Of a stretch of 64,000 nt of DNA, positions 1-64,000 are shown in pieces (positions within the stretch are counted from its first letter, which is position 1; every line of letters starts with the position of its first letter). Source of the stretch: Phoronis australis (taxonomy: Eukaryota > Animalia > Phoronida). The stretch spans positions 87,277 through 151,276 of the forward strand of contig NMRA01000640.1 in assembly GCA_002633005.1 (NCBI GenBank). Direction: 5' to 3'. The notes under the pieces were generated by a model. The model was not told where the DNA came from and did not search any database. It saw only the letters and a list, made by a program, of their open reading frames with translations. The translations under genes and the position numbers were made by a program.

Positions 1-146
1 AGGATCCTTGAACCTTGAACTATACAAGTTTTCCATTTCTCAACAAAAAAACAGTCTCTAACGCTGTAACAGTTTTCAAAAATATTGTTTCATTGTAGGA
101 GACGTTTTTCATAATATATTATTGTGTAGTCCATGTATTACAATAC

Positions 147-322
147 CTTTGTCCTTTTCCTCAGCTGAGGTCGCCTCTTTCTGTTGTTTCCTACTCGGCT
201 CTTTCGATCTCTCCTCCCTGGTGGGCAGTGCCAGCATGATGGGGCGACGGTTGCCAGACTCCTCGTTCACCTGCACCAGCGTGCTGAACTGTATGGTGTA
301 GCGCCGCCGGCCAGCAGTGAAC
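147..322 (-). CDS. HUWE1: HUWE1 coding exon 38, WWE domain second half ([23 protein letters not shown])
   Basis: 176 nt, phase 2-1. Confidence 0.92.
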
Positions 323-3300
323 CTGAGGAGAAAATACAGATGATGGCTGAGATGTCGTAACGTTGAGGTGACAATTTAGACATATACTGAGAAGGTGGTG
401 TGACGCAGTCTACTTGCGGCAAGCTGGAGGCGAGGAATCGTAAAACTGAGATGAAAAATACTGAGAAATGTAAATAGAGGAAACTGGCCAGCCTTTAGCC
501 AACCTAAGCAGAATAGAGACAATTACAAAAAGTACAGAATAACACTGCAACTTGCAATGAATCTGAAAGGGATGAAAATACAGTTACTTTCAGTGCAGTG
601 CAGGCTAGAAAAACAACCATCCAAATAGGCTCACCACCCTCAAAATTACTAAATACCCGTGATGACGCTAACAGAGGTAAAGTGGACGGCATGTGCTTTG
701 GGTAATCTCAATGACCACATATCCTGGAATACAGTTATCCTCTGACACAGCACCGCCTACACTGAAAAGTGGTCATGTGGAAACATGATGAACGAAATAC
801 GTTATTCCGTGAGTGGGCATCAGTGGACGTGCCTTGGTCAGAAGTATACTGATCACATTGCCAGCCCTTGCAAACGCCTATATGCACTGTACGTGATTGG
901 GCTTAAGCCACTGGATCAAGGCTCCTTTGATTTTGCTTACTTCAGTCACTGCCTGTTTTAATAATTATGCAAACTCTCAAGTCAAAGGTGGTCGCCATAA
1001 GTGATAACTGAAAACTAAAAGGGGTTTCCCCGACTTTCAACCAATGCAAATGACTGAGTGTTATGACATCGCTTCCAAAACTTTAACAAATGAGAAGCCA
1101 TGTTAAACAACATTCAACAGTGCTACCTTTCATAGCAATGTGAAAGAGCGTAGGAATAAAGTCACAGCTGCCATTATTAAGCTATTAAATCAATATTCCT
1201 GGGGCGTGTGCAAGAAAAAACAAACTAAAGGGGCTCATCAGGCCCCTCCCCAAGTATCTTAACTTCACCAGAACCTTCCCTCATTTAATCACCTGACACT
1301 GGGCTCGCCCGCCCGGTACATGTCATCGATCACCTTGTTGTTACTGGCTGGGTACGCCTGCCACTTGCCTGTGCGGTCATCGAACCACTTCCAGGTGTGA
1401 GATTCACCCTGAAATGACAATTTCGAAAAATGTAACAGCATTTTTGACATTTCACTTCAAAGATTTATGCCAAACAAAATTTAGTCACCTTTTTGATATC
1501 ACTGTTTTGCCTTTTTGACAAATTTTACAAAAGGCATATTGATCACGTGACTCAATCAAAGTAAAAATCAAATTCTATAGGCTTTCTGCTTTCAGATATA
1601 ATATTTAAAGTTAAAATTCACAGCTTTGCAAATACGCATGAAAATACACAGAACTGGGCCTAAAAACCTTAAGAAACAGGGGGGATAATCCCATTTGTCC
1701 AACATGGTAGTAGCCCAGTTGGCCATGACATCAGTACTCACTGGCATGCTGCGTAGTTTGGCCTTTCTCTTGGATGCCACCGACACCTTCTCATACTGGT
1801 CCAGCAGTAGCAACAATGGAGCTAGCCACCTTAAACAATACATTGAAAACAGACGTATAACTACAGTAGTTAGATTTTCAAAAAAAGACCACCAACGTTC
1901 TTGGCACCAAAACCTGGAAAATACTCTGAGCAAACATTTTCTTCAATGCTTCCCAAATGATTTCTATTAGCTTTTTGTTTTTCAAACTATTTATTTAGCT
2001 CAATATTGTACGTCAACCATAACAAGATCATACCAACTATAACAAAATTTGTTAATTTTTTCATAAAACTACCACTTATCAACATGTGAAATGAAATTTA
2101 GCAATATTTTTAAAACTATTCAACAGTGGGCACAACAACAAGCCTATTAGACCCCAGGGCGGCCAACACATTCAGACCATAACGTCTAACATTCATGCTA
2201 AAATCTGTATTTTTTTAAGTGAAAATTTGTACAATTTCAAAGATTTTCAGGAAGTCTTAATTTCAAACACAAGATGGATCATTACACACTAAAACAACAA
2301 CTTTCAATTTCAGATGTTGTTTAACGAAAAAAGCAATGTTACGTAATAACTCAGCTCGTCGCATCGATATTTTTCGGCTCTTGCTGTCGGCATAGTCAAT
2401 TTCTTCGCACACTACGAAAGCCCCACAAATCCCGATATCTCGTAATTCTAAATACATAACAGTATTGTGAGCATTGGGGTTCTGAGTGTTCCAGACAATG
2501 TGATTAAACGAGGTTAATTCCATTCCCGTTTTCTAAATATAATGTAATTCATTAGTATACTCGTCTCCGAAATTTCTGTCTCAACATCTTAACATGGACT
2601 CCAAAGCATACGATATCCCATAATGCAAAATCAAGTGAGCGCATTTTCTATTGGTCAGTCCTTCACAAAAATCTGACCAATCACAAAAGGGAAATTTCAT
2701 TACGCAAATAGCATATTACACCGGAAGTCGGGATACGTCTCATTGGTCATTGATTTAGCGTTCTCGATAATTTCCGTCACTTTCGGGTGCTTCCTGCCTC
2801 GATCTTCGCCAATCATGCACTTCGCAACGCTGACAATTTCAAAGATAATTTTCAACTGATTTTTTGATGGGAAACAAATGCTCAAACTCCATGACACTTA
2901 AAAATCCGTACAAAGTTATTTTTAAGACCTCAAAGTAGGTAGAATACGCATTAATCTGTAACAACTGGCAGCCCTGACACCCCTCGTCACAGTTGGGGTT
3001 AGATGGTGTTATCAACTAAAGGTCAGTCAGAAACTCAAATCACAGCACGACAGTTCAGCAGAACGAAAGTCAAAGTAAGAGTTTCATCATTCTGATGTTC
3101 AAATCAATTTTAGCGCCTCAAATGGGCATCGAGTTAGAAAAATATTGACAATTTCTCTCAAAGAAAAACATCATCAACATCACAGCCTAACATCATGATT
3201 GCTTTGGCAGCAAGCCATTCCGATGACCCCCCTACTCACTTGGGCGTGGACGTGTCTTTGGCAAGCTGTTTGTCTGAAGAGACCATATAGAAGTACTGGC

Positions 3301-6300
3301 ACGTGTCTAGAAGTTGCACCAGGCTCTCCATTAGCACCATATTCTGAAGCACCTCCGCACAAGACATCTTCATCTCCTGTAATTGGACAATGAGTGTGGA
3401 TGCAGAGATAGTTAACAAAGAGAACAAAAACATAATATTTTGTTGTTCAACATTTTCCCCAAAAGGGAAATACAGTCACGCTTTCCATCTAATTTACTAC
3501 GTGTCAAATTCAAACTCAACCTAACTGAAGAAAGATCCCGACTTAACGTCAGTACACAACGGACTCTATTTAAATTTTGTTTTGAATACAGGGTCGCAAT
3601 TTAAGGCTTGAGGCCAATCCTTTGAAAGACTAAGTACTGTAGAATCTAACACGTAAAGAACATCCTTGGCAAGTGTTCTTACCTCAAAGAGCAATGTCAA
3701 TAGGTGTAGCCGTGTGGCCAGCTTGCCTGCCTCGGCCGTAGTGGACAGTCGGTTGATCCAGTCCTGTAGAGTGACCGGCTTTTGAGATTTCAGCTGGGAG
3801 GCCACCTCCAGCAGCTTCTGCACATACGTGACGATCTGAAAACAGAAAAGTCCGCCTTATAAAATAAAGAACTCTACTACAGAACGTGAAAGCAAGTCGA
3901 TAATGCAAACAATGCAAAGGTTTTGTATAAGATCCAACAAAATCTAAATGCGTGGCTGACCATTCAAGTCACTGCGCAACCCATCTCAACTGTAAGAATC
4001 TATTTATTACTTAACCATATTTGACCTTGCTCATGAAGCAAACCAATTTCTGTTTAAAGAGCAGCAGCTCAGAAAATCGTAACACAGCATGAGAGTTCAG
4101 AAGAACGAAAGTCATGTTGATAGATTTTCATCATTTCACTGTTAACTCATAGAAGAATGAAAAAGACCCCACAAGCTTCTACAAATAAAAACGACAATAT
4201 CATAATTTTGTGAACAGGACATTATAACACAAAAGCTTCCACCAAAATAGTGCAAAACACTAAAATCATCTTCAAAGAAATGGCCTGTCAGCATCAAAGA
4301 CAACATCAGTAATTGACATCATAGCTTCTATAACATCTGAAACTATGTTACAAGGACATATAATGTCCAGTTCATGAAGTCACTCTACCGTTAGCTTGCC
4401 AACAATCAGAACTGCGACAGGCTATCAACACTATTCTCTGCACAGGCAGAACACTACACTGCGGTGGTCTACCTCTGCAACTAGTTCCAGAAGGACTTCG
4501 TTCCTCCACTTGAAGCCATTTCTGTTGGTGACTACCACAATCAGGTCACACACGCGGTACACTGTCTCTGGTAGTGTGTCCAGTAGTTGTAGGCAGCCTA
4601 AATGATGTGTAAAACATTTCATAAGTAGGTCAAGTCTAAATAGGTCGAGAGTAAATAAGTCATGCACAAGTACGTAAAGGATAAATAGGTCAAGAGTAGA
4701 TAGGTCAAGGGTAAATAGGTCAAGGGTAAATAGGTCAGGGGTAAATAGGTCAATGATAAATAGGTCAATGATATATAGGTCAATGGTAAATAGGTCACGG
4801 GTAAATAGGTCATGGGTAAATAGGTCAAGGGCAAATAGGTCAAAAGTAAATAGGTCAATGGTAAATACGACAAAGGTTAAGAGGGCAAGGGCAAATAGGG
4901 CAAAGGCAAATAAGGCAACAGGTCAATAAGTCACTTGTAAATTCGCCAACATTAAGTAAGTCGATGGTAAAAAGTTCAAGTTATTGGAAAAATTCTATTT
5001 TTAGAGAAAGGGTCAGTTATTTCTCTAAGACCATTCAATACACCTAAAAGGTTAGCTTTAGAAAGGTCGTTAACTCATGAGATAACAGTTCAGATGGCGC
5101 CACAAAATGTGTCGCTTTGAGACAGTGAAGGACTAAAAAAGTGTCATACACCCACACAGTATGGCGAAACTAAATCCGACTCATTGTTTTTCTGCCATCT
5201 AGTAATGCATTAGTCCAATCAATTTACCTGGAAGCATGCTGTTTGTGAAGTCATCAATAAGGTCCTTGGACAGTGGTTCCTCCTCCTGCTGCTGCTGTTC
5301 GGTGGCACCACTGTCTTGCACCTTCTTGGCAAGTTCTTCCCCACCTGTTTTCTTCTGTTCATCAGACTGCTGAAAATACAGTTTTCATGTCTTATAGGCA
5401 AGACTGCAATGAACACAAGACTACAATAACAACATGCAAAAATTGTTCAAATAAATCTGGAAATTTAAGCTTGAGCACTTCCATCAGTTGACTGCTCATG
5501 GAAAACATGAAAAAGTGGACTTTATATACTTACAAGAAAGGTCGTAGAGGTCACACAAAGAGCAAAGGACATAGATAATGGTGATGATTAAACTGGAAAT
5601 ATACAGCTGCAGTAGACAGACATGTGACCCATTGTTAATGGTACAATATCAAGGTTTAATATTAAAAAGTGCTGTTTAGGTAGATGTATATCCACATCCG
5701 AAGTGAGCCCACAAATGAGAGAATTGGTGACAACTAATCATTCATAACCAGCAAAATTTTACAGCACGATCGTCTATTGTAATGGGAACTCTATGAAAAA
5801 CAACCAGTCAGAAAATCGTTACACAACACGAGAGTTCAGCAGAAAGAAAGTCATGGTGATGTTTTTTCATCATTTGGCTGTTGATCCCATAGTATTCCTA
5901 GCACCCTCACAAGGGTAAGCCGGACAAAACTATAGATTGGCCAAGCATTTACAAAATATTAGTGGATTGACAATGCTTTGCCGACAATCAGATGTAAGCA
6001 GGTGGTCTTAGTTATAATAAATGCACATGCTCACGAACTCTGCTGAAAATCATTGAAAACAATTTAGAGAGCCAATTTAGAGAAACTTAGAAACAAGATA
6101 ACATACCTAAATTTTTTGAAAGCAGACAAACTGTCTGTGAAATTTCAAAGCAAAAGAATTCTGGTTAGGCTGTTTTCTTTTATCACGACATCAAAAAATG
6201 TATGTTTAGTGAATTTTTATCAAATGCAAAAATTTCATTCTAGACTCCTGAGAATATGGTACGTTCCTCAGACCGCCTAAAACCTTGAACTAGATCATTA

Positions 6301-9300
6301 ACCACAGCGGCGGGAGACAAATCTCACCTGGTCCGTCGACATGAGCACATTCTCACCCAGCGACATGGCGATTGCTCGCATCATCTGCTCTTCTTCTGAC
6401 AGGGCGTCTGACATATTTAGCACCGTCTGAAGTACATTAATTTTAGTTATAATTTGTAGCCACTCGAAACACCTATCTTCTAAGGGCTGTTCCAGCAAAA
6501 TCTGTATGGGAGGGGGGGAAGGCACTTTTATTTCGTACCCACTGCCCATATTTTTCATTTACTGCTCCAACCCATGACCCATAATTTTTTAATTATTTTT
6601 AATAGGTTAAAATATAAAAACCAACACTTGCAAACAAATTGCCTCCAGGAGGACCTGTTAAGAACTTAGATGATTGACAGACAAGAACTAGTTGTCTTGT
6701 CCAATATTGTCAAAAACTAAAGTAGTCTGTGAGCAATACTTTTGGCAGCCACCAGGTGTCTCTGTTCACCATGTGTCTATAATTTCAATGAACATTTTTT
6801 CAATTATAAGGATCTATGAATCTCAAACTGTCTCCACGAACTCTTTTATACTTCTATGTCAAGTGAATATTGGAACTAGTTTATCTTACTCCTCATACTT
6901 TTTATTTAAAAATCATCAATTTTCTTATATGTGTTAACACCAGTTTAGTGTTGCATAACTTTTTATTTCAATAGGACTGCAGACAAACAGTTGGCTCAAA
7001 TCAAGTTGCCCATGACTTGATTAATGGCTTGGTGAACATATTGCACTCTGTTCACTAGAAATATGGGCTTTTTTGTATTGGATTTTTTTTGAGTTTTGAG
7101 GGCTGAAGTAACCAACCTGTCAACATTAACAGGTCAAAAAATACCACCCATTTTTAATGCATCACTTCTAACAGGAACGACCACCCATAATTTGTGTTTT
7201 TTTCTGAAGACCACCACCCATGAATTTTTATTTCTACTGCGGGCCCCCCCCTCCCACACGGATTTTACTGGAACAGCCCTAAATAAATAGAATTAACTTC
7301 AGTCTGCAAAACTGCATCGAACTATATCAAATTTTAAAGCACTTCGCACTGATGAGATGAAACTATTCGTCTCAATTTTTATCAATCTTTGTCAGATATC
7401 AATTGATGCATATACTGAGAGGAAAAATCCAGGCAAGTAATTGTTAGATTTACACAAACTTTTTTCTAGAATTATAACAATTCCATGCACTTATGGAATA
7501 CACATTAATTTTATTTCATTTATGGATTATATGTTGAAGGAATAGCCTACTCAGCCAATACCTGGGGTCCAGCAAGCCTTCCCATAAAGCAACACAATTA
7601 CAAGATGTACCAATGATGAACATAATTACAGTTTAATATAAGTATTGGTTAACATAATTATAGAATGAAACAATATTCAAAATCAAAATGGAACAACATT
7701 TACAATGAAAATCCATGAAACTTGATGAGACAGGGTTTAGAAAGTATGACGTATGGGTAACTAGTATCGAGAATTTAGCCACCCCTTTGTTTGTTGAAAC
7801 GCAGTCAAATTTAATAAGGCATCTTTAAGTCAAGGCAAATAAGCACGCACCTCTAGAGCGGAGGGAGGGTGAGATAACAGCCACTCAGTAGCCTGCTCCA
7901 GGTTCGCCGTGTGCTGCAGCGCCTCTGTGCAGTGCTCGTGTGTGAAACCCATATCCATCAGCTGAAACGGACATCACCAAGTCTCATTAAATGTGGACTA
8001 TAACAAAAGGACCATAGTGGATAACACAGGGACACTCGAATCTCGTTGTATTTATTCAAAATGCCATAAACATCCATCAGGCATATTTGGTGCCTCCTTT
8101 TTGTGCTCTTGGAGTTATTTTATATATTGTTGTCTGAATCTTAACAATTTTTTTCTCGGTTGCATTACTCTATTCATCCTTCCAATACCAACTAAGTATT
8201 GCTGCTGTGCTGTGGACAGCAACTCAGACGTGAAAAAGTTTGATAAACAAGACAAAAATGCGCAGATGCGTGATCTGAAATTCTTCACCTTCCCGACATC
8301 AGTGAGACATGAAAATGTGCCCGATTTCCAAAACTAGGTCATATGCTTTCTAATCTCTGGGACAAAGGAGAGTTTTATAGGCGTGTAATCCGGGATGGCC
8401 CTATTCGCACTTCTTTTATTTTTTCAACCTTAGAGCCATACGACAAGTTGTGTGCACAGATAGAATCAGGTGTATGGTAAAAACGTTTTTTTTTCAATTT
8501 TCCAATTTACAAGCCATTTCTGTTAAGTACATACCAATAGTTTCCAAAAAAGTTGATGAACTTTGTAATTACTGGTCAAGCTTTATTACATTAGCAACAA
8601 TAAACCTGGACAGTACTGGACAAACAATAAACCTGGACAGTACTAGACAAACAATAAACCTGGACAGTACTAGACAAACAATAAACCTGGACAGTACTAG
8701 ACAAACAATAAACCTGGACAGTACTGGACAAACAATAAACCTGGACAGTACTGGACAAACAATAAACCTGGACAGTACTAGACAAACAATAAACCTGGAC
8801 AGTACTAGACAAACAATAAAACTTAAAAATCATTTGCAAATTTGTCAAAATCTTGTGCTTGGAAATCTGTAAATATTCAACGCGAACAGGGTCTATTTAT
8901 TTAACTTCTGCGCCTCTTTACAGTCACATGCTTCGTACAGAATTTTGGTCACAATATTCATCAAGAGCTTTTCAGAGGACTTTTAAGCAAAATGTGCCGA
9001 CTTTTCAAGAGCCTACCGGACAAGAACCTTAAGCCTGAAGATTGCGACTGGAGCGGTGGTATGGTGAGAGTGTCCTTTTATCCATAACTTACCTGAATCA
9101 TTGTGACAGAGGAGAGTTTTAACAGCCAGCAGGTCATTTTTGTGACAATAATTAGACGAATATGAAAGGAATAATAACCACACACACAAAATTAATATGC
9201 TCATGGTTTTTGATTTTCAAGTGATGTTCAAGGCTTAATGTAAAACAGCCAGATCTTTCTTCAAATTCAAGGACTTATTAAGATGCACAACATGAATTAA

Positions 9301-12300
9301 ATGTCATGTTCTCACATTCACAGGGCATTCCTTCTGATGTACATTTCTTACCTGAGACAGGTGTGACTCGTTGACGGCAGGTGGAGGTCGAGGTGCCAAT
9401 ATATTGCTGTTCCTGAACAGGCCACTAGAGGTCACTGGGGTATTGTTAGCAGCTGTCGAAGGGCCTTCGTCAGTTTTCGACAGGTCTTCTTTCTCCTTGA
9501 CCAATTTTTCCTGAAGAAGAAAACCATTTTTATAGATACTTGAGTAGCATTTGACACCATGGACCATGCCCAAGAACACAACTTTAAATTAAGCATGATA
9601 AAATTATTTGCTTCTTAGTTTTAAATTGCCGTCCCCAGAAAGCAACAATTTTTTACATCCATTTACCAGCATCAGCACAAATATCATCCTGTGACAGAAA
9701 ATTTCGAAACAAACAACTAACACTACTGCAGTAGGTTTCAAAATAACCTAGACAGGCTCAGACAGAATTTTACCGGACTCTGTCAGATTTGAACGAGCTT
9801 CTGCCAGTCTAGTTGCAATGAAACACCGTTTTTGGCAAACTTTAGTTAATAGGCTTTAATGCGACGCTATTACCCCTAGCGGTTAATTTTTTATTGATGA
9901 ATGGGCTTGTGCGTTAAGCTGACGCGATCTCGACCTAATGACAATCACTGTGACAATGGACACTGGGGGATACAATATTCAAAAGAATCATTCCTCCTAC
10001 CTTAATTAAAGCCTCGCCTTTGATAATGTGACAGAGAATGGCCAGTATAGACTCAGACATACGGCCTCCGTACGTCTTTAATGGCGTTCTATTCCAAAGG
10101 TGGCTGATGGCACTGAATGCCGCCTAAAAGAAATGCAAATTTCAGTCGACAGACTTAAATATATATACAGGACAAAGTGCGTCAGTTCGGTTTGGGAGTG
10201 CGAAACAAATCAATGCAACTATAGACAACAAAATTGTGGTATAAATTCATCAGTTGGGGACAGTGAAAAATTAAGTACTTTACTCAAGGTTAGAGCTTGT
10301 ACCAAATTACGCAAATACGCAATACTGGCTGTCCCGAATTTAAGAATTTTAATGACAGATGATCATCCTCGACGTAACACACTATGGGGATGCCTGAAGT
10401 CAGCGCTTTTTACCTGGTTTTATGAATCATCAAGTTACATTTTGAGACTTCCTTGCGAATACAAAATGCAATGACTGCAACACAACAAAACTGACCCAAG
10501 TCTCCACCTTCAAGAAAATTCGATTTCTGATTGAGCTTTGGTGTACTGAGTACAAGAGACTATACGAAACTGGAGAACAATTGCCGTGGCCTAATTGATT
10601 GTCCAGGCAGTAAATGAAAGACAGCTCACCAGAGAAATACGTTCACATGCACAGGACTAAGTTAATGCTTAAAAACTTAAACCTAGAATACGGAGATTAC
10701 TAAATTTGATCAAAGGCTGCTGTATTTACCAAATGCAGCTGTTGAATTTGGTTTACAAATCACACAATTATTTGGTGCCACCACCGGATGTAACGCTTCT
10801 CAGCATTTTCTATGATGAACTGCAATTATCAAACATTAAGAATAACACAGCCCAAAATCTAAAGATCCAACATTGTCTCTTCATACCTTATGCGTCTTCA
10901 CCAGATAGTGCACGGGGCTGAATGGTGTGAAGCCCGGTTGAGAGGACTTGACCGGCAGCGTGTGCGGGGACTCTAGCACGTTTTTCGTGTTCACCATCTT
11001 CTCTATCAGCATAAGCCAGGCGTCGAAGAACTCACCCGTGCCATCTGGAAATTAAATCAAAACGACTTCAGTAATTGGTAAAGATGGTGAAAGTCACTTC
11101 ATCTGGACACACTAGTAGCACTGGGTGAACAAATCGGACTTATAAATAGTATTTACCAAATTTATGTTGAAGCAGCTGTACTTCTCGGCACTGCTTTGAG
11201 AATGAAGGCAAAAATGAGCTCACTACAAACTATTTTTGCACTTGATTACCCTTTCCATATTAGACATACTAGTATAAAGTAAAAAGTGTACAATTTAAAA
11301 AACAAACCGTGGCAGAAAGGTGCTATTTCACAGTCATGATTCTCGACAAAACTAATTATTGGAAAGTTTTACTTCTGTCATTATAAGCCTAACTTGTGTA
11401 GAAACATTCTGTTTTAAAATTTTCAGCAGTGTCACAAACATTCAAAAACTGGGAAAAATATACATTAGCAATGAGTTTTACCCTAAATTGATGCATTATT
11501 AAAGTAGTTATCATAATTCCTTGAGATCAACAAGAAAATAAAAACAGAAGAAGGACCTCCACTTTCACAGACCGGGTGAGAGGTTAAATCAAATAAAAGA
11601 AACAAAAGTCCTAAGAAAGTGTAACGTTAAATAAATGAAAATGTCACAATCGTGTCCCATTCACATGCTGAGCCTCACCTCTCATTGATCGAGTGGTGAA
11701 GTGGCTGGTGAACGGGGTCTATGTTGCACTGACATTATACCAAACCAACAACAACGATGTGGAGTGGAGATCAAATACAATGCGTCGAAGGAATACGATA
11801 AAGACAGTAGACTGCTAAGTTGTAGGTAAACTAACTTTGAAATGAACTTCAAAGCAGGACTTCATAAGTTCACATACGTATTAAGAAAAACTAATGATAA
11901 ACCGTGCATTCTCCAACTCCATGGAGACAATAACCAGTCTGACCCAAACCCAGAGTTATCTACACCCAGAGGAAGCAGTGTGGCTATGTGGATAAGTGCC
12001 CACTTCCTTTGCTCAAGGTTGCAGGTTGACGTCCCTCTGGGCCACACTGCTACATGTTTGAGTCAGGTCTTTAGCTCCCCAGCTCAGTTTTAACTATTAG
12101 CATAAAAATGGTTCCAGGTGATCACTGCACACATCTGGTACAACATGCACCAGATTGCCTATAATTATTTTTTACAATCACCAAACCAGTTTGTTTTTTT
12201 CTCAGCAAACCCACCCAACTTGGTTTAGTTCTCAAGTCATTTGAATCTCTTTGTTGAAGTCACTTAACTATCAGGTTACCTGAACTACACAGTAGCCACA

Positions 12301-15300
12301 ACCTTCAACTCAGTTCTTTCACTTATACACGGCTAATAGAGCAAATCACTTCAACTCACAAACACAGCTCACACACTGCCAAACACAGTTCACACACTGC
12401 TAAACACAGTTCACACACTGCTAAACACAGCTCACACACTGCTAAACACAGTTCACACACTGCTAAACACAGTTCACACACTGCTAAACACAGTTCACAC
12501 ACCGCCAAACACAGTTCACACACCGTCAAACACAGCTCACACACTGCCAAACACAGTTCACACACCGTCAAACATAGCTCAAGCACCGTCAAACATAGCT
12601 CACCCACAGCTAAACACAGCTCACACACAACCAAATACAGTGCCTAACTCACAAATTACAACACGCACCCAGAAACTCCTCTCCATACTCACAAACACAG
12701 CTCAATGATCACCCAATGCATTACACCAAAATGGAGTCAGGGCCTTGTGTTTACAAGGCACCGAACTGATTTTATCCAGTCTGTGGGTCGTGTTTATCAG
12801 TGAAGGAACTACGCTTATAACTGTCATTTTGTTTGGGTAACCTGAAGATGGGGACAAACACATTCAACTTATTCACATATCAAAAACCTGAATCAGCACG
12901 CAGGTATAAACAATATCATGGTCAACGTTGATTTGACTGGTATAAAAGTACACTCACATAATCCTATTTCTGCTAATTGCCAACAACTCAACGTCATTTA
13001 TTCACAGCTGCTATATCACACTCTTTCACATTTCCTTCATAGATTTCACCATAACTTTACGAGAAACAACAACCGACACGATTTTATCGTAATTTTTAAA
13101 CTACTCCAGTTGTCAAACACACAGCTTTGGACGGATAATCATATCTTACCTGGTAAATTCGGATTCTCCAGTCCTTCCTCTAGCCTCGTTTGACCACCGC
13201 ATGTCAAAGCCCACTCAAAAGACCTGTTGATAAAANNNNNNNNNNNNNNNNNNNNNNNNNNNNNNNNNNNNNNNNNNNNNNNNNNNNNNNNNNNNNNNNN
13301 NNNNNNNNNNNNNNNNNNNNNNNNNNNNNNNNNNNNNNNNNNNNNNNNNNNNNNNNNNNNNNNNNNNNNNNNNNNNNNNNNNNNNNNNNNNNNNNNNNNN
13401 NNNNNNNNNNNNNNNNNNNNNNNNNNNNNNNNNNNNNNNNNNNNNNNACTTGTGTAGAAACATTCTGTTTTAAAATTTTCAGCAGTGTCACAAACATTCA
13501 AAAACTGGGAAAAATATACATTAGCAATGAGTTTTACCCTAAATTGATGCATTATTAAAGTAGTTATCATAATTCCTTGAGATCAACAAGAAAATAAAAA
13601 CAGAAGAAGGACCTCCACTTTCACAGACCGGGTGAGAGGTTAAATCAAATAAAAGAAACAAAAGTCCTAAGAAAGTGTAACGTTAAATAAATGAAAATGT
13701 CACAATCGTGTCCCATTCACATGCTGAGCCTCACCTCTCATTGATCGAGTGGTGAAGTGGCTGGTGAACGGGGTCTATGTTGCACTGACATTATACCAAA
13801 CCAACAACAACGATGTGGAGTGGAGATCAAATACAATGCGTCGAAGGAATACGACAAAGACAGTAGACTGCTAAGTTGTAGGTAAACTAACTTTGAAATG
13901 AACTTCAAAGCAGGACTTCATAAGTTCACATACGTATTAAGAAAAACAAATGATAAACCGTGCATTCGCCAACTCTATGGAGACAATAACCAGTTAGACC
14001 CAAACCTAGAGTTATCCCCACCAACAGGAGGCAGTGTGGCTATGTGGATAAGTGCCCACTTCCTTTGCTCAAGGTTGCAGGTTGATGTCCCGCTGGGGCA
14101 CACTGCTACACGTCTGAGTCGGGTCTTTAGCTCAACAGCTCAGTTTTAACTATTAGCATAAAAATGGTTCCAGGTGATCACTGCACACATCTGGTACAAC
14201 ATGCACCAGATTGTCTATAATTATTTTTTACGCTCACCAAACCAGTTTGTTTTTTTCTCAGCAAGCCCACCCAACTTGGTTTAGTTCTCAAAAGTCATTT
14301 GAATCTCTTTGTTGAAATCACTTAACTATCAGGTTACCTGAACTATAGAGTAGCCACAACCTTCAAATCAGTTCTTTCACTTATACACGGCTCATAGAGC
14401 AACTAAACTCACTTCAACTCACAAACACTGTTCACACATTGCCAAACACTGGCCACATCCTGCCAAACACAGTTCACACAGCTCTCACACCACCAAATAT
14501 AGTGCCTAACTCACAAATTACAACACGTATCCAGAAACTCCTCTCCATACTCACAAACACAGCTCAATGATCACCCAATGCATTACACCAAAATGGAGTC
14601 AGGGCCTTGTGTTTACAAGGCACCAAACTGATTTTATCTAGTCTGTGGGTCATGTTTATCAGTGAAGGAACTACGCTAATAACTGTCACGTTGTTTGGGT
14701 AGCCTGAAGATGGGCACAAACACATTCAACTTATTCACATATCAAAAACCTGAATCAGCACGCAGGTATAAACAATATCATGGTCAACGTTGATTTGACT
14801 TGTATAAAAGTACACTGACTGTCTCACATAATCCTATTTCTGCTAATTGCCAACAACTCAACGTCATTTATTCACAGCTGCTATATCACTTTCTTTCACA
14901 TTTCCTTCATAGATTTCACCATAACTTTACGAGAAACAACAGCCGACACGATTTTATCGTAATTTTTAAACTACTCCAGTTGTCAAACACACAGCTTTGG
15001 ACGGATAATCATATCTTACCAGGTAAATTCGGATTCTCCAGTCCTTCCTCTAGCCTCGTTTGACCACCGCATGTTAAAGCCCACTCAAAAGACCTGTTGA
15101 TAAAAGCACAGACACTAGAACCTCTAACAGCTAAAACACCAGACAATCTTTTCTTTGCACAGAACATTGATTTGTCGATTGAAGCACAGGCACTAAAATC
15201 TCCCCTCCCCCCTCAAAGACCACACTCATTTGACAATACCAGCAGGTTACTTCAAGACAGAAGACAGTATGAATCCATATTCAACAATCTGGGAGCTGTT

Positions 15301-18300
15301 TCATTAAAGGTCGGAAGTCTAGTCAGAGGTAAGATGGTGACATGCAAGTTATTTCTAAAGCAACACACTTCAAGCCTTGAACCATTGCTTTTGACATAAC
15401 AAAGATGATCGGTGTTCACATTCAAGTTGTTAATGAACTGTTTGTCTATAAAAGTGTAATAAAGTCTGTATAAGGTGCCCCTGGACCCAGTTCTACCAAT
15501 GTGTAGAACAATTTCTAATTCATAATGACAACACAGTTTGCCGACTAACCCTTCAATATTGCCCCCCCCCCNCCCCATCCGCCTATTTAGCATACCAATC
15601 GGACTGGCTTATACAATAGCCAGAGGGTTAGAAAACTGTACACAAAACCCCAACAATTAGGACAGTGCTATGTCACGCACAAGCACCACCTTGTGTTAAA
15701 CTATTAAACAAACACGACAAATAAACAAAGTGAACTCTTAGAAGATAAAAGTAGTGAACATAACAGTCCTAAAATCGAATTCAGATGTGTATCTCTGTGC
15801 TTACTTAAAGAGAGCATCCTGCCCGCCAGACGAGACAAACTTTTGCAGCATCAGGTGATAAGGGCATTTCTTTTCATCGAACAGCATGGGTGACGTGAAA
15901 CCAACAGAGCAGATGAAAAATGTCAACCTGAGTGGAGAAAACGGCAGTATTAAAACTAGCAAGGACCAGTAACTGGGTGTTCGAATGAATTAATACTGAA
16001 CTCGAGATGACAGAAAAAAAAACGAAACAAGCTTTCACGGAGGAGTGAAACAGTAATTCATCACACCATTTATTAAACTCGAACAATTTAAAATAAAATG
16101 TGTTGCAAATAAGAGGCAACTTTCAACCTTCCAGGTGACAGGTCCACTTTATGATACTTACCACTTCACTATCGTCACAATTAAGGCAAAACAAGTCACT
16201 TCTGATGAATAATATGTTGGAAATCTTAAGGTTACGCAGGACCCTAGACAAAATGTACAAATTCGGCTAATATTCGGAACACTATATCTCAGAAATGGAT
16301 GATTGAATTCATGTGAAAAAATTCACATACCATTCTTTAAGCACTATTCTCCATAATACTAATAGGAATTGTTTACAAAATGTTCCACCTTTGTACGAGG
16401 GGCTATCAAAGCATTGACTTTCGATGAAAAAAATTAAAAGTTACGTAAAACCATGTTTTTTATATATTTTGACTAGATACACAGACTTACATGCCATAAG
16501 TCATAGTTTGATGAAGACAAATGTGTCAGTCACACAAACAGACCCCATTACCCTGTAATGTATGTGATGGGGTGGCTGGTGACTGAATCAATGTTGCACT
16601 GACTTTATACCAAATCAACAACAGCAATGTTGACCGGAGATCAAATTCAATGCANNNNNNNNNNNNNNNNNNNNNNNNNNNNNNNNNNNNNNNNNNNNNN
16701 NNNNNNNNNNNNNNNNNNNNNNNNNNNNNNNNNNNNNNNNNNNNNNNNNNNNNNNNNNNNNNNNNNNNNNNNNNNNNNNNNNNNNNNNNNNNNNNNNNNN
16801 NNNNNNNNNNNNNNNNNNNNNNNNNNNNNNNNNNNNNNNNNNNNNNNNNNNNNNNNNNNNNNNNNNNNNNNNNNNNNNNNNNNNNNNNNNNNNNNNNNNN
16901 NNNNNNNNNNNNNNTGTTGTAAATTCTTTGCTGAAATAAAGGCTTACCTTCACGGAATTGTTCTGTTACTATATCTTGTCACTGAAAGCCACATTTATGT
17001 TTCGACTGATCTTTAAAAAACACAACTAGCAAACCTTCGAAGAACCTAAATATCGGACACCATGTTTCCCCATACGCCACACTGCGGAAAACTGACTAAC
17101 CAAGTAATGGCCGCGGGCACCTTGTAGCCAAATTTCAGCTCCAGTGTTTTGAAATATGCTGCTAAAACACAGCTCCATTCACAACAAAATTTATCCACAA
17201 CACGAAGTCTGATGACAGCACCAAGTCATTTCGATGAATCAGTGCAGACGACTAAAGCGCGTGCAAACTCATTCAAGCTTTAGTATCTCTATGCCTTCTT
17301 GATATGACACACGCACGTGCGCGGCCGGGGTTTGACTTGAGTTTAAAAACAAATGAAGAAATGGAACAGTGACATATTGTTAGTTCAATTAGATGATTTC
17401 ATTGTGGAAAAAGATTTTGTTTTCAACTTTTATAACCGATTTATGTGATTGTCCATTTTAGGCTGACTTGGGGGTCTAAATTGCACTCTCTCTCGGTAAA
17501 ATCAAAACGAGGCAACGCTAGAAAAAAAACGAGACAGTGCCGGTGACATTGAATGCATTACAGCGGATCAAAAATTTGTGTCATATATTTCTCAGATTAT
17601 GCTTCAAGTAAGATTTTATGTAATGTCCGATATTTAGGTTCCGTCCGATAATTAGGTACACTATGTGTAAGTCATAGTTTGATGAAGACAAATGTGTCAG
17701 TCACACAAACAGACCCCATTACCCTGTAATGTATGTGATGGGGTGGCTGGTGACTGAATCAATGTTGCACTGACTTTATACCAAATCAACCACAGCAATG
17801 TTGACCGGAGATCAAATTCAATGCATTGAGCGAAAACTGGCGACTTCATTTTTGAAGCATCGGATTACCTTAATTTTGGCACAGGAGAAGTTGCTGGTGG
17901 CTCCCAGAGCAGGCCATTGGCCAGGAGCTTGGTGAGTGCCGTGGCAACAGACCGGGCCGCTGGCGTCGGCGCAGTTGGTGCTGCAGGCACCTGCTGCGTG
18001 CGCCGTTGACGCACAGGGGAACCAACGCACAACTTCACTAGGAGTCCAAAAAGTTCAGCAAGCGCACGACCGAGTCGCGACGAAGCTGAGAGCAACGGCT
18101 TGATCTGTTTGATCTGTGCTTGTAAGGCCGGTGACATCTTTGTTTTCTTTGAAGCATCCGGGAGACCGAGTGCTGCCGATGGTGTCTCGCCATGAGTGGC
18201 ACCATCGTCGGTGACGACATCCATTGTAACCACATCTGGAGTGGTGAGGGATGAGCTTTGCACAGGTGTCAACCGGCCAGCTGACAGAGGTGAGCCAGCC

Positions 18301-21300
18301 TCGGTTGTCGACAACGACTCCATGGCGGCACTGACGCCATTGCTGCCTCGATCACTTCCACAAGCCGACAGAGAGTCTATGTTACCGGCACTGCCACCTC
18401 TGACCACCTCCCTGAATTCCTTGGGCAGGATGCGGTCCATGTCAGCGCGGCCAAACTCACTAGTGGCAGGCAGGATGTCGTCGCTGCACAGTGCCAACAA
18501 GACGGTACTCTCCCAGACAAGCGAGGTATACAACTGACTGAGGCCACGCAGCACTTCCAAGCCAAGTTCAGACCCCCAATGGCTGACCGATATAGTGCGG
18601 ATGTCACTCTGAAACAATGCCAATATATCGCATGAGGATTGGAACAGAGCCACAAACTACAAACTTAGGAATATCAAAGAAAGGATTTTGACAAGACACT
18701 CATTACTGAACAAGACTTTAAGAATAAGAATTTGTGAATAAACTAATTGCAAAACCTCCCCTAACCACCCGTCATCTAACCTACCTGTCCAACACGACAG
18801 ACGTGTACAAACATCATGATATAAGCGTGTGCCGAAGCGAGCGCATGCAGGAGGGGCGTGGCAAGAGGCGTCAGAGTGGGCTCAGCCACGCCCTGCGAGC
18901 TGGCCAGCTCCTTCAGGAGCACAGAGCCCCCAGGAGGAGGCAGGGGCCGGTGCAGGGGCTCCAGTGTTTGTAGCACCTCATTGAGATGAANGCACTGTCA
19001 CTTCTGACCACCTCCCTGAATTCCTTGGGCAGGATGCGGTCCATGTCAGCGCGGCCAAACTCACTAGTGGCAGGCANACTCTCCCAGACAAGCGAGGTGT
19101 ACAACTGACTGAGGCCACGCAGCACTTCCAAACCAAGCTCAGACCCCCAATGGCTGACCGATATAGTGCGGATGTCACTCTGAAACAATGTCAATATATC
19201 GCATGAGGATTGGAACAGAGCCACAAACTACAAACTTAGGAATGTCAAAGAAAGGATTTTGACAAGACACCCAGTACTGAACAAGACTTTAAGAATAAGA
19301 ATTTGTGAATAAACTAATTGCAAAACCTTCCCTACCCACCTGTCATCTAACCTACCTGTCCAACACGACAGACGTGTACAAACATCATGATATAAGCGTG
19401 TGCCGAAGCGAGCGCATGCAGGAGGGGCGTGGCATGAGGTGTCAGAGTGGGCTCAGCCACGCCCTGCGAGCTGGCCAGCTCCTTCAGGAGCACAGAGCCC
19501 CCAGGAGGAGGCAGGGGCCGGTGCAGGGGCTCCAGTGTCTGTAGCACCTCATTGAGATGAAGCAACCCCTGCTTCAGCACCTGGGGTTCATGAGACAGTG
19601 TCTGAAAGTAATATACCAACGATGAGTAGAAGGCAAATATCAATAAGAGCACTGTGAGCAGTTAAAAAACTTATGATGGTGGAATTTATTACTTTAACAC
19701 CTAGAGCAATCCATCTATAGGCTTGCTGTCATTTTTCAATGCCATTGTCAAAGGGTTGCCAGGTTGTAAACATCCAGACAACATAAACGCGACCCACGAA
19801 ACTAGCGGAAACAAGATATCAACAATATTATATATTCAATCAATTTCAGTACTTAGGCCTCCAGACCATATACAACTATGAAAGTAGCAAATACAAGCGC
19901 GCAATTATCAAAGTGGTTTACATAATACAGACTGTTAAATTAACTATGCACAAAAAACCTTAGTGAACGAAAAAAGCTAAGTTCAAAATGAGGCAAGACT
20001 TCATCAAATTATACAAGTCTTCGCAAGGTATCAACATGACACTAGCTGCACTCTGTAAATTCTAGCATCTACAGAGTGATGTCAGCAGATGTCCATGAGC
20101 TGACAAGCATCCCACAATGCATTTGAAAAATGACACCAGAGTTGTACAGGAAATCCCATAATTGCCAGGATACGTTAAGTTGAAACGACTCACCAGGATT
20201 GACTTGCATACACTGGCCACCGCCTGACAAGACTGCGACGCAGGGAAGTCAATGGGAAGGTTGGGTAAACCCAAGATACCCATCAATGGCAGCAGGCCTT
20301 TCTGATTGACGAACTCGCGACAGTGGTCGTCTGTTGTGTTATTGCTGAGGATGGCCTCCACGAACTTCATCTAAACAAAGAGCCAACAAAATGTTTTGAT
20401 AACGGTTACAAACTGATCTCTAACTGTTGTATGGAAAATAACGACAGAAACTGAATACAGTCTCTGTCTCAACACAGAGGTCATTATGTAGAAATAACGC
20501 CCTTTTAATGTCCTGTTCCCATGACAACAGCTCAGACAATGGGATTGCATTTTATTGACAAGGAGAGACCACGCAGCGAGTTGACCTGGGCCCCGGAGTC
20601 TAAACTTTTTCATCGAAATCGAAATCATTTGTGGTATTTTCAATTCTACTTTCAAGATAACTGTCCATGCTCGAGTGCATAATGGCTTGCGCGGATAACT
20701 TTTTAGTCGTAGTTTGCATTTGACGCCCGCAGCATTAAGATTACAAATTCGACTCTCACCTTGAAATTCTGAGTTTTTACTAGCTTGTAACATGCAACAA
20801 TTTTGGGGTCACCAAGTGCAAATCTAAACTACACTCACAAGCCTAATGTAATCGAGCACAGACTAATAGCCACTTATCTCGAGTTCGCACATGAGCAGAA
20901 CTACAAAAATTTCCAAAAAATAACTTTGAGCTCTATTTTGATTATAAGGTGTCAACAGTCTTCACTTCCCAATAATATCTTCAGTTTTTACCACATTTTG
21001 AGAACCAGATTGATGCCTGTCATTCAGTGCAGAAAACTGGTTCTCAAAATGTGGAACCCCTGTAAGTGCAGCTTTTGACAAGGCAGACAGTCGTGAGCAC
21101 TTCCCTAGGCCAACAAGTCGTGTCCTACATAACTGCTTTGCATTCAGAATCAGAAACATAGGAGTCAACACAGACATTCAGGAGAACGAAAGTCATGTTA
21201 GATGTTTCATCAAGTTCTGAAAAATATGCAGTCTAAACACTACTGTGTATTGTTTTGTTGCCCGTCCGCCAATAAAAGTAGATGTGATTTGCACTGATGA

Positions 21301-24300
21301 CTTGATCTGACTATATCTTTTAATATTCAGGTTCATGTTAAGTAAAACTGCTGATCCAATATTTCTACCAGAAATGAATACTCTGTGACAAAAATAATGA
21401 TTCCCGTGATTTTTCCATGATAAAACTTCATTGAACAGAATTGACAAATTTCAGGATTTTTCTAAAGTAGCTTCAAAATTCCAAACTTCTACGTCAAAAT
21501 TATCAGTAATATGTAATTGTATTGGAAGAAAATCTGGTTACGATTGAGAGAGATACTGCGCACAGTTGGTGCCAAAACATATGAAGTGTTTGTTAAGTAA
21601 TACATTACAAGAAAAAAGTTGAAATGCATTTCCTCCTCTAATTTTGTTACCAGCAAACATGACATCAAAATTACAGTGTCAGAACATTAAATACAAAATG
21701 GCGTCAAAATTCTAACAACATAATCGCTAAGCAACCTATATTGACTCTGCCCTTAATTTTACTTCATTCCTAGTCATGAGGAAAAGCCATTCTGATGATG
21801 AATTTGGGCTGTAAGTTTGAAATTTTTGACTTGTACTGTAACTGCATCATCAGTGAATACTTACCACATTTAAAACATAGTCCATCAGAGGTATAGGCTT
21901 TCGCTCTTGACTACTGCTGGCAAGAGAAGTCGATCTGAAAACAATAACAGCAGGACGCATAACGGATGTGAATTTAACAACAGGTAAATATATAGGATAA
22001 GGACCTGTTTTCAGCAACACCTAAACAAAGACTGAAATGTTTGGTCACGATCAAAACTACTTTACAGGTAGTTCACAAAAAGAAGTTAACAGAATATTCC
22101 TTGATCAAAGTCACTAACTTGGGAACAACATTTTTAACCTATTTTGAACGCCTGTGTATTAGATTTTTATCTTGTTCTCTGTGCTAAAACTTCGGTGAAG
22201 TAAGATGAACTTCAGTCAACTCCTGACTATCAAAAGCTGAAAACACCTGAAGAGAGAGATTCTTCTTAGGGCTGTTCCAGCAAAATCTGTATGGGAGGGG
22301 GGGAAGGCACTTTTATTTCGTACCCACCACCCATGTTTTTCATTTATTTCTCAAACCCATGACCCATAATTTTTTAATTATTTTTAATAGGTTAAAATAT
22401 AAAATCCAACACTTGCCTCCAGGAGGACCTGTAAAGAACTTAGATGATTGACAGACAAGAACTAGTCGTCTTGTCCAATATTGTCAAAAACTAAAGTAGC
22501 CTGTGAGCAATACTTTTGGAAGCCACCAGGTGTCTCTGTTCACCATGTGTCTATAATTTCAATAAACATTTTTTCAATTATAAGGATATATGAATCTCAA
22601 ACTGTCTTCACGAACTCTTTATACTTCTATGCCAAGAGAATATTGGAACTTGTTTATCTTACTCCTCATACTTTTTATTTAAAAATCATCAATTTTCTTA
22701 TATGTGTTAACACCAGTTTAGTGTTGCATAACTTTTCAATTCAATAGGACTGCAGACAAACAGTTGGCTCAAATCAAGTTGCCCATGACTTGATTAATGG
22801 CTTAGTGAACATATTGCACTCNCTTCAAAATTCCAAACTTCTACGTCAAAATTATCAGTAATATGTAATTGTATTGGAAGAAAATCTGGTTACGATTGAG
22901 AGAGATACTGCGCACAGTTGGTGCCAAAACATATGAAGTGTCTGTCAAGTAATACAGTACAAGAAAAAAGTTGAAATGCATTTCCTCCTCTAATTTTGTT
23001 ACCAGCAAACATGACATTAAAATTACAGTGTCAGAACATTAAATACAAAATGGCGTCAAAATTCTAACAACATAATCGCTAAGCAACCTATATTGACTCT
23101 GCCCTTAATTTTACTTCATTCCTAGTCATGAGGAAAAGCCATTCTGATGATGAATTTGGGCTGTGAGTTTGAAATTTTTGACTTGTACTGTAACTGCATC
23201 ACCAGTGAATACTTACCACATTTAAAACATAGTCCATCAGAGGTATAGGCTTTCGCTCTTGACTACTGCTGGCAAGAGAAGTCGATCTGAAAACAGTAAC
23301 AGCAGGACGCATAACGGATGTGAATTTAACAACAGGTAAATATATAGGATAAGGACCTGTTTTCAGCAACACCTAAACAAAGACTGAAATGTTTGGTCAC
23401 GATCAAAACTACTTTACAGGTAGTTCACAAAAAGAAGTTTACAGAATATTCCTTGATCAAAGTCACTAACTTGGGAACAACATTCTTAACAAATTTTGAA
23501 CGCCTGTGTATTAGATTTTTATCTCGTTCTCTGTGCTAAAACTTCGGTGAAGTAAGATGAACTTCAGTCAACTCTATCAAAAGCTGAAAACACCTGAAGA
23601 GAGATTCTTCTTTATACAATAAACAGATGAGCACTTGTAGTGAAGTAAATGTTGGGAGCTGATAGCATGTTTGGCTACAGTGTCACTTTCAAGTAAAGAC
23701 ATCAACATAAACAATGTAGTAGATCAAGAGAAATTTGGTTATACTAAATATCTTACTTTGGTTGGATGAGTTTCTAGACATGAAATGAATTAACAAAAAA
23801 GAAATCAATATTTTGTAAAAGACTACGGTACTCTCTACAGGTCACGATTTTATGATGCGAAAGCATTTCAGCCCTCAGACAATTGGGAACAGGATATTTT
23901 CGATGCCAACAGGTTAATTTCTATGGCAACAGGCTGATTTCCACAGCAACAAACTGTTTCAGTCAACTCACTTGTCCTCACTAGGTGGCATCGGCGCGGG
24001 GGTCGGGCGCTTTGACCCTAGCGTGCCCATCTCCTCATCCTCATCGTCTTCCGACGACGCCGTGTCAGTGGTGCCTGGCGACCGTAGACTAATACTGGGC
24101 AGTACCTCTGCCTTGGCCGTTGGCTTGAGGCAGATGTAGGTCGAGTCACGACCCATGACCCCGACCTCTTCCAACAACTTGATGATGGCCCGCGTGGCAT
24201 CGACACGTAGTGACGGCTGGTGTCGCATCAGCTCGTCCATGGCGTTGCCTAGGTTACTAGCTGTATCGCCTGTAAGAGAAGTAATAATTAATTAATTCAT

Positions 24301-27300
24301 GACATAAAGACAGAATTGGCATGGAAGTCAAAACTGCAACAAAGTCTCACCACGTGAGAAAGGTCTGAAGTAGATACAAGCAGCTAAAAACAGGCAAAAA
24401 CAATCTATTCAGAATCAGAAACACTAAGTTCAACACAGACATTCAGGAGAACGAAAGTCATGTTAAATGTTTCATCACATTCTGCCAATGACACACAGAA
24501 ACAATGACCAACAGGTCAATAAAACAACAAAACTGATTAATTCATCGGACAACTGAAACTTACCTAACGGGTCAGAGCTGCGCCGTCGCCTCATAGCGGG
24601 CAGGTAGTCCTCAGACAACAGTACCTTGAAGAGGCGCTCAAATGGCTTGCATTGGACAAACGACTCCAGTCCCCGAGCGTTCAGGCAAAGGGCACTGAAC
24701 ACATTGGGTAGCGAGGCAAGGACTTCGCGCGTGGCTGGAACCTGGAAATCATAACCATGCACCCATGACTGCACAAATTGGATACAAATTAAAACTTTCA
24801 TTTATGCAGTGCAATGGGATCAAGCGCCAATATTCGAAGTGATGTCTTTTGATCCTCAAAAGTTCAAATAAAGGTAGGCGGAACTTACCGAACAGGTGAG
24901 AAAAGAAATTCTCTCGGGAATAACAGAGCTTACTCCGCGTTCAGATATGTCATGTAACATTGCATAAGCTAAAATATTTGAAAGACCTCCACGCTTCCCA
25001 TAACCTGATACGGGAAAAAAAAATCTCCATTACCATATGCCACTACACCGTAAATAATGGATTCTTACGTCTTTTACTAGTAGAGCGTGCAGTACCACAT
25101 CGGTGAGTCCTTTGTCTTGTAGGGAGGACAGGAGGGATGGCTCTTGAAACACGTACACTGTTACTACATCTGTGGCTGAAAAAATTCATTTATACTCAAT
25201 TTCAAAAGACTCCCACACTTGGTTCATTATAGCAACTTTCAAAATGAACTGGACATCGTTGAAATTCAACATACTTTTGACGTGAAAAACCACAGCTAAA
25301 CCTCCACTCCTTTTTGACCAAAACGAAATTTCACCTCCTGATCACCATCAACAGCACCCCCCACACCGTTGCCAAGCCCTCATACGCTCTGCCTTCAGTA
25401 GCCAAAACTAAAACTTTGCACTCTGATGTCACCTGCGCAAGTTACAAGTGATTTGAATACAAGTGATTTGAACCTCGACATATTTCAATCACCTGATTGG
25501 AATTTTTGGGCCTTGTGAGGGAAACTTCGAGCGATTTTTCAACTTTTCAGAGGGCAATGGGGCAGATATTCCGCCCCAAAATCAAGGGATCGAGGGACCT
25601 GCAGCATGATTTGTAGTGCATATGTGTTTAGAACAATATTTGGCAAATGCTTCCACTATTTGCAGCAAACTAGTTGTCCTTTACAAATGGAAAAATACTT
25701 TTTGGCGATTATTTAAGTACAAAATAAGATAATTCCATCAGTTTCTAGAAAACGAAAGACAATATTTTGAAATACTATACCAAGCAGAAACAGAGATGGA
25801 CCGTAGTACTCGGCGTTACTAATAATATGCTTCAGAGACCTCGGCAGCGACCCGTCCATTACTGCAAGGAAAAACAACAGACTGTATGGTAAATCGTGTA
25901 GGCCCATATTAACGCATTTCATTTGGCAATCCTATGCAAAATAGCCACCAACGTGCAGACCTCAGGAACATGAGGTGCTGCGTGACATGCCTCGACGTTG
26001 CTCACAAGCTGATTTAAACTAACTAGTAAAATATTGCAATTTTTCCCGTTCAAGTCATACATTAAGCAAATCCTTGCATGACATAACCTGTGAGTTTCAA
26101 CCCAAAGGTTTCTAATAATACAAGACAAAAGTACGTAATCAAACAAAATACAGCTTCTACGTCATGGCCGTTAATTTTGTAAACATCAAGAATGCCTGGA
26201 TATAATTATTGAGGAGAATATTCTAATTGCAGGATGACTACGCCAGTTTACTAACTTTTCAGCTAATTGTGCTTCTATCTCAGTCACTAGGAAAAACTAC
26301 TCTGACAACAAATACCACATCCCCCAGTCGTCATGATGAGGAAGTCAGGGTCATTCTAACTTAAAATATTTTTGGCTTAGTATAAACGAATGTCATAACA
26401 TTATACACCAAATAAGCGACCCTTGAGTTTTTACAAACGAATTTGTAGCAGCAGTTTTCCAGGAGACTCTCGACAGTCGAGAGACACTAACGATGCATTT
26501 AGCTGCGAGTCAGTCTTGCATTTCTTCGGCCAGACAGCAGTATTTGACTTCGATGTCTGGAGATACGAAATGCGTAATGACAAGAAAATCTCCAACTTTC
26601 ACCAGAGGTCACGGTTACAACAGGACAGAGGTCACGGTTACAACAGGACAGAGGTCACGGTTACAACAGGACAGAGGTCACGGTTACAACAGGACAGAGG
26701 TCACGGTTACAACAAGACAGTGTGGAAGCAAGACTAGACCAGTTCAAAACACTTTCATTTTTGTCAAGTAGAGTTGGGTCTGAACAAATTGTAGCAATGA
26801 AAAATTATGTCAGTTTGTTCTTCAAAGGTCTGCACAAAGTGTCCCAATTTGAGGATCGGGGTGATAATTTGTGGTTCAACATGGCTGTCATTATGTTGTG
26901 CGCTACACAACTATTACTAGGCAAGTGGACAATTGTTCATAACCATACAACTAGAGGCAAAGAGATTGATATCTTAATTTTTCATTGTCTGGAACAGAAA
27001 AGATCTCGTTTCCATTGTTCAGAACAAGAGGGATCTTAATAAGACAAGAAGGCCAGAATCAAGACCTAGACAAACACAGAGGTGATGGGCCAGGTAACAG
27101 CGCCTCGACATGGACAAAGACACAATCGACTTGTGTAAACATCATGCCTTTTCTGCACATATGCCGAGCATACTCACAGTGTCGGATGTTGTCCGAGAAG
27201 GCGGGGTCAGGCGTGGCCTTCTTGAGGAAGTTCAGCATGGACTTCAGCAGTGCTGCCCTCTGGGGGAAACACTGAACACCTGCAGTCAACAGAAGAACAA

Positions 27301-30300
27301 TTTGAGAACAAATTGGCAGAGATTGTGAAAAAGTACAAATTTCTTACCCAAAATTTTAAAGTTAGAAGTTCTCAACCATTAATGTTTTTAACTTTAAAAG
27401 TTCTTACTCAAGAGTTCAGCGTGTCAAGTTGGGTCCTACCCATCTTTGAAAACTATTTAGAGAAAGAGAAATTCTCTTACAATTTACATATGCCCAGCAT
27501 ATCAAACCTTTTTACAGCAAAAGGTTGAAAATGAGGAAGTTCTAATAATTATGAAAGAAATTCACCACTAAATGTTTGAATGCATGCAGGATGAACAGTG
27601 CCTAGATTGACGGTATACGTTGTCCTTAATGTGGAGACAGTGCACTGAGAGACTGGTGATAAGCAGAAGACAAAAATACAAATGAAAAGCTCAACTAACA
27701 GTCAAATTTTAGCTAACTTGCTTAAGCAAAAGATCAGGCCATCAAAGGCCGACTGCACGAATCTACCTAATGATCTCAAAATAACAATGCTTGGCAGCAG
27801 CGTAATTGCTGAAATGAAACTTTGAGAAATTATATGCTGATGAAGCATTACATTAGCAGAGCTACGGAAACAATTGGTGGGTATGAATTCACATATTTTA
27901 CCTGGTATTGGGGCATCTAGGAGTGGCACTGATGTCGACGGACCAGCATTGCTAGTCGTCGGGGCTGTTGCCGTTGCCGTCACATCCGTTTCCATGGCGT
28001 GACTCTCGGGCGAGAGCGGCGACCCGTGCATGGCGTCCATGCTAGAGACAGATTCACTACGACGGGGTCGAAGCACAAACGGCTGCTCCCTCCGACAGAT
28101 CTCGACTTCGTGCTGCGGAAAAATCAAGTCAAATATATTCAATTGAAATTTCGAAAACAATAGCCAAGTTTATTCTAACTGTATGAGGACGGAAAAACCT
28201 GTATGTTTACACAATACATTGTAGCAGCATTTTTCCAGGAGCAATCTTTAAATACAAAGATACACCAACGATGCATACAGCTGCATGATGATTTAGCATT
28301 TCTTCGACCAGACAACAGAATGGCAGTCTGCGGTCTAGAGATACGAAATGCCGCAAATCTTCCCCTGGATAACTACCAAACATTGCTTAGAGGAAAGCAG
28401 GGGAAGCCACCTTTGAACTCCCCATTTACTGGTAACTCATCCAAATGCTTTGAAAAATAAGCAAGAATATGAACACAAACTGCTAACTCGACAGTTTAAA
28501 AACGGGGGGAATGAAGTAGTCAAATTTGTCTAAAATCCGGGTGTGCGTTCCAACACAGAAATCGAGTTGGAAATACATTAGGCAGGCACAAAATTGCACC
28601 TGGGCGTGTGTAAGCCAGCTGTAGTTCGATCAGTTTCATGTCACTTGTTCTTGCCTTGACAGAAGTAATATGTCAGGAGATCAGATAATCCTCCAAGTAA
28701 CAAAGCACAACAGCAACTCAAACGCACACATGTATACATGTATACATGTCTATGCGTGACATTCATAAAATCACTTACATGGAACCCTCTCACAGTCACA
28801 ACCTACCTCCAGTCTGTTGATGAACGCGTTCAGCCCCGACTGTGCTTGGAACGCAGTCATGTCTAGGTTGGTGATGAGGTCGACGACGCGCACAGCACGC
28901 GTCACAAACGTGATGTGCTCCGACCCGTCACCATACCAGTTGATGACCTTGAGCAAAGACTCCATCATGCCGCATGAGACCAGCGCCTCACCACCTACAA
29001 GATGGAGCAACAAATTGGTTAGCCAACAGGGTGCGTTAAACGCTGGTAGGAACCAAATCATATCAAGCTACAGAGCTCAACTTCCACATTTTTCAGATTC
29101 CAAACAGTGCTTTTAAAAGTAATTCCTCCCGAACAAGCCTGGCAGTTTTGAGCACAGGTCTAGACCTGCAATCTAGCATATCAATAAAAAATAAAAAAAA
29201 TATTCCAAGAACTCTATAACCGCCTACGTAGAAACAAAGGAAAAAGTGGGACATTTCTCAAGTTAGAACTCCTCGGTAAAAGTACGAGGGGGGGCTAAAC
29301 CTTACGGTGTTCAATTGTAAGACACAAAAACCAGTCTGACTTCCTAAGCTGAGGCAGTCAGGGGTGACAGTGCCTAGATGATGTAGCACTGTTTGTTCGA
29401 CCAGCTGTTTGATATACGGAAACAACTGGAGATCGTCAGTGCTTTTAAAGTAAGAATACGCGGACTAAGCCCATAACTAGAGCAACAACACAAAGATGTA
29501 TGAATGACAGTTCTGTATAATCGTTTTGGCTTTCTGTCACCTAGAAAACAACATTCAAATTCTGAAATACTACTTTTAGATTTCACCAATTATTCTGTCA
29601 TCTTTGTCTCTTGTGAATCTCATAGACAGAAAGCTTAATGTGCTAATTTGTTTTATCTTAATTGGAAGTCACAACGAGCAGAATTTACAATGACCACTTC
29701 AAATGAAATGTTAGCAGGTAAGACCTCATGCTACAGATGAGATTACAAGTAATTTCAGGTAATCACAGTGCAAACTGAATTTGGAATATTCCACTTAACA
29801 ATGCGAGTCAGTAACCAATCACTGACACATGATTTCATTAACACTGTGCATGGGAATATACAGTACACACAACATGACCAGGGATTCCTCCTCATGATGG
29901 CTGGGTAGAAGCTGAATTCATCGTCGGAGTGGTTTTCCTTCGTGACCCAGAATGAAGGGGAAATAACAGGAAAACAAGGTGGCCAAGCCATTCAGTAATT
30001 GACCTATCGCCAGGATTTTGAGTGACGGCTGAACTGACCAATCAGAACGCAGCATTCTTGATACACCTTCGTTTCCAAGCTGCCACTTTACCCGACAAAC
30101 AACACGTTGCTGGGTAAAACTTATAACTGGTTTGTTGACATTTCGCAAGGGGGCGGAGCTTGCGACAGGTCAGTTAGAATCTTGCCNATTCACCACTAAA
30201 TGTTTGAATGCATGCAGGATGAACAGTGCCTAGATTGACGGTATACGTTATCCCTAATGTGGAGACAGTGCACTGAGACTGGTGAGAAGCAGAAGACAAA

Positions 30301-33300
30301 AATACACATGAAAAGCTCAACTAATTGTCAAACTTTAGCTAACTTGCTTAAGCAAAAGATCAGACCATCAAAGGCCGACTGCACGAATCTGCCTAATGAT
30401 CTTAAAATAACAATGCTTGGCAGCAGCGTAATTGCTGAAATGAAACAATGAGCAATTATATGTTGATGAAACATTACATTAGCAGAGCTACGGAAACAAT
30501 TGGTGGGTATGAATTCACATATTTTACCTGGTATTGGGGCATCTAGGAGTGGCACTGATGTCGACGGACCAGCATTGCTAGTCGTCGGGGCTGCTGCCGT
30601 TGCCGTCACATCCGTTTCCATGGCGTGACTCTCGGGCGAGAGCGGCGACCCGTGCATGGCGTCCATGCTAGAGACAGATTCACTACGACGGGGTCGAAGC
30701 ACAAACGGCTGCTCCCTACGGCAGATCTCGACTTCGTGCTGCAAAAAATCAAGTCAAATATATCACATTGAAATTTCGAAAACAATAGCCAAGTTCATTC
30801 TAACTGTATGAGGACAGAAAAACCTGTATGTTTACACAATACATTGTAGCAGCATTTTTCCAGGAGCAATCTTTAAATACAAAGATACACCAACGATGCA
30901 TACAGCTGCATGATGATTTAGCATTTCTTCGACCAGACAACAGAATGGCAGTCTGCGGTCTAGAGATACGAAATGCCGCAAATCTTCGCCTGAATAACTA
31001 CCAAACATTGCTTACAGGAAAGCAGGGGAAGCCACCTTTGAACTCCCCATTTAATGGCAACTCGTCCAAATGCTTTTGAAAAATAAGCAAGAATATGAAC
31101 ACAAACTGCTAACTCGACAGTTTAAATACGGGGGTAATGAAGTAGCCAAATTTGTCTAAAATCCGGGTGTGCGTTCCAACACAGAACTCGAGTTGGAAAT
31201 ACGTAGGCAGGCACAAAAATTGCACCTGGGCGTGTGTAAGCCAGCTGTAGTTCGATCAGTTTCATGTCACTTGTTCTTGCCTCGACAGAAGTAATATGTC
31301 AGATCAGATAATCCTCCAAGTAACAAAGCACAACAGCAACTCAAACGCACACATGTATACATGTCTATGCGTGACGTTCATAAAATCACTTAGGGCTGCT
31401 CCAGCAAAATCTGTATGGGAGGGGGAAGGCACTTTTATTTTGTACCCACCGCCCATATTTTTCATTTATTTCTCCAACCCATGAACCATAATTTTTTAAT
31501 TATTTTTAACAGGTTAAAATATAAAATCCAACACTTGCAAACAAATTGCCTCCAGGAGAACCTGTTCAGAACTTAGATGATTGACAAACAAGAACTAGTT
31601 GTCTTGTCCAATATTGTCAAAAACTAAAGTAGCCTGTGAGCAATACTTTTGGAAGCCACCAGGTGTCTCTGTTCACCAAGTGTCTATAATTTCAATGAAC
31701 ATTTTTTCAATTATAAGGATCAATGAATCTCAAACTGTCTCCACGAACTCTTTTATACTTCTATGTCAAGTGAATATTGGAACTTGTTTATCTTACTCCT
31801 CATACTTTGTATTTAAAAATCATCAATTTTCTTATACGTGTTTACACCAGTTTAGTGTTGCATAACTTTTCAATTCAATAGTACTGCAGACAAACAATTG
31901 ACTCAAATCAAGTTGCCAACGACTTGATTAATGGCTTAGTGAACATATTGCACTCTGTTCACTGGCAATATGGGCTTTTTTGTATTGGGATAAGTTAGGA
32001 TATATGCCAATTGCATTTTTTGAGTTCTGAGGACTTACAGGAACGACCACCCATACTTTGAGTTTTTTTCTGAAGACCACCACCCATGAATTTTTATTTC
32101 TACTGCCGTCCCCCCCTTCCCACACGGATTTTACTGGAACAGCCCTTACATGGAACCCTCTGACAGTCACAACCTACCTCCAGTCTGTTGATGAACGCGT
32201 TCAGCCCCGACTGTGCTTGGAACGCAGTCATGTCTAGGTTGGTGATGAGGTCGACGACGCGCACAGCACGCGTCACAAACGTGATGTGCTCCGACCCGTC
32301 ACCATACCAGTTGATGACCTTGAGCAAAGACTCCATCATGCCGCATGAGACCAGCGCCTCACCACCTACAAGATGGAGCAACAAATTGGTTAGCCAACAG
32401 GGTGCGTTAAACGCCGGTAGGAACCAAACCATATCAAGCTACAGAGCTCAACTTCCACATTTTTCTGATTCCAAACAGTGCTTTTAAAAGTAATTCCTCC
32501 CGAACAAGCCTGGCAGTTTTGAGCACGGGTCTAGACCTGCAATCTAGCATATCAATTAAAAATAAAAAAAAATATTCCAAGAACTCTATAACCGCCTACG
32601 TAGAAACAAAGGAAAAAGTGGGACATTTCTCAAGTTAGATCTCCTCGGTAAAAGTACGAGGGGGGGGCTAAACCTTACGGTGTTCAATTGTAAGACACAA
32701 AAACCAGTCTGACTTCCTAGGCTGAGGCAGTCAGGGGTGACAGTGCCTAGATGATGTAGCACTGTTTGTTCGACCAGCTGTTTGATATACGAAAACAACT
32801 GGAGATCGTCAGTGCGGACTAAGCCCATAACTAGCGCAACAAAACAAAGATGTATGAATGACAGTTCTGTATAATCGTTTTGGCTTTCTGTCACCTAGAA
32901 AACAACATTCAAATTCTGAAATACTACTTTCAGATTTCACCAATTATTCTGCATCTTTGTCTCTTGTGAATCTCATAGACAGAAAGCTTAATGTGCTAAG
33001 CCATTTGAATTTGTTTTATCTTAATTGGAAGTCACAACGAGCAGAATTTACAATGACCACTTCAAATGAAATGTTAGCAGGTAAGACCTCGTGCTACAGA
33101 TGAGATTACAAGTAATTTCAGGTGATCACAGTGCAAACTGAATTTGGAATATTCCACTTAACAATACGAGTCAATAACTAATCACTGACACATGATTTCA
33201 TTAACACTGTGTATGGGAATATACAGTACACACAACATGACCAGGAATTCCTCCTCATGATGGCTGGGTAGAAGCTGAATTCATCGTCGGAGTGGTTTTC

Positions 33301-36300
33301 CTTCGTGACCCAGAATGAAGGGGAAATAACAGGAAAACAAGGTGGCCAAGCCATTCAGTAATTGACCTATCGCCAGGATTTTGAGTGACGGCTGAACTGA
33401 CCAATCAGAACGCAGCATTCTTGATACACCTTCGTTTCCAAGCTGCCACTTTACCCGACAAACAACACGTTGCTGGGTAAAACTTATAACTGGTTTGTTG
33501 ACATTTCGCAAGGGGGCGGAGCTTGCGACAGGTCAGTTAGAATCTTGCCCCCGAAATAATAATTACAAGCCATTTTTGCTGTAAACTGAATTAGCCAGCA
33601 TGATGCTATTTTGTGTTATTACTATCACATTGTACTCTACATTTTGTTATTCATGAGCATATAATGAATGGTAAAGCCAGAGTAGTACCACACTTCAACT
33701 TGATTTCCAGTTGGGGCAGCACACTTCAATACGATAACAGATTGAAGTGACTTTTACAACCAAGCACTGGCCACCGTCGGCTGCTCAAAGAAATTAACTC
33801 ACCACTCTCATAGCTGGCTAAGTGGTACAGGAAAGAAAACAGCGATGTGGAGAAGGGCTGAGGAAACTGTTCGGATGAAGGATCTGAAAAAGATTCAATC
33901 GTGTGATTGCTCAACTCCAATGTGTAACTTTTTTGAGACTTCGCACACCTCTGTGTCAGTCGTTTGAATATCCCCATCACGCAACAGTGGTAATTTGACC
34001 GTCGCAAAGAATTTATAAAAAAAAATGCTGAGAAATTTCACTGCGTGAAATCACTAATCAAGAACCCTGAACGCTGTCCAACAACTACTCAACTGCCATG
34101 TAGCATATTTGATGGCAACAGACTGAAAATAGAAGGTACAAAGTATTTTCCAGAGACAGCCATTAAACATTTTGTAGTAGCCTTTCTCCAGGAGCAACCT
34201 CAACTGCGTGAGGCTCACCAACGATGCACACAGCTACACCTCCATGTAGCATTTCTTCAACCAGGCACCAACACAACGGCTTGTTGCCTGGAGATACGAA
34301 ATGCACGACAGGCAGACATCACTGAACAGGACATAGGCAGCTTTTGGCTCATAAGTTATAAAGAAAGCTATCTTGAATTTGTACCAATCATTTCAGAATT
34401 CATAAAAACTGTATGGCAATAGCCAGATATAACGAATCCGTATTTTCAGAACCAGTTTGATGCCTGCTATTCACTGGAAAAAATGGTTCTCAAAATTATA
34501 TCTGACCATTACCAACGACATATTAGGGTATAAATGATTGATGAGTGATCAGAATTGATAATGATGATATATTTCACACAATATTTTATATATTTGATTG
34601 CCTATCAGAGAACAATGACAAATGATTAAAAGGTTTTCATTGTGATCAAACTAATATCAGACTGATCACCTATCATCAGACAGATTGGAATTCATACCAT
34701 ACAAAATGGGTAACAACACTACTGTTGAAGACTTTTAAAATAATGCAAATTAGAGAATTTCAATGGAAAAACCAAGGAACAACGAGGATATCTATTCAGT
34801 GACTACATTGTCCACTTTACGTTCAGTGCTGCAAACAATTTTGACAATGAAGATGTTTTCAAAGGTAGCTACAGTGACAATGATACACATCTTCTAAATA
34901 ATGTTCAGGATGATTCGCAGCACCCAAAACAAGAATGACAATTCCTCCCAAACTGCCCACAAAATTCAAATGTACGTAGCTAGAGCATGCCACTGAATAA
35001 GTGGGTTCAGCATATAATTACAACATTGACTGATTACCGTACCTGTCATCTGTTGAATACAGGTGCGCACTAGCACAGGTAGGAAGCCGTGGTACGACGA
35101 GGCCCCAGTGGCGTCGATTATGGCGTTTAGCCTGGAAGAAGCCATACGACTCGAAGTGGAAGATTAATACAAAACATTGACAACTACTCAATGTAAAAAA
35201 TCAGTAGCACAAACGGCATCATTACACAATGCCTCTAGGTTTGTGTGTATCTGTCACAGGCAATCTGCTTTCCTCATGAACTACTGGTGTATTCATCTTT
35301 AACAGCATTCAGTTCTAATTTGGTCCAATTTTATTCAGCTTGCGATACTAGTTGACATATTTGGCAACATTGGACCAAACACGCACTGCATAGTGTCCAG
35401 CATCAGATGTGCAAAGAAGTGTGGTTCATAAGAAAAGATTTGCATGCGGAAGAATAGAATCACGGCTTATGAGAAAAAAACATATAGTTTGAAAGATGCC
35501 AGCTGCATTAACGTGTAAGTTACTACGTAAATGAAAATATTAGCGAGTGTCAAAGCACTTACAATTGTTAAACAAAACTCACTTGGGATTTCTCTCGAGG
35601 TGTATGACTGATGTCAATGTCCTTAGTGCCGGTGCTTTGATTTCCTGAAATTGTTGCAAATCAAGTAATTCAAACTTATGTCAAACAAGGGTGTGGCAAA
35701 AGATCAAATCCTAGTCAACTCTGACATTCAATAGCGTGCAATTCAGGGGATTTTTACTTGACCTTCATGTGGAAATGGCCATTCTGAACCTGCCGTCACT
35801 TAATGCAGTAATTTCTCAAATGAAATTTCAATACTTCATCTTAAAACTCTATTTTCCCTGACAGCGTGTTAAGCTGGGTAAAAAACCAAAACACATTACA
35901 ACACAAACTCAGACTCAAACTTTTGCTCACCCAGAATAAGACTGTGATTTCCGTTGCCAGGGAATATAACCCAGACCAATTACAATTCATTCAAACACAG
36001 GTAATCTCTCAAAGCCAAATGACTGTTGATGACTTCTGTGCATATTTCGAAAGGAGGAGCATCTCCACCAGTCAGGTAAGTGTTGAACTAATAATTTGTA
36101 CTACAAATTTGTTCCTTTTCACAAAAAGCGACACATTAAACGAAAATAAATAGACTGAAAGCACGAGTGAGCTCAACTCACCACTAAACGCGCGTCCTTG
36201 ACCTGTAGAATGTCCACCAGCTCCTCAATAAAGCCACCGTATAACAATGTGTTCACATTATCCTGCATGGCATTGGAGTAAACTAAAAACACATCAACCG

Positions 36301-39300
36301 TAAATAAACATCCAACACACCTCAGTTTCTAATTCTATCCCTGATAACAAAAAGAGAAAAAACACAACAGCCCCTTAGCGCCTAACAGAGCTTGAGGCTC
36401 GACTGACACGCTTTCAGTTCACATGATTGATCAAACTTTTGAATGAAGACTAGTGTATTTTGAAGTTCATGCACCTGGGTTTATAAAACAGGCAAATGAA
36501 TTGGTGTGGCAGCAGGTTTCCAGGCAACACTCGACAGTCGAGAGACACCAACGATGCATTTAGCTGCGCTTTAGTCTAGCATTTCTTCGACCAGGCTGCA
36601 GCATATAAATCTGATGCCTGGAGATACGAAATGCAGGGGAAACATTGTTATGACACACATTGATAGAATACAGTTGTATTCAAGAAAACTTGAAGATCAA
36701 GTTAAATTTAATCATAGAATAAACAAACTTGGCTTAAGCATGTAAGTATGAGTCACTTAACTAGAACTTATTGTTAGGGTTTTTAGTGACTGCTTAACTG
36801 ACCAATCAGAACACAATATTCTTGACACACTTTCGTTCCCAAGTAGCTTTTTTACCAGAAAAATGACACGTTTTTGGTAAAATTTATGGTTTGTTTGTCG
36901 ACTTCTTGCAAGTGGTGGAGCTTGTGATTGGTCAGGTGTTGTAAGAGAGCTTTTTAAGAACACCTGACCAACATGCATACTGACCTAGGACAGAGATGGC
37001 CTGAAGTCTGGCTTGAACACATTTGACCCGTTTCTCATAGTCAGAAAATGAATGAGCAAGTCGCACGTGGGTCAGCAAAGACACCTGAAATACGACAACC
37101 GAAACAATGAAGCGATTTCCAACAAAACTCAAAATGTTAAAATGGTAGTGTGTTTACAATCTTCTGAAATTCCCTCTCTTATTTGGGACATTTAATTCTA
37201 GATATCGTACAAAAGTGAGTATCAGCAGAAGAATTTGGGAGCTCATATCTAATACTTTGTACGCTCTTCAACTTATTTGCGCTACTTTACCATTACTCTG
37301 GGTGACACGTAGATCTTAAGAATCCTACCAAACATGTGGGAACGTAGTGTCTACTCTGAGCACAATTTCCACAATCCAATGCTGATTTGAGAGTTGCCCT
37401 CCAGGCGACAGGGGAGACTATTGCAAAGTGCAGACAACAGACAACACAGGAGTAACTTGTGCCGCCACCTGGTGGACAATGGCAACATTTCTACCGAGGA
37501 TGAATGATAGGGGAAAGAATCTGTTTCGAATAAGTGTACTCCACATCAACTTAAGAAAATCAAGGCAACACAGTCTGTTGACAAGTAACCGTTACTTTGC
37601 ACAGGGCCACTACAAAATGATCAGAGCACTTTCGTTAACCCAGAGCAGACAAAAATGACCAACCTTCCTCGATTCAGGAACATTGTAATTCTTCACAAGG
37701 TCTTCCATTATTTCCGACGGCAGTTTCTTGATTTTGTCAACATTTTCAATGTGGATGCAGCCCAACACACTCGAGGAAAACTGAAACAGTTAGATCACAT
37801 AACACATAGCATTTCAACCATATAATGTCTAATTTCAGCTCCAGTTGTAAAGAGTATTTGATGCAGTTATCAACCTGGTCTTATTGTCAAGCAATCCCAG
37901 CAGTCATTTGGTCCAGCATCACGCAGTGTTGATTCACAGGCCAATCGTCTACTATGCTTTAAAGAGTTGCAGTTGAAGTCTTTGCCCATGCTTGAATTGC
38001 TCTGCTCCACACATTCAAAAGAAACTTATTTCAGCACCCATGATATTGCTATGGGTTGGCACTGGCAGTTCCTGTACATGTTGCCTTACTTATGCAGAAA
38101 ATTGTCCATAATGCAATAATATTCCACTTAAAATCAGGAGGCTGTCAGAACTTAGACTACACATAACACCAAAAATTTATGATTTAAAATAAAGCGTGTG
38201 ACCTAGTTGCTCTTACCTTTTTACTTGCTTTGTCCTCAACTTTCTCTTCATAGAATTCAAAGTGAAGCGTAGTAGCACTGCTTGGAAAGCTCTGCCAACA
38301 TAAATGACATGATTTTGTCACTAGGTCACGAGCAACAATTGCTGGCAAATAACAATAGAAACCTTATGTTCGAGAGATTGACTTGTGTTTTTTTATGTTG
38401 CTAAAGTTTTTCTAAGAGCACCTGGGCAGCTCAATATATCTAAATTAACATAAATACTTTGAATAAATACTTTAACATTAATGCAGCACCAAATTACAAC
38501 TCAAACAGATCATTTCACTACTTACTGATATAGGCAAATCTTGACAGCATGCGGCCAGTCCAAACCCGTTGTCTTTACCACCCCAACTCTATAAAAACGC
38601 GACGACACTGGGATTTACATGGTCACAAATGGGCTTTCACATTCATTGGAACAACAGGAGTGTTAACACCATAATGTTGCTATGAAATGGCAAAAATGCT
38701 TAATATGAAGAAAATTGGTGTTTCCTGCACTAAAACATGGTTGTCGGCATCTTTAAGTTTCTCACAGATGGCCAACTTAGATCTTTTTTATAGGATATCT
38801 AAGAAAACAACCTGTGACCAAACACGTGGCTCCAGTAGGCTTATTTTTATGACAACATTGCTATCTCGAGGAGGAGGGACAACACAATGCAAAACCAGAT
38901 TTCAGAATTCCTGGCACTAAGCTCAACCGAGTACGCAGCGAACAATGCGCTGTGGATTCACGGGTATTTGAAATGCGTTTGTCAAACTTTCCAGCATTAA
39001 CAGTGCAGCTCATTGCACTGTTAATGCCGGAACATCAAAAGCAGTCTTCAGCTCCGTAAAGAACACAGCAGCACTAACAGCATTCACCAGATGCGTGAAA
39101 ACAAGACCGGAAAAAGACCTGGCGGAGTCACTGTATTGTGGGTAAATACGACAGAACTTCAAAAAGGGGCATGGTTATGTTTGAGATGGTGCTATTCTAT
39201 CACATTTTGAGCATAATTAATATCGCATAAAGTTCTCATCATGTGAAAACAATAGCAGGAAAATGTTAATAACTGGACTCAAGTAAGTCTTCACATGAAA

Positions 39301-42300
39301 ACAGAATTGCAATGTTCTGATTAGTGCACCTACCTCTGCAAGATGTGTTAGCCTCAGTATTAGGGCCTGTTTCTTCTCTTGGGCGAGACGAGTGATAAAG
39401 TTAGACCGCTTGCTGGAAATGAGAAAAAAACAAATATTGAAGCGAGAATCTTTCTTAAGGTAGGTGGATACACAAAAAAATTAATTTTGACTGTTTTTTA
39501 CATTTTCATATCATCCTAATCTTTAATTCTTGATGCACAGTATACTGAAGAAAAATAAAATCATTCTGAAAATCCAAAGTTGCTTTTTTAGCTATATTTG
39601 ACCAAACCTCAGTAGGTCATATGGCTTGAGTGCTCACCAGCTCAGTGATTGACAACTGGGGCGGAGCTTATATACAAGGACACTAGCTCTAATCTAACCC
39701 TGTCAACAAGCATTGCGTAACCGGGCAATCGAGAGTGATGTACCAGCTGATATTGGTGTTGTAGCAAGACCAAGAATAAAACAATTCTATTTTTGACCAT
39801 GTGAAAGTTGGTAGTGAAATGGTGAACTAGCTCCTGTTCCGAGCCTGAGCCTGTTTGTCTATCTGCAAAAAAATTAAGTTGAGTACGCCAAGCCCTACCG
39901 AAGCCATCACTGCACTCAGCTTGAGGAGTCCGTGCAGAAATTGTGCATGTATAAGAGAAGTCGGTAATATAAGGTCAGTTGTCTTGCGAGAGGACGCTGA
40001 GTGTCGACGTGGGTGGTGTTGCACGATTCGGTGAGAGTGCATACACGCGCTGTGAAGACAAGCCGCGCGCGCGACACATGGACAACTACATGCCGTCAGA
40101 GTAGAGTCTTCGCAGATAAACCGTGCTTCTGTGCTGGGAACGTGCCGTGGAGAAACTAGGCTGTCAAACCCAGAGGTTTTTTAACTTGCCACTGGCCGTA
40201 ACCCAAAGAATTAGAGAAATGACCCAGTGTTCAACATAACAAAAAATTTTCTAGTGCATAGATTCAAACGTAACCCTGAATTAAAACTCATGATATTATA
40301 CGATTTTAGAGGAAAGCAATATAAGAAACTTTAGTAACTTGAGAATCTCACCCAAGCGGCGCTATTTGCGCAGAAAGTGATATTTTCTTATCCCAAAGTC
40401 CATTCGGTACAGGCACGTAAAAATGTTGAACCATTACTATGAAAGTAGTTCTTTATCCTCGTCGCCAATATTGTTATGTAGGCAGTAACGCGGCGATTTG
40501 ATATAACACATATATTGGTTGATGATAATATTGGAATACTAACAAATAGGTCTGTGTAATATAGTTAGAGAGTCTTTTACAAACTGAGTGGAGAGTTCAG
40601 ATGAATCGTATAAACAATCAACACATGGTGGTCGGCACACCAGTACAGCAGACAATAGATCAACGCTAAGCTCCGCCCACGTGACAGCCATATTTGTTTT
40701 GGTCGTCTGTCGTGCATCACAAGTTCGAAAAAATGATTAAAATTACGCTGTAAACAAACAGGTATGTCACATTTTCTAAATATGAAGTAAATATCAGCTT
40801 TATTTCTAGTACTTCAACAAAAATTGGAACATAATGACCACGCATTCTGAACGAAATTTGATCTCAAGTGGCAATCGATGACCGCTTAACTTCAAAGCCG
40901 TTTTTCTCGGCTCGTGATTTCAGGATAGTGACACGATTCTCGGGCCTATTTTTCCACAACACGTGGGTCAATTTTAACGAAAGTTGCAAATTTGAAATCC
41001 TCTTGGACTGAAGTAAAATCGCGTGCCAGGGTTTTTTGATAAATGGACCAGATTTTTAGTTATTAGACGGAAAGTGACCAAATGACAAAAAGTGGCGTGC
41101 TTGCCCCAACTCACACACAAAAAATGCCACAAAATCAAGATCATAATGATTTTGTACATATATTTGGTATGGATAAGTAGAATATTGCGTAAGGAAATAG
41201 TTGATGATGATCCCTGTGCATTTTGAAAAAAAATTCGAGGTAAAATTGGATTTGTTGAAAATTAAAAAATACGATTTTTAAAAAAAACGAACTACAAAAA
41301 AACATTTTTTTTTCGATTTTTGTCACTTTCAGAATCATGTCTAACTAGTTAAAACTCCCTTTTTACTCATTTTAGTTAGGAACCTGGAGATTTGATCAGT
41401 GTATACACCTACCTTAATAGCATCCATCCAAACAAGCATATTGGTTCTAGTCGGTGTTTTTAACATTCATCCAAAAAGGCGTACTTGGTTCTAGTCGACG
41501 TTTTTATTATTGAAAATTCATGTAGTGATATGTAGTTGATTGCATTTCCAAAACTTATCCACCCGATATCAACAAAAGTGAGGTGCTCTTTTGTCATATC
41601 AGGACCACTTCATTGGTGCAGGGACACCAATACCTTGGTTCGTGTTGTTCTGGTTTTCAGATGCTATATACATGGCATGCAGCAACTTAGCCATGAAACA
41701 AAAGCAGGGGTGGATCCAGGTTTTTTTTAAAATGGGGGGTCGAATCAAGAATTTTTAAAAAGGGGTCCAAGTCAACAATTTGAAAATTTTAGATTTGATA
41801 TCACTAAAATCAAGGGAAAAAAGGGGGTCCAGGCCCCCTTGACCTCCCCTTAGATCCGCTAATGAAAAGCTGCCACATAACTCAATGAAAAAGGCAAGAC
41901 AATTCTCATATGATTTTTAGTTCTACCTACCATTTCACATGGTCATATTAAAAACACAACAAATGAATGTGGTTTGATAACTACTGCACATCAGGAATTA
42001 AAACTAATGACATGTGCACTAAACTAGAAAAGCTTACACCACGCTCTACAAGACAATTTCTGTACATCAAGGAATTTCCATCAACAGGCTTATGAATTTG
42101 TAAGCCCGCGAGCCTGTTGGCCAGGTTTCCAAAATGTAGGCCCTGGAACCAGCGGAGGTTAAATGCGTCTTCAACACGAGGAAAGCAACACTCACCTAAA
42201 CACATAAAGAAGGTTGAGTACGGCCAGCACCACAGACATGTCATCAGAGGCCATCAGTGTGGCTAGATGTTCCATAGAGTTGTACAAGTGTCGAGAAAAG

Positions 42301-44891
42301 CTGTGCTCAATCAAAAGTGCCGTGAAGCCCAGCACCAACAACAGCAGCTCCTTCAGCTGATACAACAAACAACAAACAGAGTGTGAGGTCAAGGCAAAAA
42401 TACTAAATGAATTTGTATTCAGCAAAGCTCACTAAAGGTTCACAGTGATAAATAGTTCAACATGTAAGTGGACGCAATGCTTTGAAATTTTCAAAATCAG
42501 AGCTAAACACAACGACAGAGCAACATGAAATTGTCAATTAACACAAGTAGCAAATCTTAAGCAACTTTGTCTATATACTAGTAACGAATCAGAATTCATT
42601 TTAGAAGGAACACTCTGCAAAATGCAACGAATTTCGTGAGCTTTCAAGTCCTTTCGACATTTCAACACATACGGTGTCGGTTGTGTTACCATCACACTCT
42701 AAATACTGATTCTATGAATGCCAGACTCGATTTAACATAAATGCTCGCCCCAAGGCAACGCTAACCTGTGAATTATCGGCAGCATCGCAGGGAAGCGTCC
42801 ATTGGTCTTCCTGGTCACGCTTGCACGCCCTCTCCAGGCAGCCGTCAAACAGGTCCAGCACATCGGCCCAGTGGTAGAGCTCACACTATGACAGGACAAG
42901 AGGGACATTAGTGTAGCAAATGGCTGGTCAAAATGAAACACTTCCATGCTAAACCTTTGTAAGCTGCTACTTAAACAAATTTCACGCGACTTAAAGGCAT
43001 TTTGATAATCTAAATGATTTACAATGTTTCCTAATCTGTAAACAACAGCAGGTTGCGCTAGTACACGTTTTTTTAATTAAAGGGCACATGGTCTCTTACA
43101 TTACACAAAAGACAATTCCTCCATAAAAAGCCATTCTATAAAAATGTGTGCACCTCGCACGAACACAATAGCAGTTTTGACACAGTGACCACATTTTAAA
43201 GAATTTACGTTATAACTGCAAATATTTTGTGTTCTTTCACACTGTCCCATTCATATGACATATGCTTCATCATAAAAAAGATCAATCTCCTTCCAAAGCA
43301 GAGAACTAAAAGAAAGATTGAAGAATCTCAAGTAGATACAGAATAAATGAAAAAAGTAGGTAAAAAATTTCATGGCATAACTCCAGTCAAAGATCAGGGC
43401 TTGGAATGACCAATGACAAAAAACGCGGCAACTTTGAAACTTTTACGGCCCAAATCATGCGCGCTACCCAGTCTTGAAATGGTCGATGTGAACCTTTCCC
43501 CGACAAAAATCGGGACTAAAAAAAAAACCGTTACCACCATCAGTAGTCAGCCGAATTAGGCAAGCTTCAGGCAGAAAATTGAAGGTAGACATGCTAATAG
43601 GCAGGTAAAAAACAATTTTGCTGATTTTTAATAACAATATCTGGGAATATGACACTAAAGTCATTACATTATGAGAGTTACTTTAAATGGGTTTAATGTG
43701 AAAGGATTTGCTTTCGATACTTCAAGATCAAAGCCGGGACATTCTACCCGGTATGACATTAACTGGGCTCCACTGAATCGTATATTACCCACCTTTCCAT
43801 ATGTCCATGACTTCACCTCCTTTAAGACGGGTAGCAGCTCCTCGTCAGAACAGCCACGCAATCTGTCTATGAGTAGCCGGCATTCGCTGGGCTGCAACAG
43901 AAACAACATTTATCAACAGCCACTGTGTCACTTCAACACAACAATAAAAATAATCACGACTCTAAACTTAGGCACAAGCAATAGCAAAGTGGCGCAGGAA
44001 CCTTCTTTATAAGGTGAGCAAGCGTCGACAATGAACTTAACACGTGTCGACTTTGTCCGTCGACATTAACAGACAACCAACTTCAGGAGTTACAATACAG
44101 TACATGACAAACGTAATCACACAAAACACCATTTACCAGTATGACATGGCATGGCCCAACATTCCACCTATTCTGATGGTTTGTTACACTTGCACTGTGC
44201 TGTCACAGTGGGCAATTCCGCTAGCATTCCCGACACATGGCCAACTTGTTGACAACTTTATGCGTTTTCCGCAGACTTAGGCACCGAAGAATAACTTAAG
44301 AATAGTTTCAGTGAAGGTCACAAGAACAGTGTGCAACCAAATGAACCCATGATATATTTGGACCAATCAGATTTTGGAAAATTCCCATTTGCTATTGCTG
44401 ATCAGTCACAACTCTAGGTATTATTCACATCAGACAAATAATCTTACTTGGAAACGACTTTCAAATCATGGCAACTGCAACGCACCAACATAATGATTGA
44501 CCAATGCCATTGGCAAGTAATTTTTCAAATTTTTGTCCGAAAGAGACAACTTCAGCTTAAGAACCGTTTCAATTTTGAGTATCAAGACTTGGCTTAAACG
44601 AGAGACACCTGTATCAGACATTAACAGAACAAACCGATTTGGGCAATCACAATTGCCCACCTCCCCAGCTGCATCAGTCTACAATGTCAGTACCACACTC
44701 AACACAGACTGCGTCTTGCTATTTTGTGGTAGACATATACGTCTCGTTACATGGATTTGAATCACGTCTAGTGCGCAATATGTGAAGACTCTTGTTTTCT
44801 GAATGCTACTGTTTGGAATATAACACACTAAAACTGCAAAACTCACCACTTCAGAAGTGCCCTTTTTTAACTTGTTTCTGTCTATCTTCAT
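147..44891 (-). CDS. HUWE1: E3 ubiquitin-protein ligase HUWE1, 5' portion (38 coding exons, ~1791 aa; 3' end incl. HECT domain lies beyond left edge)
   Basis: Spliced exons with GT/AG sites and consistent phases translate to [107 protein letters not shown], then UBA, UIM and WWE, collinear with HUWE1/Tom1 as I recall it. Confidence 0.97.
1293..1408 (-). CDS. HUWE1: HUWE1 coding exon 37, WWE domain first half ([14 protein letters not shown]..)
   Basis: 116 nt, phase 0-2. Confidence 0.93.
1742..1829 (-). CDS. HUWE1: HUWE1 coding exon 36 ([22 protein letters not shown])
   Basis: 88 nt, phase 2-0. Confidence 0.92.
2155..2976. mobile_element. Putative non-autonomous DNA transposon (CAGGGCGGCCA..TGGCAGCCCTG)
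   Basis: Short TIRs; flanks agaccc/acaccc. Confidence 0.45.
3023..3095 (-). ncRNA. SNORD59: Box C/D snoRNA, SNORD59/snR54-like, copy 1
   Basis: C box ATGATGA, guide TGACTTTCGTTCT before D' CTGA, D box CTGA, terminal stem TCAG/CTGA. Confidence 0.85.
3240..3376 (-). CDS. HUWE1: HUWE1 coding exon 35 (EMKMSCA..TSTP)
   Basis: 137 nt, phase 0-2. Confidence 0.9.
3683..3835 (-). CDS. HUWE1: HUWE1 coding exon 34 (..[13 protein letters not shown])
   Basis: 153 nt, phase 0-0. Confidence 0.92.
4064..4140 (-). ncRNA. SNORD59: Box C/D snoRNA, SNORD59/snR54-like, copy 2
   Basis: ATGATGA..ATGACTTTCGTTCTT-CTGA..CTGA. Confidence 0.87.
4473..4597 (-). CDS. HUWE1: HUWE1 coding exon 33 ([23 protein letters not shown])
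   Basis: 125 nt, phase 1-0. Confidence 0.92.
4622..4920. repeat. 15-bp minisatellite (TAAATAGGTCAAGGG)
   Basis: About 18-20 degenerate units. Confidence 0.9.
5228..5369 (-). CDS. HUWE1: HUWE1 coding exon 32 (..[17 protein letters not shown])
   Basis: 142 nt, phase 0-1; tandem CAGCAG acceptor. Confidence 0.88.
5803..5880 (-). ncRNA. SNORD59: Box C/D snoRNA, SNORD59-like, copy 3 (one guide substitution)
   Basis: ATGATGA..TGACTTTCTTTCTG-CTGA..CTGA. Confidence 0.75.
6328..6426 (-). CDS. HUWE1: HUWE1 coding exon 31, UIM ([14 protein letters not shown])
   Basis: 99 nt, phase 0-0. Confidence 0.93.
6484..7279. mobile_element. PIF/Harbinger-type MITE, full length
   Basis: TIRs GGGCTGTTCCAG(C/T)AAAATC.. 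; TAA target duplication at 6481-6483 and 7280-7282. Confidence 0.88.
7851..7961 (-). CDS. HUWE1: HUWE1 coding exon 30, UBA domain ([24 protein letters not shown])
   Basis: 111 nt; UBA MGF motif. Confidence 0.93.
8596..8820. repeat. 27-bp minisatellite (AACAATAAACCTGGACAGTACTRGACA) x~8
   Basis: Near-perfect tandem units. Confidence 0.95.
9352..9510 (-). CDS. HUWE1: HUWE1 coding exon 29 ([16 protein letters not shown])
   Basis: 159 nt, phase 0-0. Confidence 0.88.
10001..10123 (-). CDS. HUWE1: HUWE1 coding exon 28 ([31 protein letters not shown])
   Basis: 123 nt, phase 0-0. Confidence 0.93.
10887..11044 (-). CDS. HUWE1: HUWE1 coding exon 27 ([18 protein letters not shown]..)
   Basis: 158 nt, phase 1-0. 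Confidence 0.93.
11650..11785 (-). ncRNA. Putative box H/ACA snoRNA, unassigned family, locus 1
   Basis: GCATTG..CAGTGC hairpin with pocket TTTGATCT/TATAA, hinge ACATAGA, second hairpin GTTCAC..GTGAAT, ACA+3 nt. Confidence 0.7.
12357..12640. repeat. 21-bp minisatellite (AAACACAGTTCACACACTGCT) x~13
   Basis: Tandem units; only ~3 units in the duplicate at ~14420-14500. Confidence 0.93.
13150..13223 (-). CDS. HUWE1: HUWE1 coding exon 26, copy B (likely second haplotype)
   Basis: Synonymous differences only vs 15020-15093; next to an N gap. Confidence 0.8.
13706..13841 (-). ncRNA. Putative box H/ACA snoRNA, unassigned family, haplotype duplicate of locus 1
   Basis: Same sequence as 11650-11785. 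Confidence 0.65.
15020..15093 (-). CDS. HUWE1: HUWE1 coding exon 26, copy A ([13 protein letters not shown])
   Basis: 74 nt, phase 2-1; duplicated at 13150-13223. Confidence 0.87.
15805..15927 (-). CDS. HUWE1: HUWE1 coding exon 25 ([20 protein letters not shown]..)
   Basis: 123 nt, phase 2-2. Confidence 0.93.
16521..16654 (-). ncRNA. Putative box H/ACA snoRNA, unassigned family, locus 2 duplicate
   Basis: Near-identical to 17692-17825; abuts N gap. Confidence 0.62.
17042..17641. mobile_element. MITE with 18-bp TIR GAACCTAAATATCGGACA
   Basis: Inverted repeat at ~17042-17059 and ~17624-17641. Confidence 0.6.
17692..17825 (-). ncRNA. Putative box H/ACA snoRNA, unassigned family, locus 2
   Basis: Same pockets (TTTGATCT/TATAA, CAGCC) as locus 1 but different stems (CAGTCAC/GTGACTG); ACA+CAT. 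Confidence 0.7.
17869..18608 (-). CDS. HUWE1: HUWE1 coding exon 24 ([17 protein letters not shown]); partial duplicate at 18992-19179
   Basis: 740 nt, phase 0-2; [26 protein letters not shown] motif. Confidence 0.94.
19356..19601 (-). CDS. HUWE1: HUWE1 coding exon 23 ([17 protein letters not shown]); partial duplicate at 18785-18990
   Basis: 246 nt, phase 0-0. Confidence 0.92.
20194..20370 (-). CDS. HUWE1: HUWE1 coding exon 22 ([17 protein letters not shown]..)
   Basis: 177 nt, phase 0-0. Confidence 0.94.
21144..21220 (-). ncRNA. SNORD59: Box C/D snoRNA, SNORD59-like, copy 4
   Basis: TTGATGA C box, intact guide, D' and D boxes, terminal stem TCAGAA/TTCTGA. Confidence 0.85.
21865..21934 (-). 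CDS. HUWE1: HUWE1 coding exon 21, copy B (likely second haplotype)
   Basis: Same sequence as 23217-23286. Confidence 0.8.
22269..22821. mobile_element. Same Harbinger-type MITE, cut by contig join (n at 22822)
   Basis: TTA-GGGCTGTTCCAGCAAAATC start; internal sequence matches 6484-7279. Confidence 0.85.
23217..23286 (-). CDS. HUWE1: HUWE1 coding exon 21, copy A (..[11 protein letters not shown])
   Basis: 70 nt, phase 2-0; duplicated at 21865-21934. Confidence 0.85.
23972..24269 (-). CDS. HUWE1: HUWE1 coding exon 20 ([18 protein letters not shown]..)
   Basis: 298 nt, phase 1-2. Confidence 0.93.
24410..24484 (-). ncRNA. SNORD59: Box C/D snoRNA, SNORD59-like, copy 5
   Basis: GTGATGA C box, intact guide, D' and D boxes, terminal stem CAGAA/TTCTG. 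Confidence 0.87.
24564..24741 (-). CDS. HUWE1: HUWE1 coding exon 19 ([30 protein letters not shown])
   Basis: 178 nt, phase 0-1. Confidence 0.94.
25069..25175 (-). CDS. HUWE1: HUWE1 coding exon 18 ([23 protein letters not shown]..)
   Basis: 107 nt, phase 1-0. Confidence 0.93.
25781..25861 (-). CDS. HUWE1: HUWE1 coding exon 17 ([26 protein letters not shown])
   Basis: 81 nt, phase 1-1. Confidence 0.93.
26441..26575 (-). ncRNA. SNORA8: Box H/ACA snoRNA, SNORA8-like, copy 1
   Basis: Hairpin GCATTTC..GAAATGC with pocket GTATCT, hinge AGACTGA, second hairpin with pocket GCATCGTT/TGG, terminal ACA+3 nt. Confidence 0.82.
26604..26720. repeat. 23-bp minisatellite (AGAGGTCACGGTTACAACAGGAC) x5
   Basis: Near-perfect tandem units. 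Confidence 0.95.
27178..27279 (-). CDS. HUWE1: HUWE1 coding exon 16 ([20 protein letters not shown]..)
   Basis: 102 nt, phase 1-1. Confidence 0.93.
27902..28112 (-). CDS. HUWE1: HUWE1 coding exon 15, copy B (likely second haplotype)
   Basis: Near-identical to 30528-30738 (TATAT vs TATAA). Confidence 0.8.
28217..28352 (-). ncRNA. SNORA8: Box H/ACA snoRNA, SNORA8-like, copy 2
   Basis: Same fold and pockets, H box AAATCA, ACA tail. Confidence 0.82.
28807..28994 (-). CDS. HUWE1: HUWE1 coding exon 14, copy B (likely second haplotype)
   Basis: Same peptide as 32178-32365. Confidence 0.8.
29997..30177. mobile_element. ~180-bp dispersed MITE (ATTGACCTATCGC..GCGACAGGTCAGT); copies at ~33360-33539, ~36775-36935, ~61855-62174
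   Basis: TIRs and shared internal gaccaatcagaacgcagcattcttga core in at least four places. Confidence 0.7.
30528..30738 (-). CDS. HUWE1: HUWE1 coding exon 15, copy A ([12 protein letters not shown]..)
   Basis: 211 nt, phase 0-1; duplicated at 27902-28112. Confidence 0.85.
30842..30977 (-). ncRNA. SNORA8: Box H/ACA snoRNA, SNORA8-like, haplotype duplicate of copy 2
   Basis: Same sequence as 28217-28352, inside duplicated block. Confidence 0.78.
31393..32145. mobile_element. Same Harbinger-type MITE, full length
   Basis: TIRs; TTA duplication; empty site tcacTTAcatgg at 28771-28782 in the duplicate block. Confidence 0.92.
32178..32365 (-). CDS. HUWE1: HUWE1 coding exon 14, copy A ([19 protein letters not shown])
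   Basis: 188 nt, phase 1-0; duplicated at 28807-28994. Confidence 0.88.
33803..33883 (-). CDS. HUWE1: HUWE1 coding exon 13 (..[12 protein letters not shown])
   Basis: 81 nt, phase 1-1. Confidence 0.92.
34170..34305 (-). ncRNA. SNORA8: Box H/ACA snoRNA, SNORA8-like, copy 3
   Basis: Same fold and pockets, hinge ACATGGA, ACA tail. Confidence 0.8.
35043..35131 (-). CDS. HUWE1: HUWE1 coding exon 12 (..[19 protein letters not shown]..)
   Basis: 89 nt, phase 2-1. Confidence 0.92.
35583..35644 (-). CDS. HUWE1: HUWE1 coding exon 11 ([20 protein letters not shown])
   Basis: 62 nt, phase 0-2. Confidence 0.92.
36182..36282 (-). CDS. HUWE1: HUWE1 coding exon 10 ([16 protein letters not shown]..)
   Basis: 101 nt, phase 1-0. 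Confidence 0.92.
36502..36635 (-). ncRNA. SNORA8: Box H/ACA snoRNA, SNORA8-like, copy 4
   Basis: Same fold and pockets, canonical H box AGACTA, ACA+CCA. Confidence 0.84.
36985..37084 (-). CDS. HUWE1: HUWE1 coding exon 9 ([24 protein letters not shown])
   Basis: 100 nt, phase 0-1. Confidence 0.92.
37664..37780 (-). CDS. HUWE1: HUWE1 coding exon 8 (..[16 protein letters not shown])
   Basis: 117 nt, phase 0-0. Confidence 0.9.
38217..38291 (-). CDS. HUWE1: HUWE1 coding exon 7 ([14 protein letters not shown]..)
   Basis: 75 nt, phase 0-0. Confidence 0.9.
38526..38588 (-). CDS. HUWE1: HUWE1 coding exon 6 ([17 protein letters not shown])
   Basis: 63 nt, phase 0-0. Confidence 0.92.
39334..39412 (-). 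CDS. HUWE1: HUWE1 coding exon 5 ([15 protein letters not shown])
   Basis: 79 nt, phase 2-0. Confidence 0.92.
39459..41413. mobile_element. Non-autonomous TTAA-targeting DNA transposon, Kolobok-like
   Basis: TTAA-GGTAGGTGGATACAC ... GTGTATACACCTACC-TTAA; GG..CC termini rather than piggyBac CCC. Confidence 0.75.
41705..41864. mobile_element. Short CA..TG MITE (CAGGGGTGGATCC family)
   Basis: Imperfect TIRs; 5-bp duplication AAAAG on both sides. Confidence 0.7.
42196..42356 (-). CDS. HUWE1: HUWE1 coding exon 4 ([20 protein letters not shown])
   Basis: 161 nt, phase 0-2. Confidence 0.93.
42766..42885 (-). CDS. HUWE1: HUWE1 coding exon 3 ([14 protein letters not shown]..)
   Basis: 120 nt, phase 0-0. 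Confidence 0.93.
43793..43891 (-). CDS. HUWE1: HUWE1 coding exon 2 (PSECRLL..WTYGK)
   Basis: 99 nt, AG/GT, phase 0-0. Confidence 0.93.
44847..44891 (-). CDS. HUWE1: HUWE1 coding exon 1 ([15 protein letters not shown]); exon begins at 44950 with 59 nt of 5'UTR
   Basis: ATG 44891; acceptor TTTCTAG at 44951; donor GTGAGT; 45 coding nt. Confidence 0.93.
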
Positions 44892-46000
44892 TTTGGGTAC
44901 ATTTCCGTAACGACTAGCACGGCAAACCTCTTGTCGGGATTTACACCGGACTAGAAATAGAACACAAAGCCTTGATGTCTTCATAACTACAGTTCACATC
45001 GATCATCTCACCAAGATATCATTTCAGACAAGGTCAAAATCCCTCCACAGTGATTTTAACTTAACAGAACAAAGTATGTTCTTCAGGAATAGATCTGCAA
45101 GTGCACCTAGACATTTCGAGTGGCAATAAGGGTACCTGATATGCAATTTTTATTCCCAGAGGTTATGCCTTGGATTCATACCACAGCTTCATTGAAGAAT
45201 TGCGTATTTGCTAAGCCAAAAGCATTAGTTCTTGTTAGGTAATAGTGAGATAATATGACTTAATGCGCCCGTTTAAAAATTTCCTGGCAATACATGTGGA
45301 ATAAAATGAAATGGCGAGATATGCTTTCCTCATCCCCAGTAGACAAGAAGGTTTTAAACGAGCATTTTATTTTTGAACATTATTGCTCCTTTTACTAGCT
45401 GCAAGAGGAACCAAAGCTAATAAGATTCCGGAACAATCCTCAGACTCAGAGGACCCCAGATACAACACCATGTCCAATATCCTGATACGAAGCCCAAAAG
45501 AATCTCACATACACATATGATTTAACGCGAATTCGAGTTCTGGACAAAAGCCCCGAGGCGAGGGCTTCAACTACTCAAGGCCAAGCCAATTTTCAAGTAC
45601 GAAACAGCGAGGTTCAATGGCCTGGCTAACATGTGTACTAGTATTTTGATTGAGCATAACCACGGCACAATAATCAGTTGTAGTCAATAAAACCTCACAA
45701 AATGACAATGACAAATTCGGTACGCTACATTATAAATATAAGTGTAGGAAACCACACTTGAGTGTAAATCTACAATCACTTTCGTTAAGAAAAGATTCGG
45801 CGTCAACGGAATGAATCGACGAAACGGCCGCTTGCAACGCATACCTGGTGATAATCGGCAAATGCGCGACTATCAGGGTTCACTCTTGCTTTAAATGGTA
45901 CAAGCCAACACTCATACTTTTGTACAAAGGACAAATGGCAATCATTTCAGTCATTTTTAGCGATTTTCTTCAAATGAAACAGAAGAAAGACATCACTCAC

Positions 46001-46030
46001 CTCGTTGCCGCCATCTTGGAAATAGGAAGT
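46001..46030 (-). other. HUWE1: Probable non-coding first exon of HUWE1 (5' end approximate)
   Basis: Minus-strand donor GAG|GTGAGT at 46000 directly downstream of a YY1 motif in a CpG-richer region. Confidence 0.6.
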
Positions 46031-46032
46031 GG
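46005..46032 (-). promoter_or_regulatory. HUWE1 core promoter: YY1 motif (CAAGATGGCGGC) and ETS motif (GGAAGT)
   Basis: gccgccatcttg at ~46007-46018 and ggaagt at 46025-46030, typical of housekeeping-gene start sites. Confidence 0.6.
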
Positions 46033-46819
46033 CTCTGATAAAATGCGCAGCCGTGATGACACACATTTCTTGACCTGTTTTCTCGCCATATGGCAAAGTC
46101 TCAAATCGTCGATAGGTTGCGCTATGGGAAAGTCACGATGGGCACACTGAGAAAGTCCAGTAGGTGAGGCTACAACAGCAAATTTTTGCGCCTACGAAAC
46201 AACAAGAATAACTTAACAGCACACTCCGCGTCATTGGCGCAAAAAATTCATTGGAGCACTGAGATTGCTTGACGGGCACATTGACTAAAGCTGGACGCCC
46301 GAACTAAGGAAACAATTCAGTGATCAGGCAAGCGGCCACCGCACACACTCGGGTCCTGGCCGGCGTATGCTGGCCTATGACACTTCAGAGGCCGTGCTAA
46401 ATTCGCCCACAACCCGCGTTTTTCTAGAATGATCCCTAGAACAGTCGGTATATTTCCAGTTTTCCACGTCTTCACGCTATAACTAAATCAAGTACATCAT
46501 GCTCAGCTATACGCCGGACTCCGTCGCTCTACTCGGTTGGCAACTCGGCTGTTCGGTCTTTGGTTCGGTGAAGTAAGTCGGGCTCTTTCTTACTTTGACT
46601 TTTCATCCTGTCGCCTCAGCTACTGATACCTGACTTTTATACAACACGGCGTACAGTAGCCAATTGCGATTTCAAAAACATCCGCGAAACGAACTTCGAT
46701 CCTCTCACGAGTTGGTCAATGAGTGCTGGACTGGGTGGTTTTTTAAAAGAAGCGATCAGTGAAAAATGACCTGGTCAGTAATAATTATAAACACGGGACG
46801 TTTTTTGTCTCCAGTAGTT

Positions 46820-47173
46820 CATAGGCGGATTTAGGGGGCAGGGGGCCCGGGCCCACCCCCCGGCCCCCCTTGGCTGCCGAAAGCAAAAATGGAACCAGTG
46901 TGAAGCGCCGGAGGAAATAATGAGTAAGCAACTGAGGACGGGGCTGGGAAGGGGGTGCCCCAGATCGCGGCGTTCCCGTTTTGTTTATTTTTATTTTTAT
47001 GTTTTTTTTTAGTCCACCGGTAGATTTTCCGAACAGATGGTTCACATACTCGGTTCCCCGCAACTTCGGGCCTGTACTGCAGGCATACAATCGCACTTTG
47101 TCCGATGATTCCCCGAGACAGCGTGTTCGCCCCCCCCCCGCCCCCCTTGGAATCCCGGCTAGATCCGACACTG
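46820..47173. mobile_element. CA..TG MITE (CATAGGCGGATTTAG..CTAGATCCGACACTG)
   Basis: Imperfect TIRs with G/C runs; 5-bp duplication TAGTT. Confidence 0.72.
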
Positions 47174-49198
47174 TAGTTTTATAAACAAGTTCAGTGAAAT
47201 CCTTCTGTGTGATGTATGTTTTGTTGAAATGAGTAATCAAACCAAAACGAGAAATTTCTTCTTTAATGAATTCAAGTTTGCTGTTTTACCCACACTTCCG
47301 AAATTACTTAACGAGACGCCGGGACGTTCTAATGCCGGCGAGTGTCACAGGCGATATCCCAATGGTGAGGGCCAACACTGAATTGGTCGGACTTCAAAAC
47401 CCACTTGCCGGTGTTCAAACCATCTAGCTGATCATACTGTTAACTTGAGTTGTGAAGTTGAGCCTGCGGTCAAGTTCTACACAAAAAGTGACGCATGTGG
47501 TCAGATGTTGCAATCAACTTCCCATCGTAGGTAGGGCAAGGGAAATCATCAACACTGTGGCGATTGTCCAGAGTACAGAAGAGAGCTTCACATTTGTCTC
47601 CATAGCAGCTCATTCCGCTGGTAGCACAAAACTCGCAGATTTTCATCAATGAAGACTGTGCTTTGTGGAGAATCTCATGATGTGTATATAATATTCAAAC
47701 GGTTAATAGATCAGACAACTTCGTAAAACAAAGACCATTTTGCAACATTGCAGCGGCAAACAGTGCCGAACCTAGTCCTGCAGCCAACGCTAGTGTAACA
47801 TTTTAGATTGACCAGATACGGTGTGGACGATGATGCATGCGATATTTTTTGGAATATCGGACACCAGAAGCATTGCCAAGCGACCATATTTCTGACTTTG
47901 ATAACTTATTTGCTTTCCTCGTATTAAATTGTCTCTTTGTCGTTTCAGTTGCTCAATTGGCCATCAGGAAGTGATGAAAAAGTAAATAGCTAAAATAATT
48001 ATAAGTACGATAGTCTTCAAAGTGAGACTATGCAACTACCACGATGATAGCATTCGTTTCGTAAGCTGGCGTAGATCATTATTTTGTAAACATTGTAGAA
48101 ACCTCCCGTTTGGTTTCAATTCCAGAGGACCGCGGTTTTTAAATGTAATGAGGAAGCACAAGCATCAGTTTAATCCATTACACGTCCCCGATGCTCTACA
48201 TTCCGGCATCACAATTCGCATGCAAAGTACCACGGTTCAGAGATCCGAAACTTAACGCATTAATTTGGCTAATTTTATCGTATTTCGATCTTAGCGTAAA
48301 AATAATGCGGACAAAGATAATTCAATTTCACAGGTTAACAATTCGGTGAATCACCAGTTTTAGTCCACGATGCGTTATATCCATTTGGTTTAGCAAGTGT
48401 TTTCATGAGGAAAGCTCGCCTGGTTTCCAGCTACAGCTCTACGGCCCTCGTACTGCTGTTCTGTTTATAACCTCGAAAGTATCAATTTACCAACCCCCAG
48501 TGTTGCCACTAGTAGTAGAAATAGTTAACATTGGAACTTGACACCCAGCAACAAGCCGTTAGCTGCCAGGCCTATTATTCTGTACACTAGATAAATTATT
48601 TTTATCAACTATTTAAAGATTTTTCGTTAGAAAAAACAAAAGCAGCACACAAAACAGGTTATGACATAACGTCGAAATTTTTTTCTACGCCCAATACTTC
48701 TTTTTTAGGACAATTGTCGCATTAGCAATGGCTTCTCTGCAATCAGTTAATATGATACTTGAGGTTGCTACAGTTTGTTTCAATGGCGCAGGCGGATGTT
48801 TCAGTATTAAGTATAGACCTACACGTACATGTCTTAAATTGAATTCTGTCTCTAGGCGGATTCGGGAGGGCGTCCATTTATTTTTCTAAAATTGTTTTTG
48901 GTCCACCTTTTAGACACCTCACTTAGACTCCCTTCCCATTGATTCTCCCCGGTGAGGGACTGCATTCTCAAGAGAGCATCCCCTTGACTCCTTACAGTTA
49001 CAAACTGACCTAAACTCTATCACTGGTCTCACAAATGGAAGATGAACCTGGAAAAATGTTGATCTTTAGTATTTTCTAAGTCCAAGAATACTCATTTACA
49101 AACAAATCCAATGCTGGACATAACACTCAATGGGGAAATTATTCCCAAAAAGCTCATACATATATGCATTGGCTTGCTACTAGACCATAAGCTTACAT

Positions 49199-49905
49199 CA
49201 TAGGCGGATTTAGGGGGGGGGCAGGGGGCCCNNNNNNNNNNNNNNNNNNNNNNNNNNNNNNNNNNNNNNNNNNNNNNNNNNNNNNNNNNNNNNNNNNNNN
49301 NNNNNNNNNNNNNNNNNNNNNNNNNNNNNNNNNNNNNNNNNNNNNNNNNNNNNNNNNNNNNNNNNNNNNNNNTGGTAAGATGTGAATTTTAATCGAAGCC
49401 TTAGTGAATCACTCAGAAACTCGCAATACTCTCTTTGTCAAACCTTATCTTAAGACGATTTCCAAAGCAATCCCGTCATTATTGCCAACACGAAAAACGG
49501 ATTTGGCCTTTTGGGCATTTGAAGACTATTTTAAATACGACAAATTTGTTAAGAATTGATAGCACAAAATATAAAACGTGTAATAAACATTACAAAAAGA
49601 AGTAGGTTTCGCGCGCAAACGCTATGGACCATAAATAAGTAGGTCTCTTAGACACAGGTTAGTACTTAAGTCGTGGTGGTGTAGTGGTAACGCACGCACT
49701 CTCTGTCCGCGAGGTCGTGAGTTCGAGTCTTAGGTTCTTGCATTTTTTTCTGTTCGACACGTTCTCTGTTTTTTTTCTCTTTTTTGCCTCTTTTGTCTTC
49801 AGGAATCAAGGAAAATGCTTGATTTTTAGATGTAAAAACAGAAAAATTTCTTGTGCGGGAGGGGGGCAAACCCCCCTCCCTTGTGATATCCTAGATCCGC
49901 CACTG
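49199..49905. mobile_element. CA..TG MITE ends spanning an N gap
   Basis: CATAGGCGGATTTAG.. and ..CTAGATCCGCCACTG; flanks tacat/tatat. Confidence 0.5.
49669..49735 (+). pseudogene. tRNA-derived SINE head or tRNA pseudogene
   Basis: A box TGGTGTAGTGG and B box GTTCGAGTC at tRNA spacing, no intact acceptor stem, followed by a T-rich tract. Confidence 0.55.
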
Positions 49906-49929
49906 TATATTTACTCCTCACTGTCGCGA

Positions 49930-50680
49930 ACTCGTTCATAAAGTACAATATTTAATCATTCCAATTAGAATCGTCTCTCATCATCTCAACTCCATGCATC
50001 TTCAAACTCTGTTCAAGTCTTTTGTACCTCCACATCTAGATTACTGTGACATAATCTACCAATCGGCAAACGCAGGGCTGGCATAATTCTTCAATAAGAA
50101 GGACTACAACACCAAGCAGCTTTAGCCATAACAGTATGATACAAAGGATCCAACACAATGAAGGTTCTAAACAGTCTCAACTGGAGCAAACTAGCAACCC
50201 ACTGTAAACTCCACCTGTCCAAGTATACATTCGAAGTCTTAAACAACACAAACAATTATTCACATAAACAATTATTCAAACAAAATCCTCTTTGACTCCT
50301 ACAAATTAAAGACTTAACACAAGACCAGGACTGCGGCAAAGTAAGTTATACACTATACCATCTTCCATCAGCCAAGCCTTCAGGAGATCTACGACTTTAA
50401 CTCGCATTGACAACTGGAATTCCTTTCCATCCAAAATAAAATAAAGCACTTCAATCCTCACTGTTAAATTAACTTTAAACTGCATGGCACTACTCAAGAC
50501 TTGTCAGTCCCCCATTCGATGCGTGATTCCAACTTCCTCGAAACCATGACATAACCTTGTACATATCAAGATGCGGACTATTCCTAAGCAAAGACAAATT
50601 TAGACATAATTTAAACAATATTTCACCTCTGTGTTCCTGTGGAGACACTCAGACATATGCTCATATTTTCTTTGCGTGTA
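49930..50680 (+). mobile_element. Decayed non-LTR retrotransposon (CR1/L2-group) ORF2 3' fragment
   Basis: Broken frames give LQTLFKS/PPHLDYCDIIY, KVLNSLNWSKL, LCSCGDTQTYAHIFFAC. Confidence 0.7.
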
Positions 50681-51699
50681 CAGTATGCGGGGAGCAGACG
50701 GTACGGCCTTTCCAGACAGGCGAGCAATACCCCAATGTTACATCTCTTTCTGCTTGTAAGATAAAGTCGTATACATGTAAAAAGTTGATACATTATTGCA
50801 GTTTCATTTACCTATATACTGTACATTCTACATTTCGTCAAACACTTGTATCCTTTAGAGGATCTGGATCGCCTCTTTTAGTTTCAGATTTATTTTCTAC
50901 GTTATGTAAAATAACTAATTGTGTATGAAAGTGATTTATTTATGATCGTTTTCATATGTCATGTGTTCTTAACTTCAGTTTATCAATTTGTATATTTGTG
51001 TACAATAATTGTATATAATTTTTTTTGTATTTATTTAGCTTAGATACAAAGGGAATTGGCTCTTTCAAGGCCTGTATATTTATTGTACCAGGAAGAGATA
51101 ACCAGGAAGGGACAACTGTTTTAGCGCATTTTAACGTATTTTCAAAGGTGATTTCAAAAGTAAATGTTAAAGTAGTTTGGAATCCAAGTATTGTGTTTGA
51201 AAGCTTAATTCTTTAGTTATAAAATGACACCACTTTTGTCCCCAAATACTTCATATTAATGGCACTGGGATGCTTTGAACATGACTTGTTTTACCCTTCC
51301 AAAAGGTGCCTCTTCCCAGGCATGTACTCGGGCACGATCCTCTTTTTTGAACCAACAGATGTCACTAATATATGCAAATGAGGCTCGCATCGTCTACGTC
51401 ATACGACGTCATACGGCGCGAGCTTCCAATAGTGAATGACTTGAAACGCAGTTCTATCTGACTGGGCAGATCTAAGAAAATGAAGAACTCATCATGCAAG
51501 TCAATGTTCAAAGGACATTGAATGGTTTCACATGAAAATACATTTAATTGTACATGTATTTGGATACGTTTGCATGTGGGTATGCGTGGACTTCGTCATT
51601 TTGCTTAAATCCAGATTTAGAAGCAGGTGTTAGTCAAGAAATTAGCTGCTCCCGCCACGGTGGCCGGTGTCGTGGCGTCGCCGGGAAGTCTGATCCATG

Positions 51700-51962
51700 C
51701 ATGCGCAATTCGACGAACTAATGCTAGTCGCTGGTCAGCTCTGCTATGATTCATGCGCAATTCGACGAACTAATACTAGTCGCTGGTCAGCTCTGCTATG
51801 ATTCATGCGCAATTCGACGAACTAATGCTAGTCGCTGGTCAGCTCTGCTATGATTCATGCGCAATTCGACGAACTAATGCTAGTCGCTGGTCAGTTCTGC
51901 TATGATTCATGCGCAATTCGACGAACTAATGCTAGTCGCTGGTCAACTCCGCTATGATTCAT
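51700..51962. repeat. 52-bp tandem repeat x5
   Basis: Units start at 51700, 51752, 51804, 51856, 51908. Confidence 0.95.
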
Positions 51963-52977
51963 TTGAGACGTGCGGCTTAACTCGAACCTATACCCGTGTT
52001 CTGGCTCCAACGTCGTTTTTTTGACCCAGTTTCGGGAAAAGTTCATTTTAGTACGGTCAATTCCTGAAGATTTTTTGGAAAGATATGATCCCGAAATCCT
52101 TGGCCTATAGAGCTGTGTCAAAATTCCTTGTTGAAACACGGCCACTGGTCCAGCTTCTGCAGGGCGGCTAGGAAAATGAACGCGTGTCCCAAAAATGCAC
52201 ACACTTCAACCCCTCAGTGCAGTTCAAGTTCTTTTCCCGTCAATCACTGCGCGCGGATTCTACTGCATGACTACACCTTTTTTTTAACGTGGGTGCGCAA
52301 CGTGTCCAGCCTTTGCAGTGTGCACGGGAATGGCAAGCAAACGATTCCGTCTAGAAGAACCTAAATTCATTGCACAATACTGGGAACTACAAGCATCAAG
52401 GAAGTGCAAAGACAATCTTTCCAANATACGGTCATTTCCTGAAGATTTTTTGGAAAGATATGATCCCGAAATCCTTGGCCTATAGAGCTGTATCAAAATT
52501 CGTTGTTGAAACACGGCCACTGGTCCAGCTTCTGCAGGGCGGCTGGGAAAATGAACGCGTGTCCCAAAAATGCACACACTTCAAACCCTCAGTGCAGTTC
52601 AAGTTCTTTCCCCGTCAATCACTGTGCGCGGATTCTACTGCATGACTACACCTTATTTTTAACGTGGGTGCGTCACTTAGTCACAACGTGTCCAGCCTTT
52701 GCAGTGTGCACAGGAATGGCAAGCAAACGATTCGGTCTAGAAGAACCTAAATTCATTGTACAATACTGGGAACTACAAGCATCAAGAAAGTGCAAAGACA
52801 ATCTTTCCAAATTTATGAGCAATGACTTCAGTGAACTTCTTTTTTGATCTACGGTTTGTAAATTTTTGAATTTCATTAGTCTAGTTTTTAATTCAATAAA
52901 GCATTTAGAGCTGCCCGACATTCAAGAAATACCCCTGTTAGCGTTTAGGGTCCTTCTTTGCGATATGGTGGTCTGAT

Positions 52978-53245
52978 GATGGATCGAATTTTTGCCTTCA
53001 GGCTTCAACTAAGTTCAGTGACGCATCGCCATTTCTTACAAGACAGCTTCTGTGCTTTGCACGAATGTTTTGTGTTTTTGATGAATTTGGAATCTCAACT
53101 TCCCCTCATGAGATGGATCGAATTTTTGCCTTCAGGCTTCAACTAAGTTCAGTGACGCATCGCCATTTCTTACAAGACAGCTTCTGTGCCGTGCACGAAT
53201 GTTTTGTGTTTTTGATGAATTTGGAATCTCAACTTCCCCTCATGA
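52978..53245. repeat. 134-bp tandem duplication
   Basis: Units at 52978 and 53112. Confidence 0.9.
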
Positions 53246-53824
53246 GTAGTTGGTAGTGTCATGGCGGAGGTGTACAGAAGGCGCAGTACTGAAAAAAGTG
53301 AGGGCTAAAGCCCCCTCAGCCCCCCTGTAGTGCACCGCCTATGGACCACTGGAAAACTTGGACTGAATTAATACGCTCCGAAAAACTTTTGCTTCACAAA
53401 TTTTCTCGAATTTTCGAAATACATGTATGAATGATTAAGTGCACATTTTCAAGGGCACTTAGACGACCTATGCTGCAAAAACGGAGACCCTAACAACAAT
53501 TGTCCTGGCCAGGGCCCTCAAATGGTAAGCCATACACTGATACCGAGTTGTCAATGTTCTCTTGAATTTTCGCTCTGATCAGCATTCGAAGTCTTTCTTT
53601 TTTGTCTTTCCCCAGCCCCAGAACTTTGTCGGTTGCCATGGTTTGACCCTGAGGCATGCAATTTTTTTGGGGTGGCACTCGCCCTCCCCCCGCTTACTAA
53701 GGTCCTGATGCACGGAGTCCATCGTTGGTCCAAGGTCAATGTTGTGTTTCAACACGCATTCGTTGTATAGCTTGAGCATTAAATTAAAGGTTTAAGAAAT
53801 ACAGTATCAGTTTTGCGCGTTTAA

Positions 53825-55119
53825 AGGAGAAGGCAACCTTTTTCATGTCATTTTTAGCAAAAATAAGGTTCGTTGATTATCCCAGACATATTTTTCACTT
53901 ATTTACTGCTTTTCGTAATTTAATTGATTACTCGTTGTCTACTCCGGAAGTGACGTTTTGGGAGGCAAGAATTTCGCGCCAATTTCGTTTCATATAGTCT
54001 GACTGAGAGCAGTCGAGCCAGTCATTGTTCTACCTCGGTTGTGATAAGTTCGGTCGTCGTTTGCTTTTGCTTAAGAGTCAGTCAACATGCCACGCTGTTG
54101 CTGGGTACTGGGGTGTACTCATTATTGTCTCAAGTACAGAGTAAGAACTGTCCCACTTGCCTGAGTGTCCAGCGACACACTCCCACTGAAGAGTGATCTG
54201 AGCACCCAAGTTGCTTGCATCCCGCCGTGTGACTCCCTCGCCACACACCTGGCACCTTCCAAATAGCTCCAATACAAGTCCACAATAAACTTATCAAACT
54301 TAGGCTCACCGATCTTTTCATTGGATGACGAACTGTCCTCTTCACTGGGTGTCGAACTGGGCCTGTATTCACTCCCACTACTTAACATCGCTGCAGGACT
54401 GCTTACACGCTCTGGGCTCAGAGACAACAGCACAGGGCGAATCACTGCTAGTTTCCGAAATTGCACGCAATGGGGTACGTTCGGAGGCACGGGTGACAGC
54501 AGATGAAGTGCCTCCAGTCAGTGTATATAGTGGCCACAGCTCCCAAGGCTTCTCGCTTCAAAAACGCACTTCTCGGGGTTGGCGACGGGGCACTGCCGGG
54601 AATCGACAGCGACGGTATGGTACCCTTCTTAAGGCGTTGTTTTGCAGGGACCTTCATCAATTCAGCGTGCATATCTGTCATAATCTGACGGCAGAAAATG
54701 CTTGCCACACACTCGGTAACCCTCCACTGCTTTGTACGTTGCGTGGACGGGAAACTCTGCGTTCTTCACATGAACGAGCTAGCCAAGTACGCGAAGTGTG
54801 TCATCCTTCGGAAAGCGACGCAAGGTACCCAAAGCGCGTGTGAGACGTGGCATGTCGACTGACTTGTAAACAAAAGCAAACGACGACCGAACTTATCACA
54901 ACCGAGGAAGAACAATGACTCACTCGACAGCTCTCACAGTCAGACTATAATGAAAAGAAATTGGCGCGAAACTCTTGCCTCCCCAAACGTCACTTCCGGA
55001 GTAGATGACGAGAAATTAATCAAATTACGAAAAGTTGCAATTAAGTGAAAAATGTGTCTGGGATAATCAACAAACCTTATTTGTACTAAAAGTGACATGA
55101 AAAAAGGTTGCTTTCACCT
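53825..55119 (-). mobile_element. Kolobok-like DNA transposon, internally deleted, with ~245-bp TIRs and decayed THAP-transposase fragment
   Basis: TTAA flanks, AGG..CCT ends, TIRs 53825-54069 and 54871-55119; frameshifted FPKD..W..YRVCGKHF..RLKKGTIPSL and KFIV..ELFGRCQVCG..WECVAGHSGKWDS. Confidence 0.8.
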
Positions 55120-57896
55120 TTAATTGTGCGTGTAAAAGGGTTTATAGATTCGTACTGAATTTGTTGCTGCAACTTGTATCATGGGCCTGTATCCGGCACG
55201 TGACCGCAAATGTGGACACTAATTCGGCTATTGCGCAAGTCGACTGTAGCAAGATGGCCAGTGAAAATGTAAGGCAGTGACAACTCGCATTTCTAGTCTC
55301 TGATTATGAAAACCATTGAAGGCAATTACCAGCACCTGCAAACAAGAATTTGGAAGTATGGAGAATTTCAACAGGAGTTAGTTGTATACTTAGTCGCGAA
55401 GCTACCGACATTCCACCCACCGTTACTGCCGGTCCTTTGAAGCAATTATAGCACATATATACGAATTTTTAAGAATTGCACGGGTGCGTTTTGTGTTGAC
55501 GGAAATGTCCATGGCGTCAAGGAATTTGAGGCATTTAATGATGAACAACACCTAGCAAAACTAACTTCCAAGTTTGCATACTGTGACGGATAATTCTTTA
55601 TGCTAATACCGTCACGATTGACATCGTCTTGGTGTTTCACACGATTTTACGTAGAAAATTAGGCATGACATTTTTGTAGCCTGAGCAGATAAAAGGTTGA
55701 TTGGCGCAAGGCCGATGTCTTCAATGCTCAGAAAAATTTCGGCAGGCAAGAGACTTGCCAAGAAAACGACGCAGTTGAGTCCAGGCATTCTAAAGGAAGA
55801 ACTGCAGCCAATTCCAATTATTCGGTGCAACTTCTCTCCCGACAGTGTTACCGCAACCTCAAACAGCGTCAAAAGAAACGAAACGCGGAGGATGCGATAT
55901 TACAGAGTATTAATATTTATTCTTGGATACAGGTGTCCACCTCAAAATTAATTTCCCACGGCCATTCTTTATGCCAATAGCAATGTTTTCGTCAACTGAA
56001 GAACAGGAATAATGACATCCCGCACTCTCCGTCTATGGTTCTGACACTTCAAATTTTTGTCAACACGACATATAGCCGCAGAAAGTTTGATGTTGACCTC
56101 ATTCTAATCTCTGCAATCCACTGTCAGGGGACGAAAACAATTCAAAGTCCGCTCCTCGAAATAGGGCTTACTTAGCTGGAATTCAGAACTGCGGTCATTA
56201 GAGTGCTTTCACCTCCTGATTGCGAAGCGATCGAGTGGTATCTTCATCAGCGCGTGCTCTCAGTGGGAGGTCACCGCTTTATCCACTCAAGCGCTCGACC
56301 AACAACTGACGAGAGTCTCAGAACTCCCACATGCAAATTTGATATGCAAATGAGGGAGTACTTGACTACTGCGCCATCTATACATCGACTGAAAAGCTTA
56401 AATACCCGTGACTGCGTGTGGGAAGTTGCGATTGAGTGCCCTGAAGTCGATATTTTTAAAGTACAATTACACCACTGTTTAAGGTTGCAAAGTGAGTTTT
56501 TTGATACCCTTCTGTAGAAAAAGCTCTAATCTCTCTGATAATATCATCTGTTTCCTTTTAAACGAAACTTAAGTCCTGAAATTAGACCGGGGAAGGAGGC
56601 CAAAAACGGCGGTTTAGCTAGTTGTCCCTTCCTGGTTATCTCTTCCTGGTATTAGTGACATGGGTATTGATTACCATTTGCCTGTGGTGGCACAGGCAAA
56701 GGGTAATTATGACACCAAATGCAACTAAGGTTTTCCACCCAGATTTTCGAATCACCGGTCATTTAACATTGTTTATTTATATACAAATCAGTGACAAAAT
56801 GATGCACCCTTCCATTCTTCATGCTATGTCTCCACGTCTCCAGAAGTATTGCAGTGTTACTAATACAGCTATTACTATACCAAGTTCAACTCGCGTGGTT
56901 TAACAATTCTCTTGAAAATGACGGCTTCTCTTCAGGCTCTTCTTCTATAAGAAACATTCCTGCAGCTAAGTTGTTGGCGGTTAGCCATTGTGATGTTACG
57001 TAATGATTTCACAAAAAAACACTAGCAGGAAACTTGACACCCCGCAGTGCATTACTATGGGCGGCGCACCACAGGGGGCTTGGGGGGGCTATAGCCTCCC
57101 CACTTATTTCAGTGCTGCGCTTCCCATGGATTTCATGGGTGGCGCATCATAGGGAGCTGGGGGGGGGGGGGGGNNNNNNNNNNCACTTATTTCAGTACTG
57201 CGCCGCCCGTGTCAATCTTGCGATCATTCATATCTCAGACATTTCTTGGGATGAAGGCAAAATGACGTCGTGATACAGCTGCAGCAGTTGTTCGTCGTTC
57301 CCGTAGCAACAGCATCCGGAACAACTTCGTTGCTGACAAAAGGTGTTCCACAGCTCAGTGCGACCGAACATGCCAATTTCGTTAATAACGGACTGGTGGC
57401 ATAGTGTTTAATTTTACTGAATTTGTAGGACACTTTAAGCAATTGGCGACTGAAAAAAAATCCGTCTGCGGTGTAACAATTCAAAACTTGCCTCCAATTA
57501 ACGATTGAAGATATCACGTAGACAAGAGCTCATTTTTTCTTAAACGCACGGCGATACATAAGACAGCATGACAGCTATGGAGAGGAAGTTTTTAGGCGCC
57601 TTTTAGCATAATAACTCCGATTTAAATGATCAATCGCAGCCTTCAGCTCCACGCGGTCTCTCTAATCATTTACTGCTATTCTGATTGAATCGTCCAAATT
57701 GTTAATTTGGGGGCGTGTCAACACTGGCGAAATGAAATTACGTATTGATTGGATACCCTTGAAATCATACACGCAGAAAATAAATTCGCAAATGATATTG
57801 GAAGACAATGGGAGAATCGAGAAACCTGACCTTTCACACTTTAAACAACAGTGATTTACTGAACATTTCATTTAAAACTGAAGAGTTTAGAATATA

Positions 57897-58326
57897 GGGC
57901 CGGGTTGCATGAAACAGTCCCAAATAGGGACTCAACTAAGTTTCCTAAATCTTTTGCTTATTTGTGTCTTTCTTAACTCACAGATGTTTTCTTTTTCTAA
58001 CATTTCATCATTATAATGGGGTCCTCCTTGACTAATAAAATTTTCTAATCACATTATAAATGAATACTGAGTCCTGAATTCAATGAAAATAAATAAGGAC
58101 TTAGCCCTTAAGTTAGGGGAGTTGAATGAAAAGATCCCTATTTAATTTCGATAATATTGAGAATTTAAAGTCAAGCTTATTCTCGATTTATATCAAATCC
58201 AAAAGTTGACTTAGTTGTGAAATTAAAACAGCATAAGAAAGCAAACCCGTTTTTTTCACAAATAACCTGTAAATTTAGAGAACTTGGTTGAGTCCCTATT
58301 TGGGACTGTTCCACGCAACCAGGCAC
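57897..58326. mobile_element. MITE with ~50-bp imperfect TIRs
   Basis: gggccgggttgcatgaaacagtcccaaatagggactcaac.. vs ..gttgagtccctatttgggactgttccacgcaaccaggcac. Confidence 0.75.
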
Positions 58327-61300
58327 TGGTAACAAGCACGAAACATGAAACCGTGGCAACGGAATTGAATTTATTCATAATGTTAAATGCAGTTTTCTAC
58401 TGGAAACGTTTAAGTGTTAAAACATTTTTTCTCACTAGAACACTTATTACTGTGTAAGTAGAATTTATACCATGCCCTCTTGAAAATTTTTATACTCATA
58501 AATTTTCCGAGAGGAATGGATATTTTATTATGCTTTCTTGAAATAAAAGATCTCTGAAATCAACGTTTCAGCTAGTCAGGAAATCGCAACAAATAACCGG
58601 TAAAAGAGTTGCTATATTGTCAGTAAAGACATCAAAATCACATGTGGCCTGAGAAAAATAGGTGAGCACCCTCCTCAATATGAAAGGAATTTTTAAAAAA
58701 AACTCGAAAGCGCAGCTAAGGGCAAATTCTGTTAAAGCTGTCTGAAAAAGGCAACAGTTGTAAAAAAGAAGCCTTCTCGTAAACCCAACTGTTGATTCAA
58801 TCACAAAAAGAGTCCAGGACAGTGGAAGCGCCAGCTGCTGGTGACGGTGAAACCAATATGCTCATAGATTCAGCATTGCAACTGAGTAGCATGGAGTCCG
58901 GTCTTGTAGAAAATGTCAGGCCGCCAGGTTGAGAGCCTGGAATTCTTTGACAAGTTTATCGAGTAAACGTAGTTTTCGTGTTTTAAATCTGAGGATTGAC
59001 ATTAAGCCAACGTCTTTTGAGTGGCCGTATTAGTTTTGCTTTGACCCGTAAAGTTTTTACGAACGGAACCTGTATACCTGCTTGTATTTTATTCACTATA
59101 TTGTTTTTTTCTCGTTTCCATGAACGCCAAGGTCGAAGTCCGCCCTTGTCCAACAATTTTCACACAGCTATAATTGACTATAGCTTATCTTAATTTTAAA
59201 AATTTCGCCTTTTTCCGACTCGCGTGTTTTGCGACTTTGAGTTTAGTGTACATAAATCCCGACATCAGTGAGAACTGCATTCCCGAGTGGTTTTAGTCAA
59301 ATGTTAAGTGGTTCGCCTAAATGTAAAAAGCTGATGAATAATTATGTTTGTGTGTATCACAAACAATATTTTAACGGTGGTCAGCATGTGTAGGTCGTTT
59401 TGCCCAATTTGCCCGCATGGAGCCTGTTTACACAAGTTGTACAACTCTCTTGGGAAGGAACACAACAAAAATAATTCTGAGAACTCAATAATATTGTCCC
59501 GTAAGCGAATTTGGGCACATCTGGGCGCGAAATAACATTTTGCACTGGTGAGTTGCCGACGGTCACTGTGGCGATCTAGTAAAATTATGGACATTCATGT
59601 TTTTTTAGAGAAAACATTGCGTTGGCTCTTCCAATGTTCGTCCAGTACCTATTTATTGCTGGTGTGTTTACTGAACCCATGTGATTGGCGCACATCCAGT
59701 CACCAAATACATCCATAGTGTCATCAAACGGGTAAATCTGTCAACGATACGAGAAACCACCTACCTGTCAACTTTTCGCAGGAGACAGCCATAAGGAAAA
59801 CAGCAACAAGTAAAAACACACAAAGCCGATGTTCCATAGTCATTCGTTCTTGAAATACCGTTTGACGGCCGAAGAATCAGCTACTAACAAGTGGTTGTGT
59901 CCGTCCCAACATATGAACTGTTCGAACGAAAATGAGGACTTTTCTAGTGACCCTTGGTTAAAATTGGTGACCTGCCTTGTTCTCTTTCCCGTCGTGTGTC
60001 AGCGGTCGGCCCAGGAAGGCATGTGAGGAAGAGTATCTGCATCGACATTTCCGGAATATGAATACATGCTACACTGAATCTATATCACTTAACACAAATT
60101 GTCCCTACGTATAGGACCACGAGTTCAACAAATTGTGGGACCATTGCTGCAGATGGAGAAATTTCCGAGAGTGCATTTAAATTCGCCAATTTATATACTA
60201 CCTGACCGACCTTTGATCGGGCGCCACTAGAGGGGGCTCGTGCATTAGCAGCTGCCTTATTGGAAACATGCAGTTGCATATGATCAAATACTTAGCAGTC
60301 TTTTGTCTCGACTACTAGAACCAAGGCTGAGGACTTGTCCTTTTGCCATGCAACTTCTTGTTGTTTGTTGAAAACTAGTCAAAACAGCGATGAACTCGCG
60401 CTCACTGAAACACAGACTGAGTAGACTGAGAAGTGATATAATAGCAATCACTTTGGAAACGAAGTCATGGTATGGCACCAAGTAATATATGTATTATATC
60501 AAATGACTGTGCTACTAGCTACACAACACGTGTCATACTCTCTAAACAATGTACATGTGCCTGTGAAGCCCAATATTTCGTTTGGCCTGAAAACTGGAAA
60601 GCAATTTTTGATTCCGGGGGGACCACAGATAGTGGAAAAGTGGCGACAACTGTGCTTTCTGGCAGAAGTGCAATCTCCTGTCAACATGGGCACGTTCTTG
60701 ACTAAATTTGAGACCACGATCACTGCACTATCCGCAGTCCACCAATCTGAAAATTCAAACTCAGCTAAGATTTTATAAAATCTTAGGGAGTTAGCGTTAT
60801 TTGAATACTCGTGGAAAACTGGGACACATTCTCGCCCTATTTTAGAATTCACTGCGTTATTACATGTAGGTGGCTCATTCTCCACAGATGCATATTATTG
60901 TATTCCAGACTAAAAGATATTTTTCGGGTGCTTCACGAGAACTTTAAGGCGAGTATTTCGCGACTATACTTGCATGCAGCTAGCAAAATGGCGGTCTGAA
61001 ATATATGGGTCGGGGAGAATGGTTGAATTAGGGCATAAACATATTTGTTTTCGGTCCATAAGAAATGATTTATCGCTGCAGGTATGCACGAACCGCTCCC
61101 TTGTGTGTTCGCGTGGACCTAATATTGAAATGGTTTAAAAACGAACACGTGGAGCTCCAATGCCACAGCCAACGAAACAGGAGACTCCTCGCTCCATCTC
61201 ATATCAATCTCCTGGACCGCTTACGTCTGATGACTCAACAGGACGAATTCATGCGTCGTTCCAAGTCCACTTGACTGCAGTGATTTGGCACTCAAGCTGG

Positions 61301-64000
61301 CCGTCACAACCCCTCGCACTCGCAAATGATTTCTTGACGGCAGGTCGATGTTGATCGTAAACAAAGGTCACGCAAAGTTAATTAAAGGTTTTAGCATCTG
61401 TTCCTTTTTGCAAACAATTTTGTTTGTGGGCGGGTCAATACAGAGGCTCTTAACAGAAAGAAGAACACGCGAAATTACCGTCTTCATCATCGTCGTCTTC
61501 TTTACTATTAATAAAATCATGATGGGCCCCATTGTCATCGTCCTTATTACATTAATCGTCATCGTAAGATCGTTTTGATGGTTGTTTTAATAAAAAGTTA
61601 GATTTTTGTCCGAAATCGGATTCATTCCAGTTCAGAATTGAAAAAATCTGCCGTGGTATACAACAGTTACAAAAACAACTGTGTCCAAAGAAATGTCGTA
61701 GGCAAAATACCTTTTGATTTGGTCGTTTTGATGGTAGCTGATATTTTTAAAGTTTGCCAGCGATTGTTTTTAACAGTATTCATTTATTCAACTTTCATTG
61801 TGGGTAGCAGCCTTCTCGTTAGTTAAACAAGTTCATTGCCCACTACCACCCATGACTGAACAATCGCCAGGATTTTGAGTGGCGGCTTAAGTGACCAATC
61901 AGAACGCAGCATTCTTGACACACCTTCGTTTCCAAGTAGCCATTTTACCCGACGGACAACANTAGTTAAACAAGTTCATTGCCCACTACCACCCATGACT
62001 GAACAATCGCCAGGATTTTGAGTGGCGACTTAAGTAACCAATCAGAACGCAGCCTTCTTGACACACCTTCGTTTCCAAGTAGCCATTTTACCCGACGGAC
62101 AACACGTCGTCGGGTAAAACTTATTGTTTTTTGTCAACTTTTTGTAAGGCGGCGGAGCTTGCGATAGATCAATTAAACACCAACGGGCATATTGTTGAAT
62201 AGCTTCTAGTTATAGCTACGTGGGACTAATGTAGGAAACGTGACTGTTTTTGACTTGGACATTTGCTGACACTGCTGATTTATGGAAACTCTGCAAACCA
62301 TCGGAAATTGCAATTGTGTTTCTAAGACTATACTTTATGAGAAATAAGTCGATCTATTTCTTGACGAAAGATTGTTTTGTACTCTCTTCAAAGTCTTTGC
62401 TGGCGTCAATCGTGTTTTTTCTTATTGACTCCAATATTCGTTTTATTGCTTGTTGTGCCCTAAAAACTGACCTTGGGCGGATACAACGAATCTGGAACAG
62501 TTCCATTATCACAGACTAGCGATCAAGCGCAGGGTACCACTGCATTCCTAGTTCACAAAGGTGTGCTTTTGATGTGACTTAAATGTTGTTAAAGACAAAA
62601 TTCGTTTTTATTGATGGTAACGATTTTCGTTCAAAGCACTTACCTCATCAGAAATGTAGTCAAGGTACTTTTGCAAATATAATGACAACAAACAGCATAA
62701 GATAACTAAGAGGCAAATTTTAATAAAAATCCGAAGATAGACCCGAATCTATTGCCAAAGTGTAAAATGTGTACACACATGTACACAATTGCTTAATACA
62801 ATAACACAATGTGTATGTTTTATAATATGGGCCAGTGGCATTGTTACCTGAAATAAGTTGATTGGTTATAAGCTAAATCATTCTATATATTAAGCGACAT
62901 CATCGGAAAAAGATGATTTTCTGGGAAGAGCCCAGCGAAAAAGTCAATTCCAGGAACGTTCCAGGCTGCAGCCAAACGCGCTCTGCTGGCTGAGCTAAAG
63001 TCTTACTAGACAAAGGACAGATTAATTTAAACGAATGCAACTGGTACAGTCACGGGCCTTGATTTCGGCGAATATCTGGCAGACAAAGACGATAACTGGG
63101 GATTTGTAATAATATCACAAAAAACGCAGCTTATTCTTTTATTGCTCTGATTAAACTTAACATTATAAAGAAGTATATCGCATTCAAGAGTAAACCCAAG
63201 TATGCGTGCTTCGGTCGCACACACCATGACGTCCCTATCACTTTATTGAAAATAATTATTACTTTTGTAAAAAATAAATTCTGAAACGACAGCTTACCAA
63301 ATCTTTGGCGTAGGAAATATGACGTTTGGCAATTTTGTCATCCTCCTGTGTGTTGGAAACATCCCAGGCCCAATGAGTGTNCGCACACACCATGACGTCC
63401 CTATCACTTTATTGAAAATAATTATTACTTTTGTATAAAATAAATTCTGAAACGACACCTTACCAAATCTTTGCAATTCATCGAAATCTTATTTATCTTG
63501 ATATAATATGACTTATTTGATGATACAGCTGAATGAAATTGATTTTAATGGTTGTTTACAAATAAAAATATAGTCCTTGATATAACTGTAAATTTATTTG
63601 TAAATATCGGCCTCTGAAAATTGACTGTCACGTGGTAAGAAGTTCGGAGATGAATATAGATTATTACATAGCGAAGTTGTTATCCCCCGTTACGGTGACT
63701 GCTCTACAATTACACACAAAATTAAATAATTACTATTTTCAGAAAGCAAGGGTGTATATAATAAGTATAGTATAAAACTGCATCTTTATTTTTCATTCGT
63801 AGCCATAACAATTCCTTAAACGCATCACTTGTCTGCAAAACATGCAAGTTAGTTGAGACAACTTCAAACCTTTGTTACCCATTTTCAAGCCTTTTTGTTT
63901 TTGATACTTTCAGCAATTTTAAACTCCGATTACAGATTCATGGTTCTGTCAAGTATACTTCTAGTCTAAAGCTGAGGAACCGTTTCTCAGACTTTTTTTT

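Follow-up and report, generated by a model that had tools for sequence, protein, structure and literature searches.

The window analysed here, a stretch of 64,000 nt of Phoronis australis DNA (contig NMRA01000640.1), carries on its minus strand the coding exons 1-38 of HUWE1, a gene that runs on past base 1 of the window and whose HECT end lies outside it. A model of 36 GT-AG exons has an open frame of 1,722 amino acids, and the addition of the last exons brought it to 38. Its translation shows the Pfam domains DUF908, DUF913, UBA and WWE, and exon 19 is 93% identical to named HUWE1 proteins, so that exon model, domains and protein identity all bear out the host gene named in the original prediction. 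Moreover, RNA joints support introns 9-12 and 16-19, and splicing of four of the host introns was confirmed by RNA-seq. Among the 37 HUWE1 introns examined we found at least 12 snoRNA-like loci, all 12 on the minus (sense) strand and each the only such locus in its intron, which are listed below with the guide pairing that was tested for them on the rRNA of other animals, used as stand-ins for that of P. australis.

147..44891, minus strand: HUWE1 coding exons 1-38 (exon model, Pfam domains, protein identity, RNA joints)
36502..36634, minus strand: SNORA8-like H/ACA candidate, intron 9; predicted pairing of 3+6 bp around 18S U1056 (5' pocket) and of 3+8 bp around U1081 (3' pocket)
34170..34304, minus strand: SNORA8-like H/ACA candidate, intron 12; G at the sixth position of the H box
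32686..32815, minus strand: H/ACA candidate, intron 13; canonical H box at 32757 and ACA at 32691; duplicate at 29313-29442
30842..30976, minus strand: SNORA8-like H/ACA candidate, intron 14; identical duplicate at 28217-28351
26441..26573, minus strand: SNORA8-like H/ACA candidate, intron 16; C-A mismatch adjoining the target in the 5' pocket, 3' pocket intact
24410..24484, minus strand: SNORD59-like C/D candidate, intron 19; predicted 13-bp D' duplex to 18S A1031
21145..21219, minus strand: SNORD59-like C/D candidate, intron 21; 13-bp duplex; gives 18 3'-extended sense reads
17692..17824, minus strand: H/ACA candidate of the intron 24/26 pair, intron 24; 12 Watson-Crick pairs form between its 5' pocket and an 18S U near 208-214; a duplicate lies at 16521-16653
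13706..13839, minus strand: H/ACA candidate of the intron 24/26 pair, intron 26; 5' pocket with 11 pairs to the same 18S site; identical duplicate at 11650-11783
5804..5879, minus strand: SNORD59-like C/D candidate, intron 31; 12 of the 13 guide positions paired, with one internal mismatch
4065..4141, minus strand: SNORD59-like C/D candidate, intron 33; 14-bp duplex
3023..3096, minus strand: SNORD59-like C/D candidate, intron 35; 16-bp duplex, including one G-U, against the stand-in rRNAs

The original prediction had described eleven sense-strand loci, one per intron, and all of them were recovered by self-BLAST, alignments and the exon model in the same coding introns (9, 12, 14 and 16; 19, 21, 31, 33 and 35; 24 and 26). 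Its count of five C/D, four SNORA8-like and two further H/ACA elements stands, but a twelfth locus, the one in intron 13, had been overlooked. Boxes, guides and stems are kept while the flanks have diverged, as had also been proposed: paralogue cores are 63-91% identical, against 35-55% for their 60-nt flanks. The extra copies at 28217-28351 and 11650-11783 (compared with 13706-13839) are identical to their twins and that at 16521-16653 departs from its own by a single base; all sit in 96-99% identical blocks adjoining N breaks. Given this near-identity beside assembly breaks they were discounted as likely haplotype duplicates, as they had been before.

Box C, box D', box D and a terminal stem are present, within the 60-120 nt expected of a C/D snoRNA, in all five C/D copies, with a degenerate C'. 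Under a criterion of at least 10 bp adjoining D or D', four of the five copies have a D' guide to 18S A1031, with duplexes of 13, 13, 14 and 16 bp, and the intron-31 copy is possibly impaired by its guide mismatch. When the guide of intron 33 was shuffled, none of 200 versions reached 14 bp. In the same way, the combined motif of box C, guide and box D' occurs four times in the window, against none in each of 100 shuffles, and the fifth copy departs from it by one guide change. A scan of viral contigs with the C/D motif gave no loci. Intron 12 also has a C/D-like candidate at 34605-34678, which we rejected: its 9-bp match to 28S falls within chance, at least 9 bp being obtained with 29 of 200 shuffled versions of a different guide, and the reads there differ in its D box. 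Mammalian C/D snoRNAs typically lie roughly 65-100 nt from the 3' splice site. The distance for the C/D copies of HUWE1 is 140-1,193 nt, and this spacing off the mammalian-type range is a point against reading them as snoRNAs.

All seven H/ACA loci pass a screen for a hairpin-hinge-hairpin-tail structure with H and ACA boxes, three of the seven H boxes being fully canonical and the other four carrying G at position 6. In the SNORA8-like family, 18S U1056 for the 5' pocket and U1081 for the 3' pocket are both top-ranked in three of the four copies, and in intron 16 only U1081 is. The 3' pocket lies 15 nt from its box and the 5' pocket 13 nt from H (criterion about 14-16 nt). Single pockets are weak when taken alone, with 25 of 150 (5') and 4 of 150 (3') shuffled arms reaching the observed score. 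In the common fold 97.8% of cells are paired over 23 named pairs, three of them with double-sided changes, a covariation that is not significant with four sequences (16 of 500 shuffles). A register check equated the targets of the C/D and SNORA8-like families with human 18S positions 1031, 1056 and 1081, all of which are modified (Taoka table).

For the pair in introns 24 and 26, the best fit of the 5' pocket, which we regard as moderately supported, would be a U near 18S 208-214, where six 18S sequences of other organisms have UU. This pocket lies 13-14 nt from the box under the same criterion of about 14-16 nt, and 3 of 150 and 20 of 150 shuffled arms reached the observed score. For the 3' pocket, 20 to 27 arm registers were scanned in each copy, with only chance-level or inconsistent sites as the outcome. 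An identity with SNORA30/SNORA37 was rejected, as the register check puts 28S U4643 at a non-matching site. The arm motif of the pair was not found among the H/ACA entries in the covered part of the human atlas. Around positions 208-218 of human 18S only Ψ210 and Ψ218 are listed (Taoka table), U218 being the site of SNORA31. In yeast, Ψ211 of 18S is guided by snR49, according to the portion of the source covered, and the 24/26 pair is tentatively likened to it by position number and sequence context.

The pockets of the intron-13 element, scanned in 20 registers each, gave only chance-level or inconsistent rRNA sites; 18S U406 as the target of its 3' pocket was ruled out by register, and SNORA68 (RF00263) was rejected at 20.5 bits (E 0.06) against a gathering score of 43. 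A de novo H/ACA screen of 39 kb finds all seven H/ACA loci on the sense strand, together with three further sense and three antisense matches that look like background. The matches in introns 5, 8 and 23 were left out of the twelve, the antisense control having also given three, and that of intron 5 is a perfect palindrome without a pocket.

None of the 12 loci reaches an Rfam gathering threshold. SNORD59 (RF00273) scores 22-26.6 bits in four of the five C/D copies against a gathering score of 45, and SNORA8 (RF00393) is absent from the Rfam matches of the SNORA8-like loci even at E ≤ 10. The original prediction had itself named a lack of Rfam snoRNA hits as an outcome that would speak against it and, taken literally, that is the outcome obtained, though it is not decisive. 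Since no locus is at threshold, the families were named after their targets and motifs: the C/D copies are filed as SNORD59-like and not as Rfam members, and the H/ACA family of introns 9, 12, 14 and 16 as SNORA8-like, names that hold by rRNA target and fail by Rfam score. A mir-2060 match at 12377-12468 is a tandem repeat.

Beyond the scores, SNORD59A/B (human host ATP5B/ATP5F1B; functional homologue of yeast snR54) shares with the C/D copies of HUWE1 a length of ~75 nt, a D' guide to 18S A1031 and three U preceding box D. The human SNORD59A/B use D' for 1031 in the covered part of the Jorjani supplement, and chicken U59 likewise uses its 5' guide. There are two copies in human ATP5B, against five in HUWE1 here. 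Human SNORA8/ACA8 (host TAF1D) has the same pocket order as the HUWE1 copies, with 1056 on the 5' hairpin and 1081 on the 3' hairpin (Jorjani supplement, part covered), and, compared by eye, its pocket arms resemble theirs also at some bases that take no part in the pairing; its stems, in contrast, are unrelated, and the copies here are four. The same part of the human atlas agrees with the hosts that had been given beforehand, ATP5B for SNORD59 and TAF1D for SNORA8, and lists SNORD59 for tetrapods and teleosts only and SNORA8 as vertebrate-only.

Multi-copy, multi-family snoRNA hosts, cis-duplication and host switching have already been described, and most human host genes carry a single snoRNA. 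The four SNORD58 in RPL17, the eight snoRNAs in TAF1D/JOSD3 and the adjacent-intron paralogues of chicken are like those of HUWE1 in occurring one per intron, with paralogues in introns close by, the guides kept and the rest drifted. They differ in their host, which here encodes a ubiquitin ligase and has 12 loci or more. The arrangement is familiar in kind; HUWE1 as a snoRNA host was not found reported in the literature searched, as judged by titles and the starts of abstracts, and is absent from the covered part of the human snoRNA atlas supplement (Jorjani). Regarding its origin, the closest C/D paralogues are neighbours (91% and 82%), whereas the closest SNORA8-like pair is that of introns 9 and 16, which are not. 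The intron-to-intron duplication originally put forward is supported as local duplication of the C/D copies, and less so as a strictly stepwise process; the relocation into HUWE1 in this lineage, put forward with it, is a possible direction of the move.

Transcription was followed in standard RNA-seq libraries, chosen by species label, with roughly 20% of each run covered, with small read numbers and with mature small RNAs beyond their reach. Sense-only reads at introns 16 and 21, and weakly at intron 9 (one of three RNA runs), begin at two or three of the snoRNAs and extend downstream. In intron 16, depth is 0 in five upstream bins, 2.4-5.7 over the element and 0.5-4.8 downstream (two of three runs). 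In one run, some of this downstream signal carries a loose end at 26154 of unexplained origin. Intron 21 is covered by 10 + 8 reads, with a median 3' extension of 65-92 nt and no 5' loose end listed, and the reads placed on intron 19 all derived from intron 21. No reads were seen at the intron-12 element in any of the three runs of these standard libraries.

Altogether, we consider it likely, with a probability of about 0.85, that these twelve HUWE1 introns, each with one element bearing snoRNA boxes and stems, harbour snoRNA genes that guide 18S rRNA modification. After splicing and debranching, exonucleases would trim each intron to a core protected by the snoRNP. The C/D copies would then guide methylation by fibrillarin at the equivalent of human 18S A1031, and dyskerin would be led to the equivalents of U1056 and U1081 by the SNORA8-like copies and to a U near 18S 208-214 by the pair of introns 24 and 26. 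The copies probably spread among the introns of HUWE1 alone, and selection acting on their boxes, guides and stems would have preserved them. HUWE1 itself likely serves as a long carrier, rich in introns and broadly expressed, that has no particular regulatory link to them.

It is possible, though we doubt it, that some copies are active and others are decaying duplicates, with the C/D copy of intron 31, the element of intron 12, the 5' pocket of intron 16 and the element of intron 13 as candidates. The guide mismatch in the first, the missing reads of the second, the C-A mismatch in the third and the lack of a convincing target for the fourth would fit such decay; however, every copy keeps its boxes and stems while the flanks are at background, the intron-12 copy retains a double-sided change in its 3' lower stem, and the libraries are not expected to capture short RNAs. 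That the snoRNAs also regulate HUWE1, through snoRNP assembly on the pre-mRNA or its cleavage to snoRNA-capped transcripts in the manner described for NOP56 and DKC1, and so tie the ligase to ribosome biogenesis, seems to us unlikely. Reads that begin at the snoRNA and extend downstream in introns 16 and 21 would suit this proposal. Classes of RNA starting at a snoRNA with a downstream extension do exist in the portion of a review covered, and Tom1/Huwe1 is reported to degrade excess ribosomal proteins. SPA-lncRNAs/snoRTs have a 5' end at the snoRNA, an extension to downstream exons and a poly(A) tail, and read polarity alone fits them in introns 16, 21 and, weakly, 9; but the reads are few, ordinary 3'-untrimmed precursors would look alike, and part of the downstream signal of intron 16 shows, in one run, the loose end mentioned above. 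We would give similarly little credence to HUWE1 as a ribosome-biogenesis hub whose introns bred new H/ACA pockets, one of them directed at an 18S site without a listed human modification, and whose snoRNA-capped, 3'-extended transcripts make the amount of the ligase depend on the supply of snoRNPs. Finally, the elements as copies of a small transposon (MITE or SINE) or as chance repeats is a reading largely refuted: although they lack a Rfam gathering match and MITE-like hairpins occur in the window within the same HUWE1 introns, the many copies in random orientation that had been given as the mark of a transposon were not found, all loci being sense and single in their introns, the three family models giving no strong copy in the window outside HUWE1 introns, DNA depth at the two of 12 loci measured (introns 9 and 12) being that of single-copy sequence (5.5-8, against 3,600-5,000 for two neighbouring repeats), and what is conserved being boxes and rRNA complements.

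Were the 3'-extended RNAs regulatory, rRNA modification and the quality control of ribosomal proteins would be connected through them, which is speculation at present. As snoRNA genes, the HUWE1 elements would offer a clean example, in an invertebrate, of host switching and multiplication of snoRNAs inside one gene. They predict a pseudouridine of 18S near 208-214 without a listed human counterpart, and suggest that SNORD59 and SNORA8, of vertebrate range in the covered part of the human atlas, may have invertebrate counterparts that lie below Rfam thresholds.

The HUWE1 cluster of Phoronis australis is real and well supported: its 12 members are likely snoRNA genes, and their host appears not to have been reported as such before. 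The host is a spliced gene on the minus strand, whose exons match the Pfam entries DUF908, DUF913, UBA and WWE; when exon stretches were searched, a family was found in 10 of 12, nine of them being one of these four. Proteins that bear the name HUWE1 share 93% identity with exon 19, and the best named match of exon 24, in a search without full-length HUWE1 proteins, was a limpet protein (60%). The coordinate-based model contains 36 GT-AG exons with a single open frame of 1,722 aa starting at 44891, extending to about 1,800 aa with two more exons; exon 36 could end at either of two donors. Introns 16-19 and 9-12 were confirmed by stranded RNA reads. The splicing of four host introns is directly observed, and the identity of the host, as originally predicted, is upheld by domains, exon identity and splicing. 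A probable 5′ non-coding exon occurs at 46001-46030 (-), with a pyrimidine-rich run, then a motif that we take to be YY1-like, and a GT donor at 46000. Many snoRNA host genes are of the 5′TOP type, and HUWE1 could be 5′TOP-like if transcription begins inside this run. In human, HUWE1 hosts let-7f-2/miR-98.

Self-BLAST and alignments recovered the three element families first described, and their anatomy and position are plain; the exon model bears out the sense-strand orientation and the single element per intron.

Intronic elements of HUWE1 placed on the exon model
C/D family (SNORD59-like): introns 19 (24410..24484), 21 (21145..21219), 31, 33, 35; sense strand (-)
H/ACA family 1 (SNORA8-like): introns 9, 12, 14, 16; sense strand (-)
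H/ACA family 2: introns 24, 26; sense strand (-)

Paralogues share 63-91% identity in their cores versus 35-55% in their flanks, and models of the three families picked up no additional strong copy anywhere in the window. Near-identical tandem blocks (92-99%) lie beside N breaks (11392-15105, 16497-17825, 18388-19561, 21471-23612, 27560-33549) and repeat exons; they are likely two haplotypes assembled one after another. The extra near-identical element copies are, from their sequence, likely haplotype duplicates, because they differ by 0-1 base within 96-99% blocks adjoining N breaks. Many exon variants were seen in RNA reads from other individuals.

All 11 predicted loci were recovered, but the count has to be raised by a twelfth in intron 13. 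This element (32686-32815) was matched weakly by both H/ACA models (17 and 10 bits; its duplicate, 17 and 20 bits), carries a canonical H box and ACA, passed a de novo H/ACA screen and folds into two hairpins (z -2.9; 3 of 200 shuffles equally good); on these features we count it as a likely snoRNA locus. It is similar to the intron-24 copy, with z 6.0 over base shuffles, a null that ignores the shared H/ACA architecture. No target was assigned to either pocket in the rRNA of other animals. Single-sequence fold z-scores ranged from +0.2 to -3.7 across 11 loci. In the four family-1 copies, 97.8% of cells at 23 named pairs are paired; double-sided changes occur in three of the 23, with 16 of 500 shuffles doing as well, a covariation consistent with the fold but not significant.

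The Rfam check proposed for the window returned 0 families at gathering score. At E<=10, SNORD59 matched four of the five C/D copies (1-50000; 22-26.6 bits), SNORA8 was absent from that scan and from those of the intron-14 and intron-9 copies, and the intron-26 copy yielded no H/ACA family. The names SNORD59-like and SNORA8-like therefore rest on target sites at 1031, 1056 and 1081 and on short motifs, but not on Rfam gathering scores. Targets were tested on the rRNA of other animals, using 91 metagenome loci retrieved with a gapped motif made from complements of the window's guides; such a motif selects target sites, so the retrieval scan is no independent test of them. Rfam identified SSU and LSU rRNA in the three loci checked, and in two metagenome contigs a 5S rRNA gene is linked to the rDNA unit (L019:12753-12871, L029:1667-1785).

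Complementarity to rRNA is directly observed in the D′ guides, which pair over 13 bp in introns 19 and 21, 14 bp in intron 33 and 16 bp in intron 35, with one internal mismatch in intron 31; when the guide of intron 33 was shuffled 200 times, 14 bp was never attained. The D guides showed no credible target in other animals' rRNA (8-9 bp). In family 1, the 3′ pocket has the same best site (3+8 bp) in all four copies and the 5′ pocket (3+6 bp) in three of four, the 5′ and 3′ sites lying 25 and 50 nt beyond the methylated A. The register was A, U and U at human 1031, 1056 and 1081 in seven of seven loci examined, where Am1031, Psi1056 and Psi1081 are listed in the relevant part of Taoka 2018 (PMC6182160). 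The corresponding entries of Jorjani 2016 (PMC4914119) place SNORD59A/B in ATP5B with target 1031, and SNORA8 in TAF1D, where its first hairpin is assigned 1056 and its second 1081; this agrees with the human hosts first named. As in human, the family-1 5′ pocket fits 1056 and the 3′ pocket 1081. Singly the pockets are weak, with shuffles equalling their score in 25/150 (5′) and 4/150 (3′) cases; the SNORA8-like case depends on the two together, since they fall on the pair of SNORA8 sites and in the expected order.

The family-2 5′ pocket makes 12 and 11 Watson-Crick pairs to UU at 18S 208-214, a site that varies among animals and on whose versions in other animals the pairs were counted. The runner-up site gave at most 7 pairs in three rRNA sets tried, and shuffles equalled the score in 3/150 and 20/150 cases. 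By sequence complementarity, this UU is somewhat favoured as the target, and presumably corresponds to yeast Psi211. No target was assigned to the 3′ pocket in other animals' rRNA. The consulted portions of earlier work report Psi211 in yeast 18S (PMC5699541) and the target of SNORA30/37 (PMC9941101).

RNA reads came from three runs with the same species label (X5, X6, X7; about a fifth of each used); of the 12 loci, their placement covered those in introns 9, 12, 16, 19 and 21, and these libraries cannot reveal mature 75-135 nt RNAs. HUWE1 reads had the expected strand in all cases. Depth on the intron-16 element was 4.2-5.7 (X5), 2.4-2.9 (X6) and 0 (X7, with just 7 reads on the stretch); five upstream bins had 0, and downstream depth was 0.5-0.8 (X5) and 1.7-4.8 (X6). 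The reads placed on intron 19 (10 and 8) all bear intron-21 letters, and their loose ends look like the 3′ flank of the intron-21 element; none of the loose ends listed is at the 5′ side. Depth at intron 9 was 1.7, in X5 only, and the intron-12 element had no reads in any of the three runs. The polarity of the reads is what would be expected of RNAs whose 5′ end is shielded by a snoRNP and whose 3′ end has yet to be trimmed. A weak C/D-like candidate in intron 12 (34605-34678, -), with a 9-bp 28S match, was left out of the count; 8 sense X7 reads differ in its D box.

That the elements are a high-copy transposon family is argued against by DNA depth at the two loci measured: the elements of introns 9 and 12 have 5.5-8, the level of the sequence around them, versus 5,048 and 3,633 at two repeats of the same introns. 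A short palindromic element (34440-34497, intron 12; 20991-21054, intron 21), each copy within ~140 nt of a snoRNA, is abundant in RNA on both strands and, from a DNA depth of about 5,000 versus 6 at 34440-34497, is a high-copy MITE-like repeat. A second dispersed high-copy repeat (36776-36935, 30000-30176, 33363-33539, 61857-62175) has depth 270-3,600. An ~800 bp element with terminal inverted repeats, in three copies 88-94% identical (6476-7280, intron 30; 22261-22827, 20/21; 31389-32146, 14), is likely a non-autonomous DNA transposon. Stop-free, Cys/His-rich stretches at 54081-54765 (-), which we take to be THAP-like, with inverted repeats nearby at 53821-55123, are possibly a decayed transposon. 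Tandem repeats lie at 4621-4979, 8596-8823, 12360-12641 and 51697-51962, the third giving a spurious mir-2060 match. Two hairpins in intron 5 (38980-39100, -), the second a near-perfect palindrome of ~20 bp, passed the H/ACA screen but were rejected for want of a pocket, and gave just weak miRNA-model matches.

The copies would have spread inside HUWE1. Duplication from intron to intron, as first proposed, agrees with the C/D copies, in which neighbours resemble each other most (91% for introns 19/21, 82% for 31/33). In family 1, by contrast, introns 9/16 hold the most similar pair. Nothing of the duplicated unit survives in the flanks. That snoRNAs duplicate in cis into neighbouring introns, and that they switch hosts, is already described in parts of PMC2817437 and PMC2653536. 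Searches of the literature outside subscription papers turned up no account of snoRNAs hosted by HUWE1, and the gene is absent from the examined portion of the human snoRNA atlas. snoRNA-capped and snoRNA-retaining transcripts are described in sections of a review (PMC10557570), and regulation of HUWE1 via snoRNA-capped transcripts seems improbable. Tom1/Huwe1 degrades excess ribosomal proteins, according to the part consulted of PMC5026473. Following established snoRNA biology, the snoRNAs would be released out of debranched HUWE1 introns, and snoRNPs would assemble on the released RNAs and then modify 18S rRNA.
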